This document shows positions 1 through 64,000 of a stretch of 64,000 nucleotides of DNA, in pieces. Positions within the stretch are counted from its first letter, which is position 1. Each line of letters opens with the position of its first letter. The DNA lies in NCBI GenBank assembly GCA_018398765.1, contig JAHBMJ010000366.1, positions 1 to 64,000 on the forward strand. Direction: 5' to 3'. Source of the stretch: Chromera velia (Eukaryota). The notes below the pieces were generated by a model. That model worked only from the letters and a program-made list of their open reading frames with translations. It had not been told where the DNA came from and did not search any database. The position numbers and the translations under genes were made by a program.

Positions 1-132
1 GGGGGGGAGCAAAAGGAAAAAGAGAGACAAAAAGAGAAAGAGAGACAAAAAAAGAGAAAGAGAGACAAAAAAAGAGGCAGAGAGACTCGCTCCCTCCCAT
101 GGTTGTGTTCACACACGTACAGCTCCACTCAC

Positions 133-987
133 CCCGCATCGAGGGCCTCAAATAATTTCTCCGTCACGTAATCTTTTGTGATCGAATTCTCAAACACCAG
201 ACAAAACTTGTATCTGCATGTATCAAAAAAGTCAGACAGAAGGCAGGAAAAGCAGGAATTAAAGAGAAAGAGGGGGCAGAGAGAGGGAGAAGAAAATTCG
301 GAGAATCGATCCGTCAAGTACATTCTTTTTATCTCCATGAGAGAAAGAAGAAAAGGGAGAAGGACTTGCAGACACACAGGCAGACAGGAAGGACAGGGAG
401 GAGAAAAAAAGACACAACAAAAACAAGAAGGGAAAGGAAGAAAGAAAAGGGGAGATGAATGAAGAGTCAGGAGAAAGCAACGCCCAGCGTTGGGATGCTG
501 CTTTTTTGTTCACGCAATTACTTTCATACAATTCTGTATGGAGTATTCTGTATAAAAAAGAATTCTGTATGAAAGTAAATGCAAACGCCCACGTACCGTT
601 GGAACGTTGCTCTTTTGTTCACGGGTCCTTTTTTCTTCGGATCCGTCTCACGAACAAAGTCGGCGTTGTGGAGGCATCTGCAGAGAAGAGACCGACAGGG
701 TGTGAAGACAGATAGACAGACAGGCAGACAGACCGACAAACACAAACGCAGACACACAATCTGTATAGGCAAACAGGCAGATGCAGTGAAAGAAAGGCGT
801 TTTGTGTTTCTGCACGAATGGGAACGCAGAGATCAAGAGCGTAGGCAGAAACTCCGAAAGGAAACAAAGGACAAAGTCGGAAAAAGGAGAACACAAGAAC
901 GAAGAAGATGCACATGCAAGCAGACAGAAAGAGGAGCAGGCAGAAAGTTGGACACGTACAAGCGAGGAATGTTCACGTGCATAGATT

Positions 988-1027
<40 letters not shown>

Positions 1028-1730
1028 GTGAAAACAAAAGCAGTTGCGGTGTTCTGCCAGAGGAGAAAAAGAAGACAGGAGGACAAAAAAAAGAGCCCCA
1101 CGACGCACGTGCCTACAGCGTCCACCTTCACTTTGCGCCTTTTCATCAGCTCCTGCACAGACAGACAGACAGACAGACAGACAGATAGACAGGGAGACAG
1201 GGAGACAGGGAGACAGACAGACAGACAGACAGGGAGACAGGCAGACAGACACACAGACAGACAGACAGATAGACAAGGAGACAGGGAGACAGGGAGACAG
1301 GCAGGCAGACAGACAGACAGACAGACAGACAGATAGACAGGGAGACAGGGAGACAGGGAGACAGACAGACAGGGAGACAGGCAGGCAGACAGACAGACAG
1401 ACAGGGAGACAGACAGACAGACAGATAGACAGGGAGACAGGGAGACAGGGAGACAGGGAGACAGACAGACAGACAGATAGACAGGGAGACAGGGAGACAG
1501 GGAGACAGGGAGACAGGGAGACAGACACACAGACAGACAGACAGACAGACAGACAGGGAGACAGACAGACAGACAGGGAGACAGACAGACAGACAAACAG
1601 GGAGACAGGGAGACAGGCAGACAGACAGACGGACAGACAGACAAACAGGGAGACAGGGAGACAGGCAGACAGGGAGACAGGGAGACAGACAGACAGACAG
1701 ACAGACAGACAGGGAGACAGGGAGACAGGG

Positions 1731-1762
<32 letters not shown>

Positions 1763-1893
1763 TATACAGACAGACAGACAGACAGACAGACATGAGAATT
1801 TGCAGAAAGACACTGGAAGCTCTGCACATTTGTCCCTCACGTTCCCTCTCGCTCTCTTCAGTTTCACCTTCTTTCCTCTTCTTTAGCTTTTTT

Positions 1894-1933
<40 letters not shown>

Positions 1934-4249
1934 TCCTGAAATTTTCGCGCTTTCCTCTGTCCCTGCCCTCTTCGGGAAACTTTTTTTTTGTCAGCCCGAC
2001 TGCTGCCTTACAGAGCTTCATGCATATGGCAGCAGGCAGAGAGACAGAGAGACATTCCGTCCGTTCACTCAGAGCATGATCTTAAATTCAAGGCGAGCTC
2101 TCAACAGAAAAGAGAGGGCCTCCAAGAGGCGACGGAGGAAGAAATTCAATAAGAAGAGAGAGCTGCAAGAAAAAAAAAGAACAAAACTCGACTTGCCCGG
2201 ACGTATTGCTCTCTCCTGCTGGCTGTGCCGCAGTTTTTGTTCAGAAACACAATAGAGTCTCTCTTCTCGGCGAACGGCGTTGGGGTGGACTGAAAGGATC
2301 GAAACACAAAAACACGCAGCAAGTAAGGAGGGCGAGAAGCTGCGAACGTCTGCGCTTGCTGAGAGATTTCCGGGAGGATGCAAAATCACAAATCGAAGAA
2401 AGACTCAATTAAAGCAAAGCAGGATATGGTGCTCAGGAACAGGGATACAAAGATCTTTGCGACTGAAGCATCAAAAGTGCTGCATGGGGAAGACTACAAA
2501 AAGAAAACCTCATCGTGATTCCTTCAGCAAAGAGAAGGACGAAATTGCACTGACGCCTCAGAGAGTAAACAAAACAAAAGGCACAGAGAATTAGGGGGAC
2601 ATGGATCAACGGGAGGGAGGGCAGATCATTTGCCAAACAGCTCAACAACTCGGCAGGTCGACACTGAAAGGATATCTTAAATAAGCAAACAGTTGGTCGG
2701 TCATCCAGTCACCAAACAGGCCGACAAGAAGTGGGACAAGGACAGCATGAAAAGGTGAGCAAGGAAAAAGCAAACGAAGGAAAAGCAGAAACACTAATTG
2801 AATGAAAGAAAGAAAGAAAGAAAGAAAACGAACTACATTGAGAAAAAGATGAATGGATGAAAGAACAAAAGGACGAATGAAGCTTCTGAAAACGAAAAAA
2901 AGGCATCGACTCACGTTCATACCCGCCACCATCCACGGCTCCAGATACGACATCCAGCTCTGCACTCACTCATTCAATCACTCATTCATTCACTCATTCA
3001 ATCAATTCAATCACTCATTCTGTTGCGGTAGAATTACTTGGGAAATTGTGCGGCATCGATCAGACTTTTTTCGGAGTCGAGCTGACGCACGAAATATTTT
3101 TGCTGGCTGCTTTTTCTGACACACTCACTCCACGCCAAAGAATTGATCCCGTCTTCCTCACAGGGGCAAGGCCAAGACCCATGAACTCAGCAGAAGAAAG
3201 GAGAGAGAGCTAGACAGACAAGAAGCGAGCAAGCGAGAGTGCGTGGAATGTCCATACAGATTTCGCCTTTGAGAAAGCGAAAAAAACGAGAGGGGGCCGA
3301 TGCTTTGATTTTGACAACTGACGCATGGTCAACTCCCGTGTTTTCCTTCACTCCTTCTTTTGTCTCTCTGTTTCTTTCTTCCTTTCTTCCTTTCTGCACT
3401 TCTTGCTTCGCTCTTTCTGGGGTCCGTCATTCCTTCCTTCCTTCCTTCCTTTATTCTGTCTTCTTTCCTTTCTTCTGTCTTCCTTCCTTCCTTCCTTCCT
3501 TCCCTCCTTCCTTCCTTCCTTCCTTCCTTCCTTTCTTCCTTCCTTCCTTCCTTTCAGACGTTTCTCATGTCTCTCTTTCTCTGTTTTTGTCTTGCACCCC
3601 CTTTGCTGGCCAGACTGCCTGCCTGCCTGTCTGCCTGCCTGCCTGCCTAACTGACTGACTGCCTGCCTGCCTGCCTGCCTGACTGACTGACGTCTCCATG
3701 GTGAATATAGGAGGAGCTCATGTTGAACCTGCAAGCGTGCAGTCAGCCCATTTGCCCCTCATGTGTTGTGCCATGCAGCGAGTAAACAGGAAGGAACATT
3801 TCATTTCTTGTTGAGAACCGATCAATCTGTAGGCGAAGGAAAACTCACAAGAAAAGCTAGGTGAATGAAACACTATGCCAGCAAGAAAGTCTATCCGCTA
3901 ACATGCCGGAAACGAAACAGTGACTGACTGACAGAAAGAATTCATCTACAAAAAACATCGAGCTAGAGCCGTGAGAGAGAGATGATGGACACGACAGAGA
4001 GAGAAGTCAAGGAGCAGCCAGCGAGCGTCGGAAAGGGTAACAAAAGAGAAAGAAGTCAACAAAGAAGCCGTTCTACGAACAGAACGATTGCTGAGTGCTT
4101 GGAAGAAGTCAATACAGAAGAACATTTTGGAGAACTAAATGAAGTGGCAGTAGCAGTAGCAGCAGCAAGAAAGAATTTTTCTGCTCATTTCTGCATTCAT
4201 CTGAATCACACACGTCGGACAGGAGAAACTCAGAAAAGAGAGATAGAGA

Positions 4250-4295
<46 letters not shown>

Positions 4296-4333
4296 GAGAG
4301 AGAGAGAGAAAGAGACAGAGAGACAGAGACACA

Positions 4334-4377
<44 letters not shown>

Positions 4378-5758
4378 CAAAAAAGCAGACACAGGCGAGA
4401 GGCCAAAAAATGACAGTGGAGAGGAGAGGAGATCTCCCTTCCATGGATGAAGAAGAATATGAATGCGGTTTGTTTTTGGTCACTTTGTCGGCACCTCGGG
4501 AACTTACTTCGTGATATTGCCAGATAGCCAGACAACCAGCCAAACGATAGACAGAAAAGCAGACAGACGACAAAGTAAATAGCAGAGAGAACGACCAAGC
4601 GACTGACAGAAAGACAGACAAACAGACAGACAGACAAATGAAGGCTGCGCGTATGAGTAGTACGCAAGAACACACACTGACTGACAGGTTGAAAAGCTTC
4701 TCATAGTCTTGCAAGACCGGGGTCCGAACAGCGGACTCCATTCCTGTGAAGGCCTTCGCCTGCCATGGTAATATCGGCTTCTCTAGACCCCAATTCTTCA
4801 CGTTCGACCACTTGCTGCCCACCACCCCGTGCCACATGAGAACCTCCGCGTTTTTGTCGTTGCGCTTTGGGCTCTTGGCTGAGTAGACGGCACATGGAAC
4901 GCTGCACCCAGGGAAGGGCCCGTCTGGATACTTTAAGTGACTTGAGGTCATAAACTGGACCGTCACCGTTCTGTTACTCCTGGGTCGGACTGACGGGGTG
5001 AAACCGAAATACTTGTCTGCTTCAGCTATTTCCGCGGCTGTGACATTGTCAGTGGATTGGCTGAGGAGAGTCCCTCCTGAGCTTGGTGCGGTTTGATTTG
5101 TTGTCTCAGACAAAACCGTCTGGTTTGTTGTGTTTCCGTTACTCGTTTGATCTGCCACCCCTTGATCAGAAAGAGCGGTTTGGTTGGGTGCACCAGATAG
5201 AGACGGGTCTGCGGGAGATGGTTTGTTCTCGTTGGCTCCACTTGTACCTGAGACGTTGCCGAGCAAGCTGGTGAGCCAACTAGATGCAGACGAAGGCGAA
5301 GCTTCGTCTGCTACAGCTGCTGTTTGTGTTTTTTCCGCAGGAGGGGCTGAGGGGGTGCCAGATGGAGAGGTAGACGGGGAGGCAATATTAACAGAAGGCG
5401 GAGTGGCAGATTGCGGTGTAACTGCGGTAGGGTCTTTTGGAGGCTCGATCGCTGCGGTTTGCGTTGATGCGTCGCTCTCCTCTGTCTTCTTGTCCGAGGA
5501 CAATTCACTTTGCCCATTCGCCTGCTGATCCACATTCTCTGTCGAGGCTGAAGCGGCAGTGAGTCCTTGTTCGCTCCCACGTATGGGTCCTTCAGCTTGT
5601 GTTGTTATTGTTGTTGTTGCGTTTGCATTTGCATTTGCGCCACCAAACCGATCCGGTGAGTAATAGTCGACCACTCTCCTCCAGAAAAGTGCCGAGCCAA
5701 GCACAATCACGTACACACCCAGTATCAGGAGAAAACGGCGTGATATGAAACCAGACAT
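133..5758 (-). CDS. GT10 alpha-1,3/4-fucosyltransferase-like type II membrane protein, copy 1 (3' end runs off the left edge of the window)
   Basis: Spliced exons 5758-4686, 3728-3692, 2959-2915, 2289-2197, 1152-1109, 677-597, 213-133 join in frame. N-terminal TM (FLLILGVYVIVLGSALFW), S/T/P-rich stem, then LFNMSSSY, IVFLNKNCGTASRREQYVRELM, VDAVGTCLHN and the GT10 signature YKFCLVFENSITKDYVTEKLFEAL. Confidence 0.9.
1157..1791. repeat. Compound (GACA)n/(GGGAGACA)n microsatellite array inside a GT10-1 intron
   Basis: About 630 bp of tandem GACA, GGCA and GGGAGACA units; source of the spurious SVCL/TDRQ ORFs. Confidence 0.95.
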
Positions 5759-6066
5759 CCTTTCCACGTTTTTTGATCGAAACACAATCCGGCCGGGTTG
5801 AAAAAAAAACGATGGGGGTTGAGAAATATCGATATGTATGCCCAGAAGGGTGGGAACACAGTCTCCTCTCCTTCACGAAGTCTGCATGGCTGAAGACCCT
5901 GGAGAGATCTTTCCTCAGCAGATGCATGGACTATCGTTTACATACACTCCGATAACACTCGTCGACTGCATATAAAACAGTACGTATGTATGTATATGTG
6001 TGTTCGTGCGCGCATGTATATATATATATATATATATACAGTTATTAATGTGCAATATTTTTCTTT

Positions 6067-6297
6067 GAGTGCGCGCGCATCGCGCGCCGAAAAATTTCGG
6101 ACTACGTATATAGTACTGACGAAGGAGTATAGGCGTACACAAACTTTGTGTTTTGTCAATTCTGGAAAATGACAAAACACAAAGTTTGTGTGTACGCCTC
6201 TATACTCCTTTCTTCAGTACTATATATATATATATATATCGATATTATTAATAATACATAGACGGGTATTTCTTCGGCGCGCGATGCGCGCCCACTC
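6067..6297. repeat. Long imperfect inverted repeat (foldback) in the divergent intergenic region
   Basis: Outer arm GAGTGCGCGCGCATCGCGCGCCGA (6067) pairs with TCGGCGCGCGATGCGCGCCCACTC (ends 6297). Inner arm TATATAGTACTGA..GGAGTATAGGCGTACACAAACTTTGTGTTTTGTCA pairs with TGACAAAACACAAAGTTTGTG..TACGCCT..TATACTCC..TCAGTACTATATA around a ~11-nt loop at ~6159-6169. Confidence 0.9.
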
Positions 6298-6595
6298 TCG
6301 TGTTTTAGCTAGCTAGTACATATATACATGCACATTTAAAATCTGTCAGAAATGAAAATACACATATCGTACGTTGTACGCGTAGCATTGTTGTACGTAT
6401 AGATACGTGTACACATGTCCTACATATATTATTATAGCTCCCTTATCCAGATTTGTAGAGTTCTGCATGGCCAGACCCTCAGGCTGATAGGGCAGCTTTG
6501 TATGTGATGGGGACATTTGAAGCCCGAGATTCAGCCCGGTGACAAAGAAACCAGACGGACTTATACAATTGCTTTTCCACGTCGGGAAAGACAGG

Positions 6596-9500
6596 ATGCA
6601 ACACTTTCCGATTCAGTCTCTGTTTTTGCACTTCTTCCTCGTTTGGGAGCTGTTCTCTTACGTCAGTGCTCTCTTCCTCAGGCGACTTCCTCGACCATCA
6701 GTCTACTTCCGAAACGCTCGGAATGCACCCCGGCCGACTGCATGGGTGAATCCTTTCTTTTTCCTTCCTCCGTCTGCTTGCATGCAGGTTGCTTCTCTTC
6801 CGACAACACAAACAACCGGAAGCCTAAAAGAACTCCCGATTGAGACACGCCACACAGGTAGGAAACGAAGATCTGTATCGGTCCATGTGCCTCTGCATTC
6901 GAACATACATGAACGTGACCGCAGCGACGTACCGCGCCTCACCGTTTTGTTACGCAACGAATCCCTCTCAGACTTCCCGTCTACCTTTTCCCTCTGACAT
7001 CGTATATGCACATTCTGTGCCAGTAAAACAAAAACACAGAAAAACATGTATGACTTGAGCAAAGAGCACAATAACCGTCCCTCCCGTCATTTGTGCAGCA
7101 GAAGTGGACCTTTCGCCCTCTTTCGAAAATTCTGACGGGGGCACAGCATTTGTTTTCACGTCGGAAAGCACACAGCGGCAAGGCGGCCTGTCGGACGAGA
7201 AAAGGGACCAGGACAGAGAGGCACAGGCACGAGCAGGAGGTTCGCGGTCTCTGAAATTAGTTCAAAGGAAGACAGGAACAGAAGGGGAGGCAGAAGAAGA
7301 ATGCACGGGGTTCGAGATTGTCGCGCCCATCGTTCTGGTCGTTGCCCCAAATTCTCCCGACGTGACGACGGTGTTAGGGCCAGAGGACAAAACGTTCCTG
7401 TCCGAGTGGAGGGACGATGAATTCTACGAGGCCGTCTTCTTCGCAGGACAGGCACAGCCCTGGTCTATGCCTGAAATTTCCGGAATGTCAGTCAGTGAAT
7501 CAGTTTTTCGGAGTGATCTTAGAACATGCAAGTACATATTGGTTTTCAATCTGATACGAGCGACCATTGAGACCTGCCGATCGTCTCTGTAACTGTTCAA
7601 TTGCGACTGGACTTGCTGTCGTCTTCGCTTCTCACGCTGCGCTTGCCGAAAAGAAGGGCGTGCCGTGTTCAATGGGTTTCTTCTTTTATCTGATTCCTTT
7701 TGAATGCTGATCTACATGCACATCTTCAGTAGAGCCTTCGGAGAAGGACTTCTCTAGATCCCGTGTGTGCGTTTTTCCTTTTTCACGCATCACTGACGGC
7801 ATTCATTGCCTTTTTTGCTCTTTGGGAAAATGCAGAAGAGATCCCTCCCAGTCGGGGTTTGCTTGGGCGAAGTTTAGGGGAGGTCCGGACACATTTCTGA
7901 GCTCTGCAGTACCCTGTTTTGCCTTGTTGGAACCAGGAGGCGCCTCTTTGAAGGGATTGACTCTCACTTTCTTTTTGAAGTTGAGAGGAGACTCGATCGC
8001 AAAGGGAGAGAAACAGGTGATCTTGGACAATGGGGCTGGGGCACAAATCGGATTTGTCGGTCAGGGCACAGAGGGCAAGGGGGGTGTCTGGTTTGGTTTT
8101 GTGAATGAGTGGGAGGAAGGGAGCGATGTGCCTCCCGAGAGTGTCGTGGACGTTTGCGGCCTTGCCGGGAACGAGGAAGGGAACTCTTTGGACGGAGTGC
8201 CGATGCTTCTCTCGGTCAGCGTGCGGGATGACAAGGTGCAATTCTTTCGAATGGGCAGACGGGTGGGCGGAGGGAAAGAGAGGAAAATTCGGGATTCAAC
8301 CATTCGCAGTTTGGAGAGCGTTGGGGAGGCCGTGCTTGGCTGTGGGGTCGTTAAAGAGACCGGAAGGAAGGGCGAATGCTTCGAGGGCGAGTTGGCGTAT
8401 GTAGGCATCAGTCGAGAGAACATGCCGATGACCCCTTCAGAGGAGGCAGACAAGAGCGTGATGACCGACGTGGAGAGAATCCTGTCAAAGGAAATCGGTC
8501 GGTCATTTCTTTCTTCTTTTCATTCTTCTCCGGTCTTTTTTGTGTGGATGCGAATCTGTTTGCCTCCCTGTACGTGTGTAAATGTGTGTGCATCTACAGT
8601 ATTAAGACATTCAGACATACAAGCCGAGGAGAGAGTGACGGAACAGCCGAAAAGGAATGTAGACATACGTGCAGCAAAGAATCAGACAGACGAAGAGATA
8701 TTATCTGTCTGCTGGATGCGTGGCATGACCAATGGATGGAGAGACCAACAGATGAGAAGGATGCGCTTGAAATCGCTTCCTTCTACACGAGCTCACGCAT
8801 GTCCGAAATGCTCTCTGGAGAATGCGCAAAAAACCAAACACGTCGCGTCTATTCTTTCTCTGGTTCGCTTTTCTTCTTTTGTGACTCACTTCCTGTGCTG
8901 CGAGAGCATGCCAGTGCATTTTTGTGCAGAGAATCCAGATCGAGGCGCAACTGCATAGAAAACGAATTCACACATCAATGAGTTGCAGATACACGCTCAA
9001 TTGAAATTCATTGACACCGTACACGTGTGTGTTCCTTTCATCTTTTTACCTCTTTACCTGTCTGCCTCCCTGCAGGGACGGACTTCAGATGCGGCAACGG
9101 GGAGAAGGACAGGCAGGAGAGCTGCGATCCGACAGCGTCTCCAACTTCTTTTGAGGGAAAGGGGAGGGAGTTGACGGGCGAAGAGAAGGAAAGGGAGGCA
9201 CGGGGAGGGCCTGCGAGGAACTGCGACTGTTTGTGCAGACGTCAGTAGACCAGCAGAGAGATTCTAGGAGCCTCGAAGAGAGATGTCGTCCTGCCTCTTC
9301 CCTTCCCCTTTCCTTGGTGATTCCTCGCCCTCTGTCTCCCCTCTTCCTATCTGTCCGTGCATCCGTTGTCTCTCCGCTCTCATTGGCGAGCCCCCCCCTA
9401 AGGAGCATATCGGTTGCTTACTTTTTTATCAGACCACTTGTTTACAGAAAACATTTGTCATTCAGTCGCAATGCAAAAACATTCGTCCGGGATGTTCCCT

Positions 9501-9753
9501 CCTCATGCGCCTGTCGAGAGTACCCGATCAATATATACTCTTGAGGACCAGATTTCATTTACTTTCAAATGAGGAGACGAGGGAGCAGACACGCCTCAAC
9601 GCACAGAGAGTACCGCAACACGACTCTATCTAGGTTGGATGCCTTGTGTGTGCCATTGGCTGGACTATGTGGCAACGCTCTCTTTAATTCCACCTGCTTG
9701 ATCCGAATGTAAACCCTTTTCTTTTTTCGACCTCTTCGTTCTTTCTTTCTTTG

Positions 9754-9785
<32 letters not shown>

Positions 9786-12587
9786 TTTTTTTCTGCCTTC
9801 CTGCCTGCCTGCGTGCAGCTGCATGCCCGGATTACCAGGATACCCTCAGAGGTCGGGAGAAGGAGGCCTTCGTTGTCGTGCAGGAGTCCGCATCTGCAGG
9901 CGATATCGCCCGCCTCTCTTGCAACAAAACGGGGGGGTTCTTTCCCTCAGTGGGCGCCCTGGAGACGGACGCTGTGGTGTGCGGACTTGAGAAGGACAGA
10001 GAGTACTCACAGCGCTCCCTCGACTGCAGAAGTGAGTCTGTCAGCCAGACGGACAAAAAAATCATGGGGTGTGTGCCGACATTTTTGCACATCCATCCAC
10101 CCTCACACCCACAGAGAGAGAGAGAGAGAGAGAGAGAGATCGGTTGAGTCTCTCTGATCTGATCTGAAGTTGTGAGAAGACGCGAAGTTTATGCATTATC
10201 TGCATGGTTTCGTCACCGTTTGCGTGACTGCATCTGTCCTGTCGACATGCACTTGCAGTCATACGCTGCTTCCTTGCGTGTGCACATGTGAATTCCTTGA
10301 TTACCTGATTGACCGAATTATGGAAAGCTGCATGGATGGATAATTAATTTCTGGTTGCAGAGGGGTGTCACGCGTCGAGAGCGCCATGGGCGAACATGAC
10401 GGAGATTCTCGTCGTGACTCCCCCTGACGTGCTGACTCCTGGCGAATGGATGAAGGACGGGGAGAGTGTGAAGATCGCGTGCAACGAGGAAGTCGGGATG
10501 TTGGCCTCCAAGCGACAGGAGAAGGAACAGCGTCTCACTTGTTTTGACGGGGTCATCGAGCCTCTGACCTTGCATTGCGCTTCTCTGTGCACACCTCCGC
10601 CGTTGTCGAAGGCGTACGAAGTTTCGGAAGGGGGAAGCGAGAACGGAGCCACGCGCACGATCAAATGCGCAGTCGGGTTTCATCCGGGGCCGGGTCAACC
10701 ATCAGAGCAGGTAGGTGGACAGCCGTTTTCTTTCCTGTTTGTACGACTCCCTCCCTTTCTTGCGTGAATCGGCATCGGTGAATTATAGACAGATTGCAGT
10801 GCCCTTCTGGAATCAGAAAAGCTCAACAAATCGTTTCTGTCGACAGGAATCTAGATGTTTTTGGGTGGCCGGATGCATTGAATGGTTTGGATTGATGCTA
10901 CGCGCATGGTGCTGCAGATGATCACGTGCGACGAGGGAAAGTTTACGCCTGTGTCTTTGGAGTGCTGGGGTCAGTCAGTCAGTCTGTCTGTGTCCCTCTT
11001 TCTCTCTCTCTGCCTCTCTGTCTTTCTCTCTCTCTGCCTCTCTGTCTGTCTACCTGTCTTCCTGTGTGTCGCTCTCTTCCTCTGTAGCAACGTTAGTGTG
11101 TCTGCATGAGTGCGTTATGTGTCCGAATTTTCTTTCCTTCTCCCTTTCGATCATGCCTTGGACACCCCATATGCGAAAGGAAGCTGGACGTTCCCATGCG
11201 TCTCTCTCTGGATGGCGCGCAGTCCTCATGCGTTTTCCCTACACGTCCATACATGGGTCATGAATGCGTGCATGCCTCTTCATCTGATATGAGTGCATTC
11301 ATCGATTTCTATCTATCCATTCACGACTGTTTCTTGCCTGCCTGCAGGTGACTGCACCCCTTTCAGACTTCCGGACGGAAAAGAGAAGGACTACGTGGTG
11401 TCGCCCGCCGAGTTTCTCTCCCAAGGCGCCAAGCATGGGGAGAGGGTGCGGCTCTCCTGCAGGCCGCCCAAAAAGGCCAGACCCCGGGCAGACGGCAGAG
11501 TACCCCCCTCTGAGATTGAATTGACGTGTGCAGAGAACCACTGGCCAGTCCCGGCACTCGACTGCGCTGGTCGGTCCGTAACTGCCTCTCTTCCCCTGTG
11601 CATCTCCCTCTCCCTCTCTCTCTCACACACACACGCACACACATATGTGTATGTATGTGCGTACAGAGTTTTCTTGCCAAAGAAAGTGGGGGATGATCGA
11701 GAGTCTCTTTTCCTTGTGACGTCTTGGGAGATGTGAGACCTTTTCTGCCTACCTGCCTGCCTGCTTGCTTGACTGCCCTCCTTCTTCACTTCTTCAAATG
11801 ACTCTTGCAAGTTTTCGCAGCCGCATATTTCTCTCCGCCTACCCTTTAGCCCGTCCGTCTTCCTGCATATTACCCTGCCTGTTTTTTGCAGGTTCCTGCC
11901 CCCCGCTGAAGGCGGCATCTCCTGGTTACGTTGTGAGCCCCCAGCCCCGGGAAGGAGAGGACGGGAGCGTCGCTTTTGGGGATTCTGTGCAGATCTCCTG
12001 TGACGCCGCTGCAGTGTTCTTCCCTGCCTCGGACTGGCAGGCGGCAGCCACGGACACTCTGAAATGCCTGGGGGACACTTACGGGGGCCGAAAGCTTCAC
12101 TGCTACAGTCAGTGTGTCAGTGAGTCATTCAGTCTGGCAATCAGTCAGTTGGAGGATGACTGACTGGTCGCGCTGCTTTCTCTCTCCATGCTGCTCAGTT
12201 CGTGAGCTGCTCTGACTCCTTGACAAATGGCTCGAAAGAAATGGCTGTGATCTGTTTTCCCTTTCATACATGGTAGTTTTTTTGTGAGGGCTCTCTCATA
12301 GCGTCGAATAGATGGCATTGATTGAGTGAAGTTGTTGATACAAGACGTTCTTCTCAGTGCAGAAGAGAAAGTCAGTCGATCCAGGAAAGTGAGGGGAGTT
12401 GTCCAAGAAACAAACTTTCGGTCGGGTTAAGTGGAAGCTAGGCAGCTGACTGGACCGGCAAAGAGAACAGATGGAGTTTCTCCAAGAGAGATTCCCGATT
12501 TTGAGCACACTTTTCCTCTGTGTCCAAGCATACCCACTGCCCTTTTTGCTAACAAGTCCTGATTCTTTCGTTTTACTTTCGGCTCTC

Positions 12588-12624
<37 letters not shown>

Positions 12625-14433
12625 TGTGTTTTGAATGATCCCTCTCTCTCTCTCTCTGCAGAGGGATGCGCCGATGATCCGCCCTTTCCAAAACGGCGCT
12701 TTGCAATCACACGCACGGAGACGGTCGGGGGGCCTAGCGGTGGCTCAGAGAAGCCCTACAGACACGGCAGCCGGATTTTCTACTCCTGCGCTCCCGGATT
12801 TTCTCCAGAGGACCCACGTGTTGTTGAGGACGCTTCTGTGTGCATGAGAGGGATGTGGACAGACATTGTCCTTGAGTGTCTCCGTGACTGTCCGCCCTTC
12901 CCGTTGGAGCTCTTGGACAGGAGAAAATTTTTCGTCAAGGGCATGACCACCTCGGAGCTTCTGTCTGATGAAAGAAACCGAAAACACGGGGCGAAGGTGT
13001 CCATCGTATGTCCTGCAGGGGCGTCTGTGGTATCCGGATCTGGAGAGGAGACGGTCACCTGCAGAGACGGGCAGTGGTCTCTCGTCACCCTGACGTGCGG
13101 ACGTGAGTAGAAAGAATGAACACCTGACTGACCCATCGCCGTGTCCTCTCTTGTTCTGCTGTGCAAAGATTCAAAATTGTACACGCAAGGTGCGAGTAAG
13201 TTTGAGGGTCGCAAATTTGGCTAGCACTGCAAAGCCGGTTTCTGATGCGCATGGTAACTACACGCAAGAAGAAACTACTGTCCCCCTCCCTGTCTCTTTT
13301 GTGCATGTCCGTGCGTATATATGTGTGCAGACAACTGTGGAACGTACACAGGAACTCAGGGAGACGCGTATGTCGTGGAGGGGGAGGAGACAGGCGTCGA
13401 CCTTGGGGCCTCCAGGACCGTCCGATGCGACAGGACGAAGGGGTTCGAGCCGATGGTGGGTGAGGAGCCTGAAACGATTTTGTGCAAAGACGGGTACTGG
13501 ACCATGAGGACACTACAATGCGGCAGTCAGTCTGTGAATTTGTTTCCTTCTCTCTCTCTTTCTTTCTCTTTCTTTTTTTTTTTTTCTTTCTTAGTTTTTT
13601 TTGTGGTCGATGGCACGCTTGTCCGTTTCCTTGACCTCTTTCCTTTCATGTGTATCCGGGATGACTTGGATCTTCTTCTCCCTTATTCATTCATTCATTC
13701 ATTCATTCATTCATTCACCTGCTCAATTGTTTCGCTACTGTGCACGTCTGTCTATGCTTGGTGACCAGTAATTCTGTCCGAGGCATGCAAATAAAGCATT
13801 GGAACACAGTCTTTAATTGTGTGTAGTCGCTTGTCCATTTCGATTCCTTCCAATTGCTGCGATCACTCCATGTGATGTGATGATCGCCTTACTTCCAAAA
13901 AGTGAGCAAGGGAAAACAGACAGAAAAGAGATGCTCAATAGTGCATTGGAGCGAATGAATTGAAACACGGCTGTGCTGTTTTCAGAGGACTGTCCGCCCT
14001 ACGAGCTTCCAGTGCCTTCGGAAAGATTTGAAATTCTGAACTCCTCCAAGCCCCTCGAAGAGATGACGTCCAACAAAAACCCACACGCGTCGACAGTGAC
14101 TGTAGGGTGCAAGGGTCCCGAGTTCGAATCGGATTTTGTCGCCAAGGGGGGAAAGGTCACGGAGACGCAAATTTGTGAAGCAGGAAGGTGGACGCCCCTC
14201 GAGATGAGCTGCATGGGTGAGTGACGCGCGCATTCGATCTAGTGCTGCACCATCCAATCTTATTCTGTTCTTTTCTGCGTGGAAAGAAGTTGACGCACGC
14301 AGTGTCCTCTAAGAGACAGAGGAATGGGTGGGCTCTCTCTTTCTCTGGATAAATGCACTCTAAGAGTCGCTTGGAAAGAACGACGCTTGTTCCCGATTGA
14401 AGGGTTCAGTGCATCACCTGTATTTTCTCGCGA

Positions 14434-14468
<35 letters not shown>

Positions 14469-17400
14469 GGTTGGGAGACAGAGCATCATGAAGAGACACA
14501 GCATGAAGGGCAGCAAAAGGATAACGGGCTTAATATTAGCATTGCTTCGTTCCCCCCCCCCGTCTTTCTCCTTGCCTGTGACGCACACTTTCTCTGTTTT
14601 GTCAGCCGGCATATTCATTCATGTCCCAAAATAGGTCTGTTTTCTTCCTTGAACTTCCCCCCCCGCTCTCTTTTTCTCTTTGTCCTCTTTTCATTTTGCG
14701 CATTGCCATCCGCTCTTTTCCATGCCACGATACCTACGTTCCTCCTTCTTCTCCTCCTCCTCCTCCTCATTCTTCTTCTTCTTCTTCTTCTCCTTCTTCT
14801 TCTTCTTCTTCTTCTCTTTCTGTTTTTGCGATGAATGACTGTCGCATGAATGCAGCACGATGCCCTGCCCTCCCTTTGTTGGACACCAAAAGATTTGCCA
14901 AACCGATTCCGAAAACGGATGACGGCAAAGACTCCACACGACACGGCACACGGTAGGCAGCTAGAAAGAAAGAAGTGTGGGTGAGTGAGTGAGTGAGTGA
15001 GTGAGTGAAAGAGTCCTTCTCTTCCCTCCCTGTGCAGTTCTTCTCCCTGTGCCTGCGTATGATGCATGTATGATACATAAATTTACTTGAAGAATTATTG
15101 TAATTGTTTTGCATACAGATTCAAGACACCTCCAAGCATGTCGACATTGGGTTGGAGGAAATTTGAGGGACTAGCTACGCTATGGGCTTGACTGCCTTCC
15201 GTTGATTGTCTGAAGAAGGCGAAGAGTCTGTTGCAACACCTCACAGCAGCGGCAACAGAGGGGAAGGGACGGACGGAATCATGAAACCATTTCTTCTCCT
15301 TACACGCAGACTGATGCATTTGTTTCCCATTTCCCCACCACTCATTCCTTCTTTTTCACGCCTAAAGACGTTTTGAGATCACAAAAAGACTGCTCCTGTA
15401 TGCATAGGCAAAAGTGCTCGGAGAATCAGCTGAACACGACTTAGACGCACAGTCTCTGTACATACATATGGAATGTAGGGGAATGTGCACATGTGATCGA
15501 GTGCAGGTACGAAATTCAATGCGCAGCTGCCCACAGCCCCATTCCAGCCACTCCGGGGAAGGACGTGATGGTGTGTGTGGACGGCCGATGGACTCAACCA
15601 TTGATCGAGTGCTTCGGTGAGTCTCCCCGTGCTGCAAATCTGGATTGCGCTCGCTCGTTTGGTACGATGTCAGCATTTTGTTTTCCTTCTGCGTTTTTGG
15701 AGACTTTTCGGATGACCGTTTCAGAGAGGTCCTGCGATCAAGCATGTATTCGCTCAACCAAATTCTTCTTCGTGCAGCCACATGCGGAGTTTACCCAAAC
15801 AACCACGGGGAGAACTTCAAGAGGCTTCCTCGGGGCCTCGCGCCCCCCCTGACCAAATCGGGAGAAACTGCCAGTGCCACCGGGACCTTTGCACACGGCA
15901 CCTCGGTCACCCTCAAATGTTCGGAGGGCTTCACGAGACTAGAGACGGGGGGGGAGCCAGGCACTGACTCGAGCGTCTGTGCGGATGGAAAGTGGAGTAT
16001 CGCGGAGGTTCACTGCAAACGTTGGTCGGGGGTGTCACAGGAATGTTCGTTTGTGGGTGAAAACAAACAGAGGCCGATGTTGAATTCAAGTCGATAAATG
16101 TGTATCCGTGAGGCATCAGAGCATACTCTAGCTCGAGATTTGATGCGCTTCAGGGTCGTGAAGAGTCACTCAAAGAATTGCTCCCGGCGGCTGTATTTGA
16201 TTGCATCCATGTGCTCTTTCAATTGTCTGTGTACCGCATGGAAATCAGGAAGATAGACAGAGAGACCCACAGACTGGAAAACCCTGACGGACAGTGGCCC
16301 ATTTCAGAGCCAGGCAGAAGACGCTTCAGAAGTCTTTCCGCGGTGTTTTGTCCACGCGTTTGTATTCGTTTCCTGGAACGCACATATCCCTGTTTACCGT
16401 GCTTAGGCTTGTCTTTCGCACACTGGCCGACACACGTGTACGGCATTCATGATCATATGCCTAATTGAAAATGAAATTACAAAAAATGTTCTATTGAGTG
16501 TAAATCTTCTCCTCGTCTCTTTCCTCTTGTTTTTTTTGTTTTGCTGCAGAGAACTGCGTTCCCTACGGGGAGGTTGTGGATCCCCGCAAGTACTCGATTG
16601 AGCGGGAGGGGGCGGGGGGAAGGATGTCGACGGAGGAGGGTGTGGAGGTTCCCTGGGTCCATGGCACGAGAGTGAAGGTGAGGTGCCACGAGGGACTCTC
16701 ACCTCTGATGGGAGGAGGGAAGACTGTGGCTTCGGGAGAAGAGAAAGAGGAAGGGGAAGGAGAGGGAGAAGCAGCAGAGAAAGCGCCAGACGGCACAAGA
16801 GGCGAGGAATGGGTAGAGTGCACAGACGGGTACTGGACCACGAGGACCCTCGAATGCGCCTGTGAGTCTGTCTGTCTGTCTGTCCATCTTTCCGTCTCTC
16901 TTTTTGTCTGCCTGTCTGTTTATTGATATCAAGCTACCTAGTCATTTCGTTCTGTCTTTCCGATATTGTATGCAAGACACAAGAGCTGAGCTCTTTTCTG
17001 CCTTTCTGTCTGCCTCTTCCCCTCCCCCCCCCACCCCGACCTCTCCTTCCTCCCAGTGCGGCTTTGCTTTACGCTTCTCTGCATAAATTTGCCGTCGTCC
17101 CGCTTCTGTGTGCTGATGGTCTGATGTACTGAAGTGAACGTTTGTTTTCGCTGACTGACACGAACCTTTAAGTGACCATCCCGCATTGTTTGTTCTCGTT
17201 CTGTTTGTGCGCGTGTCTTTTCGTACGCACAGCTTATGTGATGGACTACTCTTAAGAATGGGGGTCAGCTTGACCCAATCAACTCAGTCAGTGGGGATTG
17301 ATGGCCACCTCTTTCTTTTTCTTTCTGTCTTCTGTGCAGTCAACTGCGGCCCCTTCCCGCCGCCCCCCCCCGGCTACTTCGTCACCCCAGCGACTGGCCC

Positions 17401-17841
17401 CAACACCCACGGAGATACACGGACAGTAGAGTGTATCACGGACCCTGGTCGGAAGGGAAGGGAAGGGAAGGGAAGGCAGGAAGAGAAAAAAAGGGGGGAG
17501 GAGAAGAGTCGTTTAGAAAGGGAAGGAAAAGAACAACCATCTGTTGCTTGACTGTTGCAAAGCTTGAACGATCTAGACAGACGCTCTTACAGCCCTTGCA
17601 ATAAATCGTGTGTAAGTAAATTCTTTCTCCTTCCTTCCTTTCTACATTTTTCGGTGCAGACGACCTCAAGTGGGGCGGCCTGAAGGTCCCCTGGGAATTG
17701 GGGTATTCGGACGTTCTGGGTGTGAACAAAGAGGACGTGACGTGTGAGGACGGCCAGTGGACGCTGATGTCCCTCATCTGCTTCCAGAAGTGCCCGGCGT
17801 ATGAGCTCGACGCGCAGGCCTACATGGTCAACCCAGCACAG

Positions 17842-17877
<36 letters not shown>

Positions 17878-20703
17878 GTATGTTCAGGGAGGTTCATCTG
17901 TATTGTTGGAAGGAGAGAAGAAATTGGAGGCCACGCCTCACTCACCTGACATTTTGGTCCCTATGTCTGTCTGCCTGTCAATTTCACGCTCCAACGGGTC
18001 TGCGTGCATGCATTCTAACTGAGGGACTCTGCTCTTCTCTCTCTTTCGTGATCACTCTCTGCATGTGGGTGTTTGGGGGGTATGCGTCTGAGTGTGTGAG
18101 CCTGGTTGACTGACTGCCTACTCGGCTGTCTGATTGCAGAGTTGATTGAATGATTTGCTTGTTGCCTGCCTGCAGGAGATGATTGAGGGTCTGGAAAAGG
18201 AGCGTCAGGAGATTCACTTTCGTCACGCAGCGGAGAGGCACATCATGTGCGACTCGTTGTACTCGGACCCTGTGTCCAATCTGACGGAGGACGGGGTGAG
18301 GTGCAACAACGGGACCTGGACCTCCAAGCAGCTCCACTGCAGGGGTGGGTTCGTGGGTGTGCCTCTTTGTTTGGCCTTGAGAAGGGAAGGGAAGGGAAGG
18401 GAAGAGAAGGGAAGGGACGTACTCTCTTACGTTTTCATTTTAATTCTAGAGTGCATGCACAAGAGGAAAATGGATACCCCTGGACATGTGCCGCCGCATT
18501 GTTCTTTATTTGAATCTGCTGGGACAACCTTAGTGGGCAAAGAAAGAGTCACACTCAGATTCATAGAACCGATCGAGAGAGAGAGAAACTCATCAACGAA
18601 TGAAGAGCCATAGATAACACTTTCGCGTACTCGACACGAAAAGTTGTATAAAGATGCATATCCGTGCAGTTTTTGTATAAGTTTTACGCACGCAGCGTGC
18701 TGATGCATACAAATGGACCGCCCAGACAGAAACAAAAACACGTTTATTCTACAGTCGACCGGAATGCCCCCAAGAAATCAAATCCATTCTCACTGCCTCA
18801 CGGAAAGACGCCTGTATGTCCGGATCAATGCTTGCCTGCAGAGAAATGCCCCGGGAGGATGTTCTACCAGCTTCCGCCATCGTACGAGACCACCCCCGAG
18901 ATTAACAGAAACGGCCTGTACGACCACCAGGCGGAGATTCTGGTCACCTGCGGGAGAGGATACGATCAGATGCCGATGCCAGACCCAGAGGAAGACAGAC
19001 CGATGGAGAACTGGGTGCACTGTCTTGACGGAAATTGGACGGCGCTGTCTATCAGATGCGTTGGTAAGTCAGCCAGAAGTGGGGGGAGGGGTAGGGAGGC
19101 GTCGTCTCTTTTTTTTTCTTTTCTTTTCTATTCCCTTCTTTCAGAATTTGGAATCTGCGAAGTCGACAGTGAATACATTTGATTACCACTCAGATGCGAT
19201 CTCGCATAAGGCCTTCCATCCAAATGAAAATGCAGCCCGATGCCCTCTCTACCAAGACTTTGACCCCGAGACGGAGACCCTAGTGCCCTTCACGGATGAC
19301 CAGAGGGAACTATACTGGGACGAGGATACCAAGACCGTCTCCCACAACTACCACGTGACGGTGCAGTGCAAGAATCTGAACACCATGAGAGATGCAAGCA
19401 CGGCAAGCATCGATCCCCTCGCTCCTCGGAGACAGGCGGAGAACGTCACATGCTTTGACGGAGCATACATGGCTCAGACGCTCAGATGCAAAAGTGAGTG
19501 GGTGGGTGGCATTTGCTGACAATGCCAAGTAAAGGCACAGATAGAAACTTCGATGCCTCCGTGTCTTCCTCGCTCACCATCTGCGCACTTACTCTGTTTT
19601 TGTCTCCACGCATCCGTCAGTTTTTTTTTTCTTCTTTTGTCTCCATGCATCCGTCTGATTACATTTCGGCACCTTGTCATTCTTTAGTCCTCTTTCCAGG
19701 ACAGACAAAGACCTTCATATGCACGTATGTATGCATGCAATTATGTCAACCAAGGCCTGAAGGACCCCTTCCCCGTACGGCTGTGTGACGGAAGACTACA
19801 ATCTCAAGATGTTCTGCAGAATTGGCAGAGACGAATGCGAAATCCATGCTCTATCGGGACTCCTTGCTATTTGTACATTCTGCAGAGGATTGCGGAGACT
19901 CTCTGATCCATGCATTTATTTTCTGTATGAAATAAATCAATAAATTCTCTATGAAAATAAATGTTTCTTCTGCAGAGGATTGCGGAGAGTTTCTGATCCA
20001 TGCTTTTATTTTCTGTATGAAATAAATAAACTCTGTATGAAAATAAGTGTTTATTCTGCAGAGGATTGCGGAGACTTTCTGATCCCCGAAGTGTACCGCT
20101 ACCTGGTCTCGTACCCTGACTTCCCCAACGACACCTACCCCCTCGCAGAGGAACAGGAAAAACGGCTGAAATGGCACGGAGCAGTCAGGCTGATCATGTG
20201 CAACGAGACAAAAGGGTATATGCCCCTCCAGTTTCCAGACGGCACGGGCGGAATGTTCGTGTACGACAAGTTCACGGTCACCTGCATCAACGGGCTCTTC
20301 TCCCTGGTGCAGTTCGAGTGCAAGCGTGCGTCCGTCCTTTTCCTCCCTCTCGCTTGCTTGCTTGCTTTCCTGTGCTTTGCCCACAAGGGAACTCGACATC
20401 CGTTTGTGCTCCCTTGTCCGTACGCTGATATCACGTCATACATTCAAAATCCTTGCGTCATTATTTTTTCAATGCTTGATCGACACCGCATGCCGACAGC
20501 ATCTGGTCTCTCTCCCCTTTCTTTCGGCCTTTTCCAAGAGTCGAAAGGTCCCTCTCTAGTTAGAGTGCGTAAGTGCTCGGTCAGAGGTCGACTGGTGTTT
20601 TTCGTTTATTTCAATCGCTCTGCTGATCTCTTTATTTTTCTGTTCGTCTGTTCGTCTGTTTGTCTGTTCGTCTGTTCGTCTGTTCGTCTGTTCGTCTGTC
20701 TGC

Positions 20704-20756
<53 letters not shown>

Positions 20757-21420
20757 TGCGTGAGTGTGTGTGTCTGTGTCTGTGTCTGTCTCTGTCTCTG
20801 TCCGTGTCTCGGGAGACTTGGCTTTTTCCTCCTATGCATGCATGTGCGCATGTGCAGGAAACTGTCCGCCTGCATCCACAGTTGTGGCCGACACGACCCG
20901 CTACTTCTTTGCACCCGAAAACACCCACCATGCCAGCGGGGTGGCGGTGTCCTGTGCGGATGGGTACGGTCCCACAGTGGGTGCGTCCCCGGAAGAAATC
21001 AGATGCGTCGACGGGGAGTGGACCACTCTGGACCTCAGATGCGGGCGTTAGTCTTTCAGAAATGCATTTTGGTTTTTGTTGTTCTATTTCAGTCCGCTTT
21101 TTTGTTTTTAATATTCGCATCGGAGCAATAAAGAACTAGGCAGCGGTTTCTCCTGACCCTTTCAATTTTTACTCTCTGAAGAAAAGAGCTTTCTCGATGG
21201 GCGCCCGTCGTTTGTCTTTTTTCCCTTTTCGCCGAATGATTGTTTTCTTGTAACATTTTTTTGCTTTCAAGAAAAAAATCAAGAACAAGAAAAGCGGAAG
21301 TCATATGTTCTGTCGTCTGTCTGTCCGTCGGTCGGTCGGTCGGTCGGTTTATCTCTCTCTTTACTTATGAATATATTTCTGTGCGTCTGTGTATATGAAA
21401 CTGTGTGTATGTGTGTGAAA

Positions 21421-21461
<41 letters not shown>

Positions 21462-22312
21462 CGTGTGTGTGTGTGTGTGTGTGCAGCCCTGTGCGAGCCC
21501 TACCGAGACTTCACTGCGAGGACGGATCCGTTTGTGTCGACAGGGTGCAGATACCAGCAGGAGGAGGGGGAAGAACCACAGGACTGCCCCAGAAGGTTTG
21601 TGGTCACGGGAGATCAAATGTCCTCCAACCCCCTCGCGTACGTTCGACTCTCCTGCTCGCCAGGACATTCAGCGGTTCGTTGGTTCTCTTCTTCTTCTTC
21701 TTCTTCTTCTTCTTCGTCTTCTTCTTCTTCTTCTTCTTCTTCTTCTTCTTCCGTTTGGATTCGTTCTGAATGATCTATTGCCTTTTCATTTCGTTGCGAC
21801 AGATGGAAAGAGAACTCTCGTGTGGCGTTTGGGGTTTTCGCTTTATGCGGGGAGACAAACAGTGTCTCTAAAAAGGATGGACGTGGAGATTACACCGGCA
21901 TTGCACATGTTGAAACCACTCAAATGCCCAAAAAGAATTTTTCGTTTATACACACACAAGCGCAGATCAGTACCCCTTTCGCATCGCTTTTCCTTTTCCA
22001 CCCGAGACGTGGTGCACAAAGCAGATACAACTCTTCCTCTGCCATCAGGAAGTAAGAACACAAGAAGTCTTTTGGCCCCGCTCTCTCCTCTACTTATGGG
22101 ACAGAGCGCATGTCTATATGTATACGTATACGTGTATGATTATGTGTATGTGTGTATGTGTATGTGTATGTGTGCAGCCCATGATAGGACCCAACAGGAA
22201 CTCTCAAGAACAGACAGTGAGGTGTCTGAACGGCAAATGGGAGGAAAGAATACTAGACTGCCAGGGTCAGTCAGCAGGTCTCTATCTCTGTGCCTGTGCG
22301 TGTTTCTCTGTT

Positions 22313-22351
<39 letters not shown>

Positions 22352-23780
22352 GTTTGTTTCTTGCTTTCTTTGCTTTGCGTCAACCTCGCGTCTTTCCATC
22401 AGGTGGCCTGACAGGGTCGCTTCTCGTCGTTCCTCTCTTCCTTCTGTCATTCATTCATTCATTCATTCATTCATCCATTCATTCATTCATTCATTCATTC
22501 ATCCATTCATTCATTCATTCATCCATCCATTCATTCATTCATCCATTCATTCATTCATTCATTCCTTTCATGTTGTTGTTTGGTCTCTTTTTTGTGTTTT
22601 TGTTTTCGCGAAAAACGGAGGACAAGTTCGCCCCTTCCCTCTTTCGACCCGACTCGTTTTCTGAGTCCGCTATGTTTCTTTTCTCTTCTCCTTCCTCTTT
22701 CATTAATTGTCTGCGTGTTATCTTTCCATCTCCTTCCTCTCCCGTCCGACTCTGCTCTCATTTCGCTTTGTCGTGAACATTCTTTTTGCCCCACACATCC
22801 CTCTTTGGATGCTAATGTTTGCTTCTTATACCTCCTCACTCCAGGGAGCCTTCCTGAATAGTCAGCATCCATCCTATGCAGCTTGAATCTTATACTTTGC
22901 CTGTCTGCCCGCCTGAATACCATTTTCAGCCAATTGCCCGTCCATGTACGATCCTGGAGCCCCCACCGACTTCAAGTTGTCAGACTCCACACTGTATGGC
23001 AACGCGTACGTGACGGAAGCGCTCGATGTGATGCCGGTGATCGACGATCAGAACAGAACCGTCGGGTACCGGCCGCTCTCCAGAGTCAGAGTGCGCTGTG
23101 GCGAGTCAGTCTCTGTCTCTCTCTCTGTCGGTCTCTTTCTTTCCTAAGGTCCCCTTTTCCTTTCTAAGGTCCCCTTTTCCTCTCTGTCTCTCTTCCTCTC
23201 TCTGTCTATCTCTCTGTCTCTCTGTCGGTCTCTCTCTCTCTCTCTGCCTCTCTCTGTCTCTCTTTCTTTCTCTATCTATCTCTCTGTCTCTCTTTCTGTT
23301 TCTCTCTCTCTGTGTGTCTCTATCTGTCTTTCTATCCAGTCGAGGCCTTTTTTACGTGGAAATTGGAGGAAGCGAAGACCACAAAGAATGCACATTCGTG
23401 CCGTGGGAAGAAAGACGCAAAACGTGGGGACTCCCTACTTATTTCTCGGAGATAGATCTTAGAGTGTCCCAACCATCCTCAAGAATGAATCTGTGATCGT
23501 CTTACTGTTGCACTTTGTCATTCAAATCTCAGTGAACGTCAAAAGTCAATTTCCTCATCCATTTATCGTCCGTCTCATGGTACGACCGCACGCACGCACG
23601 CACACATGCAGGTACTGGACGTCGACGAACTCCGGGAAGACAGAAGACACCGTCGCGTGCATCGACGGGGAATGGGAGCCCCACGAGTTGGACTGCCAAC
23701 GTCAGTCTCTCTCTCTCTCTCTCTCTCTGCCTGCCTCTTCCTCCTCCTCGTCTGCGAAAGGGACGTGTGGATGCTTGTAT

Positions 23781-23820
<40 letters not shown>

Positions 23821-24431
23821 CTTGTGTTTGTATCGCAGTCTGTTTGCCGATGTGAATTCGTCTCATGAGCCGGGGGCCGTGGTTTCTTTTCACTTCTGAC
23901 TGACTCAATTGGTTGTATGCCTTTGTCGGACCTCCGTCTGTGGATGCATTGATGTGTTTCCTTCCATGTGCCTGGCTGATGGTGTATGCACCTTCTTCAC
24001 TGTCTGTCTGTCTGTCTGCCTGTCCATATTCCCTTTTTCTTTCTTGCTTGCTTGCTTGCATGAAATGCAGCAAAGTGTCAAGAGTTCCGTTCAGACTCCG
24101 ACAACGGCATGGTTGTGGGGGCGCCTGTGTACCCGGACTACCGCGCAGCCACAATCTACAACCTCGAGGGGAAATCGTTCGTCGACTACGGGGTGTTCAT
24201 GAAGGTGCACTGCAAGCAGGGGTATAAGCAGACGCCCAACGTGGGCACTCAGAGGGTCATGTGCGCAAGGGGGTCGTTCACACAACCGGAATTCCAGTGC
24301 ATTCGTCAGTTCTTGTCTGCCTGCCTGTCTGTCTGCTGCCTTGTGTCTGTTTCTGCGGTACACGAACAACAAAAAGGGACGATGTGTGGACAGAGCGATG
24401 AATAATTGAGAAGAAAGCAAACGAAGCATCG

Positions 24432-24463
<32 letters not shown>

Positions 24464-25260
24464 AACAAACAGACAGAAAACCAGCAGGCGATGTTTGTTT
24501 GAAGTTCTTTAGGATCCTGTCCCATTCCTCTTTCTGCTTGCAGGGGTCGGATGCTAACACGGAACTGTATATTAGACTCGCAAGCTGTTCGCAATTCATC
24601 ACATATGCACAGACGGAACGGAAAGAAGCAACGAATTCTCTCGATACACCCGCGGTACCGTGTTGCTTTTTGCGTGCAGCCATTTGTCCCGTGCCGATGC
24701 CGGGAGGAATTCCGTGGAACAACGAACGTCCGAATGACAAAGACAAGGCAGCCAGAATGCTGATCAACGGTGATCAAGCCCGCTCGTACACCACAGGAGG
24801 CGCTCTGGTTGCAGAGAATCCCTGGGTGGTGGAGCATGGGTCTGAGTTTCAGTTGATGTGTCTTGCAGGGAAGAATATGCAAAATGGGGTCCGAAGAGTC
24901 GGCACGCCCTATAGGAGGGAGATCGAAAAAACAAAATCCCGACAATTCTCCAAATCAACAGGATACGAAAACGCCAGCCCGTATGTAGGCAGTTGGATCA
25001 AATCCTACTACGGTTTCTACTGTGCCAATTGTGACCTGCAACGGTTGTCGAGAAAGAAGAGATCGACAATGTATGGACCATACAAACGAGTGCAGTGCTG
25101 GTTCGGGCAGTGGACAGACATGAGCTTCGAGTGCCGACAGATCTACACGTACAGATCCTACTCCAACAAAGGATGGTGGACATTCCGTACCTCCGTCGTC
25201 TGCTCGCACATGCACTCGCACGGGTTCATGAGTGGTGAGCACTCCTCTTCTTTCTTTCCC

Positions 25261-25292
<32 letters not shown>

Positions 25293-25702
25293 GTCTGTCT
25301 GTATTGCTGTTTGTCTGTCTGTCTGTCTGTGTGTCTATCTGTCTCTCTGTGTACACGAAGGAAAGAAGAACAAACATATAGTCTGTCTGTCTATCTATCT
25401 GTCTATCTGTCTCTCTGTTTGTCTCTTTGTCTGTGTGTAGTGAGTCTCTCTTTTTCCCCCCCCCAAATTTGAAGGGAGCAGCTTTCCGTGAATGAGTGAG
25501 AAGCTGCGCAACAAACGCAGCACAGCCTCCCCCCCCCCAATTTTGCGTGTATGTGTGTACATGCACGCCCTCCCCTTTAATTCTTGTTCATAAACTTCTG
25601 TGTGTGTGTTCATTCGTCAATTGGTGCAGAGGCACAGCTGCTGTCGGACGAGAGATTTGCCTCACGGGTGTCCCCCCTCTTGGTCAAGGTCTGTCTCTTA
25701 CC

Positions 25703-25734
<32 letters not shown>

Positions 25735-27300
25735 AACACACAGTCTCTCTCTCACTGTCTCTCTCTGCTGCTTCCTTCTTTTGTCGCACAATTCTTACTT
25801 CTTTTGTTGCACAGTTCTTATACTGAGACTTTGTGTCTCGTTGCTTTCATCAAGGTACTCCTTCAGTCTTCTTCGTTGGTCCATTCAATCCTTCGTCTCC
25901 TCTGGATGTCCGTCCATCCAGTGACGCGCCTTTCCATTCCTGTTTCTGCCCCCATACAGACGTTCGTTGTTTGTGTCAAGGACCCATGCAGCCTCGTGAT
26001 TCTATCTATATGCACGTTTGACGAGAATCAAACGCTCTGAGTCTGACTAGATGCCCTTTGTTCGTGCTTTCTGTTTTTGGTTTTGTTGGTTTGAGTTGAG
26101 TGGTCGAGTGGGTGGCTTACGCTTGCAAGGCATTGTCGTCATGTTGTCTCGATTGCCGGTTTCTTTGCTCTGAGTCGTTTTTTCTTCTTTTCTGTTTGCT
26201 TTTCTATTTCTGTGTCCCGATTTCTCACTCCGGTTGCAACAGAGAGGAGCCATGCACCACGAAGAAGTTTCAAAAAATGGATGTCTGCATGATCGATCCT
26301 TCCTTCCTTGTCTGTCGACCTGCCTGCCTGCCTGCCTGTCTGGCTGCAGGGGTACCACACGTGGGCCTTCTACCTTCTTCAGCTCCTGTCTGCGTCTCCG
26401 TTGGCGACTGCTATTGCGGAATCGCATTTTTTCGGCCCCTGGGCGGAGTTTATGCACTGGTCAGAGACCGCAGGAGAGGGAGAAGCAGAGCGAGAAGAAA
26501 TTCAGTTCTCTTCTCCCCGTCTCTCTCCGAGCAATGGGCTTGAGAAGGGGGGAAGGGGGGAAGAAGAAAAACAGAAGGAAAGGGAGATGCCGATGCTGAG
26601 AGTGGCTTGGGGCATGATTCTTCACTCTGTGTATGGCCCCCTGACGACTTTGTTGGGCGGTGTGGTGCAGCTTTGTGAGACCTCTTCCTCCCTCGTTCTG
26701 TCTCTGTTTGAGGGGGTCGGTCGAGGGGGTACGGAAGGCCTGGACGCGGCATTGCAATGGGGGTGGGGAGAAGGGAACATCGTGGAAGTGAAGAGGGGGA
26801 GGGGCAGGGAGTGGTTGAGGGATGCCAGCGAGGAGGAAAGAAGAGAGGCAGAAAGCCGGTGGGAGAGTCAGCGGAGAGGATGGAGAGGGACTGTTGGGGG
26901 AGTCTCGTGCGGCGTTCTGGCTGCTGCCCTGATCTATTTGGTGGGCCTCCTTGTTCTCTCCGTTGTCCTCCGATGCGTCACGGGGGCTGTTCGGTTCTTG
27001 TCTGTCGGTGCCCATTCTCTGCTCTCTTTTGGTCATGGCATCGGGAGGGAATCCGGCACTGCAGCAGAAAAGGAGGAGAAAGAAGATGCTTCTGCCAGTG
27101 TCGACGAATCGTCATTTACGTCAAGTTTGGCCGCGGCTCCATCAGAAAGACAAAGGCCAACTGCCCAACGGCCCATCTTTTCCCAAAAGGATCGGGCAAA
27201 GACGTACGAGTGGAAACCCGATCCCGTGACCCGATCTGAAGGCTCCAATGAGTTGAAAAAAATGATAATCAAATCAAAGATGGCCCCAAGTTTTGACTGA
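6596..27300 (+). CDS. Giant multi-exon surface protein: signal peptide, LamG/concanavalin-like domain, CGNG..E.CD Cys-rich repeat, ~22 Sushi/CCP-like modules, C-terminal transmembrane region
   Basis: Putative signal peptide MQHFPIQSLFLHFFLVWELFSYVSA (ATG 6596). Exon 7836-8497 is LamG-like (LTLTFFLKL..QVILDNG..VQFFRMG..VLGCG..FEGELAYVGI). Exon 9076-9240 reads CGNGEKDRQESCD. From 9819 to ~25135 repeated C-P...HG..v.v.C..G.....C.dG.W....l.C modules. Last exon 26350-27300 carries hydrophobic GVLAAALIYLVGLLVLSVVLRCV. Roughly 2,500 aa; the 5' end and the exons near 25.6-26.3 kb are less certain. Confidence 0.8.
19878..20085 (+). repeat. Three ~88-bp tandem copies of a splice acceptor plus exon start
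   Basis: TTCTGCAG|AGGATTGCGGAGA..TCTGATCC occurs with its AG at 19884-85, 19974-75 and 20060-61, separated by AT-rich filler. Confidence 0.9.
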
Positions 27301-28656
27301 ATCGCTCCAGTAACGTGTTACAATATGAACAATCTGAAACTTTCAACTTTGTGTAGAATCTGGTGTAAATTTACAACTCGATCGAATCGTGTACGTATTC
27401 ATATTCTTTTATATTTAGTAACATTTACTTATTATTGCAAAAAAAAGATTATTATACTGCAGGTGTTAGGCTGACTTTGGCTGAATCATTTATGAATTAA
27501 TTGAAATTGAGTCTAACACAGGTCCAACATTACGATTTCAATGTATGAGATTTTAGAAAAACAATCAAAGTTTTACAAATTTTAACGAATTAAAGTTCAA
27601 TTGTCACATGCATCATTATTAGTCACATCATAGCATAATACTTGATCATCTTCAAATTAGTAAAGACTTTAATAAAAGTTTTAATTTGAAGTATAAACAA
27701 CATATTTTTATAGGCCGCTCATCATCATCATCATCATACGCCATCGCCATTGGCCTATAATGAGCGTCTACCGTTTTACAGGTCGTAACATGTAAGGCAG
27801 CTAGCAAGGCAGCTTGTTGGATAATTTAGATTTAATGGTGGAGTTTCGCTTTCTAATTCGCTTTGCAAATGGTGTTCACTCAACAATAATTATTTCCAAA
27901 TTCCTCTACCTCTGGCATTTATGATTAATCACTCCTCAACAATTCTTTGACATTTTAAAAAAATAATATATCAATATCAAATCTAGATAATAATAATCCC
28001 AGTAATATCCCTAACCAAAATAGGACTATGATTTCTTTAAATTTTGTTTATATATTATTGCAATATCTCACATATTATTTTTCAAGCTTTTCTCCACTTT
28101 TTTTGACAAACTTATTTTCTTAATTTATTTGTGGAAAATGAACTTCGTGCCAATAAGTCTCCTTTTTTTTATGTAAATTGCGTGCCAGCTCTTTACCTTC
28201 CTCTGGAATCTCCGTCGCTCACGCGTTCCCCTCATTCTCGATTTTGAATGTGCAATCATTGTGAGTATCTCATTGAAACAAGGGAAGCAGCTGCAAGAAT
28301 GGGGTGGGGTGGGGTTCGGGAAGGCTGCAGCGAATGGGGTGGGGGGGGGCGGGGGTCGGGCCCACGGGGAGCAGTGAAGAGTAAACCAGCGCTCTCCGCA
28401 GACTCATAAATTTTAGTTTACCGATCAAACCACCGAGAAAGCCAGGGCGATAAATCAAATTCTTGAAAACTTGGGGAGTTAGGGTGGCGTGGGATAATGG
28501 GCTGTTGGTTCTGCTCTACTCACCGAGAAAGACTAATAAACTTACCAAACCACCGAGAAAGCCAATAGTCAGATCGCTGAAACTTCAGGAGGCTCGCTGT
28601 TAGCTCGGCTTGGCTCGCAAGGCCACACTGTCGTCCTAGCTGTCATTGCCGCCCCC

Positions 28657-29958
28657 CTATTTGTCCCTCACTGGCATGCCAGTCCGCCGTGCGCTGCTTG
28701 CAGTGAAGTTGGGGATTGATGGAGCCATTGGATCCGATGCAACGACGGCCTGGTTTTGTACCAGCTGTGTGTGCGATTGAGTGCTGGCGGACGAAGCGCA
28801 GATGATGGTGGAGAGGCCATGGGTAGGGCTCTCGATATCGGACTTGAAGTAGGCTTGACTGTACCCGCACTCTACTTGAGGCAGCATACCTGTGCATGCA
28901 ATGAAGCGCTTGAGCTCGTCCTTCTGCCATAGTTGAACGTCCTTTCCATGTTTGGGGCGAGTGGACTTAGGTTGAAGCTTCTCCCTTTCAGGGGTGCTAA
29001 TGACAGACGCAAATCCACCTCGCTGAATGACCGACGCGTGGAATGCCAACAGATGCTCAGGCTCGATCACGTGCTCGATCACATCGGCGCTAATCACCAC
29101 TGCTCCCTGAACAATTGAATCCGGGATTGACGGCATGGCATCGAAGTCATTGATGTTCCACTCAATCGCTGCGAAACCCGCCAACGATTCGACGTTCTGG
29201 TTACGGTACCGCTCTGTGGCTTGGATTGCCTCTCTGGCAGCTTCTAAGTTGTCCTTGAAGTCTATGATGAAAAGGTTGAACCCCTTCCCGAACAGTGTGG
29301 CTGCCTTCCGCCCGTTTCCGCAGCCTAGATCTATGATCCACCCATTTGCTCCCTCCGCAAGCGAGTCGGCAAGCAGAGCGGCTGTATTGTAGATGTTGTA
29401 CTGGTGAATCTTCTCCGATCGTTTCTTTGTATCAAGGTCGTACTTCGGCTTCACGTTGCGCATGTAGTACTCTGGCAGGAACTTCCTTTCCTTCTCTTCA
29501 GCCGACACAGTCGCACAGAAGGAATCGAGGGGAGCGGCAGCTCCGCCCAACTGTGGCGCCTGTGCTGCTAGTGGTACCATCTGCGCGGTCTCCATGTTGC
29601 TCGGGCTGTGCAGTTCCGAGGCTGCGCTGGTTGAGGGCTCTGTGTTTGTGGGTGACAGGGGAGCAGCTGATTGTACAATGGGCGCTGCGATGCTTTTCCT
29701 GCGTGCGACATCCATTGCATCCGACCGAACTGTTCCTTCAAGCCTCGGCACAAGGTCTTCCCTTTGGAGAGGGACTGTCGACCGCTCTGGAGGGGGAAAC
29801 GGCGCAGTAACAATGCCTGCAGCAGTCATCCGAGATTCGTCAGACTCCGACGAATGAGGGCGAGAGGCCATTTGCATAAAGGTCAGAAAGCAGATAGTGG
29901 CCATGGCAACCAGGGCAAAAAGCTGCCACGAGAAGGGCCGGCGGAGGACGACTGCCAT
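28657..29958 (-). CDS. Intronless type II membrane class I SAM-dependent methyltransferase
   Basis: ATG 29958 (MAVVLRRPFSWQLFALVAMATICFLTFMQM, a TM anchor), P/S/A-rich stem, motif I IIDLGCGNG, ADVIEHVIEP, ISTPER; stop at 28657. Confidence 0.85.
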   Translation of the reverse strand: MAVVLRRPFSWQLFALVAMATICFLTFMQMASRPHSSESDESRMTAAGIVTAPFPPPERSTVPLQREDLVPRLEGTVRSDAMDVARRKSIAAPIVQSAAPLSPTNTEPSTSAASELHSPSNMETAQMVPLAAQAPQLGGAAAPLDSFCATVSAEEKERKFLPEYYMRNVKPKYDLDTKKRSEKIHQYNIYNTAALLADSLAEGANGWIIDLGCGNGRKAATLFGKGFNLFIIDFKDNLEAAREAIQATERYRNQNVESLAGFAAIEWNINDFDAMPSIPDSIVQGAVVISADVIEHVIEPEHLLAFHASVIQRGGFASVISTPEREKLQPKSTRPKHGKDVQLWQKDELKRFIACTGMLPQVECGYSQAYFKSDIESPTHGLSTIICASSASTQSHTQLVQNQAVVASDPMAPSIPNFTASSARRTGMPVRDK

Positions 29959-30673
29959 GTCGGTGATAGAGGTAAATTTCGGACTTTTCAATCAGACTCG
30001 CAGTAACTGTTGCCTATATGTGTTGCATGGGCCTCTTCGTTCAAAACATCAACCGTAAGAACTCACGTGTGAGATTGAGGCACGATTGACCCGTTTCAGC
30101 GACTACTTGCGCTACAAATAATCGGTTTGGTGCACACAACAGCACGAGAATCAATGTGAGGAGCTGTTCTATATATATTACGGGATACACGAGGCGACAG
30201 ATATATAGCAATACATATATATAGGTCAGTCATTTTCCTTTCTCGGCATGCATGCATGCATGGGGTTTTTGAGTTTGTCCAAATGCATGGGTGCATATTG
30301 GGGGAGACGCATGCGTGATCGCCGTGATCGACTCGCGATCTCTCTCATTTTTTTTTTTTTTTGCATTGTGTGGGGTCCATGCCTATACAGGCCGCCTGCA
30401 GTATATATACATATACACCTCTATGAAAGTCAAATCCACTGAGTGGATCCAACATTGAAGAGCACGCGGACAGGAAAGATCTGGCAGAGCCACAAGGCGG
30501 GAGACAGAACCATTCAATCCACTCGTCGAACAACTGCTGTTCATCGACGTGTTAATTGTCGGCATTGATCTGTACTGTCGTCCATTGATGTATATATATA
30601 TACTAGCTGCCGCGTATAATTGCGTTGACTTAATATTGATTCGACGTCCAACCCTGCTTTTGAGAGATCGCAC

Positions 30674-32102
30674 ATGGATTATTTCAACGAAAGAGAGCTG
30701 TTTCCGCTGTTCAGCAACGCTGGAGTACCTGAACTTGAGATCATATCGTGGTTCGTTCTCCGTCATGGGAAGAGCAAGAAGGATTTTTTGACCCCGTATA
30801 CGACGTCCAGATCAACCTCAAGTATATCAAAATCTTTTGTTTGGACGACAATAACAGGAGCAATACCAGGCGACCACCGCGTCAAATCTGGAAAATCTCC
30901 TACGACTCCTTGCGAACGATCCAGCTGTTCAAACATTCTTACGGACTGGTCGGTTGCGTGCGTCATGTAACTCTTCCTCCTGCGTCTGCAGACACCAGTG
31001 GGGTTCCTTTGCGTCTACCAATTTGGCTGTCAAAAGCTCTGGGGCGCAAAAGTTAAGATCAATTCACCGTTTTGCTCTGCAGACCTTGCATGTACCAAAA
31101 GGAAATGTGCACATGCATTGATGCATCCATCCATGTGTTGTTTGCCTGCAGATGTTTGTGTTTGAAGGACATGACGGGTGGGTTATAAAAATCGCCACCG
31201 CTGGAATCCAGCCCGAAAACCAACATTTGCTCTCCCCCTTTCTTGAGTTCTGGGGGAAAGTCTTGGGGGCCTGGAGGGCATCTCAGCCTTTCTGGAGTCC
31301 TGTGCGTTTTGGGGGGGGCAACCCTCCCCCCCTTTCTGAAGAGGGATTGCAGTTGATTCGGCAGATGGATGAGCATCAGTTCCAACGCATTCGAATGCAA
31401 CATGAGACCTTCGGGTGGCAGAGATTCCGACTTTCCGGTCATGATGCGGAGTTTTCTGTGTTGCACGTGTTGCACCTTCTCTGGGTTGAGAACGGAATAG
31501 GCCCCGAGAGAGGTCAGGAGATGATTCGGATGCTCCAAGAGCTCTCTGTGCACCTCCAAGATCCCCCCATAGGTCCATTTGAGATCAGCGCTTTCCTCAG
31601 GATGAACCAAACTCCTCGACGGAGCTCCGTATCCTTTGCCCAGCTGGAAAGCACATGCGATCGAGGCAATGACACCAGATCAGAGGGCGCCTCCGAGTGG
31701 TCCAACTCCCCGGAGTCTGACACCGACCTCCTTCCTGTCGCGCTCAAACCAGCTCCCCATAGAGAGGAAGGAAGTCAGAAGGTCGACGAGGCAGACGAAA
31801 GAGAGCGGATGACACCGCTCGACTGTCAGTTTTCCGATTCGCGTGGGCCCCTCACCGAGCTCCCTGCACTCGAAAAGACAGCCCACAGAGAGGACCGAAA
31901 TCAGGAACTCGGCAGTCACATGTCGCTGACCGCAACTGGTCCCCGGAGCTTGCAGAAACTGTCTAACCGTGTGCCCATTCTTCCATCGGGGGACACCGGC
32001 AGTGTTTCCGATGAGTGTGGGGACGCGCCCGACCGTGAGGCAGACGCAGAAGAGCAGCTAGATGACACCGCTCGACTAAGTTGCTCGGTCTCAGGGTTTT
32101 GA
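30674..32102 (+). CDS. Hypothetical protein (N-terminal globular, possibly PH-like, domain; acidic disordered C-terminus) with an apparent frameshift and short introns
   Basis: MDYFNERELFPLF..HGKSKKDF continues plausibly as FDPVYDVQINLKYIKIFCL only if the T6 run at 30784-30789 were T7. Short GT..TGCAG intron at 30949-30991; long last exon 31152-32102. Confidence 0.45.
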
Positions 32103-33368
32103 TTTCTTCTGACAGGAGCCTCACGAGAAGGGACAGAAGAGACAGTGGAGATCTTTTCTTCGTTCCTCCTCACAGGAAAGGCAATCAACAATCTAACGTG
32201 CCTTCTTGGAGGAAAAAGAAGAATCTTCAACTGCAACTTCAAAAGATCATTTCTTTCTGGATGCGTCCCTCTGCGTCTTTTTTCTTCCTTCCAACCCGCC
32301 TTGTGCTTGTTGTCTATCTGTCACAAGCTGAGTATACTACTTCAAAAGAAGATGGGGATCGAGTGGTTTGTAGTGGTTTGGCCTGGCCTTATCAATCAAA
32401 ATGCAAGACAATACGTTATGTATGCGTTTCCCGCTCTCGTTTCCGCTTTTCCGATTCATGATGTATTACTAATTAATATTATCTTAGTTTATCTATTAGT
32501 TAATAATCTTAATTTCTTTTAATCAATTCTATCCATTGGTAACGAATAATACTATAAGAATTACTATAGGAATAATAATGATGGCATGTGCATAGTGTAC
32601 AATGAAGTATTTCTCCATGCTTTATGTATACCAGTGTATTTAATCGACTCTTGAATATATTGAAACGAAGCCTAAGAAGGTTTTTTTTGACATATTAACG
32701 CTCTTCATTTACTAAATTTTCATATAGTCATCATCCACATTTTTATGAGACTCTGTCTCCTTTGAAGTTTAAATATAACAAATTTTAATATGTTATACAT
32801 CATCAAATATAATAATTTAAGAAGAAGAGATACAGACTCTAGTACAGACTATAAGATAGACTCGTCGAACTTGAAGCATTTTTGTCAGCTATCCTGAGAA
32901 TACCAAATAATACTAAATGTAATTCAAGTCAAACGGAGCCACCGGCCGCCGAATAAATTGGATATCATTAATTGCTTATAGCTATAGATAGCAGTGTATA
33001 TCATGACATAAAACTAACATACGATACCCTAGACGACTGCTAAATTTTCATTGGTCGATGACAGTGGTGGTATCCGAGTCATTGTGCTCTACCTGCATCC
33101 GCTATTCACCCTCAGCTGCCATCTACTAGTGGTCTGTGATCCTTTACTCTAGCCTTCATTTACTAGTCAATTCAATGCTATCATTGCCGCAGCTCCTCCC
33201 TCAACCTCTACTTGTCTCACCTCACCCCTCGTGCTCCTCCGCCACCCGCTGGCTGCTTTGTATTGCCCTGCTGGCAACCTCGTTGTCATCGACAAATTTA
33301 CATATGGTGCCGTTCAACGACGTGCGTCCGTCCGGTTTGAATTCACGCTCAATCGGTGCACCTTTTTT

Positions 33369-34652
33369 TTAAAAAAACTCCACTGCATCCTTCTCTAAGG
33401 GCGTAAAGTCGCGGCCTTTGTCTCGGCACGGCTCTGTCGCGTACTCAATTTGCTCCTTCTTCTTCCCCCCCGCCGCCCTCCCTCGTGGGGACTCTGTTCC
33501 ATTATGATACAGTCGCTCTAGCTGTGCGCAGGTGGCGGCTTCCCAATGCATGGGTGTTCATCATCTGATCGTCAGTGGGATGGTGCACTGCCGCGCCGCC
33601 CTGGCCGTCTTTGGCTTTCGAGAAGAGAAGGCTCGAATTCTTCGGCATAGTGTTCGCAAAGTACGCACGGGAGATTGTTTCCATGGATCCCCTGCATTCA
33701 TTCAGAAAGGCAGAAAAGAAACGATGCATGAGTAAAAACCAATGATTGAGAAGTTAACACGCAGGGAGGAGCTCTCAATGACCGATGGCCGGACCCTCAT
33801 GCATGCAGAATTGAGGGGGACTCAGGGTATACTCTACTCTCAGTGGGGGTCTAGATTCTGTCTGAGGAGAGGGGAGAACGACACGTACACAGGCAGGGAG
33901 AGCAAACAGGGCAGAAACTGAAACACAGACAGAGTAAAACGAAACCAGGGCAATAAAGAGATTGAAGGATTGGAAACAAGAAAGGAAGACAGAGAAGGCC
34001 CATCAGTCAATTTGCACCTGTGAACATGTAAGACTTGGAACGCTCATTCATACTTGCCACGGTCGTATGTGAGAAAGAGAGCCTGGAAGACGAAGGAGGA
34101 AGAGCACGACGATCGAGCTAAGTGGGGAGGAGGGGAAGGAGCATCTTTGAGGAAACCATTTCAAGGAATTGAGTTTGCAGGGGCTCCGTCAGGGAGAGAC
34201 GATGCACGCATGCATGCGTATTCAAAAGAGTGTGTGTGCCGTAAGGCACGTGCAGACCTCACTCTGCCTGTTTGGTATACCCTGCTTTTACTTTGGTTTT
34301 TGCATCTTCACTATCGATGGGTATATCAAGCAGGTGCCTGCCAGTCGAATAGATTTACGAATATCCATATAAGTATATGCACATATCTTTATGCATGACT
34401 CTTCAAATGACGCCGACCCAGTAGGCCGACCCATGACGTACGTTGCGAATTTGGCCAAGAAGAGAGCGCCACTCTGGAGACAGCTCTGTTTCGTTCATGT
34501 CCTTCCACTTGAGCCTCTCGTTGTACGCAGTTTCGTTGTGCATCAGCTCAAGGATCATATCTTCAAACTTTCTCATGTCCCCTCCTGCATGCATCAGGCA
34601 TCACACACACTCACATACATACATACACATGTATTCGAATATTTTATGTGTA

Positions 34653-34691
<39 letters not shown>

Positions 34692-35737
34692 GTGAGTGAG
34701 TGAGTGTGTGTGTGTGTGTGTATGTATGTGTGTGTGTGAATTCCTTTCGGCAGAGTAGATCCTGAGAAAGAGGGCGTGGGAAGCGAAGGAGATCAGGAAG
34801 GAAGAAATGAGAGACAGAAATGATCGATCAACTAGGCAGCAGAACAAAAGAGAAAGAAGAAACGCCGTGCGGCCAGCGGCCTGCAGGGGCGGAGTGCCGG
34901 AGGGAGGACTGCTTAGATGGCAAGATCGATCGATCGATCGATCGATCAGGTTTGGAAAGCAAAAAAATTCAGGTGAGAATTTCTTTGTTTTTGCAACGTT
35001 TCACCTATCTATCTGCTTAATTGTCTGTTTTGGTCCCGCCATCTTCAGTCCATTTCCGTCAGTCTATTTCTTTCTCATTCCTCTCCGTCTCCGTCTATCT
35101 GTCCTCCCGTCTATCTGTCGGGTGTCTATTGAATTTCTCACCCGCATCCAGTGTAAAATCGAGGGCAGCATCCGGACGTGGAAGAAATTCTCGAATGTTC
35201 GCGGGGCCGTTTGTGAGCGGTAGGCATCTGGTGAGTGGATTGTTTTCGTCGTTCGTTTGTGACATTCAGGATGCAGGAGGGAGATAGGTTCCATGCATGC
35301 ATGTGTCTCCGCATAAACAAGCAGTCGACAAATATAAATGCAAGCAATTAATTTCTGAAATTCGCAAGAACGAGACAGAGTGCTGCTGCGATACGCCCAT
35401 GCACGCGATCGATTCAGAAGAAATCCGACACATGCACGGTCCGGCCGTGTGCAATTTGCAGACATGGAGGCAGGGGAGGAAGCAAGAAGGGGGGAACAAG
35501 AAAGGAAAGAAAGCTGGAAGGAATGAAGGAACCACAAAAGGTAAGAAGGGGGGAGAGCTGAAGGGGGCCGGCAGGAATGGAGAAAGAAAGAACGGAAAAG
35601 CGGAAGGACGAAAGCATGGAAATCAATGAGCAAGCGAGCAAGAGAAGCAGAGAGGAAGAAAAAAAAAGGGAAGAAGGGAAGAAAGCGACTCGAGAGGAGA
35701 GGGGGCAGTTTGTGTGTCTTCCTGCAAGCACCAATTT

Positions 35738-35770
<33 letters not shown>

Positions 35771-37575
35771 CTTACTCAACTAAGGAAAGGTCGAGGAGGA
35801 AAAGAGAAGCCAAAAGTGTCAGAATTAATTGTTCTCTTGCACCCGCATGAGAAAAGGAGAGCGAGGTAGACATGCACTCAGGACTACTAAAAAAAAGTTT
35901 GTATCGACTGGCAGGCACACCGACCGACTCACCCTGCTTGGAGGCCTTCAAAAACTTTTTCACACACATAATCTTTCGTGATCGAATTTTCAAACACCAG
36001 ACAGAATTTGGATCTGCAAACAAACAAACAAAGAAACAAGCCTTCATGGGCAAACAGACAAACAAAGAAAGAAAGATAGAAAGAGGCAGGCAGATGTGCT
36101 GAGGTCACAGGATCAGGCTCGGCTCTCTCTATCCATGCCCTTTGGAGTCCAATTCTAACGATTCACAACCCGAAAAACGTATACAGCGAGAACGGTTGCA
36201 TGAGGCCACTTGTTTTCATGCACAGGTAATTTGTCAAACTCATTTAAACTCATGCAATTTATTTCTATCGATCGTTCTTTCTCTCTCGCGAATCGAATCT
36301 TATTTAGAGTGCACGAAGAAAAATGATATGCAGGGAGCAGGTGGGAGAATGAGAGAGGATCAATGTTAACTAGGGACCGTGAGAAATTTATTCTTGCACA
36401 AAGATACATACACAGTGTCGCCAGAATAACAAACAAAAGGAACGGATCGAGCATACACTGATCAGCCGCAGCGGCGCTCGAAGCTAGCCAGACTTTGTGG
36501 ATGCAAGTGAGACTCTGCCTCTAATCTTAGTGCGTGCAGCTAAACGTTTGTGCGTGTACCATGCAATGGATAGCATCCATCCCGCCCTGCTCATATGAGG
36601 CGAACTCGAACTCACAGCAGCCCCCCGAAGAGAATTTGCATCCATAGCATGGCGGCATGCAGTCAGGCAAGGGGATTTCAGCACAAGGAACAAACAGACC
36701 CTTCTCCCCCTTCCTCTCTCTGCCAGGCAAGGGGGTTTCAGCTCAGTTAAGGAACAAACAGATCCTGCTGCTAAATTCTTCCTCTCTCTGCCTCCCTCCG
36801 CTCTCTCTGTATCACTCACTCACTCACTCACTCACTCACTCACCCACTCGCTCCTTTATTCACTGACCGCCGAAAAGTGGCGATTTTGTCCACCTTCCTG
36901 CCATTTTTGGGACTTCGATCTCTGACGTACTCCTCCGAATTATGAAGGCACCTGCGCAGTTTTCCAAAAGAATGAATGAGCATGCATGAACGTTGTGCCT
37001 CTCATTTTTCAACACACAGGACTATGAACAAAAACAAACAGTGTTCCACACAAAATCACCACCCAGACGCCCATCCGATGTCAAAAATCTAAATTCCGCA
37101 TTTGCCAGCCAGACATCTAGAGCAAGAAGGGCCATGCCTTCGTATGTCATGGTTTTCGTTCGCTCATTTCGTCCTTCCGTTCTGCCCTTCCCCAGCCCCT
37201 TCTCTCACATTTTCGACCCTTGAATGTCCTTTTTTCGTCGATCTTTTCCCCGGTCCCATTTTTTACACGTGCATTGGATCTTCCCCATGTTCGCCCGTTT
37301 CTCGCAACAATCAGCTGTCGCTCTTTTTGCATGCATTTAGACAGACAGGCAGACAGACAGACAGACAGACAGACAGATCGAAGTCAAGCGAGGAAGGGAG
37401 GATGATGCATCTGGGCGATTGATCATGTATCTATCCATCTTTCTGTCTGTCTGTCTCACTGACTGCATGATCAACCGACTTACGCTCCAACGGCATCCAC
37501 TTGAACTCTCTTGTTCTCGATCATTTGCAGCTTCCTCGCGCGATCAATTCGCCGGTTGGTTCATGCACACACATA

Positions 37576-37617
<42 letters not shown>

Positions 37618-40600
37618 CATCCAACCGTGTATCCCGGACAGACATGTTTTTCTGTTTTACGCGGAAATCAGTGCAGCGTAAGGCTTTGATTTGACTCCCC
37701 GTCCAACCTCCCTCCCCAACTTCCTGTAGGAGGGATGGCGTTGATTCTCTTGGCGAGCGGGATGGACTATCGATCGATCGATCGATCGCACAATGTTATG
37801 CAATCAGCCGGCCTGTTTGAAGAAAGACAAACAAAGAAAATGCATCGTGGCATCCTGAGAAAAGAAAGCTCTTGAGCAGAACAGCTGAAGCAGTGAGAGA
37901 GAAAGAAAGCCAGAAAGAAAAGAGACGGTCCGGGATCTAGAAGACGATCGATCGAACATGGAAAGCCTCCCTCGCGTGGGTGTGCGGCAAGATGATGAGG
38001 AGGCACTATTTTGCAGTTCGGTTGATTGATGTTTTCTTTTCTTGTTTTCCGTTTCTCCTTTCTCCCTCCTGCCTCCCCTTTTTCTCTCTGTCTGTCTGTC
38101 TGTCTGTCTGCAAGTCTTTTTGTCCCGCCGTTGGCTTCCTTCCAAACTCTCATGCATGCATGGGGGCACCCACCTTCACGTAGGTTTCGCGCTTGCTTGG
38201 AGTGTCACAGTTGCCGTTGAGGAACACGACGGCGTTTCTTTTTTCGCTGAAGGGCAGAATGGGGTCCTGCAGAACGACCAGAAGGTCAAACAAACAGGCA
38301 GGCAGGCAGGCAGGCAGGCAAGAGTGGAAACATATCGATCTGCAAAAGTACCCAGAATGCTCACGAATGCATCGACACATACTATCACATGCAGACCCTG
38401 GCTGCAGCTGGACTCACTCGAGCAGGCAGTCGATCGTTCAATCATAATTAAAAGAAAAGAAACTGTCACTGAGCTTATATTGCAGAAACCCTAAGCAGGC
38501 GAGAAGGGGTTGGTGAGAAGGGCTAGGGACACAGGTATTGATAGTGAAGCACAAAGCGCCCACTCTCGCCCTCTCTCTCTCTCTCTCTCACAGTCTGTTG
38601 CACACCTTGGAGAGAGGACGGAACGACGAGAGAGGACAGAAGGGCGGAGGAATCAGTGAGGGCTACAGAAAAGGAGACAAGGTAAAAGATGGGGGGTGGA
38701 AAGAGAGAGACAAAGAATCGAATACGAAGGCAAACAAACAGTTGATCAGACAGAAAGTCAGACAGTCAGGCAGAAAAAAAGCAAGATCAACAAATGGATA
38801 GACACACATCCAGGCAGCTCCAAAGGAATGCAAAAATGCAAACATGGGGACATATGCAAAAACCAAGAAAGGTGGGGGGTACAGACGGCCACAGTCACAA
38901 CATCATCGATCATTCTGTACATATGTTTGTATTTGCATATGTATATAGATGTATGCGGCACTGGCGCCCCCAACCATGCACAGTTTGCCCTCAGTATTTC
39001 TTTCATCAATCGATGCACACACAGGCGACCACACCCGCATGTTCTCATCGATACCATCGTGTTGGATCGATCGCTCGAAAGGAAAGAAAGAAAGACTGCA
39101 TGCATATGCGCATGCATGCATGACTAAGCCCTTCGATCTACACAACTCACGTAGACCCTCTCGACCATCTTTGTCGTCAAACACGGCATCCACTTCTGCA
39201 GGCAGGCAGACAGGCAGACAGGCAGGAAGACAGAATTCATCGACGTATATAATATCCCTTCGATGACTTGTTGATCCTTTCGGTCCATAAGGAAGACAGG
39301 AAACCTCGATATCCGCGTGCGCAAACATGCAAGATAGGTTTCTTTTCCATATGCACACATAAAAATCTTGAGTCTGTGCTTGAGAGTCGACAATTCGAAA
39401 TGTGAGAAGATGCACAGAAAACAAATGCATCATCCATGAACGTACAAACGGCAACTCACGCGCACAGGCAAACAAAATTCTCTCTCTACACGCATGCATG
39501 CATGCATGATCGTCTTCCCAGATCCCTCCCTGACTCCTAATGGATCGATCGATCGATCTGCATCAGCACCCAGAAGCACCCTTTTCTTTCTTTTCCTTTC
39601 CTCTCCTTCCCTTAATGACTTTGCGTCCACAGAGACAACGTACACATTTATGCGATACCAAAATGGATCTCTGTTTCATTCCATACCACCCCGACACCGA
39701 GCCAGACCGACCGACCGTACTCTCCTTGAGGTACGTGGACGACATGTCAAATCTGCAGGGAGGAGGCATGCCATCAGTATACAAGGGGAAAGGGAACAAA
39801 TAGAGGAGGCAAACCTTCACAACGAAATTAATTCAAGTGTATGGAAGGAAGCATCCAAATGTTGATATCATTCCAAACCAACACATACAACGTCATGCGG
39901 ATGTGCTTCACTACATGACAGACCATCAGAAAAGCTGAACAAATGACTGTGGGCGGAGGTGACAGACCGACAAACAGGCAGATAGGCAGGCAGGCAGGCA
40001 GGCAGGCAGACAAACAGACAAAGAGACAGACAGCCAAACAGACAAAAAAGGGCGGACAAACAGACAGACAGATAGACAAACTGGCAAACAAACAGATAAA
40101 AAGACAATTACAGAACAGACACTCATGCCTGCATGACCTCAATGACCGACAGGCGCAAAAAATCCGGATTTCTGAAAGCCGGTACGCGAACTGCCGACTC
40201 GATCCCGGTGAGAGCCGTCATCTGCCAAGGGAATGTCTTCTGGAAGATTGGCCTCAATTCCTCCGAAGATCCTTTCAACCCGACAAACCCATGCCACATC
40301 AGGACCTCAGCATTTTGGTTGTTCTTGTACTTGGGATGTGTCCTAGAATAAACTTCGCATGGAACCCGGCAGCCCTGAAACGGTCCGTCCGGGTACCTCA
40401 AATGCGACCTTGACATAAACTGGACGGTCACAGTTTTGTTACTTATTACAGGGGTGACCGAAGAAGGCTCTGGTGACACGTCAGGGGTGATTGCGCCTTT
40501 CGATGAGGTCTCATCAGTCAGTGCAGCCTCTTTCGTAATGTTACGTGCACCCGCCGTTCCTCCGAAAGGCCGGTCTTCTCTTTGAGGCGAAATACCAGCA

Positions 40601-41555
40601 GAGGGATGACCCACTCCTTCTTCTTTGGGGGCAGCAGAAGGCGGGGACGTCTGCAAATTCTCCCCCCCCCCGGTCGTTGCAACTAGCTCTGGTTCCGTTT
40701 TTTCGGAGGCGCGGTCACCAGCCAAAAAGACGGCCCCTGGACCGGGCATCGCACCCGTTTTCGCTTCTCCCTGTGGCCGAAGTGATTTTGCTTCATTCCC
40801 CCCATGACTCAAACCAGCACCCCCTCCATCTCCCTCCTGTTGAGTCTGCAGCAGCTCACTCTTCGACGCCGACTGCTGCACGCCGACTTTCGTCAGTCCA
40901 GCAGTCTGGAGTGAGTTGTTGCCGTCTGCTGAACTGCTGTTCGCGTCCATTGAGGAGGAGGGGGCTTCTGCGGTCCTGGGCTGGAGGAGACCCGACGCCG
41001 CCCTCTCCCCCTCAGCCTCGTCTTCTCCTCCCGAGTCGGGCAGTCGTGCTCCGTCCGTCTTCTCCTCTTTCAAGGAAGCAGGGAACAAAGAAGGAAAAAT
41101 ACACACATTTACATACACTTCAGGCAGGAAAACACCGTCCGTCTCGCTGCGCATGCAAGGCGGAACGCGTACTCGCTCAAACTCAGTACCGCTTGCCTTT
41201 CTATATATGTATACGTGCATCCGTGCATTTCACAGAGTGTCGATATCATTACCCTGGACGGCAGCAATGGAGCCGACGTACCTCTTTTCGCTTCTTCGAG
41301 CTCACATACGACCTTCAGCCAGCACTCCGCGCCTTCAGGCTCACACTCTTCCTGAACAATCCGGTGAGTGCCCTCGCAGTGACGCAATGGAGAAGGAAGA
41401 GTTCCCTCTGGACGGAAACACACGTCTTTTGCACTGGGAATCGATTTCTCTTCCCCCAAAACGAGAAATTTGCGGACTTGCACGAACTGTCGCCAGTACA
41501 TGACAGAAAGGAGAACCAAGATGCAGGCGGCGCCAATGACGAAGCAGCGCGTCAT
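33369..41555 (-). CDS. GT10 alpha-1,3/4-fucosyltransferase-like type II membrane protein, copy 2
   Basis: Exons: 41555-~41478 (TM MTRCFVIGAACILVLLSVMYW), ~41065-40151, 39752-39716, 39195-39151, 38266-38174, 37530-37484, 36951-36868, 36013-35933, 35227-35142, 34584-34442, probably 33861-33795 and 33538-33369. Motifs VVFLNGNCDTPSKRETYVK, VDAVGACLHN, SKFCLVFENSITKDYVCEKVFEGLQAGCLPL..GPANIREFLP, LMHNETAYNERLKWK. Confidence 0.88.
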
Positions 41556-42266
41556 GGCGGCTGCACAGGTTGAGGGCTCGAAGCTGCACTCCTGTTGAAT
41601 TCAACGATCAATTAATCTACGCAGGGTGGGTGTGGTGAGGATGGATGACTCATGGGACGATCCGATAACGTGCATGCACACCCGACGGGTTCTTCGTCTG
41701 CATGCTTTTTTCTGCCTCCACTCCCGAGAGCTTCATAGTTCTCCGGCGCATCGCGACTTTATAGAGGCGTCACTGTCTTTCTCCCATTCTTTTTCCCAAG
41801 AGCTCTTCGTCTTTACTTAGATGTTTTTGGCGGTGCTTGCTACCAAACTTACAACCTATTTAAAGGTACGATTATTACGCTAATTGAATCTTCATGCAGC
41901 GCCTGACCTTTTTTTTCATGCATGGACAATACACGCCCGGAGAGGCGATAAGAAGAATGGACATGCATGCAGATTTGGAGAGATGGACAGATCCCATGCA
42001 TGGGCGCATGCATGCATGCTGGACCGCGACGGATACGGCATGCATGCATGGTTGACTTACCTATATATATATATATATATATAATCGTATCTGAACGAAC
42101 TTAAACTGCATCTGTCTTTGTACCCTCTTCAATGTCCTTTGTAAAGGTGAACTTCGTGTGCGTATAGAGAGATCTTCGTCTTTACCGCAAGCAAGGATTG
42201 TCTGGTCCTTTTCAATCTTTGTGAGTTTCGAGTTCAAAAGAGACACTCCGGCCGTCCCAGTCAGCC
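41556..42266. promoter_or_regulatory. Putative bidirectional promoter between GT10-2 and NeuA-NeuB
   Basis: 711-bp head-to-head spacer with clustered (T)GCATGC(A) at ~41960-42050 and (TA)n at ~42062-42082. Confidence 0.5.
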
Positions 42267-43372
42267 ATGATCGCTGTTATCCTTGCCCGCGGGGGCTCCA
42301 AGCGATTTCCTGGCAAGAACGTCACTCTGCTCTGTGGTAAGCCTCTGATAGCGTGGACAATCGAGGCAGCACTGGGCTCAGGCCTATTCTCTCAAGTGGT
42401 CGTTTCCACAGACTGCGAGAAGATCAAGGCAGTGGCCGAGCGCTACGGAGCTTCTGTGCCCTTTCTTCGTCCTGCCGATCTCGCCTCTGACGATGCCAGA
42501 GCTGTGGATGCTCTGGAGCACTGCTTGCAGACACTTGGAGTGTCCTCTGGGAAGTGCTGCCTGCTGCAGCCAACCAGTCCAGTACGTTCTGCAGAAGACG
42601 TGCGAAGGGCCGCAGAGGAATTTGAGAAGTGTCCTAAGGATGTTGTGCTCGTGTCAGTTATCCCTTCGAGCAGCAGTCCCTTCAAGACGCACACGGTCAC
42701 TACAGACAACCTCATGGCTCCCGTGACGTCTGCGCAGTTTTTTTCGACAAATGCACAGTCGCATCCACCGACATACTCCGAGAATGGGGCCATCTATTTC
42801 TTCCATGCGGACAGCTTCTTTGCCGCCAAGCCCCAGACCGCCTGCGGTGTTTACGGGTACAAAGCTGCCCCCTTCGTGATGAGCCCAGAGACAAGCGTGG
42901 ACATCGACAAGCCCGAAGACCTCGAGAGAGCGGTGAAGGCTCTCGCCCCCCGTCTCCGTCAGGCGAGGCCTCCCTTCCTTATTGGGAACAGAGTCATCGG
43001 CCCAGACCAGCCCCCACTGGTAATCGCAGAAATAGGGATCAACCATGAAGGCGACTTTCAAAAGGCCATCAAAATGGTTGACGACGCACACGCGGCCGGC
43101 TGCGAGATCGCGAAATTTCAGTGCCACGTCTGCAGCGATGAGATGACGAAGGACGCCGGTCAGTCCATTTCTGAAAAAAAAGCCCGGTCTGCGAAAACCC
43201 TATTAATGTCTGACCTTGATGCAGAGCGTGTACACATGTAGAAAGAGTCTTGTCACAACATCAGCAGCAAAGCACGTCGGCCGGTCAGTCTGTTTGAAGA
43301 GCCGAGCCGCTTCTGGTTCGTGAACTGTTGCAATTTGACGACTTAACGGTTCCTTTCTGTCTGTCTGTTTTT

Positions 43373-43412
<40 letters not shown>

Positions 43413-43990
43413 GCTCACTCTCTCTCTCTCTCTCACACACACACGCACAATCCCACGTGCATGCCGGCATGCAGGGAGCGTGATCCCCGGCAACGCGACG
43501 GAAAGCATCAAGACGATCATGGAACGGTCAGCTGGCATTTCTTCTTCCTCTTTCGATCAAGAGAACGTTCAGCTTTTCTTTTTTTTCGTTCCCCTCCTTT
43601 CCTTTCCTTTCCTCTTTCAAGGAAACGTACACGCTTGCTTTCTCTTCCTCTGTCTCTGTCTCTCACATGCCAGAAAGAAGCACAGCATCCCTTCACTCAC
43701 GTCTGCGTGCCTGGTCATCTCCTGACTCTCTCTCGCAGAGACTCCCATATCAGCCTGCCTGATCCACCCATGTACCCTTCATTTCCTCCCCCCCCCCTCA
43801 TTTGAGAGAGAGAGAGAGAGCCCTTCCACCAATTCCTATTCGCACATCCCCCTAGCTCTCTCCCGAGCCCACTACATAGTGCACAGTACCCATACAGCCC
43901 CCCCTCCGGCATTCATCGGTCTTCGCATTCTGTTTGAACGAAATCTCCGCTGAGTGCGCACATTTTTGTTTCTGTCTGTCAGTGTGTGTG

Positions 43991-44025
<35 letters not shown>

Positions 44026-46175
44026 CCCTGCATGGATGCTTTCATGCATGAATGCATGCAGGTGTGCGCTGACAGAGGAGGAGGATCGGAAGCTGAAGGA
44101 GTACGTCGAGGCCAAGGGCATGATCTACATGTCAACACCTTTCTCAAGGGCGGCAGCGGAGCGCCTGAAGAAAATGAACGTGGACTGCTACAAGATTGGG
44201 TGAGTGGGTGGGTGAGTGGGGAGGTGAGAGGGTGGGGGAAGGGGGATGGATGTGTTCCCTCTGCCACTGTTTGCCTTCTCATCTACACGATTGGTTAGTT
44301 GTCTCCTTCTCTCTCTACCTGTGTATCTGTTTGTCTGTTTGTCTGTCTGTCTGTCTGTCTCTCTGTCTGTCTGTCTGCCTGCCTGTCAGTCTTCTTGCCT
44401 GTCTGTCTGTCTGCCTGCCTGTCTGCCTGTCTGTCTGTCTGTCTGTGTCTCTGGTGCTCTCCGTCGCTGCCCCCTTTTCAAACCAGAACCCGGTTCCTGT
44501 CTTTTCTTCTCTGCCTGCCTCCTCGGGGTCTTCTCTGCTTTTGTTTGCACATGCGCTCTCTCTATTGTCCCCCGTCCTTGTGAATGTGTGTCTCCCCCTG
44601 CCCTCTGTTTGCACATGCGCTCTCTCTATTGTCCCCCGTCCTTGTGAATGTGTGTCTCCCCTCCTTTCCCCTCCTCTCCTCACGCATGCAGCTCCGGTGA
44701 GTGCAACAACTACCCTCTGATCTCTCATATCGCCAAGCTCGGTAAGCCGGTGATTCTGTCCACCGGCATGAACGACATCGCGTCTGTGGCCCCCGGAGTC
44801 GAAATTTTCAGAAAGCACAGGACCCCCTTCGCACTCCTTCACTGCACCTCCATGTACCCTACACCATATGAGCAGGTAGGGGGTGAGAGAGAAACGAAAA
44901 GAAGCCTCAGGCTGATAGCACACACCCCTTGGCGCGATCACCTGATCAATAGCAATGAAGGGAAAAGCCTGAATCTTGCATATTTGATCAGACAATAGGC
45001 CGTAGTCCTCACTAGTGGTGTATCTATGAGAGGAGTGAAATTTCAGAAAGAGTGGACTGTGTTTGAGGGGCTTTTTTTTTCATTCCGTCTGCTCTGTTCT
45101 ACTTTCTGTAAGATTGTTGGTCGCCTCCTTTTCATACAAATTCTGTCCGCATCTTTCTTTTGTCATGCCCCCCTTCCGTTTGGTTCTTTGGTCTGTTCAG
45201 ATTATGCAGTGTCTGTCCTTTTTCTTTCTGTTGTGCCCATTTGTATTTAGCGTGTTCACACGAGCCTTCTTTGTCAGCACTTCTTCTGGAGCCTTCCGTC
45301 CGTCCCCGCTTTCCAGGAAGGATAGAAGGAAGGAAGAGAGAAACGTCGATCGAGAAAAGAAGGGGACATGAGGAATCCTGCTGATAATACGACCATCCAC
45401 TTCCTTCCCACACTGCTGCTCTCTAGCTGACTGGCCCTCCAGGAGCTAGGAGGATCGATCCGCCCGTCCATTTCCTTCCACTCCACTCGGCTCCGCTGGG
45501 TTCCAGTTTGTGCTGCTGCCCCGATTTGGTTTGTCAAATCGATTGATTGGTTGATTGATTGATTGATTGGTTGATTGAATGGAATCATTATTTTTTGTTT
45601 GTGATTGATTGATAGATGGATGCATCATCATCATCATCATGTGGTGTGGTGTGGAGTACGTGATTGATACATCCATGATCCTCCATGCATCGATGATGCA
45701 GGTCCGATTGGGGGGCATTGCGGAATTGGAGCGCGCGTTCCCCGACGCCGTGTTGGGTCTGAGTGATCACTCCCTGGGCATTTGGACGTGCCTCGCGGCA
45801 GTCCCCCTGGGAGCATGTATCCTTGAGAAGCACTTCACGTCTGACAAGACCTGGCCGGGGCCGGACGTGCCGATCTCGATTGACCCCGACGAACTCCGTG
45901 ACCTCATTCAGGGAAGCAACATCATCTTCCGATCCCTGGGGGGAACTAAGGAGATCCTGAAGGAAGAGCAGCCGACGATCGACTTCGCCTATGCGTGTGT
46001 GGTGACCATCAAGCCCATCGCGAAGGGCGAGGTGTTCTCGATGGAGAACGTGTGGGTGAAAAGGCCTGGTACGGGGGAGATTTTCGCCAAGGATTTTGAA
46101 GTGGTGTTAGGAAAGATGTGCATGGCAGCGCTGGAGACCGACATGCAGCTGAAATGGGCCGACGTGCAGAAGTGA
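42267..46175 (+). CDS. neuA-neuB: Fused CMP-nonulosonate synthetase (NeuA) + N-acetylneuraminate synthase (NeuB/SiaC-type)
   Basis: Exons 42267-43158, 43475-43526, 44062-44199, 44692-44875, 45702-46175 are in frame. NeuA: ILARGGSKRFPGKN, VSTD, FLRPADLASD, LLQPTSPVR, ENGAIY, SVDIDKPED. NeuB: PLVIAEIGINHEG, VIPGNA, STPFSRAAA, YKIGSGECNNYPLI, ILSTGMN, LLHCTSMYPTPYE, GLSDHSL, ILEKHFT, and an AFP/SAF-like tail NVWVKRPGTG. Confidence 0.95.
44542..44662. repeat. Direct tandem duplication (64-bp period) in NeuA-NeuB intron 3
   Basis: TGTTTGCACATGCGCTCTCTCTATTGTCCCCCGTCCTTGTGAATGTGTGTCTCCCC starts at 44542 and again at 44606. Confidence 0.9.
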
Positions 46176-47769
46176 CGAATTCAAGGGAAATTGAGGACCA
46201 ATGTGAAAAGGGAGTGGGCTGGTCCGAGCCGCACTTTGCCAGTTTGCATTTCTCTTGCATGACTGCACTTGCTTCAATCAGACCCATGCCAGTGCATTGG
46301 GCATCCCTCATGCATTCACTTTGCACATCTCTCAAGAGCACATCTGCATGGCTACACCAGCCAGTCAATCGCCCATACAGGCGACTGCCGGTCCCTCTGT
46401 GCCGGCCAGTCTCTGAGCTCCCTGGTCCTTCAATCCGTCTAGCAATAGCAGTCCGCCTAGCAGTCCGCAAATCACTAAAGTACCACTCACTTGATATCCG
46501 CCTCGTTCTCAGTTCACCAACATCCCACATACCGACTCCATCTGGTTGTGTACTGTACCAAAGTAACCAAACATGGAAATTAACGTACTATGATGATAAA
46601 CACGTACGTGTTTGAACTCGGAGAATCGGATTCAATTTGAAAGTGAAAGTGAATAGAGAAGACTAAGCATATGTATATAAATATAACTATCAATATAGCT
46701 TTAAAATTAGTCATGACTAGTCACAGTATGACAATATTTACGACACTCAAAGTTTATTTAACTTAGTATTTTAAACTTCATATTTGTAGGTCTTTACGGA
46801 CTCTTTACCTTAGTTTTGGTGAATGTTTACTGTGACAAAACGGCATGTCACGGCGGTAACCTTTAAAAAGATGAACTCCTGATGAAACAAATTTAATTTT
46901 TTATAGGCTACTAGATTTCAAGCAGTACGTGCGTCTATAGACATGACAAATACAAATAAAACAAAAAGAAAATCCAGAAGAAAATACAAATCACTAATAA
47001 TGATTTTGTATCATGCAATGGCAGCATTGCCGCAGCAATGAACCACCCACTGGCACTTAATTTGTTTAATAGTTTGTAACTTATTGGAAAAGTTAACAAA
47101 GACGACTTAGAAAAAAAAAGAGCAATAATTTTTTTTTCGATCATCATTCATGCACTAACTTTGAAAGACTAGTTGAAAGAGCGGGAAAAAAGAATGACAA
47201 ATGGGCCCACCCGGTCTGGAGATAGACAAAGACTCGGAAGAAAGAGAGAGCAAAGAGATGGAGAAAGACGAAATAACGACACAGATGTGGGGAATGAATG
47301 ACAGAGAGGGCATCTAGCAACAACATACAGAGGAGCTCAGCGGAGATGCATGGGGGAAAAGGGGAGAGAAGGAGGACGGCACTTAAGAGAAAGGCAGAGA
47401 GAGGCGGACGAACAAGAGGGAGAGAGACTGCGGGAAGAAAGAAAGAGAAAGGCCCAGAGAGAAAACGAGAGGAGGAAGAGAACGAAATTCAATGAATGAA
47501 GAAGAAAGGGGTACATCTGGAGCAAAGAGTGCATGAGAGTTTGGGGCAGAGAGAGAGCAAGGCAGAGAGAGTTCAAAGAAACGACTGCCCCCCAAAAGGC
47601 ACGTGAGAGTGACATGTGAATAAAACACCGATCAACCTTTTGTTTGGTTCCATTGTCAACACACGTATGTGTACAAATTCATGCAGAGGCACATGCAAGC
47701 AATAGTAATAAACCTGAATGAATCAATTCAAACAACTTCGATCGTGGGGGGATGATCATCTCTCTGTGA

Positions 47770-48906
47770 TTAGAGCTGGCCCAGGACTCCCTCGAGGTGC
47801 TTCATCATCCTACTCACGGCATGACCGTCGCCGTAGGTGGTGTCCCTGTCAAATCTCTCCTTCGGGTGCTCAAGCAACGCCTGCAGCACCTCATCCGAAT
47901 TCTCCCCCTTCACGGAAAAGACGTTCGGCGGACAGGTGCGGCCCTGCTGGCGGGTCCCGACGTTGACTGCGGGTGTGCCGAAGAACGCAGCCTCCCTGAT
48001 GATCGCGCTGCTGTTGCCGACTATCGCCTTGCAGTTTTTCAGTAGAATGATGAACTCCTCGTGGGGGAGAGAGGTCATGCAGTTGACATTCTTGGAAAAT
48101 GTGGGGGAGGTTTTCTGAATTTCGTGGAGCGTCTGGATCATGTCTTTGCTCCCCGGGTCGATATTCGGGTAGAAGAGGATGGCACGTTCTCCCGTTCGGT
48201 CTACAGCCTCCAGGATCGACCTGTACTGTTTCACGGTGTCCTGGATACTGCAGGTGTCGGGATGGTACATGATGATGAAATATTCATGGGGGACTACTCG
48301 GTGAGTAACCAGCAGGTCTTCGGTCGAGTGTCCACTGCCGATATGTTCCATTTCGAGGAACACATCGTACGATGGACATCCGGTGCAGAAGACTGCGGAG
48401 TTTTCCTCACCCATTTCAATCACTCGCATCCTGGCTGCCTCCGTACATGTGAAATGAAGATCGGAGAGTTTCGATATCGAATGTCTCAGCTTTCCGTCAA
48501 TCGTTCCGGACAATTCCCCTCCCTCAAGGTGCACTGTGAAGATTTGCAACAAAGTGGAAGCAGATGCCACTCCGAAAGCGTCAAAACGGTCACCGTGCAC
48601 AATCACAATCTTTGGCTTAGCGAGGGCCAAAAACTGGGAGACCTTCAGGATGGTCAACGCCACCGAGTCGGCCATGTTGTTGGTATCATTCCCCGCCGCC
48701 ACGGTGGACACTTTGGTGGCACTCTTGGCGAAGTCCTTCTCCACAAGGCGGAAACTGTACCCGCTTTCAATCAGAAGATGACTGCCAATCACCAGTGGTA
48801 CAAGCTCAAACAGAGGAGACTTCTCAAGGGCAAGCATAAGGCCCCTCAACTTGGAATAGTCCGCTCGGGTGGAGGTAACAACACACACCTTGACGGGTTG
48901 CTCCAT
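47770..48906 (-). CDS. neuC: Hydrolysing UDP-GlcNAc 2-epimerase (NeuC / GNE epimerase domain only), intronless
   Basis: ATG 48906; VCVVTSTRADYSKL, GSHL, VHGDRFDA, HLEGGELSGTID, RHSISKLS, GCPSYD, YPNIDPGS, VGNSS, VNVGTRQQGR, YGDGHA; stop at 47770 with no kinase domain. Confidence 0.95.
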   Translation of the reverse strand: MEQPVKVCVVTSTRADYSKLRGLMLALEKSPLFELVPLVIGSHLLIESGYSFRLVEKDFAKSATKVSTVAAGNDTNNMADSVALTILKVSQFLALAKPKIVIVHGDRFDAFGVASASTLLQIFTVHLEGGELSGTIDGKLRHSISKLSDLHFTCTEAARMRVIEMGEENSAVFCTGCPSYDVFLEMEHIGSGHSTEDLLVTHRVVPHEYFIIMYHPDTCSIQDTVKQYRSILEAVDRTGERAILFYPNIDPGSKDMIQTLHEIQKTSPTFSKNVNCMTSLPHEEFIILLKNCKAIVGNSSAIIREAAFFGTPAVNVGTRQQGRTCPPNVFSVKGENSDEVLQALLEHPKERFDRDTTYGDGHAVSRMMKHLEGVLGQL

Positions 48907-49774
48907 GGTGGTATTGTTCGCGCTCAAAGCGGCCAAGTGGAAGCAGACCTTTGACGTGAAAAGCTACCTTTCAATCTGAATTACCGGTCACGAAATTTTG
49001 TTGGTGCTTCGAGATTTCAGTTGGACGGTCTTTGTGCTGGAATCGGCTCCTAGATGAAGTTGTTGCATATACGTTGCATAGCCCGTCTGAGTGTTGCTGG
49101 AGGTGGCGATTCAAAGAGCAGGCCTGTGGGACGCGGGTAAGAAAGAAACAGACAATTCGGAGCGAAAACAAGGCAGTCTTCGTGAGAGGACAGAGGGACG
49201 AAACATATATATATATAGCTATATAGGTGGGCACGTATATATATATTTTTTAGTCGGGTGTTGTTTGCCTGACCTTTTTTTTGCAACATTTTACCGCCGG
49301 CCGGACAGTCGCATTATAGAGCCGATTAATTGTGCGATTGCATATATATTTAAGGGACAACAGCGTCCCCAACCGGCTCCTTAATTCTGCGGCGCAACGT
49401 ATACGTGCCCAACCTGCATCATTGCTTGCATGCATGTCCATGCACGGCGACTCCTCTCCATCTCCTCTCCTTCTTTCCTGTCTGCCTCTTTCTGTCCTCC
49501 CTGTCTCGATCCTTCATCCGTGCCGGCCACTTTGAAATTCCTTTCTGTCTGTCTCATGGTCCTGACCGGACCTATACATATATATGTATGGAATATGCAC
49601 ATCAGATAATTGACGGTTGTGGAGGTGTCGGACTGCATGTCTCGAACATCGTCGAAAATCCTTGTGCATGTGGGATTGAATTGGCCTTTCATCAATTGAA
49701 ATTTCTCTAGAGTTTCACGGACTCTTGCACCGCGAAAACGAAGGCAGGCGTTTCGGATCGGAATCCTGTCCGAT
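48907..49774. promoter_or_regulatory. Putative bidirectional promoter between NeuC and the oxidoreductase
   Basis: 868-bp head-to-head spacer with (TA)n at ~49205-49247 and TGCATGCA near 49428. Confidence 0.5.
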
Positions 49775-50968
49775 ATGACCGACGTAGACGGGGTCTGGTT
49801 GATCGGGTGTGGGAAACATGCGATCCACTATGGCAAAATCTTGGGGCATCTGGGGAGAAGCTTTCTGGTCATTGGGCGTGGAGAGAACTCAGCCAATGAA
49901 TTCCTGAAGAAGTTCGAAGAGGCATGCCCAGACGTGAAGTCTCTGCCTGAAGTCAAATTGGGCGGACTCCAGCAGTTTCTCTCAACGAAGCCACCGATAT
50001 GCGGAAAGGCGATCCTTTGCCTGCCTGTCGAAAACCTGGCCTCCGCAACCTATCAACTGATCCGGTACGGTGTGAAAGACATTTTGGTGGAGAAACCCCT
50101 CGGGAAGAACAGCTCTGAGCTGGACCGACTGGTGAAGGTTTGTGAAGCGGAGGATCACAGGCCGCGGGTCTTTGTCGCGTACAACCGCCGTTTCTACGCA
50201 TCCGTCACTCAAGCAAAGGCTCTGATAGAGAAGGAAGGAATCCTCTCGGCAAAGCTGGACTTCAGCGAGAGGACAGACCAACAGGCGTTGAGAGTTCCTT
50301 ATCTTTTGGTTGGTCGGTTCCTGCAGAGAGCACAAAATTGTGTCCGTTTTCGTCATCTTGTGATATGCTTGCATCTATTCTTTTGGTAATTTCCCGGTCT
50401 GTTCCTTTCCCCTTCAAACTAACACTTGTAATTTATGCAGGGAGAAGTGCACAAGTAGTTTTGCCCTGCTCTTCTATGCAGATGGGCAACAGCTCACACA
50501 TGCTGGATGTCCTTTTTTTCCTCGCCGGCATGCCCGTGGAGCTGCACCCCAGCCACTCGCATAGCGGGGACCTCGATTTCTTCCCTGGGCCAAGCGTGTT
50601 TGTCGGTCACGGGAAAACAGACAAAGACGTGAGCTTCTCGTACCACGCAAACTGGAACTCTGCTGGGCGGTGGGCTGTCGAGGTCATAACCCGAGAGAGA
50701 AAACTTATCCTCAGTCCCGTGGAGAAGCTGCAGGAGGTGGGCAAGATAGATAGACCGTCTACGCTCGCTCTCATGATCTGCCTTCTAGTGCGTCCCTCTT
50801 CCTGCCACCCTGCATTCCTCTTTGCCAGACTCGCCGTCCACCCCACCTTTCTATGTCTGTCTCCCTGCTTTCCTGCCTGCCTGCTTCCGTGCCAGAGAGG
50901 CGAAGGCATGCGTGCCACCTCCGGGCCGTTAGTAAATTGCCTTGAGACTGCGCTCTCTTGTCCTGTTT

Positions 50969-51005
<37 letters not shown>

Positions 51006-51006
51006 C

Positions 51007-51042
<36 letters not shown>

Positions 51043-52972
51043 TATGTGCGTGTGTATGTGCGTGTGTGTGTGTGTGTGAGAGAGTGCAGATGCCGAAAGG
51101 AACGTTCAATCTCAGCGAGGTGGACCCGGGCGAGTTTGCAGGCGCGTACAAGAGAGACCAGGTCTTCAAACCGGGTCTCTTCGATCTCACGGAGGCCTTT
51201 TTGAAGTTGAAGGAGGGGGACTTGCCGCCTCCCTCTCTGCCTTCGGTTGAAGACCAGCTGGAGCTGGTTCGGTACTACGAGCGGATTGAGGGTCAGAGGA
51301 GCGACAGTCAGGTGTGGGTGGTCGGCTGTGGAAACATCGGTATGAGACATCTGCAGGGGATAGCAAAATTCAAGGGCGCGCCCTTCACCTTGAAAGTGGT
51401 GGAGAAAAGCGATGAAGCCCTGCAGAAGGCATCCAATGCCTTTCATGATGAGGCAAAGAAGGGGAGCGTGGATCACATCTTGGTCCCCTTCACCGACTGT
51501 GCCTCCCTTGTCGGGCAGCAGCCTGTCGATGCAAACGTGATTTTGATCGCAACAACAGCAGACGCAAGGTTTCAAGTCCTAAAAGAACTTTTCTCGGCCG
51601 AGGTGGGGGACCCTTCATCGTTCATGCCGACGAGGATCCTCATTCTTGAAAAGGTGAGCTGGGGGGGGAGGGAGGGAGGGAAAGTTTGCAAGACAGAGAG
51701 GGGACGAGAAGCCACGCAGACGGGGAGAGGCGGAAGGAAGGTATGAAGGACGTCCTCTTTGTGTGTTTAGATTGGGACGGAGAGCTAATTTGAGGAACTA
51801 CAGAGAAAAGACATGCAAAGTGTGAGAGGAAATAGAGGAGAAGAGGAAGCGCGTGCGAGACGGTGAGAAGAGTGAGGAGAAGGAAAGAAAAAAAGTCGAG
51901 AGGCGAAGAATGCAAGAAGAAAGAGCAAAACGGGGCAGGCAGATCAAGTGGAGGAGAAAAAAGAGACAGACAGGTGAGTAAGTTTAGCATGCAAGGAAGA
52001 GAAAGAGTGCGAGGGTGAAGAGAAAGGAAAGCTTTCGGGAAAAGAAAGGAACGTAAAAAGAATAAAAAATGGACACAAAAAAAAATAGAGAGGTTGAAAT
52101 GAGGACATCTTCCCTCCCTGTTTCTTTCACAACTGCATGCAGCCTCTGTTCCAGAGAGAGAGGGACTACGACGAAGCCCCCCATCTGTTCTCGCGTCTCG
52201 GTCTGGACGTCTACGTCCACCTCCCCCACCGCATCCACCCCCATATCCTCCAGTTCAAAGACAAACTTGCTGCTGCTGCTGCACAGGTACGAGACGAGAC
52301 GAAACGAAAAATGAAAAGCCACTAGATGCATTCATTGGAGAAGAGAGAAACAAAGAACATGGATAGATCGTGAGAATAGACCGCTGCATGCTGCTTGGTG
52401 TATGGGCTGTATCAAAGAGTGAAGAGGCAAGATGACACGTGTGGAGGCGTAACTTTCTCTCTCAAAAGCGTTTGATTCCTGCTCGTTTGTCTGTCCGTGA
52501 CATGCAAGCTTTAGATGTATGCGATACCTCATGCTTCACTGCCCTCACGGTCGGGTCTCTTTCCTTTTTGTACCTCAAACCGTCTCAATCGATCCATCGA
52601 TCCTGAATGTCTTCAGAAGAGAAACATCGATCTGCATGGTGTTCGCTGCTTATTTCTCTTCTCTCTGTCTCTCTCTCTCTGTCTCTCTCTCTCTCTCTTT
52701 TTTGTTTTTAATGCATGCATGCATGCATGCGCCTGCCTGCCTACCTGGGTGCCTGCAGGAGCCTGTGCACATGAGGTATGGGGGTTTCCACTGGGGTCTG
52801 GGTTGCAATGGCATCCACGGTCTGGACCTGTTTTTGATGATGAACGGCGAGGTGGGGCGACCGGACGACCTCCAGTTTGACAACTCAATGGTCAGAATGA
52901 AGCTCAAAAGAAAGAAAGCGCATAGATCCATGCGTAGTAAGGCTTTGATTCAAGACGCAACGCAAGTATTGA

Positions 52973-53009
<37 letters not shown>

Positions 53010-55477
53010 CGATTGATTGATTGATTCTGCCTAGACCCGGCCGGCACATGGGACAATCAGGGAGGCAGGCAGGCAGGCAGGCAGGCAGACAGACGGACAG
53101 GCAGGAGGCCGCAGGGGCAGGCGCAAAGGATTGAGTGGGGACTTTGGGACAAGCAGACAAGCAAGTCAGGGAGACAGACCGGCACTGCTACTTCGATTAT
53201 GAGCCTCAGAGGGACTTTCTGTCTCTCTCTCTCTGTCTGTCTGCCTGTCTGTCTGTCTGTCTGTCTATTTGTCTATCGCGTTGCGTTCTTCCCTGAATTC
53301 AGGTCAGAGAGGTCCTGCCTGCCAAGCGAAAGGGAGCCTGTGAGTTTCTCGGGGAGCTCAAGGTGACGCACCCTAACGGTGCTGCGTTGACACTCGTCAG
53401 TGGGTGGGTGGGAGGTGAAGGGGATAGCCTGGTCTGGCCTGGTCTGGTGGGGCTGGCTGGCTGGGTGCATGGGCTGTGTGGGCGGATCTGACTCTTCCTT
53501 GGAATGAAGTGAAGGAAAGAAAGAAAGAAAGAAAGACAGACAGACAGACAGAAAGAAAGAAAGAAAGAGACAAGGAGAGAAAGAAAGAAAGGAAGAAAGG
53601 AAGAACGAAAAAATTGATTCAGCCCTTTGGGAAATGCTGTGGACTTTCGCTTGATCGAGTGAACAACTGACTAGAAAAAAAAGAAGATCACGCCCTCTGT
53701 GGCTTACTGATTCTGTATCCCCAAAAAGAGATGGACATACACGTGTCTGCAGTCGTTTCTGTCGTGCTCTTCTTGTATCAGTATCAACAGTGCTGGATTG
53801 TGTGCCTGCGCGTCTGAAACGAAAAAGCCGTTCCTTTCCTTTCCTTTGCGACCTTTATGCACGTAAACCGACCGTCTCCGAATTAACGATTGAATTGCAG
53901 CTTGCTGCTCTGAACCTTGCCGTCAATTGAATTGAATTGGCATATAACCGTGCAGTGTTGTGCTCCATACAGCTCTACATGATCTGATATATCGATCCCC
54001 CCACCTCTCTCTCTCTTCCCCCTTTGCCTCAGTGGAACGACGTACCACCTGAAGAGGGGAAGCATAACGCGCTCGAATACGAGCTCGATTCTGCATCCTG
54101 GAAGGGGGTCTTCAAGAACGGCAAGTAAGTAAGGAAGTCGGTCGGGAGGGAGGGAGGGAGGGAGGTGTTCCTTTAAAGGCCCTTGCTGGTGGATGACCTC
54201 CGATCGAGGCCCTTCTTGTCTCTCATTCCTGCAAAAACTCCTTCAGAATTCTGCATGTAACCCCTTCCTTTCTTCCTTCCTTCCTTTCTTCTTTCCTTCC
54301 TTTCTTCCTCCCTTCTGTCTTTCTTCCTTCCTTTCTTCCTTCCTTGCTCCTTCATTTTCTGGTTGCTGCTTTGCTTCCTTTTTTTACTTCCCTCTTGCAG
54401 GTGGAAGGTTGGAAAAGACCTGAACAACCCCGAGCGTGAAGAAACACTGGGACACCCATACGTAAGTCGCATTTTTGTTCTTGTTCACGCTTTGCTCCTC
54501 CGAACGACGTCACGGCCTTTTCCTTGTCCCCTCCCTGTTTCTTCTGCTCCCTTCCCTTACCAGTGAACCCTAAATTTAAATTCACAACAAATCGCCTTCC
54601 CTCTCTCCCCTCCTACCCCCTTGCCCGAGGAGCCCGTGAGAGAGAGAGAGAGAGAAACAGACAGACAGACAGACAGACAGACAGATTGACAGATAAACAG
54701 AGAAATATGCAGATTCGAAATCCCCCCCCCAGCTTCCTCATGAGAAGGTCGCTTCCCTCCCTCCCTCCCTCGACCCAACCTCTTCATGGCCATCTCATGA
54801 ATTGTTCACAAAACGCATGCAGCAACGCGAATGGGTGCATGGTCTCTCCGACTGACTTTTTCTTTCTTGATTGTGCGCAGGTCTCCGAGTCAAGCCTCAT
54901 TTGGTTCTCGCAGTGCCTCAGAGACAAGAGGTGGGTGGGTGCATTGGCCGACAGTCTGCCTCTCGATCCACACACAAAAAAATGATTCGCATGCGTTGCT
55001 TTCATGAACCCTTTTGCTTGTGTTTGTTCGGTCCTCTCGACAAGTCCTCGATCTGTGAGGAAATTCATCTTGCTGCCCGTGAAGAAGTCTCTGCGGATCT
55101 ACTGAATGCATTCAGATCCTCTCCTCACACTCCCAACACGCAAGCGTGTCCATCCACTCCACTTGATTTCCTGTGTTGTCTACGAAGACCGCCGGAAGGA
55201 AGAATTTGATGTTGCATGGACTGTACGCAGCCATCAAACCGACGTGGTTGAGTGATTGTCGCACGCGCTTGCAGGTGCGCCCTCCCGACCTACATTTAAT
55301 TTCATAAAAAAGTAAATGCACGTACGCGCTTGCAGGTGTGCCCTCCCGACCTACGCACAGGTGGCGCCAGCGGCTGTCGGCCTTCACCGTTCGCTTCTAC
55401 AAGTCTTTAGAAAGAGCCCGAATCCAGAAGCAATCTCCGGGCCTGACCTCGAACCCGACTGTCTGCCGATCACTTAA
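49775..55477 (+). CDS. Tandem fusion of two Gfo/Idh/MocA-family NAD(P)-dependent oxidoreductases
   Basis: Domain 1: WLIGCGKHA, ILVEKPLG, VAYNRRFY, GNSSHMLD, ANWNSAGRWAVE, FKPGL. Domain 2: WVVGCGNIGMRHLQG, IATTADARF, LILEK|PLFQ, WGLGCNGIHGLDLF, AKRKGACEFLG, C-terminal CLPIT*. Exons ~49775-50284, 50482-50736, 51090-51653, 52143-52286, 52759-52890, 53303-53395, 54033-54124, 54401-54461, 54881-54930, 55336-55477; one or two micro-exons unresolved. Confidence 0.85.
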
Positions 55478-56584
55478 TCCGCTGCTCTATGAAAACATTG
55501 AATTAAAAGGGGCTGGACACCGGCTTACAGATAAGTCAGGTGCCAGTGTGATAATTTAGTTAAGTGTAATTTCATTGAAAAACGTCAGAATTTTTATCAT
55601 AATTACCATTGTCTGATTCATTGATTGTGCGCGTGATTCAACAGTATTCAACGGAAATTGTCGTCACCTGGTTTTTATAGTTTAAATCACTTTTAAACGT
55701 AGTATATATGCGGTTTAAGCAGCGGTTACTACATTGCACTAATTATTATGAGTAATACTAGGAATAGTCTAGCATTAATAGTATTAGCTTTAAGCTTACT
55801 ACATTGAATACTATGCCAAACATTGCTAGTGATGTGTTTTACTACCCAACCTACCACTTAGGGGCCAGGAAGTTAATATAACTTAATTAGAGTCTGTATC
55901 TTAGAAATTAACTCCTTATACCTAGCCTCATACTTATAACTCTGCGGCATACTAGCTTACATGGTTAACAAGATAAAAGCAGCCTAGAAAGCAGGATTAT
56001 AATTTTGGCTCTGCACAGGCACGAGGCACTGGCACTTAATAAATAGTTTCCAATCTATCATGTTTCTTATATTTTCTTGTCCAGACTGTGGCAGTGTAGC
56101 GTGGCATCCTAGAAAATAACAACTTTTCCCTGCCTAACGTTACAAGCATCCAACTAGCTCTGGATATGGATAACGATGGCGCGTCATAGTCATAGTCATA
56201 CACACATAGTCACTGTAGACCGAACATACATGGGTAATTACTTCTATAATTGGAATATTAGCATGTTATGCCCCATGGTTGGCCAATTAAAGCCTATAAG
56301 TGGTGGTTCACCACGGCTTTAAGCGCCAGCTTCAATTCAATTCAATCTGTGTTTCAAATAAAGTACTTTTAATAATATTATATTGAATTCAAGAAAAAAT
56401 ATATTGGAACATTCATGCTACGCCAGGCTTGATACAAGGCTATTACAAGCTAGGATACAAGTACAACTGCTACCGGCGTCATTAACAATGTCCAACTCAT
56501 TTTATACTGTTGAAAAGCTTGTTTCCTGCGTTAACTAGGCTTATATGCTTGCATATTGAGTGTTGTGCCCTCTGAATACCGCTG

Positions 56585-58086
56585 TCACGAATAAGTCGGG
56601 CATCGCACGAGATATGGATGTGGTGCAAGGAAGAACGATTCAAGATTTGCTGCCACGACAGCCTCAGCAAAATCAGGGTCTATACATGAGTACTCCTTCG
56701 CGAGAGCCTCTGAAAGATACTTGGGGAACTCTGATCGAGAAAAAAGTGCCTTGGTCGTTTCGTCTCTTTGGCATGGTGACTGGCCTGCATCAGTTCCCTG
56801 CCAGTCCTTTCCGAGCTTTCTGTATAACTGTGCGTACTGCGAATCCGGTGACCCTTTCAAGTCATAATTCCCAGCCCCGAAATCCCTTTTGAGAGCTTTG
56901 AAATGGAACCACGCGTTCACGAACGTTCTCCCCACCTTCCCTTGTCCAGACAGTTTCTCACAGCGGCCCCCTTTGATGTAGACGGTCTTCTGGCTGATGC
57001 GGTGGAGAATGCAATCACCATTACCATTGGTCGGCCTCGTTGCCCACACACACGGGACGCCCTTTCCCCCCGGATCTCTTATCAGGTTGACTCCTTTGAA
57101 GCTCAGCGGTCTGAAATTGCTCTCTGGCAAATCAAGCAGTGTCTCCCGAGCATTCTGCATTGCTTCTCCAAAGACTATCGGGTTGAGAATCGTGTCGCCA
57201 TCCAACTTAATGGCATGCGAGAAGCGTGCACGACTCATGCAGAAGTTGTAGTAGTTCACCAGAGAGTGCGGGCTTGTTGGCGGTAGACTCAAGAACTCTT
57301 TTGTGCCTTGACCATAAACCTTAGCCATGTACTCGAAGACCTTTAGTTTTTTTTTGTCCTTCTCTTCAGGGGATGCCAAGAGTTCTCGTAGCCTGTCCTC
57401 TGTGCAGTCCGAGCAGTCGTTGAAGCAGACGACCACTTCATCGAGAAAATCAATCGCAGACATCACGGCACCGCTGATAAATTCACATTCATTCCTCACG
57501 CGAAAGTAACCGGTGATGCCCCTCTGTCGATCGGATTCTTTCAACATCGACGTCTTAAATTCGAAAGTCTGGACCCGCACAATGGGGTCGGTACTATTGG
57601 CGACATTAGCGGAATGTTGGAAAGGGAGAGCGGCTGCTCAGCCACGCTGCTCCCTGCTGGAAGCCCCACCGCTATGCTCTCTGTGCCCGTCCCCGTGTCT
57701 ACAGAAAGCAAACTAGTGAGGCTGCTGTTGATGCTGCTGGCACTGGTGGGGGCGACGGTGCTGCTGTTGGAGGCCGTGGCAGTGGTGCTACTGCTACTGC
57801 TATCGCTACTGCGCCGAATGCTACTGGTGGTGCTGCTGGCGTTATTGATTCTGACAGCAGGTTCCAGAAACGCCTCCCAAGGTTCCGACCCAGGGGGGGC
57901 AGCCTTGTGTCGGGCCACAAGCTCAGGGTCAACAAATGAGGACTCCTGCTTGCTCAATTGCGAGGGATCGAGCGTGCCTTTATCGTTCTCCACAAGCACG
58001 GACGAAAACCGCACAGTGGAGTGGAAGATGAAGAGGGAACAAAGGATGACAAATAGGAAGGGAAGCATGACAGACCGCCGCCTCAT
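56585..58086 (-). CDS. Type II membrane GT-A fold glycosyltransferase resembling the CgtA (beta-1,4-GalNAc-transferase) / GT2-like group; reading frame broken near 57610
   Basis: 5' ORF 58086-57541: TM MLPFLFVILCSLFIF plus Ser/Thr stem. 3' ORF 57580-56585: GYFRVRNE, VCFNDCSDCTE, SLVNYYNF, AIKLDGD (DxD). The two overlap in frames one base apart. Confidence 0.75.
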
Positions 58087-59040
58087 TTTTCACCACCCAC
58101 AGAAGAAAATACAACAACAAAAAAGCCCGTGCAGTTAGACAGGGGGCGACTGCCTTCGGGCAGTCGGTCGATCTAAATCGATGAACCCGATCGAATTCTC
58201 GGCAAATGGCAAATCACGTTTTTGGTGCATGGATCACATCGTTCTTTCGATCGAGCATCTGAACGCTGGTCGCGGCTTCCAGCTAGACGAACGCCACCGG
58301 ACAGACAGAAATCCAGACGGGCAGCTATATATATATATATATATATATAGACATGCAGGCAAGTATTTTTGCAGTCGATCTTGCAATGTGCATGCATGCA
58401 TGAATGTATCGGTTTCTTCTTTTAGAATTATAGACTGACAGATGTGGCTAAAAATGTTACTATATTAAGGAGGCACACCCAACCTCAGGTGAGTGCCTTA
58501 TTGGGTGTTCTGACACTCATGCAGGCTCTGCGTGGCTCCGTCAAATCACGCGCGCGTCGATATATTTATATCCGCAATTATATATATATATATATATATA
58601 TAAGTAGAATTTTTATGCGAATTTCCGCTCATGCAGGGCCTCGGATTTACCCGAGCTGCCCTCCGAGGACGCACAAACTTAATTCTCATGCATGCACACT
58701 AGCTTGCCTTCGCGCGCGAATACGCGCGAACAAACTAAAAAAATAAATCGATATCGTGTCTCTCTCTCTCTATATATACATGCAGATGCAAAAATATATA
58801 TATAAATTAAAGAGAGACAGTCAGTGTCAGTCACTGCTTGAAAAACGATCCAGCAGCGGATTCTTCTGAACGCAAAACAATCCAGAAAGGTGTCGGAGCG
58901 CGACTGTCATCACTGGTGGAAGGCAGGAAGGAGTGGAAAAGTGGAAGTGGGAAGCAGTCTGTTGTACAAAAGGTTTGTACGGGCATGCAACCCGATGTCC
59001 CCGGGGACTGAGCCCTTTTTGTAGACCCGTCTTTCTAGCA
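58087..59040. promoter_or_regulatory. Putative bidirectional promoter between the CgtA-like gene and GT29
   Basis: 954-bp head-to-head spacer with three (TA)n tracts, TGCATGCA (58389, 58689) and CGCGCG runs (~58549, ~58711). Confidence 0.5.
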
Positions 59041-62000
59041 ATGATTAGACTGAATCGCTGCGGTTGCCGGTACTTGATCTGCATCGCGCTTTTCGTGGCC
59101 GTAGTCAACACATTAGTGGGTTTGCAGCTGTTGAACGGCACTGAAATTCCATTTTCAATCGTCCCCTACCAGACTGAGTGCAACTGCACTGCCGCAGTTG
59201 CAGAAGCAGTTGCAGCCGTTACAGCTGAAGCGGCAAGAGAGAGGGAAGAAATCTTGGCTCGTGTTGCAATGCAGGCACAGGCAGCAGCCGAGTCGACGCC
59301 GCCGGAGCCACCGATCCCAAACAAAGCAGCGGGGACGGGGAAGAAGACGCAGCGGCAGCCTGCTGCACAGAAAAAAAAGAAAGTAGTGCTAAATGAGGAG
59401 TTACTGCCAACAGGCCTAAGTATTTGGGAGGTTCCCACAATCTCACGGAGAATAGCCGATTTGCCCTGGTCGAATCTGACCGCTTTCCGTGCGGCTTTCC
59501 CCAACGATACAAGTAGCTCTACGATCAAGCGGGTTCGCGGTACGCACGACTACGGGGCCGAGGAGCAACTTCGCAGCTTCTTCATCCAGCACGGCCTCGC
59601 GAACTTGCGATTTCCGGGTGTGAACGCCACGCAGCGGGTGGAATGGGACCGCCCTCCGTTGTTAGGGCTCCTGGAAGGGGAATTGAAGGGTCCTGTGCTG
59701 GACCACGTGGCGGCGCCCAAAAACGGTCGCCTTCCCTTTTCGATCCCTTCTAAACTTTATGATCAGTGGAAAGGACTGGTGAAGGGCCTGCTGGAGAAGA
59801 GACCCAGATTCCATCTTGACTCCACAGTGCCGAAGGGATCTGAGTATCCCACCTGTGCTCTCGTGGCCAGTGGTCCGGATATGCTCAATGCGAAGTTTGG
59901 CGCAGAGATTGATGCTCATGATGTGATTTTTCGGATGAACTGCGCTCCTGTCAACGGCTTTGAGTCTCATGTAAGTTTGAGAAGGAAAGAACATTCTAAT
60001 CAATCTGTCAGTGACGCCTTTGAAGCTCAACGAGTGAGTGGGAGAGTCAGTCAGTCAATCCGTGAGTTAGTCATCAGTCAGTCAATTTGTGTATGTATTC
60101 ACGGACAGCGATTCTGCTCTTGGTGTTGTTCGTTTTTGAATCGTCGGCTTCCTTCCACATTCTCTCTCAATCGTCCTTTGAAAAGGTCGGTCTCCGTGCC
60201 TGCCTGCAGGTTGGCTCTCGCACCACCTTCCGCACAACATATCCGGAAAGTACGAGGCAACTGAAAAGGCACTGTGAGAGTGACTCGACCGATCTTAAGA
60301 ATGAAACAAAAACTGACATATGGTGTGAGGGTATCGTCGACCTTCCGTCAGAAGGGGGCACAGTCATTGGGATGGTATTTCACCCACAAAACCTGGAGTA
60401 TTACCACTGTGGGGCTCTGGGATGTCCAAAAAGTTCCAAATACAAATTCGCAACAGAGTACGTGCCCTACAGCGCGGACACGTTTACAGTCCTGAATCCA
60501 GAAGTAATCTGGATCGCACAGAGACTAGTCCCACGAAACGAGACGCAGGGATGGCCTTCTGCGGGGGGGATTCTGGTGGCGCTGACAGGATTGGTAGGTC
60601 ACTCAGCGCTTTCAACGGCCTCTCTCACTCTGTCTTCTTTCTTTATGTGTGCCTCTTTATTTTCATGTCACTTTCTTTTTGCATTCATGATTACCAGAAC
60701 CCTAGTCTATGCTCGTGACATCGTCTCTCTAGATTTTCTTCATCGCTTATCTCTCTCTGTCTAGATGCTCGTGGCAGTTGTTGTCTCTCCTCTTTTTTCC
60801 CCTTTTGACTTTTGTGTTTCTGTGCGTCTGTACCGACCTCTCTTTGTCTTCTCCTTTCCTTTTTCGCTCCCTCTCCCCCCCACCCCCCCNCCCCCCTCTC
60901 TCTCTCCCTCTCTCTCCCTCTCTGTTTCTCTCTCTGCCTCCCTGTGCCGCTCTGCATCTCTCCACGTCCGCGTCTGAGTCGGTCTTCTCATGCGATTTCT
61001 TTGAGCTTGTTTTCTCTCCATCTCTCCATCCGTCGACCCATCCATCCATCAATCCATCCATCCATCCGTCCGACTCTGTCTACCCGAATTTCCTTCTGGC
61101 TCTCTCCCCCTCTCCCTTTTCTTCTTCTGCTTGCGCACATTTTTGAGGGTCCAGCTGACGCCTGTTTTTTTTCGCTGGACTTGTGAATGAATTGGGTGTT
61201 TGCGTCGACTGATTTCTCTCCCTCCCTCCCTCCTTCTTTCTGCATGTACATACGTGTTACAGCGGTTTCACATTTATGATGCACTTTTCTTTTGTATCAG
61301 ATCGGAAAGAACAAAAACAAAAGTTCAAACGTTTACTGTGCCAAAGTTGTCGGATGACCAGTCTCTGAAGATTTATTGAATAAAAAAGGAGAAAAACGTG
61401 AATTGCTGTGTATGCATCCTTGATCTTTGTTTTTATTTGTGATATATGCAGGTGTGTCGGTCGACAACCCTCTATGGGTTTCCCAGCTCATATGCTGAGT
61501 ACTCACTTAAAGGACATGAAGCAATCAAAGAGTCTGACTTTGTTCGAAGGTGGCACTACTATGATTGTGGCGTGGCCACATAGCACAACAGTCTCTTTGG
61601 AGTCAAAAGTTTACGGTCTTCAATGACCCCCCCCCCCCNNNNNNNNNNNNNNNNNNNNNNNNNCCCCCCAATTTAATAACACTTTAGTTTAACAAAGTGT
61701 CATGATATGCTGTCATTAAATGAAAGTCATCTTAATGAATTGTTTAATATGTATTGATATGTTATAATTCTAATAATCTGTGAACATGTGCTATATATAC
61801 TTAAATTTTGTGTCTACCGTTTCAAGTTGTAACCGTATGATGGTCTGTATGTTTCAAATAGTTTGATATAGAATAATTCAAAAATAAATACAAAAATTAA
61901 AAGGAAAAAAACTTGATATACTTAAAAAGCGATCTAAAGCTATTTCTAAGAAGGATAAAGAGGAAGACTGCCCACTGAGGCTCTGTTCAAATTTTTGATG

Positions 62001-62381
62001 AACGAAAGGCATAGTACGGTGGATGAGTTTCTGGGGAGGGTGGCGTTCAGAAGAAGAGTGTTCAAGGAAAGCCCAGGAAGGTACGCACCTGCCACCTGGA
62101 AACTCGTTATAGATGAAACAGTGTTGGCACCTAGGCACCGGCTAGAGAGAAAAAAAAAAGATCTCCCTGGATCGTCTACTTTTTTTTTTTTTGTCCAGTC
62201 AAACAACTGTTGTTCAACTATTGCACAAGTGTTGTTTATATATTGCACAACCGTTGTTATAAGTGTTGTTCAGGGTCAAAAAGTAAAAAAGAAAACAAAA
62301 AAAAAGATTTCCCGAGATCGTCTAATTTTTTTTTTCTCTCTAGCCGGCCGGCGCCTAGGTTGGCACAGAGATACGGAGTGA
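59041..62381 (+). CDS. GT29 sialyltransferase-like type II membrane protein
   Basis: TM YLICIALFVAVVNTLVGL. Exon 59041-59970 joined to 60210-60593 gives sialylmotif L (TCALVASGPDMLNAKFGAEIDAHDVIFRMNCAPVNGFESH|VGSRTT). Motif S spans PSAGGILVALTGL|VCRSTTLYGF (exon from 61452). Motif III HYYD at 61554-61565; motif VS HSTVDE at 62010-62027. Exact 3' end uncertain. Confidence 0.88.
61639..61663. other. Assembly gap (N run within a poly-C tract)
   Basis: Run of N flanked by C homopolymers; a single N also occurs at 60890. Confidence 0.95.
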
Positions 62382-63254
62382 TTACAAAAAGAAAGGGGGG
62401 AACGGAAAGAAGAAAAGAAGAATACAAGACCATCCTAGAAGCGATGGAAGCAGGAAGACAGCTGAGGAAGGGAGAAGGAGAAATTGCTGAGAGGAGAATG
62501 GAAAGAGGGCGTGCACAAAGTTAAAATGTCCTTTCGTCCTGTGTCATTGGATCAATTTTTGGAGTAGTCTCTTTTGAGCAGCCCATAGACCACAGCATGC
62601 AAAGCGCAGACAGATTGTTGTTTGTTAGTGGCCCGGGAAACCAGGCGGGCCACAGGGTATGGTCTGAGCCTCAGCGTCTGAGTCAGCGATGAGGTACACC
62701 CTCCTGCCGTTTGCGGGGGCGACCTTTATAAGACAAAACGGCGACAGTACACGTGCTTCGGGGCACCACTAAATCACTTTAATACTAGTATCACTTATCA
62801 CTTAACTTTCGTTTTATTATCATTTACAAACATAGTCATCCAGAATAATTCAGCTAGGATGCCACCAGGATGCTAATGCTACAAAAAAGTTTATAATTAA
62901 TATAATGGTACAAGACTACAAGTTGAGTACCAGCTTGAATATCAGTTTTTATGGTAAAATATCATAAGATTCAAATATGATAAGTAATGATAAGAAGTTA
63001 TTAAGAACTGACGAGATGATAAAAAGTAATAAGAACAAAGAAATTTGAAAAAATATATTTAAAATTATTGCGTTAATATTGCATCTTATTTAGATATATA
63101 CCAGGAGCTGCGTAGAGCTGCGCTCCGGTACGTATGTCCCACACACATGCAAGTACATGTATATACCTCTTTTTCTTGTCCGATTTCTATTCCGTCTCCT
63201 TAAGAGGAGAAAAGTGGAAGCTAAAAATAGGTGTGCATCCGTGTGCAACGCGCG

Positions 63255-63322
<68 letters not shown>

Positions 63323-64000
63323 GACACACAAACAGAGAGACAGACTACCTATATCGTCTTTTCGTTCCCTTTTTCTGTTTCTTCATTCTCTTTTCTGTTT
63401 AGACAGACAGACAGACAGACAGACGGATATTGACTCATTGTGAAAACGGACAGACGGAGACGGACATGGAGATTCTCTGAAAGGAAGGAAGGAAGGAAAC
63501 AAGGAAGGAATACATGCAGCGAATGGAATCCTTCGACATTGTCAAGCTAGGTAGGTACACTGACTGACAACCGCTGACGGCCCTCCCTCCACACCCACGC
63601 TGCTACTACTGCCAGTCATCGATCGATTGAATCGAACTCCCTCCCAACTGACGCAAAATTAAATTAATACACGCGGATCGCTGCCACACCCATGAATTTG
63701 TATGCGGCTTTCCCCCTATGCAGCGAAACCGGGACATGCCCCCCGATGCGGCCCCCTCACGCACCCCCCCAGTGCCACTTCGTTCTACCCCCCCCTCCTG
63801 TCTTGCAAGCTCCATGCACCCAGTGAAATGCATTGGGTGGGAAGTGCCCCCCCATCCATCCAGTCGTTCATGCATGCCTCTGGCATCACTCATTCGATTA
63901 CCAATCGTCAGGCTTGCTACCATGCTGCTTTGCATTGCCCTATTCAGTCTTCTTCTTGCTTCAACTGCTGCACCACTTTCTTCTCGTCTGAGCTCTCCTG

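What the first reader, a model, noticed from the sequence alone, without database searches (positions are those of the whole stretch)
28657..62381. Eukaryotic gene cluster for sialic/nonulosonic acid synthesis and glycan decoration
Seen: within ~34 kb lie neuC, a neuA-neuB fusion, a double oxidoreductase, a GT29 sialyltransferase, a CgtA-like GT, a GT10 fucosyltransferase and a membrane-anchored methyltransferase, with a second GT10 about 23 kb further left. The setting is spliceosomal and microsatellite-rich, so this is not bacterial contamination. Established: NeuC -> NeuB -> NeuA converts UDP-GlcNAc to CMP-Neu5Ac, and GT29 enzymes use it in the Golgi. Animal sialylation genes are dispersed, whereas neuBCA + cgtA + sialyltransferase cluster in the Campylobacter jejuni ganglioside-mimic LOS locus. 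Model apicomplexans are not known to make sialic acid. Inference: an operon-like eukaryotic cluster building a sialylated/fucosylated (sialyl-Lewis-, Sda- or ganglioside-like) surface glycan, possibly for host mimicry. No CMP-sugar transporter is visible in this window.
Basis: partly seen in the sequence, partly recalled or inferred. Interest (0 to 1): 0.95.

Follow-up and report, generated by a model that had tools for sequence, protein, structure and literature searches.

The report
Sialic-acid gene cluster in coral alga

Summary
The cluster is real. The window is Chromera velia, a photosynthetic chromerid, not an apicomplexan. Six adjacent genes alternate in strand: GT10, neuA-neuB fusion, neuC, a double Gfo/Idh/MocA oxidoreductase, a CgtA-like GT-A enzyme and GT29. 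A membrane-anchored methyltransferase lies one unrelated ORF away. RNA-type contigs splice neuA-neuB and the oxidoreductase, and a DNA contig bridges neuB-neuC-oxidoreductase without a mismatch.

Corrections: it is not an operon (three head-to-head pairs); NeuC is animal-GNE/algal type, not Campylobacter type; the CgtA-like gene has a frame break and unknown donor; host mimicry is unsupported.

New here: (1) Picochlorum has the same neuA-neuB fusion next to neuC at three loci; (2) the two oxidoreductase halves match a tandem gene pair of prokaryotic nonulosonic-acid loci (67 of 80 loci have NeuA, B or C), two of them neuB-neuC-neuA-oxC-oxN operons; an acorn worm has the same fusion. The product is therefore likely a redox-remodelled (epimerised) Neu5Ac, not plain sialic acid. 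No sugar has been measured. The GT29 and neuC sequences were published separately (PMC5811610); I found no report of the cluster.

The parts
28657..29958 (-). Class I SAM methyltransferase, 433 aa, one exon, N-terminal membrane anchor and stem; possible glycan O-methyltransferase, membership of the cluster uncertain
   Evidence: no close solved relative (best E 0.025)
33572..41555 (-). GT10 fucosyltransferase-family gene, 641 aa, 11 exons, type II membrane protein
   Evidence: model; PF00852 26.3 bits on motif exon; 124 of 227 columns identical to the left GT10; not checked against RNA
42267..46175 (+). NeuA-NeuB fusion (CMP-transferase + Neisseria-type synthase with SAF domain), 579 aa, 5 exons; Cvel_3341
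   Evidence: one RNA-type contig spans the gene with GT-AG joints
47770..48906 (-). Hydrolysing UDP-GlcNAc 2-epimerase of GNE/algal type, 378 aa, one exon, no kinase domain
   Evidence: held in MMETSP; RNA-type contigs with T-rich end at 47621
49775..55477 (+). Double Gfo/Idh/MocA oxidoreductase (OxN-OxC fusion), best model 688 aa, 10 exons; Cvel_3343 (official model shorter at the 3' end)
   Evidence: 5' exons spliced in RNA-type contigs; homologues in nonulosonic-acid loci
56585..58086 (-). CgtA-like GT-A glycosyltransferase with membrane anchor and Ser/Thr stem; frame break between 57544 and 57640; Cvel_3344
59041..61583 (+). GT29 sialyltransferase-family gene, 481 aa, 3 exons, type II membrane protein; sialylmotifs L, S, VS present, motif III degenerate
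   Evidence: same sequence as the 'chromera' GT29 of PMC5811610; not checked against RNA
133..5758 (-). Second GT10 paralogue, running off the left end of the window; separated from the core by unrelated genes

Best explanation
This is a real cluster of six adjacent Chromera velia genes, three of them seen here in RNA-type contigs, that likely makes a CMP-activated Neu5Ac-type sugar, likely changes its stereochemistry with the fused oxidoreductase pair, and likely transfers it to an algal surface glycan in the Golgi. Steps: (1) NeuC hydrolyses UDP-GlcNAc to ManNAc (family shown, activity inferred). (2) The NeuB half condenses ManNAc with PEP without a kinase step, as the Neisseria enzyme does (nearest solved relative shown, activity inferred). 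(3) The NeuA half adds CMP (family shown). (4) OxN and OxC, each with a GxGxxG motif, an EK(P) lysine and an HxxD motif, oxidise one hydroxyl of the sugar and reduce it from the other face, giving an epimer at C4, C7 or C8 (inferred from gene context; position unknown). (5) A transporter encoded elsewhere imports the CMP-sugar (assumed). (6) GT29 adds it to an acceptor that GT10 and the CgtA-like enzyme may build or decorate and the methyltransferase may methylate (inferred, weakest step). The neuA-neuB + neuC pair is a cassette shared with green algae and a giant virus. Its likely role is surface charge or defence against viruses and grazers.
For: Families and motifs. NeuB: N. meningitidis SiaC E 1.1e-114 against 6.7e-41 (6ncs) and 4.6e-40 (pseudaminic synthase). 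Splicing and linkage: 5 of 8 modelled introns in the laid stretch are listed as GT-AG joints in X3 and X4 and not in DNA run X2; X2 contig 45668-50960 has 0 differences. Coding differences in those runs: 12 synonymous, 12 non-synonymous, against about 25% synonymous expected, p 0.007. Oxidoreductase context: of 80 prokaryotic OxN loci, 74 hold OxC, 66 of these 74 directly upstream, and 67 of 80 hold NeuA, NeuB or NeuC within the DNA held; L184 and L185 read neuB-neuC-neuA-oxC-oxN with Neisseria-type NeuB, and no LegC-like aminotransferase in the DNA held. Control: of 80 loci picked by NeuC likeness, 0 hold OxN and 1 holds OxC, so the pair is an optional add-on. Precedent: Gfo/Idh/MocA ElaA is proposed to oxidise C8 of CMP-legionaminic acid (PMC13656337). 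Picochlorum BPE23: M9434_007200/007201, 004897/004896, 004887/004886. Trees: Chromera NeuC sits in a 40-row clade (SH-aLRT 99) with animal GNE, green algae and a giant virus and no named bacterium; Chromera and Picochlorum NeuB share an 8-row clade (87).
Against: No sugar or enzyme activity has been measured. Most OxN/OxC loci are legionaminic-type (LegC-like in 47 of 80); only 5 of 80 have Neisseria-type NeuB. No characterised enzyme matches the OxN profile well (best PDB E 2.8e-10). A related family member, RgNanOx/YjhC, acts in sialic-acid scavenging (PMC7535918 abstract; YjhC E 2.4e-6). NeuB scores below the TIGR03569 cut-off (343.9 of 399.65, official model). The CgtA-like gene is broken in this assembly and was not checked against reads. 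One RNA-type contig (X4) has a 1-base insertion in neuA and one (X7, depth 3) a 1-base deletion in neuB, neither in the other runs. All 6 oxidoreductase coding differences but one are non-synonymous. GT29 enzymes in plants and prasinophytes are linked to Kdo (PMC13213038). The runs' RNA status is the tool's guess. No transporter is in the window.
Confidence: 0.6

Rival explanations
1. The cluster makes and transfers plain Neu5Ac; the oxidoreductase acts on another sugar, recycles sialic acid, or is a passenger.
For: NeuC, NeuB and NeuA alone suffice for CMP-Neu5Ac (established for Neisseria and E. coli K1, from knowledge). A family member works in scavenging.
Against: Its homologues are tied to biosynthetic nonulosonic-acid loci (67 of 80); both domains keep their motifs; the gene is head-to-head with neuC and spliced.
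Confidence: 0.25
2. Host mimicry: the alga displays a sialyl-Lewis-, Sda- or ganglioside-like glycan to evade an animal host.
For: Chromera can enter coral larvae and host immunity is suppressed; it may be a parasite, commensal or bystander (PMC5864212 abstract). GT29, GT10 and a CgtA-like enzyme are the families that build such epitopes elsewhere.
Against: Cnidarians are reported to lack sialic-acid biosynthesis. The core pair is in free-living Picochlorum. CgtA membership not met; linkages unknown; an epimer would be a poor mimic.
Confidence: 0.06
3. The cluster is decaying or silent at the transferase end, so no nonulosonated glycan is made.
For: Frame break in the CgtA-like gene; degenerate GT29 motif III; cell-wall linkage table lists neutral sugars only (PMC9293442).
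Against: Core genes are spliced and show an excess of synonymous differences; GT29 and GT10 models are open with canonical introns; that wall method is not designed for ulosonic acids (from knowledge).
Confidence: 0.07
4. Bacterial contamination or a chimeric scaffold.
For: Several genes have mostly bacterial relatives; an assembly gap lies at 61639-61663; no single contig spans the laid stretch.
Against: Spliceosomal introns confirmed by joints; one DNA contig bridges three genes; the long DNA contigs over the exons have even depth of 28-34; membrane anchors and stems on the transferases.
Confidence: 0.02

Closest known systems
Bacterial neuBCA pathway (Neisseria meningitidis SiaA/B/C, E. coli K1)
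   Same: Kinase-free route UDP-GlcNAc to ManNAc to Neu5Ac to CMP-Neu5Ac; NeuB nearest to SiaC.
   Different: Spliced eukaryotic genes on alternating strands; NeuA fused to NeuB; epimerase of GNE type; GT29 and not GT38/42/52; extra oxidoreductase.
Prokaryotic neuB-neuC-neuA-oxC-oxN operons (L184 uncultured gammaproteobacterium; L185 Chryseomicrobium palamuruense)
   Same: The same five catalytic functions in a row.
   Different: Product uncharacterised there too; separate genes in C-then-N order, fused N-C in Chromera; followed by MptE-like/Maf proteins, not GT29.
Acinetobacter baumannii legionaminic-acid epimer modules (aciABCD, aciAECD, elaABC)
   Same: Redox add-on genes beside the cytidylyltransferase that turn a nonulosonic acid into its C7/C8 epimers (PMC5595891, PMC13656337); the order NeuA, SDR, OxC, OxN in several loci resembles aciA-B-C-D.
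   Different: Diamino sugar substrate; identity of OxC/OxN with AciC/AciD could not be tested by sequence; no SDR partner in the Chromera cluster.
Deuterostome sialylation pathway (GNE, NANS, NANP, CMAS, SLC35A1, GT29)
   Same: GNE-type epimerase domain (37-39% identical), GT29; fused oxidoreductase in the hemichordate Glandiceps talaboti (31% over 706 columns).
   Different: No ManNAc kinase, NANS or NANP step; genes clustered.
Campylobacter jejuni LOS ganglioside-mimic locus (cstII, neuB1, neuC1, neuA1, cgtA)
   Same: Synthesis genes linked to a sialyltransferase and a CgtA-related GT-A enzyme.
   Different: GT29 against GT42; GNE-type NeuC; only remote CgtA likeness; no operon; no vertebrate host.
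Prasinophyte GT29 expansions and carbohydrate-gene-rich outlier chromosomes
   Same: Algal surface-glycan genes with a suggested antiviral role (PMC13213038).
   Different: Bathycoccus GT29 genes are dispersed without clustering (PMC3491373) and are tied to Kdo-rich scales.

Membership tests
Hydrolysing UDP-GlcNAc 2-epimerase (NeuC/GNE domain) | TIGR03568 above cut-off; nearer hydrolysing than non-hydrolysing enzymes | tested here: met
   343.8 bits vs 235.9; wecB 73.3; PDB ranks
Bifunctional GNE | Fused ManNAc kinase domain | tested here: not met
   378-aa single exon, stop at 47770, RNA-type end at 47621
Neu5Ac synthase NeuB (Neisseria type) | NeuB + SAF domains, nearest characterised enzyme is a Neu5Ac synthase, KRPG arginine kept | tested here: met
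Neu5Ac synthase NeuB (Neisseria type) | TIGR03569 curated cut-off | tested here: not met
   343.9 of 399.65 (official model); 8 of 8 fusions tested fall below it, so the cut-off does not discriminate here
Neu5Ac synthase NeuB (Neisseria type) | ManNAc + PEP to Neu5Ac activity | not testable with these tools
   needs assay
CMP-nonulosonate synthetase NeuA | PF02348 with ARGGSK, QPTSP, ENGA, DID motifs | tested here: met
GT29 | Sialylmotifs L, S, VS and type II anchor | tested here: met
GT29 | Motif III before VS | tested here: inconclusive
   S-Y-A-E at that place; an HYYD lies after VS
GT10 | Fucosyltransferase motif (PF00852) and type II anchor | tested here: met
CgtA / GT82 GalNAc transferase | PF06306 match | tested here: not met
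   no match for the Chromera protein; 7 of 11 alignment members match weakly, best E 2.3e-10 over 117 of 347 positions; Atlas features 0.97-0.98 to CgtA-bearing clusters
CgtA / GT82 GalNAc transferase | GT-A fold with DxD | tested here: met
   model pLDDT 74, top folds GT-A enzymes at 11-15% identity; KLDGD with invariant K, D, D
CgtA / GT82 GalNAc transferase | Intact reading frame | tested here: inconclusive
   frame break; the official intron removes conserved profile positions 5-39 (208 vs 171 bits); no reads laid there
Campylobacter LOS ganglioside-mimic locus | GT42 sialyltransferase in a co-directional bacterial operon | tested here: not met
   GT29; alternating strands; introns
AciC/AciD epimerase pair | Sequence orthology to A. 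baumannii AciC and AciD | not tested
   sequences not obtainable; only gene order resembles aciABCD; their family is recalled, not read
Eukaryotic biosynthetic gene cluster | Three or more adjacent non-homologous enzymes of one pathway | tested here: met
Eukaryotic biosynthetic gene cluster | Co-expression | not testable with these tools
   contig depth cannot rank genes
Eukaryotic biosynthetic gene cluster | Demonstrated product | not testable with these tools
   needs chemistry

The most novel reading that the evidence does not exclude
Chromera makes an undescribed epimer of sialic acid, and its cluster is a living example of the algal glycan cassette from which deuterostomes took GNE: the epimerase shares a clade with animal GNE, and an acorn worm keeps the same oxidoreductase fusion in the same domain order (reverse of the order in 66 of 74 prokaryotic pairs), so early-branching deuterostomes may also make such an epimer.
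Probability: 0.17. Interest if true: 0.92.

Novelty: new variant of a known kind. Interest (0 to 1): 0.7.

Why it matters
Whether protists really make sialic acids, and where animal GNE came from, are open questions (PMC5811610, PMC4729200). This locus supplies a complete, spliced, physically linked pathway in a culturable alga for which transfection has been reported (title of PMC12407925), and shows the core pair moving as a unit among algae and giant viruses. It also gives a simple test bed, without the diamino-sugar steps, for an uncharacterised and widespread oxidoreductase pair of nonulosonic-acid loci. If the product is an epimer, it would be a new eukaryotic sugar and might resist ordinary sialidases.

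Tried and rejected
Run search: no holder on record as RNA; RNA status is judged from joints. AciC/AciD test failed: no E. coli match, unnamed plasmid hits, paper not held. Chromera-Glandiceps common origin: grouped at 84 in the joined-domain tree, apart in single-domain trees, AU p 0.285 and 0.709: neither shown nor rejected; all trees were quick, LG+G4, and the Chromera branch is long. Single-sequence fold of the Glandiceps protein was useless (pLDDT 35.5). Methyltransferase: no viral relative, no close structure. Shared promoter motifs in the three divergent gaps: only TA and GCAT repeats. Earlier scan notes: none for this genome or these words; sequence look-alikes were bacterial loci that did not bear on this cluster. 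Which Chromera synthase PMC8208679 placed in its group III could not be told. Rejected readings: operon, apicomplexan parasite, Campylobacter-derived block, ORF 61959-62381 as part of GT29.


Full report
Organism and setting. The window has GC near 0.5 and microsatellite-rich introns. Three of its proteins match database entries labelled Chromera velia CCMP2878, Cvel_3341, Cvel_3343 and Cvel_3344. Chromera is a photosynthetic, coral-associated relative of apicomplexans.

Observation. I built spliced models by hand. Methyltransferase 28657-29958 (-), GT10 33572-41555 (-), neuA-neuB 42267-46175 (+), neuC 47770-48906 (-), oxidoreductase 49775-55477 (+) and GT29 59041-61583 (+) are open from ATG to stop. 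All 31 modelled introns, the left GT10 included, are canonical. The CgtA-like gene 56585-58086 (-) has its anchor and stem in one frame and its catalytic domain in another. The four transferase-type proteins and the left GT10 have an N-terminal hydrophobic segment of 2.05-2.4; the three synthesis proteins have none above 1.62. Under single-copy assumptions the adjacency is far beyond chance.

Expression and linkage. Eight runs of one organism hold the core stretch; five guessed to be RNA hold 0.27-0.45 of its words, and exons make up 0.445 of it. I laid 41800-53200 against one DNA run and three RNA-type runs. Five of the eight modelled introns in that stretch appear as GT-AG joints in X3 and X4 and not in X2; one joint corrected my donor site. 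One 2279-nt contig carries the whole neuA-neuB fusion. X7 shows a T-rich loose end behind neuC. A DNA contig covers 45668-50960 with no difference, bridging neuB, neuC and the oxidoreductase. X3 and X4 share differences from the window, which I read as a second strain; of 24 listed coding differences (one from X7; 3 further rows of the table were not shown) 12 are synonymous, p 0.007 against 25%, though 6 of 7 in the oxidoreductase change a residue. Single-base indels in one X4 and one X7 contig are not shared by other runs.

Architecture. The six core genes form three head-to-head pairs with gaps of 711-1594 bp. That is ordinary for Chromera: median gap 989 bp and an excess of head-to-head neighbours (PMC4501334 passages). 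So this is a cluster of separate transcripts, not an operon.

The synthesis enzymes. NeuB is nearest N. meningitidis Neu5Ac synthase (E 1.1e-114) and far from the pseudaminic synthase (4.6e-40). NeuC passes the hydrolysing-epimerase cut-off, and its nearest structure is human GNE. In a quick tree of 71 rows it lies in a 40-row clade (99) with animal GNE, Picochlorum, Mesostigma, unnamed proteins and a giant virus, and no named bacterium. This agrees with PMC5811610, whose supplement holds this very epimerase and GT29, from separate contigs, and proposes an alveolate source for deuterostome GNE.

A shared cassette. Picochlorum sp. BPE23 has a 582-aa NeuA-NeuB fusion (53% identical) and a NeuC (45%) with consecutive locus tags at three places. 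NeuB and NeuC trees show matching pairs of relatives; most of those relatives are unnamed, so their eukaryotic origin is assumed. A giant-virus contig has neuC and a neuA-neuB fusion one gene apart. NeuA-NeuB fusions also occur in bacteria, so the fusion alone is not diagnostic.

The oxidoreductase. Its N half has 632 relatives at E 0.001 or better among cluster representatives. With an alignment of 30 of them I fetched the best 80 of 507 prokaryotic loci. The C half matches a neighbouring gene in 74 of 80, directly upstream in 66; 67 of 80 hold NeuA, NeuB or NeuC. Most are legionaminic-type loci (LegB, LegC, nucleotidyltransferase and NeuD families named), 27 have a PtmA-like SDR and 20 a further Gfo/Idh/MocA gene that I call ElaA-like from gene order only. 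Five have a Neisseria-type NeuB, and L184 and L185 read neuB-neuC-neuA-oxC-oxN: the same five activities as the Chromera core. Of 80 loci picked by NeuC likeness none holds OxN and one holds OxC. In A. baumannii such add-on redox genes decide which epimer is made (PMC5595891 passages; PMC13656337 passages). I infer oxidation and inverted reduction of one hydroxyl; the position is unknown. The only other fused protein among the best 150 hits that I identified is from the hemichordate Glandiceps talaboti, in the same N-C order. Common origin is neither shown nor rejected.

The transferases. GT29 has motifs L, S and VS. GT10 has the fucosyltransferase motif. The CgtA-like domain has 10 relatives at 32-36% identity, folds as GT-A and resembles CgtA-bearing clusters by features, but its donor is unknown and its frame break unresolved. 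The methyltransferase has no close relative in the sources tried and is set apart by an unrelated ORF. No transporter was found in 137 other ORFs.

Host mimicry. Chromera may be a parasite, commensal or bystander of corals (PMC5864212 abstract), but cnidarians are reported not to synthesise sialic acid, and the core pair occurs in a free-living green alga. A role in surface charge or virus and grazer defence is more likely; this is inference, by analogy to prasinophyte carbohydrate genes (PMC13213038 passages). The published wall analysis lists neutral sugars only, with 1.7 mol% fucose (PMC9293442, first of two parts read).

What is in print. Read: PMC5811610 parts 1-5 of 7 and supplement passages; passages of PMC8208679, PMC4729200, PMC4501334, PMC5595891, PMC12053666, PMC13656337, PMC9676051, PMC13213038, PMC3491373; abstract of PMC5864212. 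Ten searches, one for the gene identifiers with no hit (81), showed no description of this cluster, of the Picochlorum pair or of a natural Neu5Ac epimer pathway; I judged most from listings. Subscription papers, bioRxiv supplements and the supplements of PMC4729200 and PMC4501334 were not seen and may bear on novelty. Earlier scan notes added nothing.

Verdict. Observation confirmed; interpretation partly supported. A eukaryotic nonulosonic-acid gene cluster with a bacterial-type epimerising add-on: a new variant of a known kind. Cluster real and devoted to a nonulosonic-acid glycan: about 0.9. Product a remodelled and not plain Neu5Ac: about 0.6. Interest 0.7.

Noticed in passing
window 57544-57640: The official model Cvel_3344 bridges the frame break with a 131-nt intron (57474-57604) that deletes the first conserved strand of the GT-A domain; probably an assembly indel hidden by the annotation.
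   Followed up: partly
window 43159-43526 and 52891-55477: Official models Cvel_3341 and Cvel_3343 differ from my models: the first lacks exon 43475-43526, which RNA-type joints support; the second ends early and scores lower on a homologue profile (135 vs 164 bits).
   Followed up: yes
PMC5811610 supplement: The two 'Chromera' CMAS and the one NANS/NeuB sequence listed there are not this window's NeuA-NeuB; they may come from co-cultured bacteria (inference). Only 'Chromera3' epimerase and the GT29 match this window.
   Followed up: partly
window 47770-48906: Opposite the human GNE segment VRVMRKK the Chromera epimerase has IQTLHEIQK; the arginines there are recalled as the CMP-Neu5Ac feedback site, so feedback control may be absent.
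   Followed up: no
window about 7000-25500 (+): Multi-exon gene or genes with Sushi repeats and a segment that looks LamG-like by eye; extracellular proteins between the two GT10 genes.
   Followed up: no
window about 30600-32102 (+): ORF pieces without any family match, head-to-head with the methyltransferase, apparently with a frame change near a T-run; unrelated to glycans.
   Followed up: partly
window 6017-6297: Nested inverted repeats (28 nt at 93%, 25 nt at 96%) upstream of the left GT10; may be a small transposon remnant.
   Followed up: no
L081 9992-13726: Giant-virus contig (GVMAG) with neuC, an SDR and a neuA-neuB fusion among many glycan genes; its NeuC falls in the GNE/algal clade.
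   Followed up: partly
L096 335-4104: Metagenome contig with NeuB beside a NeuC-NeuA fusion, the architecture listed for Micromonas in PMC5811610; the same three activities, fused the other way.
   Followed up: partly
L001 8679-13072 and L002: Viral contigs with neuB, neuC, neuA and a short GT29 in a row.
   Followed up: no
L256 7959-8804; L255 7923-8897: CgtA-like relatives stand alone in a giant-virus contig and in a phage-like contig.
   Followed up: no

What the first reader, a model, noticed from the sequence alone, without database searches (positions are those of the whole stretch)
42267..46175. NeuA-NeuB single-polypeptide fusion with a bacterial-type synthase carrying four spliceosomal introns
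Seen: the NeuA domain runs into NeuB within one exon (..ERAVKALAPRLRQARPPFLIGNRVIG..), so the fusion does not depend on my splice predictions. Established: motifs such as EIGINHEG, VIPGNA, STPFSRAAA, KIGSGECNNYPLI and WVKRPG match my recollection of the Neisseria SiaC / Campylobacter NeuB1 Neu5Ac-synthase type rather than animal NANS. Inference: horizontal acquisition, fusion and intron gain, which may channel Neu5Ac directly to CMP activation.
Basis: partly seen in the sequence, partly recalled or inferred. Interest (0 to 1): 0.85.

Follow-up and report, generated by a model that had tools for sequence, protein, structure and literature searches.

The report
Sialic-acid gene cluster shared between algae
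The alga Chromera makes one spliced transcript that joins two bacterial-style sialic-acid enzymes, and the gene sits in a small cluster found in the same order in a second, probably green, alga; the cluster likely makes activated sialic acid by the bacterial route and may convert it into a stereoisomer not yet reported from eukaryotes.

Summary
Observation confirmed. The gene is Chromera velia Cvel_3341. Five exons give an open 579-aa NeuA-NeuB-SAF protein. Single contigs in 3 of 4 runs laid skip all four GT..AG introns. The public 571-aa model omits exon 2 and its VIPGN loop. The synthase is of the Neisseria SiaC type (387 bits against 141 for PseI).

The fusion is not peculiar to Chromera. 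Sixty of 150 family representatives carry both domains, and Picochlorum has a related fusion. The new part is the context: NeuA-NeuB(+), NeuC(-), a tandem Gfo/Idh/MocA fusion(+) and a GT29 sialyltransferase. The first three recur in the same order and orientation, without introns, on contigs of a probable green alga (L084). Bacterial operons neuA-neuB-neuC-gfo-gfo hold the same families.

Likely route: UDP-GlcNAc to ManNAc to Neu5Ac to CMP-Neu5Ac, then NAD/NADPH epimerisation at C8 or C4 (inferred, untested). Against it: NeuA lacks a conserved arginine, and no sugar was measured. Channelling is unsupported. Earlier papers listed this NeuC, this GT29 and a C. velia synthase singly; my searches found no report of the fusion or the cluster. 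The scan's earlier notes held nothing on it.

The parts
42267..43158 (+). Exon 1: whole NeuA (CMP-nonulosonate synthetase) domain, a short linker, and the first ~63 aa of NeuB
43159..43474 (+). Intron 1, 316 nt, GT..AG, phase 1
   Evidence: joint in X1-X3
43475..43526 (+). Exon 2 (52 nt), carries the VIPGN sugar-binding loop; missing from the public model Cvel_3341
43527..44061 (+). Intron 2, 535 nt, GT..AG, phase 2
44062..44199 (+). Exon 3, NeuB barrel (STPFSRAAA)
44200..44691 (+). Intron 3, 492 nt, GT..AG, phase 2
   Evidence: piece table
44692..44875 (+). Exon 4, NeuB barrel (SGECNNYPLI)
44876..45701 (+). Intron 4, 826 nt, GT..AG, phase 0
45702..46175 (+). Exon 5, end of the NeuB barrel (both metal His) and SAF domain (KRPG), stop
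47770..48906 (-). NeuC, hydrolysing UDP-GlcNAc 2-epimerase, intronless, 378 aa, no kinase domain; the sequence called 'Chromera3' by Petit et al. 2018
   Evidence: TIGR03568 343.6 bits, cut-off 235.9; contig cover
49775..55477 (+). Tandem Gfo/Idh/MocA oxidoreductase fusion (G1-G2), many exons; the G1/G2 junction lies inside one open frame (51147-51656); exon structure predicted only
   Evidence: fold of the L084-type homologue
56588..58089 (-). Membrane-anchored CgtA-like GT-A glycosyltransferase in two overlapping frames; membership of the cluster uncertain
   Evidence: Atlas 0.97-0.98 to CgtA/GT2 clusters; no Pfam hit
59041..61583 (+). GT29 sialyltransferase, type II membrane protein, several exons; the sequence called 'chromera' by Petit et al. 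2018; 3' end uncertain
   Evidence: PF00777 E 1.1e-12

Best explanation
This is a spliced, single-transcript NeuA-NeuB fusion gene of Chromera velia that sits with NeuC, a double oxidoreductase and a sialyltransferase in a cluster that likely makes CMP-activated sialic acid by the bacterial, kinase-free route and probably epimerises it before transfer. Steps: (1) NeuC hydrolyses UDP-GlcNAc to ManNAc (family match shown, activity inferred). (2) The NeuB domain condenses unphosphorylated ManNAc with PEP to Neu5Ac (SiaC-type sequence shown, activity inferred). (3) The NeuA domain adds CMP in the cytosol (no signal peptide seen; one substrate-binding arginine is lost). (4) The G2 half (NAD fingerprint) oxidises and the G1 half (NADPH fingerprint) re-reduces one hydroxyl, most likely C8 or C4, the two hydroxyls shared by Neu- and Leg-type sugars, since the pair accompanies both (inferred). 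(5) GT29 transfers the sugar in the Golgi (inferred). Origin: a bacterial neuA-neuB-neuC-gfo-gfo operon entered one eukaryote, where neighbours fused pairwise and neuC was inverted. The cassette likely moved between algal lineages, and Chromera added introns afterwards. The fusion is best read as co-expression of former operon neighbours, not as channelling.
For: Single spliced contigs. NeuB best solved relative N. meningitidis SiaC, 387 bits against SpsE 171, Leptospira 144, PseI 141; TM 0.89 to 1xuu. By counting on the alignment, the equivalents of Nm E25, K53, Q55, T110, K129, S132, G133, E134, Y186, H215, E234, H236, D247, F288 and R314 are kept, and exon 2 restores N74. NeuC is over its cut-off and has no kinase. 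The same trio with the same orientation, plus GT29 and a nucleotide-sugar transporter, lies on L084/L085/L087. Trees join Chromera with L084-type sequences for NeuC (99), G1 (96), G2 (95) and NeuA (97.4; concatenated 90.8). The HxC.DEM motif is in all 7 fusions of that set, in 0 of 118 stand-alone top hits, and its DNA pattern has 0 matches in 185,579 prokaryote genomes (positive control). Bacterial operons with neuA, neuB, neuC and both gfo genes: 5 of 80 GTDB loci; the pair also lies beside Leg-type NeuB in L181, L187, L188. Cofactor fingerprints: G1 GxGxxA-type ending in Ala and G-R in 7 of 8 rows each; G2 GxGxxG plus acid in 10 of 10. Precedent: ElaA, a Gfo/Idh/MocA enzyme, is proposed to oxidise C8 of CMP-Leg (PMC13656337, passages); EpaA/EpaB were shown to convert Pse to 8-epi-Pse (PMC12053666, passages).
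Against: No sugar or enzyme was measured. NeuA has N-A-Q where N. meningitidis has R-Q (Arg165); Ala is there in 2 of 117 NeuA rows and all close relatives keep Arg. NeuB has Ser for Nm Asn184, which PMC7371886 links to Pse enzymes; 88 of 118 nearest stand-alone NeuBs share it. TIGR03569 stays under its cut-off (343.9 against 399.65, public model). The NeuB tree alone does not join Chromera with the green-algal group; AU only fails to reject it (p 0.12). G1/G2 have no close solved relative (at most 18% identity; no sequence hit), and known epimerase pairs use an SDR as reductase. The predicted GT29 end has HYY but no following VS motif. L084's organism is inferred from a weak B3 hit (below cut-off) and from grouping with Picochlorum. 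No animal NANS sequence was in my trees.
Confidence: 0.5

Rival explanations
1. The cluster makes and transfers plain Neu5Ac. The oxidoreductase fusion acts on another sugar or is a passenger.
For: NeuC, SiaC-type NeuB, NeuA and GT29 suffice for Neu5Ac sialylation. 75 of 80 GTDB loci with this NeuB type show no G1 within 6 kb. One plasmid G1 has no neu gene within 7 kb.
Against: The G1-G2 gene stays next to NeuC in both eukaryotic loci, and most bacterial copies found lie in nonulosonate clusters.
Confidence: 0.27
2. The NeuA half is impaired in Chromera. The protein works as a synthase and another CMP-synthetase activates the sugar, or the pathway is decaying.
For: Loss of the Arg165 equivalent with no Arg beside it; its role in binding the sugar carboxylate is recalled, not read here. 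Atypical GT29 end. Petit et al. list two other 'C. velia CMAS' sequences.
Against: R8, K12, K17, R68, Q101, T103, K140, N173 and D212 are kept and D214 is in the sequence; the frame is intact and transcribed; the model folds well (pLDDT 92.7).
Confidence: 0.12
3. Origin rival: the cassette is ancient in eukaryotes, inherited vertically and lost many times, not moved between algae.
For: Deep divergence from L084 (NeuA 40%, NeuC 45%, NeuB 65%). Relatives in several supergroups: a G1-G2 fusion in the euglenid Lentomonas, NeuC-NeuA fusions of the Micromonas type, an intron-rich eukaryote L081/L082.
Against: Order and orientation of three genes are kept between an alveolate and a probable green alga. 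The distribution is very patchy (named eukaryotes: only Chromera and Picochlorum). L084 genes are intronless. Related fusions occur in a giant-virus genome (L007), so vectors exist.
Confidence: 0.3
4. One reading: Chromera itself took the genes from a bacterium, fused them, and channels Neu5Ac from synthase to synthetase.
For: In NeuB trees Chromera and the P0002 cluster sit among bacterial enzymes, apart from the green-algal group. The model has pTM 0.84 with a short helical linker.
Against: NeuA, NeuC, G1, G2, the HxC motif and synteny all tie Chromera to other eukaryotes. Fusions arise repeatedly from abutting neuA-neuB genes (29 of 80 GTDB loci by my count). No tunnel or kinetic evidence.
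Confidence: 0.08

Closest known systems
Neisseria meningitidis SiaA/SiaB/SiaC (NeuC/NeuA/NeuB) CMP-Neu5Ac pathway; PDB 1XUU, 1EYR
   Same: Same three enzyme families; SiaC-type barrel plus SAF with catalytic and metal residues kept; no kinase or phosphatase step seen.
   Different: NeuA and NeuB are one polypeptide; spliceosomal introns; Asn184 to Ser and Arg165 to Ala; linked to a eukaryotic GT29 and a double oxidoreductase.
Acinetobacter baumannii epimer modules elaABC, aciABCD, epaAB
   Same: Oxidoreductase genes beside the CMP-synthetase gene that invert a hydroxyl of a CMP-nonulosonate; ElaA is a Gfo/Idh/MocA enzyme.
   Different: Those act on Leg or Pse and use an SDR reductase. Here two Gfo/Idh/MocA domains are fused, with a Neu-type synthase. 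Homology to ElaA or AciC/AciD was not testable.
Animal pathway GNE, NANS, NANP, CMAS, GT29
   Same: GT29 transfer; Petit et al. 2018 place this very NeuC, with Micromonas, as sister to the deuterostome GNE epimerase domain (supplement text).
   Different: No kinase fusion, SiaC-type synthase instead of NANS, clustered genes.
Micromonas commoda epimerase-CMAS fusion (XP_002506929, noted in Petit et al. 2018 supplement) and Prymnesium parvum Kdn pathway (PMC6200933)
   Same: Microalgal nonulosonate synthesis; fusion of pathway neighbours; NeuC in the same clade.
   Different: Micromonas fuses NeuC to a NeuA of another lineage; Prymnesium uses Man-6-P and separate enzymes.

Membership tests
SiaC-type Neu5Ac synthase (N. 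meningitidis NeuB / C. jejuni NeuB1) | NeuB barrel plus SAF domain, nearest to SiaC rather than LegI, PseI or SpsE | tested here: met
SiaC-type Neu5Ac synthase | Active-site residues of NmNeuB, Gly at the Pse-discriminating position, intact 70-85 loop, SAF Arg314 | tested here: inconclusive
   All counted residues kept except Asn184 to Ser (alignment; criteria from PMC7371886 and PMC8208679 passages)
SiaC-type Neu5Ac synthase | Uses ManNAc, not ManNAc-6-P | not testable with these tools
   needs an assay
TIGR03569 NeuB_NnaB equivalog | Score over 399.65 bits | tested here: not met
   343.9 bits for the public model; 8 SiaC-type relatives also fall short (357-382), so the model favours the other NeuB clade
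Pseudaminic acid synthase PseI | TIGR03586 over 340.25 bits; Phe near C2; upstream PseB/C/H/G genes | tested here: not met
   218.6 bits; Gly kept; no such genes among the window ORFs scanned
Animal-type NANS | Groups with NANS; Asp at 134 and Val at 314 | tested here: not met
   Glu134 and Arg314 kept. No NANS sequence was in my trees; Vieira 2021 places a C. velia synthase outside the NANS clade
CMP-sialic acid synthetase NeuA/CMAS | CTP-binding and catalytic motifs (ARxxSK, KN, RP, QPTSP, K142, DID) | tested here: met
CMP-sialic acid synthetase NeuA/CMAS | Arg of the RQ motif in the dimerisation hairpin (Nm Arg165; role recalled) | tested here: not met
   N-A-Q in Chromera; no RNA-contig variant at that codon
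Hydrolysing UDP-GlcNAc 2-epimerase NeuC | TIGR03568 over 235.9 bits | tested here: met
   343.6 bits
CMP-nonulosonate epimerising oxidoreductase pair (ela/aci/epa type) | Two NAD(P) oxidoreductases encoded in a nonulosonate cluster | tested here: met
CMP-nonulosonate epimerising oxidoreductase pair | Homology to ElaA/ElaC or AciB-D, and epimerase activity | not testable with these tools
GT29 sialyltransferase | Sialylmotifs L, S, III and VS in order | tested here: inconclusive
   L and S present; predicted last exon has HYY but no later HxxxxE, and an assembly gap follows

The most novel reading that the evidence does not exclude
A compact, mobile sialylation cassette built from a bacterial operon by two gene fusions has spread between distant algae. 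It coats Chromera with a sialic-acid stereoisomer (8-epi- or 4-epi-Neu5Ac) made by an undescribed double Gfo/Idh/MocA epimerase. Its NeuC belongs to the lineage reported as sister to the animal GNE epimerase.
Probability: 0.28. Interest if true: 0.85.

Novelty: new variant of a known kind. Interest (0 to 1): 0.62.

Why it matters
Sialic-acid synthesis in protists is known mostly as scattered single genes. Here a whole route is physically clustered in a photosynthetic relative of the apicomplexans and kept in order in a second alga. That gives a defined test set for the open question of which eukaryotes make sialic acid, by which route and from where. The neighbouring NeuC is the protist sequence reported closest to animal GNE, so the cassette bears on the origin of the animal pathway. 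The uncharacterised oxidoreductase pair, also found in bacterial Neu and Leg clusters, is a candidate for an unassigned epimerisation step. The corrected gene model restores a substrate loop, without which the protein would look dead. A natural NeuA-NeuB fusion is also of use for one-pot CMP-sialic acid synthesis.

Tried and rejected
Contaminant bacterial DNA: rejected (spliced introns; eukaryotic neighbours). Read-through artefact or two proteins: rejected (exon 1 spans the junction; one contig per run). Fusion unique to Chromera or to eukaryotes: rejected. Direct giant-virus donor: not supported; the L007 group has a different NeuA lineage and no HxC motif, and viral scans with P0002, the motif and the Gfo fusion found nothing; the structure search of viral proteins gave no close fusion. 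One origin for all eukaryotic fusions: L081 NeuA joining the Chromera set alone is rejected (AU p 0.013), though not together with its whole group (p 0.26). Trp in SLGxWT as a eukaryote marker: rejected (9 of 118 stand-alone). Careful bootstrap trees and the treekit AU test did not finish; supports quoted are SH-aLRT from short searches. No RNA test of the Gfo and GT29 genes was obtained. Genomic context of Picochlorum and of the P0002 cluster could not be read; no whole genome is held. The Gfo-fusion search returned 5 proteins and missed Chromera's own model, so absences there mean little. E. coli genomes have no DNA match to G1. Literature: 10 searches found no report of the fusion or the cluster; Lewis et al. 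2009 was not held, and subscription papers are not covered. PMC12654856 did not mention Arg165. Earlier scan notes concerned prokaryotic clusters only. No complex prediction was run: the dimer exceeds the size limit.
Full report
Observation. Five exons at 42267-46175 give a 579-aa open frame with four GT..AG introns. Exon 1 holds the full cytidylyltransferase domain and the start of NeuB. Contigs from runs X1-X3 each cover the coding exons as one piece and skip the four introns at the predicted places. These runs are of one study and the tool only guesses that they are RNA, but exact removal of four GT..AG introns is what a spliced transcript gives. A database protein identical over exon 1 names the gene as Chromera velia Cvel_3341. 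That 571-aa model reads on past the first donor and skips exon 2, losing VIPGN, which is the substrate loop of the Neisseria enzyme (PMC7371886 passages).

Type of synthase. The best solved relative is N. meningitidis SiaC (387 bits; PseI 141), and the model matches it at TM 0.89 (folded from the public model). Stand-alone database hits reach 65-71% identity. In trees the SiaC-type group is separated from Leg-type fusions with 100 support, and Chromera lies inside it, sister to the unnamed P0002 cluster (99). Counting on the alignment, the catalytic, metal and PEP residues are kept. Asn184 is Ser, as in 88 of 118 nearest stand-alone enzymes and 21 of 79 GTDB loci. No NANS was in my trees. Vieira et al. 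2021 (passages) already list a C. velia synthase outside the NANS clade.

NeuA half. The CTP and catalytic motifs are kept, but the Arg of the RQ motif is Ala, while P0002, P0003, P0004, P0008 and P0009 keep Arg. From recall this Arg binds the sugar carboxylate, so reduced activity is a real possibility.

How common is the fusion. Of 254 proteins then held, 98 hit both domains: 37 SiaC-type by motif (cluster members included), 59 others in the same order (one a fragment), 2 reversed. Of 150 representatives at 50% identity, 60 carry both domains. One of 80 viral loci is fused, a giant-virus MAG with NeuC beside it. The architecture is therefore recurrent, and fusion of operon neighbours explains it.

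The cluster. Downstream in the window lie NeuC on the minus strand (over cut-off; covered by contigs), a many-exon gene with two Gfo/Idh/MocA domains, a CgtA-like transferase and a GT29 sialyltransferase. A DNA pattern for the motif KFQ[CS]H[VI]C.DEM found 0 viral, 0 GTDB and 7 metagenome matches (control). Three of the seven (L084, L085, L087, one organism) show GT29(-), NeuA-NeuB(+), NeuC(-), G1-G2(+), GT61(-) and a nucleotide-sugar transporter, with the four pathway genes intronless. The core three match Chromera in order and orientation. A weak B3 domain nearby and grouping with Picochlorum at 91-100 support suggest a green alga. NeuC, G1 and G2 trees join the eukaryotic copies (99, 96, 95; Chromera G1 and G2 rows were partial). 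NeuA gives 92.5 and 97.4, the concatenation 90.8, NeuB alone is unresolved, and AU tests do not reject one clade (p 0.20, 0.12, 0.74). The two GT29 genes match only at motif L and may have been recruited separately. G1-G2 fusions also occur in Lentomonas and unnamed contigs.

Bacterial counterpart. Five of 80 GTDB loci carry both gfo genes; Vibrio sp. D404a and a Bacteroidota MAG have neuA-neuB-neuC-G2-G1 in a row. In 401 sampled genomes G1 occurred in 3 (one the centre); the other two have G2 adjacent and a Leg-type NeuB. Of 3 plasmid hits, one lies in a Leg-type cluster, one near a NeuC-like gene, and one has no neu gene within 7 kb. G1 shows an NADP(H) fingerprint and G2 an NAD(H) one (interpretation from textbook knowledge). 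The fold is that of sugar dehydrogenases, with no close solved relative. Oxidoreductase pairs beside CMP-synthetases are known to epimerise nonulosonates (PMC13656337 opening part and passages; PMC12053666 passages; PMC5595891 discussion and passages). Because the pair goes with both Neu- and Leg-type sugars, C8 or C4 is the likely site. This is inference.

What was known. Petit et al. 2018 (section 10, supplement parts 51-52, supplement searches) used this window's NeuC and GT29, placed the NeuC as sister to deuterostome GNE, proposed bacterial replacement of the pathway in alveolates, and labelled a Micromonas epimerase-CMAS fusion. The motif SGECNN occurs once in that supplement, in the Neisseria entry, so this fusion is not among its sequences. 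Wagstaff et al. 2018 (passages) does not mention Chromera in the main text; I did not see its supplement. Ten searches found no account of the fusion or the cluster.

Verdict. The gene is real and correctly read. The fusion alone is a recurrent architecture. The shared eukaryotic cassette with a probable epimerase is a new variant of a known kind of pathway, with clear tests. Confidence: fusion transcript about 0.97; ManNAc-using synthase about 0.8; working NeuA about 0.75; epimerised product about 0.4; transfer between eukaryotes about 0.55.

Noticed in passing
L081 and L082: Two AT-rich (36-38% GC) fragments of an intron-rich eukaryote carry a NeuA-NeuB fusion with introns in the linker and just before VIPGN, 5 nt from Chromera's intron 1. 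NeuB has the HxC motif but NeuA is of another lineage, so fusion or domain exchange happened twice.
   Followed up: partly
L007 7986-11720: A giant-virus MAG has its own NeuA-NeuB fusion, a dehydratase and a NeuC in the same clade as Chromera's. Its NeuA (and that of P0030) lacks the stretch with the RQ motif.
   Followed up: partly
L001 7983-12379: A phage-like contig carries NeuB, NeuC, a dehydratase, NeuA and a short GT29-like sialyltransferase in one run; L002 and L003 give similar hits.
   Followed up: no
window 56588-58089 (-): CgtA-like GT-A transferase with a membrane anchor and Ser/Thr stem in two overlapping frames (frameshift or small intron). In Campylobacter, CgtA adds GalNAc to sialylated acceptors (recalled).
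   Followed up: partly
window 61452-61583 (+): The predicted last GT29 exon has an HxxxxE motif before HYY rather than after it, and an assembly gap follows.
   Followed up: partly
window 4112-5872 (-) and 40126-41229 (-): Two paralogous open frames with long low-complexity stems (a membrane anchor is seen in the first) and a shared VTVQFM..YPDGPF.GC.VPC..EVLMWHG segment, resembling the start of GT10 fucosyltransferases (recalled; no Pfam hit on these pieces).
   Followed up: no
window 28660-29991 (-): Intronless membrane-anchored SAM methyltransferase, possibly a glycan methyltransferase; the window is rich in glycan-modifying genes.
   Followed up: no
window about 12500-25400 (+): Large many-exon gene with sushi (CCP) repeats.
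   Followed up: no
P0051, P0052, P0058: NeuC-NeuA fusions of the Micromonas type; their NeuC groups with Chromera and L084 (98), their NeuA with the giant-virus group.
   Followed up: partly
window 42267-46175: RNA contigs of X1-X3 differ from the window at nine coding places, four of them amino-acid changes, so they come from another strain or allele.
   Followed up: yes

What the first reader, a model, noticed from the sequence alone, without database searches (positions are those of the whole stretch)
47770..48906. Animal-GNE-like epimerase without the kinase domain: a hybrid pathway
Seen: RADYSKL, HGDRFDA, EGGELSGTID, GCPSYD, PNIDPGSKDM, with a stop straight after YGDGHAV..; intronless. 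Established: these motifs are close to the epimerase half of vertebrate GNE (RADYSKL, HGDRFDA, EGGEVSGTID, GCPSYD, PNIDAGSKEM), which is fused to ManNAc kinase. Bacterial NeuB uses unphosphorylated ManNAc, so no kinase would be needed here. Inference: informative for the origin of GNE, either a pre-fusion relative or a transfer.
Basis: partly seen in the sequence, partly recalled or inferred. Interest (0 to 1): 0.7.

Follow-up and report, generated by a model that had tools for sequence, protein, structure and literature searches.

The report
Algal cousin of animal sialic-acid enzyme
This alga carries a stand-alone, already published cousin of the first half of the animal sialic-acid enzyme GNE, which sits next to a bacterial-type synthase and sugar transferases and likely makes sialic acid with them without a kinase, but it is not the closest relative or likely donor of the animal gene.

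Summary
47770-48906(-) is an intronless 378-aa hydrolysing UDP-GlcNAc 2-epimerase (NeuC/GNE family). One RNA contig spans it unspliced, another ends in poly(A) about 150 nt past the stop, and the window holds no ROK kinase.

The core idea is in print. The identical protein is 'Chromera3 velia' in Petit et al. 2018 (PMC5811610), who placed it with Micromonas as sister to deuterostome GNE and proposed a transfer from Alveolata.

Added here:
(1) With more taxa it nests with green-algal and environmental copies. Animal GNE is closer to a diplonemid protein and two unnamed kinase-less proteins. AU tests reject window+GNE (p 7.5e-5) and protist branch+GNE (p 0.008).
(2) 19 of 19 catalytic residues are kept but only 1 of 10 CMP-Neu5Ac feedback residues, so feedback is likely absent.
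(3) It lies in a roughly 19-kb cluster with a spliced NeuA-NeuB fusion of Neisseria SiaC type, an oxidoreductase fusion, a CgtA-like transferase and a GT29 sialyltransferase, which supports a kinase-free pathway. A giant-virus contig has the same gene pair.

Verdict: real, largely known, modest interest. No biochemistry was tested.

The parts
47770..48906 (-). Stand-alone hydrolysing UDP-GlcNAc 2-epimerase, GNE-related branch, 378 aa, intronless, no kinase domain
   Evidence: AF2 model pLDDT 89, TM 0.92 to 4zht; identical to Chromera3 velia ARZB01056196.1 in PMC5811610 supplement
47621..47769 (-). 3' UTR ending at a likely poly(A) site near 47621
   Evidence: Poly-T loose end in one X5 contig; X1, X2 and X6 contigs end at 47626
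42267..46175 (+). Spliced NeuA (CMP-sialic acid synthetase)-NeuB (SiaC-type synthase) fusion, 579 aa. Exons 42267-43158, 43475-43526, 44062-44199, 44692-44875, 45702-46175; convergent with the epimerase
   Evidence: Model open with GT..AG ends; 3 of its 4 introns seen as RNA joints, the fourth fits record offsets; 387.5 bits to N. meningitidis SiaC versus 141 to PseI
49775..53400 (+). Spliced fusion of two Gfo/Idh/MocA-like oxidoreductases, divergent from the epimerase; 3' exons beyond 53400 not resolved
   Evidence: RNA joints; halves 36% and 28% identical to two adjacent genes in the Paenibacillus luteus neuBCA locus L089
56585..58086 (-). CgtA-like (beta-1,4-GalNAc transferase-like) glycosyltransferase; gene model incomplete
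   Evidence: ESM Atlas feature hits 0.97-0.98 to CgtA/GT2 clusters; no Pfam hit
59269..60590 (+). GT29 sialyltransferase (5' exons; the gene may run further)
   Evidence: PF00777 E 1.1e-12; N-terminus matches the 'chromera' ST printed in the PMC5811610 supplement

Best explanation
This Chromera velia gene encodes a kinase-less member of the GNE-related epimerase branch that likely hydrolyses UDP-GlcNAc to free ManNAc, which the adjacent bacterial-type NeuA-NeuB fusion would condense with PEP and activate to CMP-sialic acid for the nearby GT29 sialyltransferase. No ManNAc kinase or phosphatase would be needed. The enzyme likely escapes the CMP-Neu5Ac feedback of animal GNE because the binding residues are replaced. 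In evolution it is a cousin from an algal branch (Picochlorum, Mesostigma, Micromonas, environmental copies), not the sister or donor of animal GNE. Shown: ORF, family, expression without a kinase exon, residues, neighbours, tree position. Inferred: activities, product identity, lack of feedback.
For: NeuC cutoff passed. 19 of 19 catalytic and UDP-binding residues named in PMC4793188 kept, including hydrolysing-specific R113 and S302. Only 1 of 10 CMP-Neu5Ac contacts identical: R263>Q258, R266>H261, K267>E262, K280>T278, against 7-10 in the 12 animal GNE rows, 9 in P0013 and 8 in P0020. Neighbour synthase closest to SiaC; it keeps E134 and R314, where PMC8208679 reports D and V in eukaryotic NANS. 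Trees: algal branch 100/97 and 97/97; GNE+Namystynia+P0013/P0020 97/86 and 97/93. AU p 7.5e-5 and 0.0077. A branch relative on metagenome contig L096 also sits beside a SiaC-type NeuB.
Against: No enzyme assay and no sugar analysis. The whole genome is not held, so a ROK kinase or NANS elsewhere is untested. The database model of the synthase (P0407) scores 343.9 on TIGR03569, under the 399.65 cutoff; that model lacks the RNA-supported exon 2 and my full model was not scanned. The oxidoreductase fusion could modify the sugar. Tree rows were hand-picked (72 of 360, then 45 of 72), several rows have biased composition, and deep forks inside the GNE-containing clade are unresolved.
Confidence: 0.75

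Rival explanations
1. The Chromera (alveolate) lineage donated the epimerase to deuterostomes, where it fused with a ROK kinase (Petit et al. 2018; one of the first reader's options).
For: The window protein scores higher to human GNE than to solved bacterial NeuC. No named prokaryote falls in the clade that holds it and GNE. Published tree with 34 sequences (figure not seen).
Against: AU rejection. Closer kinase-less relatives keep the feedback site (47% identity to Pan GNE versus 37%). A full epimerase-ROK fusion occurs in the sponge Oscarella pearsei (P0156; a sponge gne was already noted in PMC5000683), so the fusion likely predates deuterostomes.
Confidence: 0.07
2. The cluster makes a modified nonulosonate (legionaminic-like or an epimer) rather than Neu5Ac: the epimerase and synthase act on another substrate or the double oxidoreductase alters the product.
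For: The fused oxidoreductase pair mirrors genes in a bacterial neu locus. The PDB titles of the best bacterial matches read 'GDP/UDP-diacetylbacillosamine 2-epimerase', showing that the family spans substrates.
Against: The synthase is far closer to SiaC than to other solved synthases. No bacillosamine dehydratase, aminotransferase or acetyltransferase hit among 127 window ORFs scanned, though short exons would be missed.
Confidence: 0.13
3. The gene is a truncated or secondarily split GNE, or the kinase is a separate gene elsewhere in the genome and the animal-type phosphorylated route operates.
For: The genome could not be searched.
Against: All near branch relatives are stand-alone or fused to CMAS, none to ROK. 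Petit et al. report NANS lost in Alveolata. The adjacent synthase is bacterial-type.
Confidence: 0.05

Closest known systems
'Chromera3 velia' ARZB01056196.1 in Petit et al. 2018 (PMC5811610; seen: abstract, introduction, main-text passages, supplement 1 parts 51-52 and search hits, supplement 2 part 4; figures not seen)
   Same: Identical 378-aa sequence; placed with Micromonas commoda next to deuterostome GNE; bacterial-type synthesis in Alveolata proposed.
   Different: They proposed an alveolate donor, which my trees reject. Four motifs of the neighbouring NeuA-NeuB gene are absent from their supplement text, and no clustering is described in what I read.
Animal GNE epimerase domain (human, PDB 4zht; PMC4793188, first two of five parts read)
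   Same: Fold (TM 0.92), 19 of 19 catalytic residues, 37% identity, same major clade.
   Different: No linker or ROK kinase; 1 of 10 feedback residues; partner synthase is NeuB, not NANS.
Bacterial NeuC/SiaA with NeuB/SiaC and NeuA (neu operon)
   Same: Stand-alone hydrolysing epimerase, kinase-free logic, genes clustered.
   Different: Eukaryotic spliced and polyadenylated genes, NeuA-NeuB fused, GT29 transferase; epimerase outside the named prokaryotic groups sampled.
Micromonas commoda epimerase-CMAS fusion XP_002506929 and Picochlorum/Mesostigma copies
   Same: Same branch, same lack of the feedback arginines (24 rows keep 1-4 of 10 residues).
   Different: In Micromonas CMAS is fused to the epimerase; here it is fused to NeuB.
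Chromera synthase in Vieira et al. 2021 (PMC8208679; passages seen)
   Same: Lists C. velia and M. commoda synthases among five eukaryotic sequences outside the NANS branch.
   Different: No link to the epimerase or to a gene cluster in the passages read; identity with this gene not checked.

Membership tests
Hydrolysing UDP-GlcNAc 2-epimerase (NeuC/SiaA/GNE-N) | TIGR03568 above cutoff, WecB model below | tested here: met
   343.8 versus 235.9; WecB 73.3 versus 210.15
Hydrolysing UDP-GlcNAc 2-epimerase (NeuC/SiaA/GNE-N) | R113 and S302 equivalents plus catalytic D112, E134, D143 | tested here: met
   R107, S300, D106, E128, D137
Hydrolysing UDP-GlcNAc 2-epimerase (NeuC/SiaA/GNE-N) | Releases ManNAc and UDP from UDP-GlcNAc | not testable with these tools
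   Needs an assay
GNE (bifunctional) | C-terminal ROK ManNAc kinase in the same chain | tested here: not met
   Stop after residue 378, unspliced RNA contig, poly(A) end, no ROK hit in the window
GNE (bifunctional) | CMP-Neu5Ac allosteric residues (R263, R266, K267, K280 and others) | tested here: not met
   1 of 10 identical; three more are conservative swaps; all four named basic residues replaced
GNE (bifunctional) | Epimerase domain is in or sister to the animal GNE clade | tested here: not met
   Same larger clade (100/99) but a different sub-branch; AU rejection
LegG (NDP-diacetylbacillosamine 2-epimerase) | Lies with bacillosamine-forming genes and a LegI-type synthase | tested here: inconclusive
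   None found among 127 window ORFs; synthase SiaC-like; no characterised LegG or LegI was placed in my trees
Bacterial NeuB (neighbour gene) | Closest to SiaC; E25, E134, E234, F112, F288, R314 kept | tested here: met
   Read by me from the alignment; numbering from PMC8208679
Bacterial NeuB (neighbour gene) | TIGR03569 above cutoff | tested here: inconclusive
   343.9 versus 399.65 for the database model that lacks exon 2

The most novel reading that the evidence does not exclude
The Chromera cluster is one copy of a mobile, feedback-free sialylation module (GNE-type epimerase plus SiaC-type synthase plus CMAS in varied fusions, with transferases) that circulates among unrelated algae and giant viruses. 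Animal GNE arose from a sister branch whose kinase-less members (P0013, P0020, a diplonemid protein) already carried the CMP-Neu5Ac feedback site, so feedback control predates the kinase fusion and the published alveolate-donor story is wrong.
Probability: 0.3. Interest if true: 0.65.

Novelty: already known. Interest (0 to 1): 0.35.

Why it matters
Where the animal sialic-acid gateway enzyme GNE came from is an open question. This gene was the main evidence for a transfer from alveolates. The wider sampling here argues that it is a side branch and points to better pre-fusion candidates that can be assayed for feedback inhibition. The cluster also predicts that this alga makes and transfers sialic acid by a short kinase-free route, testable by one sugar analysis. 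A eukaryote-expressed epimerase without feedback would be a useful natural control for GNE regulation.

Tried and rejected
- Downstream kinase exon: rejected.
- Bacterial contamination: rejected. The flanks are intron-rich eukaryotic genes, GC3 is 0.69 versus 0.71 in the spliced neighbour, and the same RNA runs hold the gene with a poly(A) end.
- Genome-wide kinase/NANS search: not possible, no genome held.
- Direct virus-to-Chromera transfer of the pair: not supported. The giant-virus epimerase (L001) forms its own branch and its NeuB is not sister to the window's. Marker checks on L001 could not run, so its viral label rests on the IMG/VR name.
- Degenerate ROK tail in the Namystynia protein: inconclusive. 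No Pfam or HMM hit; hhalign score 18.2 with 1 of 20 shuffles higher; AF2 tail pLDDT under 50; ESM Atlas top hits were ROK at 0.83, a lead only.
- Single-protein scan of viral contigs found nothing.
- No run is on record as RNA; RNA status rests on spliced joints.
- Earlier findings of this scan: none.
- de Mendoza and Ruiz-Trillo 2011 was not held; known only through Petit's summary.
- Paper searches for a Chromera cluster, a giant-virus sialic-acid pathway or a diplonemid GNE relative listed none by title or abstract. The giant-virus glycan review PMC9614988 has no occurrence of 'sialic' or 'nonulosonic' in its held text. Subscription papers and figures were not searchable.

Full report
1. 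Observation. The minus-strand ORF from ATG 48906 to TAA 47770 gives 378 aa with all five motifs quoted; the stop follows YGDGHAV by 14 residues. It matches PF02350 end to end, passes the NCBIfam cutoff for hydrolysing NeuC and fails WecB. Its best solved relative is human GNE epimerase, 272 bits against 157.5 for bacterial NeuC. An AF2 model from a 15-row alignment (pLDDT 89) matches 4zht at TM 0.92 and NeuC 5xvs at 0.87.

2. No kinase exon. A donor-like GTGAGT lies near the 3' end, so splicing had to be tested. Four of six listed runs were laid on 41500-53400. The tool only guesses that they are RNA, but X1 and X2 skip six GT..AG introns in the neighbouring genes. X2 record 6 covers 47626-49182 without a joint, and one X5 contig (another study) ends in poly-T before 47621. 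The exact 378-aa protein is also held from the MMETSP and EukProt sources. tblastn with five GNE kinase domains found no kinase in the window. The rest of the genome is not held.

3. It is in print. The identical sequence is 'Chromera3 velia ARZB01056196.1' in the supplement of Petit et al. 2018, PMC5811610. Their supplement says it groups with Micromonas commoda as sister to deuterostome epimerases and suggests a transfer from Alveolata. The main text repeats this and notes a bacterial-type synthesis route in Alveolata. I read the abstract, introduction, passages, supplement parts 51-52 and one table part, not the figures. Vieira et al. 2021, PMC8208679 (passages), list a Chromera synthase outside the eukaryotic NANS branch. 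Teppa et al. 2016, PMC5000683 (passages), mention a gne gene in the sponge Oscarella.

4. Tree. A 360-row FastTree gives a 55-row clade (0.999) holding the window protein and GNE; only two loci fall in it, a giant-virus contig and one metagenome contig, and no named prokaryote. IQ-TREE on 72 hand-picked rows (LG+G4) and on 45 of them (LG+C20) agrees. The window protein sits with three unnamed proteins inside a branch with Picochlorum, Mesostigma and Micromonas (100/97; 97/97). Animal GNE, including an epimerase-ROK fusion from Oscarella pearsei, groups with a Namystynia (diplonemid) protein and two unnamed kinase-less proteins, P0013 and P0020 (97/86; 97/93). AU tests reject window+3 nearest+GNE (p 7.5e-5) and the 24-row protist branch+GNE (p 0.0077). 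The hypothesis came from Petit, but group membership was read from my tree. Against over-reading: several rows have biased composition, the forks among the four sub-branches are open, and an outgroup metagenome protein (L098) scores higher to Pan GNE than the window protein does (289 versus 267 bits).

5. Residues. Using the contacts listed in PMC4793188 (two of five parts read), the window protein keeps 19 of 19 catalytic and UDP contacts (Val282, a backbone contact, left out). It keeps 1 of 10 CMP-Neu5Ac contacts, with Q258, H261, E262 and T278 for R263, R266, K267 and K280. The 24 protist-branch rows keep 1-4, the 12 animal rows 7-10, P0013 9, P0020 8, Namystynia 6. L098 keeps 7, so the site may be old and lost in the algal branch.

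6. Neighbourhood. A convergent five-exon gene (42267-46175) encodes a 579-aa NeuA-NeuB fusion, supported by RNA joints. The UniRef model P0407, labelled Chromera velia, omits exon 2. Its synthase half scores 387.5 bits to N. meningitidis SiaC against 171 to SpsE and 141 to PseI. By my reading of that alignment it keeps E134 and R314, which PMC8208679 reports changed in eukaryotic NANS. It falls under the TIGR03569 cutoff. In a 176-row FastTree it nests among bacterial and metagenome NeuB, sister to one unnamed fusion. A divergent gene fuses two oxidoreductases whose best matches are adjacent genes in a Paenibacillus neuBCA locus. Further on are a CgtA-like transferase and the GT29 sialyltransferase that Petit also used. 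Giant-virus contig L001 has the same convergent epimerase and NeuA-NeuB pair, but neither gene is sister to the window's. Contig L096 has NeuB next to an epimerase-CMAS fusion.

7. Mechanism. Most likely (0.75): UDP-GlcNAc to ManNAc by this enzyme; ManNAc plus PEP to Neu5Ac and then CMP-Neu5Ac by the fusion; transfer by GT29; no kinase, no phosphatase, no GNE-style feedback. Gene structure, family, residues and linkage are shown. Activities and product are inferred from established NeuC/NeuB/NeuA chemistry. Rivals: a modified nonulosonate (0.13), an alveolate donor of GNE (0.07), a hidden kinase route (0.05).

8. Verdict. The protein and its link to GNE's origin were published in 2018, and the extra data move it away from the origin of GNE. 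The cluster, the missing feedback site and the closer kinase-less relatives were not found in my paper searches (open-access library only, figures unseen). They are a useful refinement, not a new kind of system. Interest 0.35.

Noticed in passing
window 43475-43526 (+): A 52-nt exon supported by RNA joints is missing from the UniRef model P0407; it restores the stretch that aligns to SiaC's VIPGNADVSI segment.
   Followed up: yes
L001:7992-11726: Giant-virus MAG contig (21.6% GC) with a GNE-clade epimerase convergent on a NeuA-NeuB fusion, inside a run of sugar-related genes.
   Followed up: partly
P0013, P0020 (unnamed JGI proteins): Kinase-less epimerases that group with animal GNE and keep 9 and 8 of 10 feedback residues; hosts unknown.
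   Followed up: partly
P0245/P0402 (Namystynia karyoxenos): Diplonemid epimerase next to animal GNE in the trees, with a 250-aa tail that may be a degenerate ROK domain; tests inconclusive.
   Followed up: partly
P0156 (Oscarella pearsei), P0251: Full epimerase-ROK fusion in a sponge transcriptome, outside the deuterostome group; transcriptome contamination not excluded.
   Followed up: partly
window 49775-55000 (+): Fusion of two oxidoreductase genes that are separate neighbours in a bacterial neu locus, in swapped order; function unknown.
   Followed up: partly
window 38200-41555 (-) and 132-509 (-): Spliced genes that look like glycosyltransferases. 132-509 hits GT10 fucosyltransferase; the 41555 gene looks GT10-like by eye only, with no Pfam hit.
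   Followed up: no
window 28657-29991 (-); 12553-16094 (+): A methyltransferase-domain ORF and Sushi-repeat exons.
   Followed up: no
L098:6153-9128: Metagenome neuA-neuB-neuC operon whose epimerase keeps 7 of 10 GNE feedback residues and is 41% identical to Pan GNE.
   Followed up: partly
window 49183: One X5 contig carries a 24-nt loose end at the 5' side of the epimerase transcript, not explained.
   Followed up: no

What the first reader, a model, noticed from the sequence alone, without database searches (positions are those of the whole stretch)
49775..55477. Fused oxidoreductase pair may modify (epimerise) the sialic acid
Seen: two complete Gfo/Idh/MocA domains joined inside one exon (..RYYERIEGQRSDSQVWVVGCGNIG..), transcribed divergently from neuC. 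Established (from recall): separate adjacent oxidoreductase genes of this kind occur in bacterial nonulosonate loci, e.g. the ela genes linked to 8-epi-legionaminic acid in Acinetobacter capsule loci. Inference: a fused oxidase/reductase could invert a side-chain stereocentre of (CMP-)Neu5Ac and yield a non-canonical sialic acid in a eukaryote.
Basis: partly seen in the sequence, partly recalled or inferred. Interest (0 to 1): 0.8.

Follow-up and report, generated by a model that had tools for sequence, protein, structure and literature searches.

The report
Fused sialic-acid epimerase, alga and worms
A spliced gene in a sialic-acid gene cluster of the alga Chromera joins two bacterial-type oxidoreductases into one protein, and acorn worms carry the same fusion; it likely flips one hydroxyl group of sialic acid, which would give these eukaryotes an unusual form of this cell-surface sugar.

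Summary
The fusion is real. A ten-exon gene (49775-55477, 688 aa; Chromera velia by database label) encodes two Gfo/Idh/MocA domains joined inside exon 3, and one spliced contig spans both. It lies head-to-head with a GNE-like neuC, near a neuA-neuB fusion and a GT29 sialyltransferase. The halves are not ElaA or ElaC. They match an uncharacterised bacterial gene pair (called U and D here) that sits in nonulosonate loci: 72 of 81 long loci carry neuA/B/C. Of these 81, 32 have a full core but no SDR or ElaA-like gene, and 15 carry an Ela-type module as well. U has an NAD-type and D an NADP-type cofactor motif, which fits an oxidase plus reductase acting as an epimerase. The order is reversed against most bacteria, plausibly because U needs its C-terminal threonine free. 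The same D-U fusion occurs in three hemichordates, a euglenid transcriptome and four unnamed metagenomic proteins; trees are compatible with one origin. Epimerisation is inferred (0.55); C4 is the likeliest carbon; nothing was assayed.

The parts
49775..50308 (+). Exon 1 (aa 1-178): D-type domain, Rossmann fold with GxGxH and G-R (NADP-type) motif, EKP (K107), YNRRF
50482..50736 (+). Exon 2 (aa 179-263): D-type domain, N-S-S-H motif (H184)
51090..51653 (+). Exon 3 (aa 264-451): end of D domain, short linker (about 51290-51305), start of U-type domain with GCGNIG, acidic E368 (NAD-type) and EK (K451)
52143..52286 (+). Exon 4 (aa 452-499), U-type domain
52759..52890 (+). Exon 5 (aa 500-543), U-type C-N-x-x-H motif (H519)
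53303..53395 (+). Exon 6 (aa 544-574)
54033..54124 (+). Exon 7; its first 30 letters are the loose end of the spliced contig
54401..54461 (+). Exon 8 (predicted)
   Evidence: splice signals and frame; homology
54881..54930 (+). Exon 9 (predicted)
55336..55477 (+). Exon 10 (predicted), ending C-L-P-I-T-stop, the conserved U-family terminus
47770..48906 (-). neuC, hydrolysing UDP-GlcNAc 2-epimerase, intronless, head-to-head with the fusion; best solved relative is the human GNE epimerase domain
   Evidence: (TIGR03568 over cut-off)
42267..46175 (+). neuA-neuB fusion, 5 predicted exons, 579 aa; NeuB part of the Neisseria SiaC (Neu5Ac synthase) type
58870..60764 (+). GT29 sialyltransferase, 5' part (gene model not completed)

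Best explanation
The gene encodes a two-domain Gfo/Idh/MocA oxidoreductase in a sialic-acid gene cluster that likely works as a two-step epimerase: the C-terminal U domain would oxidise one hydroxyl of Neu5Ac (free or CMP-bound) to a ketone with NAD+, and the N-terminal D domain would reduce it from the other face with NADPH. Shown: gene structure, family membership of both halves, neighbourhoods, conserved Lys/His pairs and cofactor motifs. Inferred: that the neighbours make CMP-Neu5Ac, that the fusion acts on this sugar, the direction of each half, and the carbon. C4 is preferred (about half of this explanation's weight). Legionaminic acid has free hydroxyls only at C4 and C8, and U/D often sit beside a separate Ela-type C8 module. 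The product would be 4-epi-Neu5Ac, passed on by the GT29 enzyme. The D-U order is likely forced by U's conserved C-terminal threonine, which a U-D fusion would bury in a linker.
For: (1) Long loci (15 kb or more): 81 of 81 hold both U and D, 72 hold neuA, neuB or neuC, and 32 have neuA+neuB+neuC+ptmE with no SDR or ElaA-like gene, so the pair can stand alone. (2) In a sample of 400 genomes of one phylum not chosen by D, U was found in 4 and D in 3 at E 1e-40. The fourth has a divergent D next to U. All 3 regions fetched are neu loci. (3) After the second strand D has Arg in 80 of 82 and U has Asp/Glu in 78 of 78 bacterial proteins; the window protein keeps both (R35, E368). Both Lys and both His are invariant. 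(4) 15 of 81 loci also carry ElaA-like plus SDR genes. In L043 that ElaA-like protein matches 13 of 13 residues published for ElaA. (5) The pair accompanies legionaminate-type, Neu5Ac-type (L017, L019, L049, L055, L143, L171) and short NeuB synthases, so its target is common to several nonulosonates. (6) The window's NeuC and NeuB are closest to GNE (E 8e-80) and SiaC (E 2e-41) among solved structures. (7) U ends in Thr in 139 of 143 complete proteins, while D ends vary; 8 of 9 fused proteins end in Thr. (8) Precedents: oxidase/reductase epimerases Ela (proposed; PMC13656337) and Epa (shown by NMR; PMC12053666). NanOx/YjhC are fold neighbours and oxidise sialic acid C4 (recalled).
Against: No U or D protein has a known activity or a close solved structure (best E 1e-8 and 8e-7). 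No locus with U/D could be tied to a solved sugar structure. 9 of 81 long loci have no neuA/B/C within the flanks. All 6 such genome loci have NeuB elsewhere, but so do 9 of 14 control genomes, so that is weak. Cofactor motif does not fix direction: ElaA, the proposed oxidase, crystallised with NADP+ (PMC13656337). The 'ElaA-like' label is by best blast hit and includes a related Gfo class. A 4-keto group on CMP-Neu5Ac could eliminate CMP (chemical inference). PMC5595891 says Leg genes were not found in genomes of 4-epi-Leg producers, whereas U/D sit mostly in Leg loci. A clear D was found in only 2 of 24 Legionella-genus genomes, one of them the seed. The Chromera copy is long-branched and changes two near-invariant residues (N to H477, W to R166).
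Confidence: 0.55

Rival explanations
1. The pair makes another redox change in the pathway: it acts on a nucleotide-sugar precursor (UDP- or GDP-HexNAc, for example at C3 as WlbA/GnnA do) or supplies a ketone for amination or deoxygenation.
For: Fold neighbours include GnnA, WlbA and KijD10. Several loci place a class III aminotransferase near U/D. Some loci lack neu genes nearby.
Against: 32 of 81 loci have the pair with a plain Leg core and no SDR or ElaA-like gene. No aminotransferase or dehydratase match was found in the window with the L001 proteins as queries; the rest of the genome could not be searched.
Confidence: 0.2
2. U and D are AciC/AciD of the Acinetobacter acinetaminic-acid module, so the change is C7 inversion by way of an 8-ketone.
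For: The order neuA-SDR-U-D in several loci (e.g. L016, L100) resembles aciA-aciB/E-aciC-aciD, and both aci variants give C7 epimers (PMC5595891).
Against: L149 and L151 show a different four-gene run: neuA, a 265-aa adh_short_C2 SDR (L149; AciE is described with that length and family), another Gfo protein and a second SDR. That Gfo protein scores under 3 bits on the U and D profiles. AciC/AciD sequences could not be fetched and the defining paper was not held, so this is undecided.
Confidence: 0.12
3. It is a salvage or proofreading enzyme like NanOx/YjhC, interconverting anhydro-sialic acid and Neu5Ac through a 4-ketone without net epimerisation.
For: RgNanOx and YjhC appear among fold and profile hits.
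Against: Identity is 14-16% and profile E-values are 7e-6 to 2e-4, no better than unrelated Gfo proteins. The context is biosynthetic. Two partners with opposite cofactor motifs are not needed for that reaction (recalled mechanism).
Confidence: 0.08
4. The Chromera copy is a decaying passenger of a transferred cluster and no longer works.
For: Long branch and two changed conserved residues.
Against: Open 688-codon frame over nine introns, spliced transcript, catalytic and cofactor residues kept, GC3 like its neighbours (0.68 against 0.69-0.71), intact orthologues in hemichordates.
Confidence: 0.05

Closest known systems
ElaA/ElaC, proposed CMP-legionaminate 8-epimerase (Acinetobacter KL49; PMC13656337)
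   Same: Redox pair in nonulosonate loci; ElaA is a Gfo/Idh/MocA protein with a Lys/His pair; same proposed oxidise-then-reduce logic.
   Different: ElaC is an SDR; here both halves are Gfo/Idh/MocA and neither is ElaA-class. U/D co-occur with Ela-type modules. Here they are fused and eukaryotic.
EpaA/EpaB, pseudaminate 8-epimerase (PMC12053666)
   Same: Two redox enzymes invert a nonulosonate stereocentre; shown by NMR.
   Different: Aldo-keto reductase/CTP-transferase fusion plus SDR; unrelated folds.
AciABCD / AciAECD (acinetaminic acids; PMC5595891)
   Same: Extra redox genes after a Leg core; similar gene order in some loci.
   Different: Identity with U/D could not be tested; a different four-gene run fits the aci description better.
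NanOx / YjhC (NanY) sialic-acid oxidoreductases
   Same: Gfo/Idh/MocA fold acting on sialic acid through a 4-ketone (recalled); structural neighbours.
   Different: Single-domain and catabolic (recalled); 14-16% identical.
Bacterial-type sialic acid pathway of Chromera and other alveolates (PMC5811610)
   Same: That paper reports C. velia GT29, NeuA-like and 2-epimerase genes, and places one C. velia epimerase, with Micromonas, sister to deuterostome GNE.
   Different: The word 'oxidoreductase' does not occur in its two supplementary files; the passages and section read do not mention the cluster or this gene.

Membership tests
Gfo/Idh/MocA oxidoreductases | N-terminal Rossmann fold (PF01408) with GxGxxG/A and EK(P) motif, in each half | tested here: met
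   Weak Pfam hits in each half (E 0.0025, under cut-off); the Glandiceps orthologue passes the cut-off with 2 stretches; motifs
Gfo/Idh/MocA oxidoreductases | C-terminal alpha/beta domain and overall fold | tested here: met
   Model of the Glandiceps orthologue, pLDDT 84, two such units; Foldseek hits listed are of this family; Atlas TM 0.88 for residues 1-332 of P0001
Gfo/Idh/MocA oxidoreductases | Catalytic Lys and His | tested here: met
   K107/H184 and K451/H519 invariant in 82 of 82 and 78 of 78 relatives
ElaA/ElaC 8-epimerase | One partner is ElaA-class | tested here: not met
   33 and 25 bits on an ElaA-class profile whose member L043 matches 13 of 13 published ElaA residues
ElaA/ElaC 8-epimerase | Other partner is an SDR | tested here: not met
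   At most 4 bits on the SDR profile
ElaA/ElaC 8-epimerase | Sits in nonulosonate biosynthesis loci | tested here: met
   72 of 81 long loci; window cluster
ElaA/ElaC 8-epimerase | Inverts C8 of a CMP-nonulosonate | not testable with these tools
   Needs an assay
AciC/AciD | Sequence homology to AciC and AciD | not testable with these tools
   Sequences not in any collection reached; paper not held; indirect evidence against
NanOx/YjhC | Close sequence relationship and catabolic nan context | tested here: not met
   14-16% identity, profile E 7e-6 or worse; biosynthetic context
Bacterial U/D pair (defined here) | Each half scores strongly on its own profile only | tested here: met
   285 bits on D, 170 on U; cross scores 23 and 10
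Eukaryote-type D-U fusion (defined here) | One origin | tested here: inconclusive
   U tree and concatenated quick tree: one group, SH-aLRT 91, not starred; free D tree split it in three, but the constrained tree was 37 log units better, p-AU 0.87; shared His in 7 of 7 against Met/Ile in 82 of 82 locus proteins and 1 of 137 single-domain hits

The most novel reading that the evidence does not exclude
U/D is the missing nonulosonate 4-epimerase. Its fused form makes 4-epi-Neu5Ac in Chromera and in acorn worms, so an animal phylum carries a stereoisomer of sialic acid that mass spectrometry alone would not tell from Neu5Ac. The gene entered early deuterostomes from a Chromera/Micromonas-like protist cluster together with the GNE epimerase and survived only in hemichordates.
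Probability: 0.2. Interest if true: 0.92.

Novelty: new variant of a known kind. Interest (0 to 1): 0.74.

Why it matters
Epimeric nonulosonic acids are described as bacterial sugars. A conserved enzyme for one in three acorn-worm genera and in unrelated protists predicts a eukaryotic sialic-acid stereoisomer that is isobaric with Neu5Ac and easy to overlook. It would be expected to change recognition by sialidases and lectins. The single polypeptide also makes a widespread uncharacterised bacterial pair (493 candidate loci in the species-genome scan) testable in one assay, including the open question of how 4-epimers arise. The shared presence of the fusion and a GNE-like epimerase in Chromera and hemichordates bears on the debated origin of deuterostome sialic-acid genes.

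Tried and rejected
Tandem duplication: rejected, the halves are barely alike. OGG1 hits in the PDB sequence search: judged chance, contradicted by profiles and fold. Phage-encoded EpaA/B as the relatives: other folds; no match in annotated phages. E. coli serogroups as a link to solved sugar structures: blastn with one U-D stretch found nothing (low sensitivity). My recollection that a Legionella LPS ORF is such a dehydrogenase: not borne out by the passages read. Genomic context of the metagenomic fused proteins: 0 fused frames among 85 metagenome and viral loci, so their hosts are unknown. The Chromera genome is not held, so other pathway genes and paralogues could not be sought. Whether bacterial U and D bind each other: no verdict. 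The second-look fold comparison never ran. The careful concatenated tree did not finish. Earlier scan findings: none. Literature searches listed no paper on this pair or fusion; one search was swamped by general hemichordate papers and is a poor test. Two key subscription papers were not held.
Full report
Gene. The window is intron-rich eukaryotic DNA. A database protein identical over exons 1-4 is labelled Chromera velia Cvel_3343. Splice signals give ten exons from 49775 to 55477 and an open 688-residue frame. One of four candidate runs could be laid. Its 2067-nt contig covers exons 1-6 in register with three listed GT..AG joints, and its loose end is the start of exon 7. So both domains lie on one spliced transcript. 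Exons 8-10 rest on signals, frame, homology to residue 688 and contig length. The public model (592 aa) has a shorter exon 5 and runs into intron 6.

Neighbourhood. neuC starts 868 bp upstream on the other strand. It passes the TIGR03568 cut-off and is closer to human GNE (E 8e-80) than to bacterial NeuC (5e-45) among solved structures. A five-exon neuA-neuB fusion lies at 42267-46175; its synthase is closest to Neisseria SiaC. A GT29 gene starts near 58870. By inference this cluster makes and transfers CMP-Neu5Ac. No legB or legC match was found in the window.

What the halves are. The N-terminal half matches a bacterial family I call D and the C-terminal half a family I call U (285 and 170 bits; cross scores 23 and 10). 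A scan of one genome per species found 493 D-encoding stretches; the best 80 were kept. Of these 77 hold U, always upstream on the same strand, 69 of them within 100 bp; the other 3 are short contigs. Among 85 metagenome and viral loci, 72 hold both, 66 as U-D and 6 as D-U, and none is fused. Of 81 loci of at least 15 kb, 72 carry neuA, neuB or neuC; 32 have a full core with no SDR or ElaA-like gene; 15 carry ElaA-like plus SDR genes too (labels by best blast hit to the annotated locus L001). These loci were picked by D. In 400 sampled genomes of one phylum, U occurred in 4 and D in 3; the fourth has a divergent D directly before U, and all three regions fetched are neu loci.

Not ela. In PMC13656337 (parts 1-4 of 5 read) ElaA is a Gfo/Idh/MocA protein and ElaC an SDR, and C8 epimerisation is proposed from genetics, structures and docking. 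A protein of locus L043 matches 13 of 13 residue positions given for ElaA. It sits before neuA and an SDR, and U and D follow as separate genes. The window's halves score 33 and 25 bits on that class. Whether U/D are AciC/AciD is open: the sequences were out of reach, but loci L149/L151 show another four-gene run that fits the description of aciA-E-C-D in PMC5595891 (parts 1-2 of 3 read) better.

Mechanism. Both halves keep the family's Lys and His. D has Gly-Arg after the second strand (Arg in 80 of 82), U an acidic residue (78 of 78). By established Rossmann-fold rules (recalled) these mean NADP and NAD. An NAD+ oxidase with an NADPH reductase is the usual way to drive an epimerisation. ElaA's NADP+ binding shows the rule does not fix direction. 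The pair accompanies several synthase types, most often legionaminate-type, where only C4 and C8 carry free hydroxyls. Frequent company of an Ela-type C8 module points to C4. Against this, PMC5595891 states that Leg genes were absent where 4-epi-Leg was found, and a 4-ketone on the CMP sugar could eliminate CMP. The substrate may therefore be the free acid, or fusion may shelter the intermediate. U ends in Thr in 139 of 143 proteins while D's end is free to vary, which offers a reason why fusion happened as D-U.

Spread. A search of 1.84 billion representatives (best 150 of 2861 listed) and a profile search (best 120 of 1437 listed, only 7999 candidates scored) found the same D-U fusion in Glandiceps talaboti (660 aa, 21-Mb record), Ptychodera flava (664 aa, 44-Mb record), Saccoglossus kowalevskii (514-aa partial model), a Lentomonas transcriptome and four unnamed metagenomic clusters. 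Glandiceps and Ptychodera are 71% identical; Chromera is 27-33% identical to the others. The three worms group together (99-100), which argues against contamination. The Lentomonas record is a single transcript and could come from prey. No echinoderm, chordate or Vitrella hit was listed; given the caps this does not show absence. One origin of the fusion is compatible with the data but not proven (the trees used 30-58 selected bacterial rows; L003 was left out). The direction and donor of any transfer were not tested. The supplement of PMC5811610 (parts 51-52 read) places one C. velia 2-epimerase, with Micromonas, sister to deuterostome GNE; I did not check that it is this window's gene. Co-transfer with GNE is a hypothesis.

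Print. Ten full-text searches listed no paper on this pair or fusion. 'MocA', 'oxidoreductase' and the Saccoglossus locus number are absent from the two supplementary files held as text for PMC4729200 (passages read); four files are listed there, so two were not seen. Passages only were seen for PMC9676051 (plus a supplement search), PMC4487303, PMC7371886, PMC8208679 and PMC3766260, and parts 1-3 of 7 for PMC12053666. Kenyon 2015 and McDonald and Boyd 2021 were not held and may describe U/D under other names.

Verdict. A real, transcribed fusion of an uncharacterised nonulosonate-locus enzyme pair, shared by a chromerid alga and acorn worms. It likely works like a two-step epimerase (0.55) but is not a member of the ela family. 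New variant of a known kind; interest 0.74.

Noticed in passing
window 56585-58089 (-): A 350-codon stop-to-stop frame with no Pfam hit, with a motif recalling GT2/CgtA-type glycosyltransferases (recall), preceded in another frame by a signal-anchor, Ser/Thr-rich ORF; an intron or frameshift may join them. It lies between the fusion and the GT29 gene.
   Followed up: partly
window 4109-5872 (-) and 40123-41229 (-): Two paralogous type II membrane genes sharing a conserved block that recalls GT10 fucosyltransferases (recall; no Pfam hit on these first exons). The window looks like a wider glycosylation cluster.
   Followed up: partly
window 42267-46175 (+): CMP-sialic acid synthetase and sialic acid synthase are fused in one predicted 579-aa protein; the synthase is 67% identical to a bacterial NeuB that also lies near U/D (L055).
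   Followed up: partly
window 28657-29991 (-): Signal-anchored class I methyltransferase ORF; could be a Golgi glycan methyltransferase.
   Followed up: no
window about 12550-25440 (+): Multi-exon gene with Sushi repeats.
   Followed up: no
P0001 / Cvel_3343: The public gene model has a wrong 3' end and a short exon 5 compared with the spliced contig.
   Followed up: yes
L171 (G162:C3) 7802-15845: Bacterial locus with a divergent D directly before U (the eukaryotic order), followed by a dehydratase, a SiaC-type NeuB, neuC and neuA; the viral locus L167 also has D before U.
   Followed up: partly
L164-L167: IMG/VR contigs carry U and/or D with NeuB (short forms in L164-L166) and other sugar genes; possibly phage glycosylation genes or misassigned host DNA.
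   Followed up: no
L017, L019, L049, L143, L171: SiaC-type NeuB loci that also encode a LegB-like dehydratase, suggesting 9-deoxy sialic-acid-like products (inference).
   Followed up: no
L149 2-3218, L151 4622-7787: Run of neuA, SDR, an unrelated Gfo protein and a second SDR that may correspond to aciA-E-C-D outside Acinetobacter.
   Followed up: partly

What the first reader, a model, noticed from the sequence alone, without database searches (positions are those of the whole stretch)
56585..58086. CgtA-like bacterial glycosyltransferase given a Golgi-type anchor, head-to-head with the sialyltransferase
Seen: motif series RVRNE / FNDCSD / LVNYYNF / IKLDGD behind a TM and Ser/Thr stem. Established (from recall): Campylobacter CgtA has RVKNE / YNDCxD / LYxYYN / IKIDxD and adds GalNAc to sialylated galactose (GM2 mimic). 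Inference: it acts on the GT29 product in the secretory pathway; the donor sugar cannot be read from sequence.
Basis: partly seen in the sequence, partly recalled or inferred. Interest (0 to 1): 0.7.

Follow-up and report, generated by a model that had tools for sequence, protein, structure and literature searches.

The report
Broken sugar-transferase in algal glycan cluster
The alga Chromera velia carries, inside a cluster of sialic-acid and glycan-building genes, a bacterial-type sugar-transferase gene whose predicted Golgi membrane anchor and enzyme domain lie in different reading frames, so the anchored enzyme likely existed once but is probably not made in this strain.

Summary
The window is Chromera velia CCMP2878. 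The motifs, the anchor, the Ser/Thr stem and the head-to-head GT29 are real. The break stands in two DNA runs with no difference. One spliced-RNA library reads through it unspliced and ungapped. The database model bridges it with an intron that deletes the conserved first strand and is not supported by the RNA contigs. The domain has a confident GT-A fold (pLDDT 85.5) and keeps its family's key residues. It has no direct Pfam CgtA hit. It belongs to an uncharacterised, mostly bacterial sister family: 35 of 50 relatives scanned pass the CgtA cut-off weakly. Coupling to sialylation is plausible (cluster; GT29 fusions and neighbours in a minority of relatives) but not family-wide (0 of 80 bacterial genome loci). 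Best reading: a transcribed, recently frameshifted Golgi glycosyltransferase in a NeuA-NeuB/NeuC/GT29/GT10 glycan cluster. Donor and acceptor are unknown. Recoding, a rare splice form or a soluble form are less likely.

The parts
57541..58086 (-). Anchor/stem ORF, 181 aa: MRRR tail, hydrophobic helix, Ser/Thr stem, then a tail of about 30 codons that overlaps the catalytic frame and stops
   Evidence: RNA contigs cover 58260-57929 and 57743-57309
58024..58074 (-). Predicted type II signal-anchor helix (residues 5-21)
   Evidence: KD 2.65 over 17 residues, as in the neighbouring GT29 (2.66) and GT10-like (2.58) genes
57682..57846 (-). Ser/Thr-rich stem with N-glycosylation sequons
   Evidence: 58% S+T, sequons at residues 82, 107, 120
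57574..57637 (-). Window that holds the frame break (a net -1 shift is needed to pass from the anchor frame to the catalytic frame)
   Evidence: catalytic frame opens at 57637; family profile score is full only if the switch lies at or above about 57574; no indel in DNA runs X1, X2 or RNA contig of X3
56585..57637 (-). Catalytic GT-A domain frame (350 codons stop to stop), DxD = D146-G-D148, C-terminal His245; uncharacterised family, sister to CgtA
57541..57547 (-). Internal ATG of the catalytic frame overlapping the anchor frame's stop (ATG-T-TGA); would give a 320-aa soluble form
   Evidence: weak context (T at -3), and it omits conserved residues 22-30
57474..57604 (-). 131-base intron of the database model Cvel_3344 / A0A0G4FIF8, not supported; it removes RVRNE
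   Evidence: read through by RNA contigs of X3 and X5; costs 45 bits against the family profile
58261..58828 (.). Likely divergent promoter between this gene and GT29
   Evidence: RNA contigs of X3 end at 58260 and 58829
59041..61583 (+). GT29 sialyltransferase-family gene, type II anchor, 3 exons, 481 aa, open
   Evidence: PF00777; introns 59971-60209 and 60594-61451; same protein as the Chromera ST in the supplement of PMC5811610
49775..55340 (+). Two fused Gfo/Idh/MocA-type oxidoreductase domains, intron-containing (3' end approximate)
   Evidence: weak PF01408 hits, E 0.0025 and 0.004, under the cut-off; sequence
47770..48906 (-). NeuC, hydrolysing UDP-GlcNAc 2-epimerase family, intronless
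   Evidence: TIGR03568 343.7 bits, cut-off 235.9
42267..46175 (+). NeuA-NeuB fusion (CMP-nonulosonate synthetase plus synthase), 5 exons, 579 aa
   Evidence: PF02348, PF03102, SAF; four introns inferred from frame continuity
34400..41555 (-). Probable GT10 fucosyltransferase with type II anchor, head-to-head with NeuA-NeuB (3' end approximate)
   Evidence: anchor; FENS...DY..EK motif near 36000 (motif recalled as GT10); no Pfam hit on two single exons
28657..29991 (-). SAM methyltransferase with predicted type II anchor and stem, intronless
   Evidence: PF08241 over cut-off; KD 2.08

Best explanation
This is a transcribed gene of Chromera velia in which a predicted Golgi anchor and stem lie out of frame with a glycosyltransferase domain of likely bacterial origin, most likely because a recent small indel broke a once-continuous type II Golgi enzyme, so that this strain would make only a truncated anchor-stem peptide. 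Shown: two frames, the break in DNA, unspliced read-through in an RNA contig, a GT-A fold with the family's conserved residues, and the gene cluster. Inferred: the intact ancestor was a lumenal, metal- and DxD-dependent nucleotide-sugar transferase that added one sugar to the surface glycan also capped by the neighbouring GT29 (with the nonulosonate made by NeuC and NeuA-NeuB) and fucosylated by the GT10 (about 60% that it served that glycan; about 15-20% that it was specifically a CgtA-type GalNAc transferase acting on sialylated galactose). The CTCTCCCTTT tract at 57630-57621 is the likeliest slippage site (inference).
For: Different frames, with stops in the catalytic frame up to 57640. DNA contigs of runs X1 and X2, from two studies, match 56300-58315 with 0 differences and 0 gaps. 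X3 is a spliced library (GT29 intron joined, no intron cover) and its contig 57309-57743 crosses the whole break ungapped; X5 reads through the modelled acceptor. All 6 introns examined nearby end in TGCAG, and no TGCAG exists on the minus strand in 58086-57501. No in-phase X XXY YYZ heptamer lies in the overlap, and no unusually stable fold lies downstream (z -0.47 and +0.84). Catalytic-frame residues 22-30, upstream of the only internal ATG, are conserved coding sequence: +7.8 bits, 0 of 200 shuffles reach it; F25 and F27 match the family consensus. So the domain was once read from upstream. The anchor matches those of GT29 and GT10 in the cluster. No second lesion in about 500 codons and 16 of 17 near-invariant residues kept, S42 as T, so the break is likely recent. 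Link to sialylation: cluster genes; P0093 and P0075 fuse this domain to a GT29-like domain; L106 has it among four GT29 genes with NeuA and NeuB; L001 has it directly behind NeuB.
Against: The RNA evidence is thin: one contig at depth 3.5 crosses the break, contigs drop rare isoforms and give no strand, and no RNA contig bridges 57744-57928, so anchor and domain are not shown on one transcript. An intact domain and continued transcription fit a live gene just as well. X1 and X2 may be the reference strain itself, so they say nothing on other isolates. No intact orthologue was found to prove the fused ancestor. The sialylation link is a minority pattern: GT29 neighbours in 3 of 76 metagenome loci, 0 of 80 bacterial genome loci, 0 of 3 viral loci, and the Chromera row joins neither nonulosonate-linked clade (long branch, unresolved).
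Confidence: 0.6

Rival explanations
1. The catalytic domain is made as a separate soluble protein, from the internal ATG at 57547 (leaky scanning or reinitiation at the ATG-T-TGA overlap, or from a shorter transcript starting in the stem), and works in the cytosol like its bacterial relatives.
For: The ATG overlaps the upstream stop. 4 of 110 Met-starting relatives begin as close to the first motif. The ATG form loses only 8 of 249 bits. RNA cover has a gap in the stem.
Against: T at -3, whereas the anchor ORF, GT29, NeuA, NeuC and Gfo starts have a purine there (read). Six AUGs lie upstream within the covered transcript region. No UGGGA element upstream (sequence; the element is recalled from calicivirus reinitiation). 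Conserved residues 22-30 would be left out.
Confidence: 0.13
2. A minor spliced isoform removes 3n+2 bases across the break and restores the anchored enzyme.
For: 64 GT..AG pairs could restore the frame and keep RVRNE; one donor-like GTCAG lies at 57855; contigs drop rare variants.
Against: No TGCAG acceptor; the X3 contig runs unspliced over every candidate acceptor; no joint in the gene in any of 5 RNA-guess runs laid, of which only X3 and X5 cover it.
Confidence: 0.1
3. The gene is live through recoding: a -1 ribosomal frameshift in 57637-57574 yields a low level of the full anchored enzyme, with the truncated anchor-stem as the main product.
For: The domain is intact and transcribed; the frames overlap by 94 bases; one 121-base window has z -1.90 (6 of 200 shuffles). 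Frameshift decoding is known in a related myzozoan, but in mitochondria (Perkinsus; search listing only).
Against: No in-phase slippery heptamer; CCCTTTC at 57626 is out of phase. Two other windows fold no better than shuffles. No conservation data.
Confidence: 0.08
4. Anchor/stem ORF and domain were never one protein; a prokaryotic gene landed behind an unrelated membrane-protein ORF and never gained a usable start.
For: None of 149 listed relatives has an N-terminal anchor; a GTG at 57580 lies where bacterial relatives start.
Against: The anchor and stem are of the same type as in three neighbouring Golgi-type genes; the catalytic frame runs 20 stem-like codons with a sequon upstream of the GTG; an unused domain at 30-40% identity to its relatives would have decayed.
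Confidence: 0.07
5. The break is an assembly error.
For: Single-base errors are common in draft genomes.
Against: Two DNA runs and one RNA run have the same frame, with no gap.
Confidence: 0.02

Closest known systems
Campylobacter jejuni CgtA, beta-1,4-GalNAc transferase (Pfam PF06306; CAZy GT82, recalled)
   Same: GT-A fold class; relatives of the Chromera domain match PF06306 from about profile position 90 (35 of 50 over the cut-off); feature and structure look-alikes include CgtA-labelled clusters; both sit beside sialylation genes.
   Different: No direct PF06306 hit; relatives reach at most 43 bits on a 347-position model; N-terminal type II anchor and Ser/Thr stem; frame break. CgtA's activity on Neu5Ac-alpha2,3-Gal (10.1101/811554, passages) is untested here. 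GT82 is described as prokaryote-only (PMC7185993, passages).
Uncharacterised prokaryotic and viral GT-A family (P0002-P0150; NCBI label 'glycosyltransferase')
   Same: 25-44% identity, E down to 1.6e-40; shared G-x-S/T-x-x-R-x-x-N, DE, N-x-C-x-D, Y-x-N, K-x-D-x-D and H; out-of-sample profile score 249 bits.
   Different: The only listed member with an N-terminal anchor; no other member was seen to be eukaryotic among those whose source or genome is named; long branch with no supported sister.
GT2-type GT-A structures (SunS 7msp, WrtF 9omh, SpsA 1h7l, TarS 5tze)
   Same: Z 13.3-11.6, rmsd 2.6-3.1 over 163-181 residues.
   Different: 9-14% identity; no PF00535 hit for the Chromera domain; these top matches tie, so they give no donor or acceptor.
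   Same: Type II Golgi design and GT-A fold (9h6j, Z 10.1, rmsd 3.2 over 161).
   Different: 11% identity, rank 15, no better than unrelated GT-A enzymes; no sign of orthology.
Bacterial neu operons (neuA, neuB, neuC plus transferases)
   Same: NeuA, NeuB, NeuC, oxidoreductases and transferases lie together; L001 and L106 show the same gene set around relatives.
   Different: Nuclear eukaryotic genes on both strands, with spliceosomal introns, a NeuA-NeuB fusion and Golgi-type anchors.

Membership tests
CgtA (PF06306 / GT82) | Match to PF06306 over the gathering score | tested here: not met
   No hit at E<=0.05 or E<=10 (on residues 24-146 and 31-350)
CgtA (PF06306 / GT82) | GT-A fold with DxD motif | tested here: met
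   Model pLDDT 85.5, pTM 0.87; GT-A matches; D146 invariant, D148 99%
   The motifs are in the window and conserved in the sister family; no true CgtA sequence could be fetched (0 of 14 control genomes; none among solved structures), so the comparison rests on recall and on indirect Pfam hits
CgtA (PF06306 / GT82) | Transfers GalNAc from UDP-GalNAc to Neu5Ac-alpha2,3-Gal | not testable with these tools
   Needs an enzyme assay; activity defined in 10.1101/811554 (passages)
GT2 (PF00535) | Match to PF00535 over the gathering score | tested here: not met
   No hit, although many relatives match its first 60 positions and the best folds are GT2-type
Uncharacterised CgtA-sister GT-A family (P0002-P0150) | Full-domain match and conserved residues | tested here: met
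   249 bits over profile positions 6-252 of a profile built without it; 16 of 17 near-invariant and both invariant residues kept
Type II Golgi glycosyltransferase | Short basic N-terminal tail, one hydrophobic helix, stem | tested here: met
   (hydropathy only; location not tested)
Type II Golgi glycosyltransferase | Catalytic domain in the same reading frame as the anchor | tested here: not met
Type II Golgi glycosyltransferase | Golgi localisation | not testable with these tools
   Needs tagging or proteomics
Canonical -1 programmed frameshift | In-phase X XXY YYZ slippery site in the overlap | tested here: not met
Canonical -1 programmed frameshift | Stimulatory RNA structure downstream | tested here: inconclusive
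   z -0.47, +0.84 and -1.90 for three overlapping windows; pseudoknots not modelled
Canonical -1 programmed frameshift | Break conserved across diverged relatives | not testable with these tools
   No orthologue or second isolate shown to differ from the reference was available

The most novel reading that the evidence does not exclude
The gene is live: Chromera decodes the break (a nuclear -1 frameshift or a rare splice) to make a Golgi enzyme of bacterial origin that adds HexNAc to the nonulosonate-capped glycan of the neighbouring GT29, so an operon-like eukaryotic cluster builds an animal-like GM2/Sda-type surface epitope in a coral-associated relative of apicomplexans.
Probability: 0.05. 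Interest if true: 0.85.

Novelty: new variant of a known kind. Interest (0 to 1): 0.45.

Why it matters
Chromera's GT29 and bacterial-type NeuC were already used as separate sequences in a study of sialylation in protists, which says that nothing is known of the pathway there (PMC5811610, section 10 and supplements). That they sit in one cluster of about 33 kb with NeuA-NeuB, oxidoreductases, a GT10, a methyltransferase and a prokaryote-type GT-A fitted with a Golgi anchor was not found in my 8 searches. The cluster names the parts of one glycan pathway and makes it testable. The focal gene gives a eukaryotic handle on an uncharacterised family next to CgtA. If the break is a strain lesion, the laboratory strain is a natural mutant whose surface glycan may differ from wild isolates. 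The database protein A0A0G4FIF8 is very likely a wrong model, lacking the nucleotide-binding first strand.

Tried and rejected
Direct family scans: Pfam and NCBIfam gave nothing for the domain; phmmer against solved structures gave 0. Single-sequence folding was unusable (pLDDT 38.8). Word-index searches found only the gene's own model, 16 proteins mostly of one clade and no longer forms (weak evidence). No whole genome is held, so paralogues in Chromera were not searched. No true CgtA sequence was obtained. Trees did not place the Chromera row: support 0 with FastTree on 194 of 289 domains; no starred set in IQ-TREE on 54 rows, bootstrap not settled. No donor lineage is claimed. The search listed no holder on record as RNA; X3, X5 and X6 were judged RNA from their spliced GT29 joint. 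X4, X6 and X7 had no cover on the gene (not evidence of silence). Seven single-letter differences of RNA contigs in the catalytic frame (1 silent, 6 not; depth under 5) were taken as errors. A 1-base gap at 58023 in one X3 contig leads to an early stop in the third frame and does not restore the gene. The C7 run at 57899 cannot act as a phase switch, because the catalytic frame has stops between it and 57640. The C-terminal halves of P0074 and P0081 resemble that of P0075 but did not hit Pfam GT29 or my GT29 profile, so they are counted as GT29-like only by relation. Plasmid and phage searches gave only partial matches named 'glycosyltransferase' or unannotated. No complex was predicted. Earlier-findings look-ups were empty.

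Full report
Source. The catalytic ORF is 100% identical over 84% of its length to UniRef A0A0G4FIF8, Chromera velia CCMP2878, gene Cvel_3344, labelled 'Hexosyltransferase'. The window is nuclear, intron-rich DNA.

Observation. The four motifs lie in a minus-strand frame open from 57637 to 56585. The basic tail, hydrophobic helix and Ser/Thr stem lie in another frame, 58086-57541, which stops before the first motif; a net -1 shift is needed to join them. The helix scores KD 2.65, like those of the neighbouring GT29 (2.66) and GT10-like gene (2.58); none of 149 listed relatives exceeds 1.94 in its first 60 residues. GT29 starts 954 bases away on the other strand (PF00777), has three exons and an open 481-aa frame.

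The break is real. Contigs of two DNA runs from two studies (X1, X2; depth 33 and 15) match 56300-58315 with no difference and no gap; either may be the reference strain. X3, X5 and X6 join the first GT29 intron and do not cover it, so they are spliced RNA. An X3 contig spans 57309-57743 with 3 other letters and no gap; an X5 contig spans 57391-57552 exactly. The database model uses an intron 57604-57474. Both contigs read through its acceptor, its ends (GTCGCC, TTATCAG) are unlike the six nearby introns, which all end in TGCAG (two RNA-supported, four inferred), and it removes 35 profile positions and 45 bits, RVRNE included. There is no TGCAG on the minus strand between 58086 and 57501. Limits: depth is 2.5-3.5, contigs drop rare forms and give no strand, no contig bridges 57744-57928, and 3 of 5 RNA-guess runs laid had no cover on the gene.

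What the domain is. Pfam and NCBIfam do not hit it. phmmer finds 593 relatives at E<=0.001; the best 150 were listed, 25-44% identical apart from the gene's own model. Of 50 of them scanned, 35 pass the PF06306 CgtA cut-off, with at most 43 bits, mostly on profile positions from 90 to about 200 of 347 (one list was truncated). ESM Atlas features and structure point to clusters labelled GT2 and CgtA (one source). With a 112-row alignment AlphaFold2 gives pLDDT 85.5 and pTM 0.87; the best folds are GT2-type GT-A enzymes, Z 13.3-11.6, tied. Both invariant residues (E67, D146) and 16 of 17 near-invariant ones are kept, among them D148 and H245. So it is a member of an uncharacterised family beside CgtA, not a tested CgtA. 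A prokaryotic origin is likely, but trees do not place it. PMC7185993 (passages) lists GT82 as prokaryote-only and says that homology alone does not predict the donor.

Was it once one protein? A profile built without the Chromera row scores the catalytic frame at 249.0 bits, and at 241.2 from the internal ATG (57547). None of 200 shuffles of residues 1-30 reaches 249.0 (mean 242.7). The score stays full only if the switch lies at or above about 57574. Residues 11-30 are modelled with pLDDT 77-95. So the frame was read from upstream of its only ATG, and the break lies in 57637-57574. No in-phase slippery heptamer lies there and folding is mostly unremarkable. With no second lesion in about 500 codons, a recent small indel is the simplest account (inference).

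Surroundings. Within 28657-61583 lie an anchored methyltransferase, a probable anchored GT10, a NeuA-NeuB fusion, NeuC (over the TIGR03568 cut-off), a double oxidoreductase, this gene and GT29. Genes between 30000 and 34400 were not resolved. Which nonulosonate is made is open: NeuB exons score better on TIGR03569 than on PseI, while PMC8208679 (passages) places a Chromera synthase among mostly PseI sequences; I could not tell whether that is this gene.

Does it act on the GT29 product? For: the cluster; P0093 fuses the domain to PF00777 and P0075 to a GT29-like domain (E 1.5e-17); L106 holds it among four PF00777 genes with NeuA and NeuB; L001 has it behind NeuA, a methyltransferase and NeuB, ahead of GT11 and GT10. 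Against: GT29 neighbours in only 3 of 76 metagenome loci (41 of them 5 kb or longer), 0 of 80 bacterial genome loci (the best 80 of 145, found with one subclade) and 0 of 3 viral loci; GT25 and GT11 are the usual neighbours (28 and 24 of 80). The Chromera row lies outside both starred nonulosonate-linked clades, on a long branch. The link is plausible for this locus, not a property of the family.

Literature. PMC5811610 (passages, section 10, supplement searches): holds this GT29 and this NeuC as sequences from separate contigs, notes a bacterial-type synthesis route in Alveolata, and does not hold the focal motif. PMC8208679, PMC7185993 and 10.1101/811554: passages. Eight searches found no paper on Cvel_3344, the cluster or the break; subscription papers and bioRxiv supplements were not searchable, and only part of the Chromera mentions in the PMC5811610 supplements was read.

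Verdict. A real, unusual gene design in an undescribed glycan cluster, but most likely broken in this strain (0.6), with donor and acceptor unknown. New variant of a known kind; interest 0.45.

Noticed in passing
window 28657-61583: An operon-like eukaryotic glycan cluster: anchored methyltransferase, probable GT10, NeuA-NeuB fusion, NeuC, double Gfo oxidoreductase, the focal GT-A gene and GT29, arranged as three head-to-head pairs. Probably more interesting than the focal gene.
   Followed up: partly
window 42267-46175 (+): NeuA (CMP-synthetase) fused in frame to NeuB with SAF domain, 579 aa over 5 exons.
   Followed up: partly
window 49775-55340 (+): Two Gfo/Idh/MocA-type domains fused in one gene between NeuC and the focal gene; may point to a modified nonulosonate rather than plain Neu5Ac.
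   Followed up: no
window 59193: One X5 RNA contig has a 12-base in-frame repeat gain in the GT29 stem (depth 3.7), absent in X3; strain difference or assembly artefact.
   Followed up: no
window 58829: An X3 contig carries 20 foreign letters ahead of the GT29 5' end; likely a cDNA adapter (recalled, not checked), marking the transcript start.
   Followed up: no
window 58462-58507: A short element between the two genes matches other, more abundant RNA contigs (depth 40-70 in X5-X7): a dispersed repeat in the promoter region.
   Followed up: no
L106 2257-10619: AT-rich metagenome contig with NeuA, NeuB and four small GT29 genes around a relative of the focal domain.
   Followed up: partly
L001 5845-11298; L002 7959-8807: An IMG/VR contig with NeuA, methyltransferase, NeuB, this GT family, GT2, GT11 and GT10 in a row; a giant-virus MAG with a lone member of the family.
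   Followed up: partly
P0093, P0075, P0074, P0081: AT-rich proteins that fuse this GT-A domain to a C-terminal GT29 or GT29-like domain.
   Followed up: partly
window 55400-56550 and 46550-47150: AT-rich intergenic stretches between convergent gene ends, unlike the GC-balanced surroundings.
   Followed up: no
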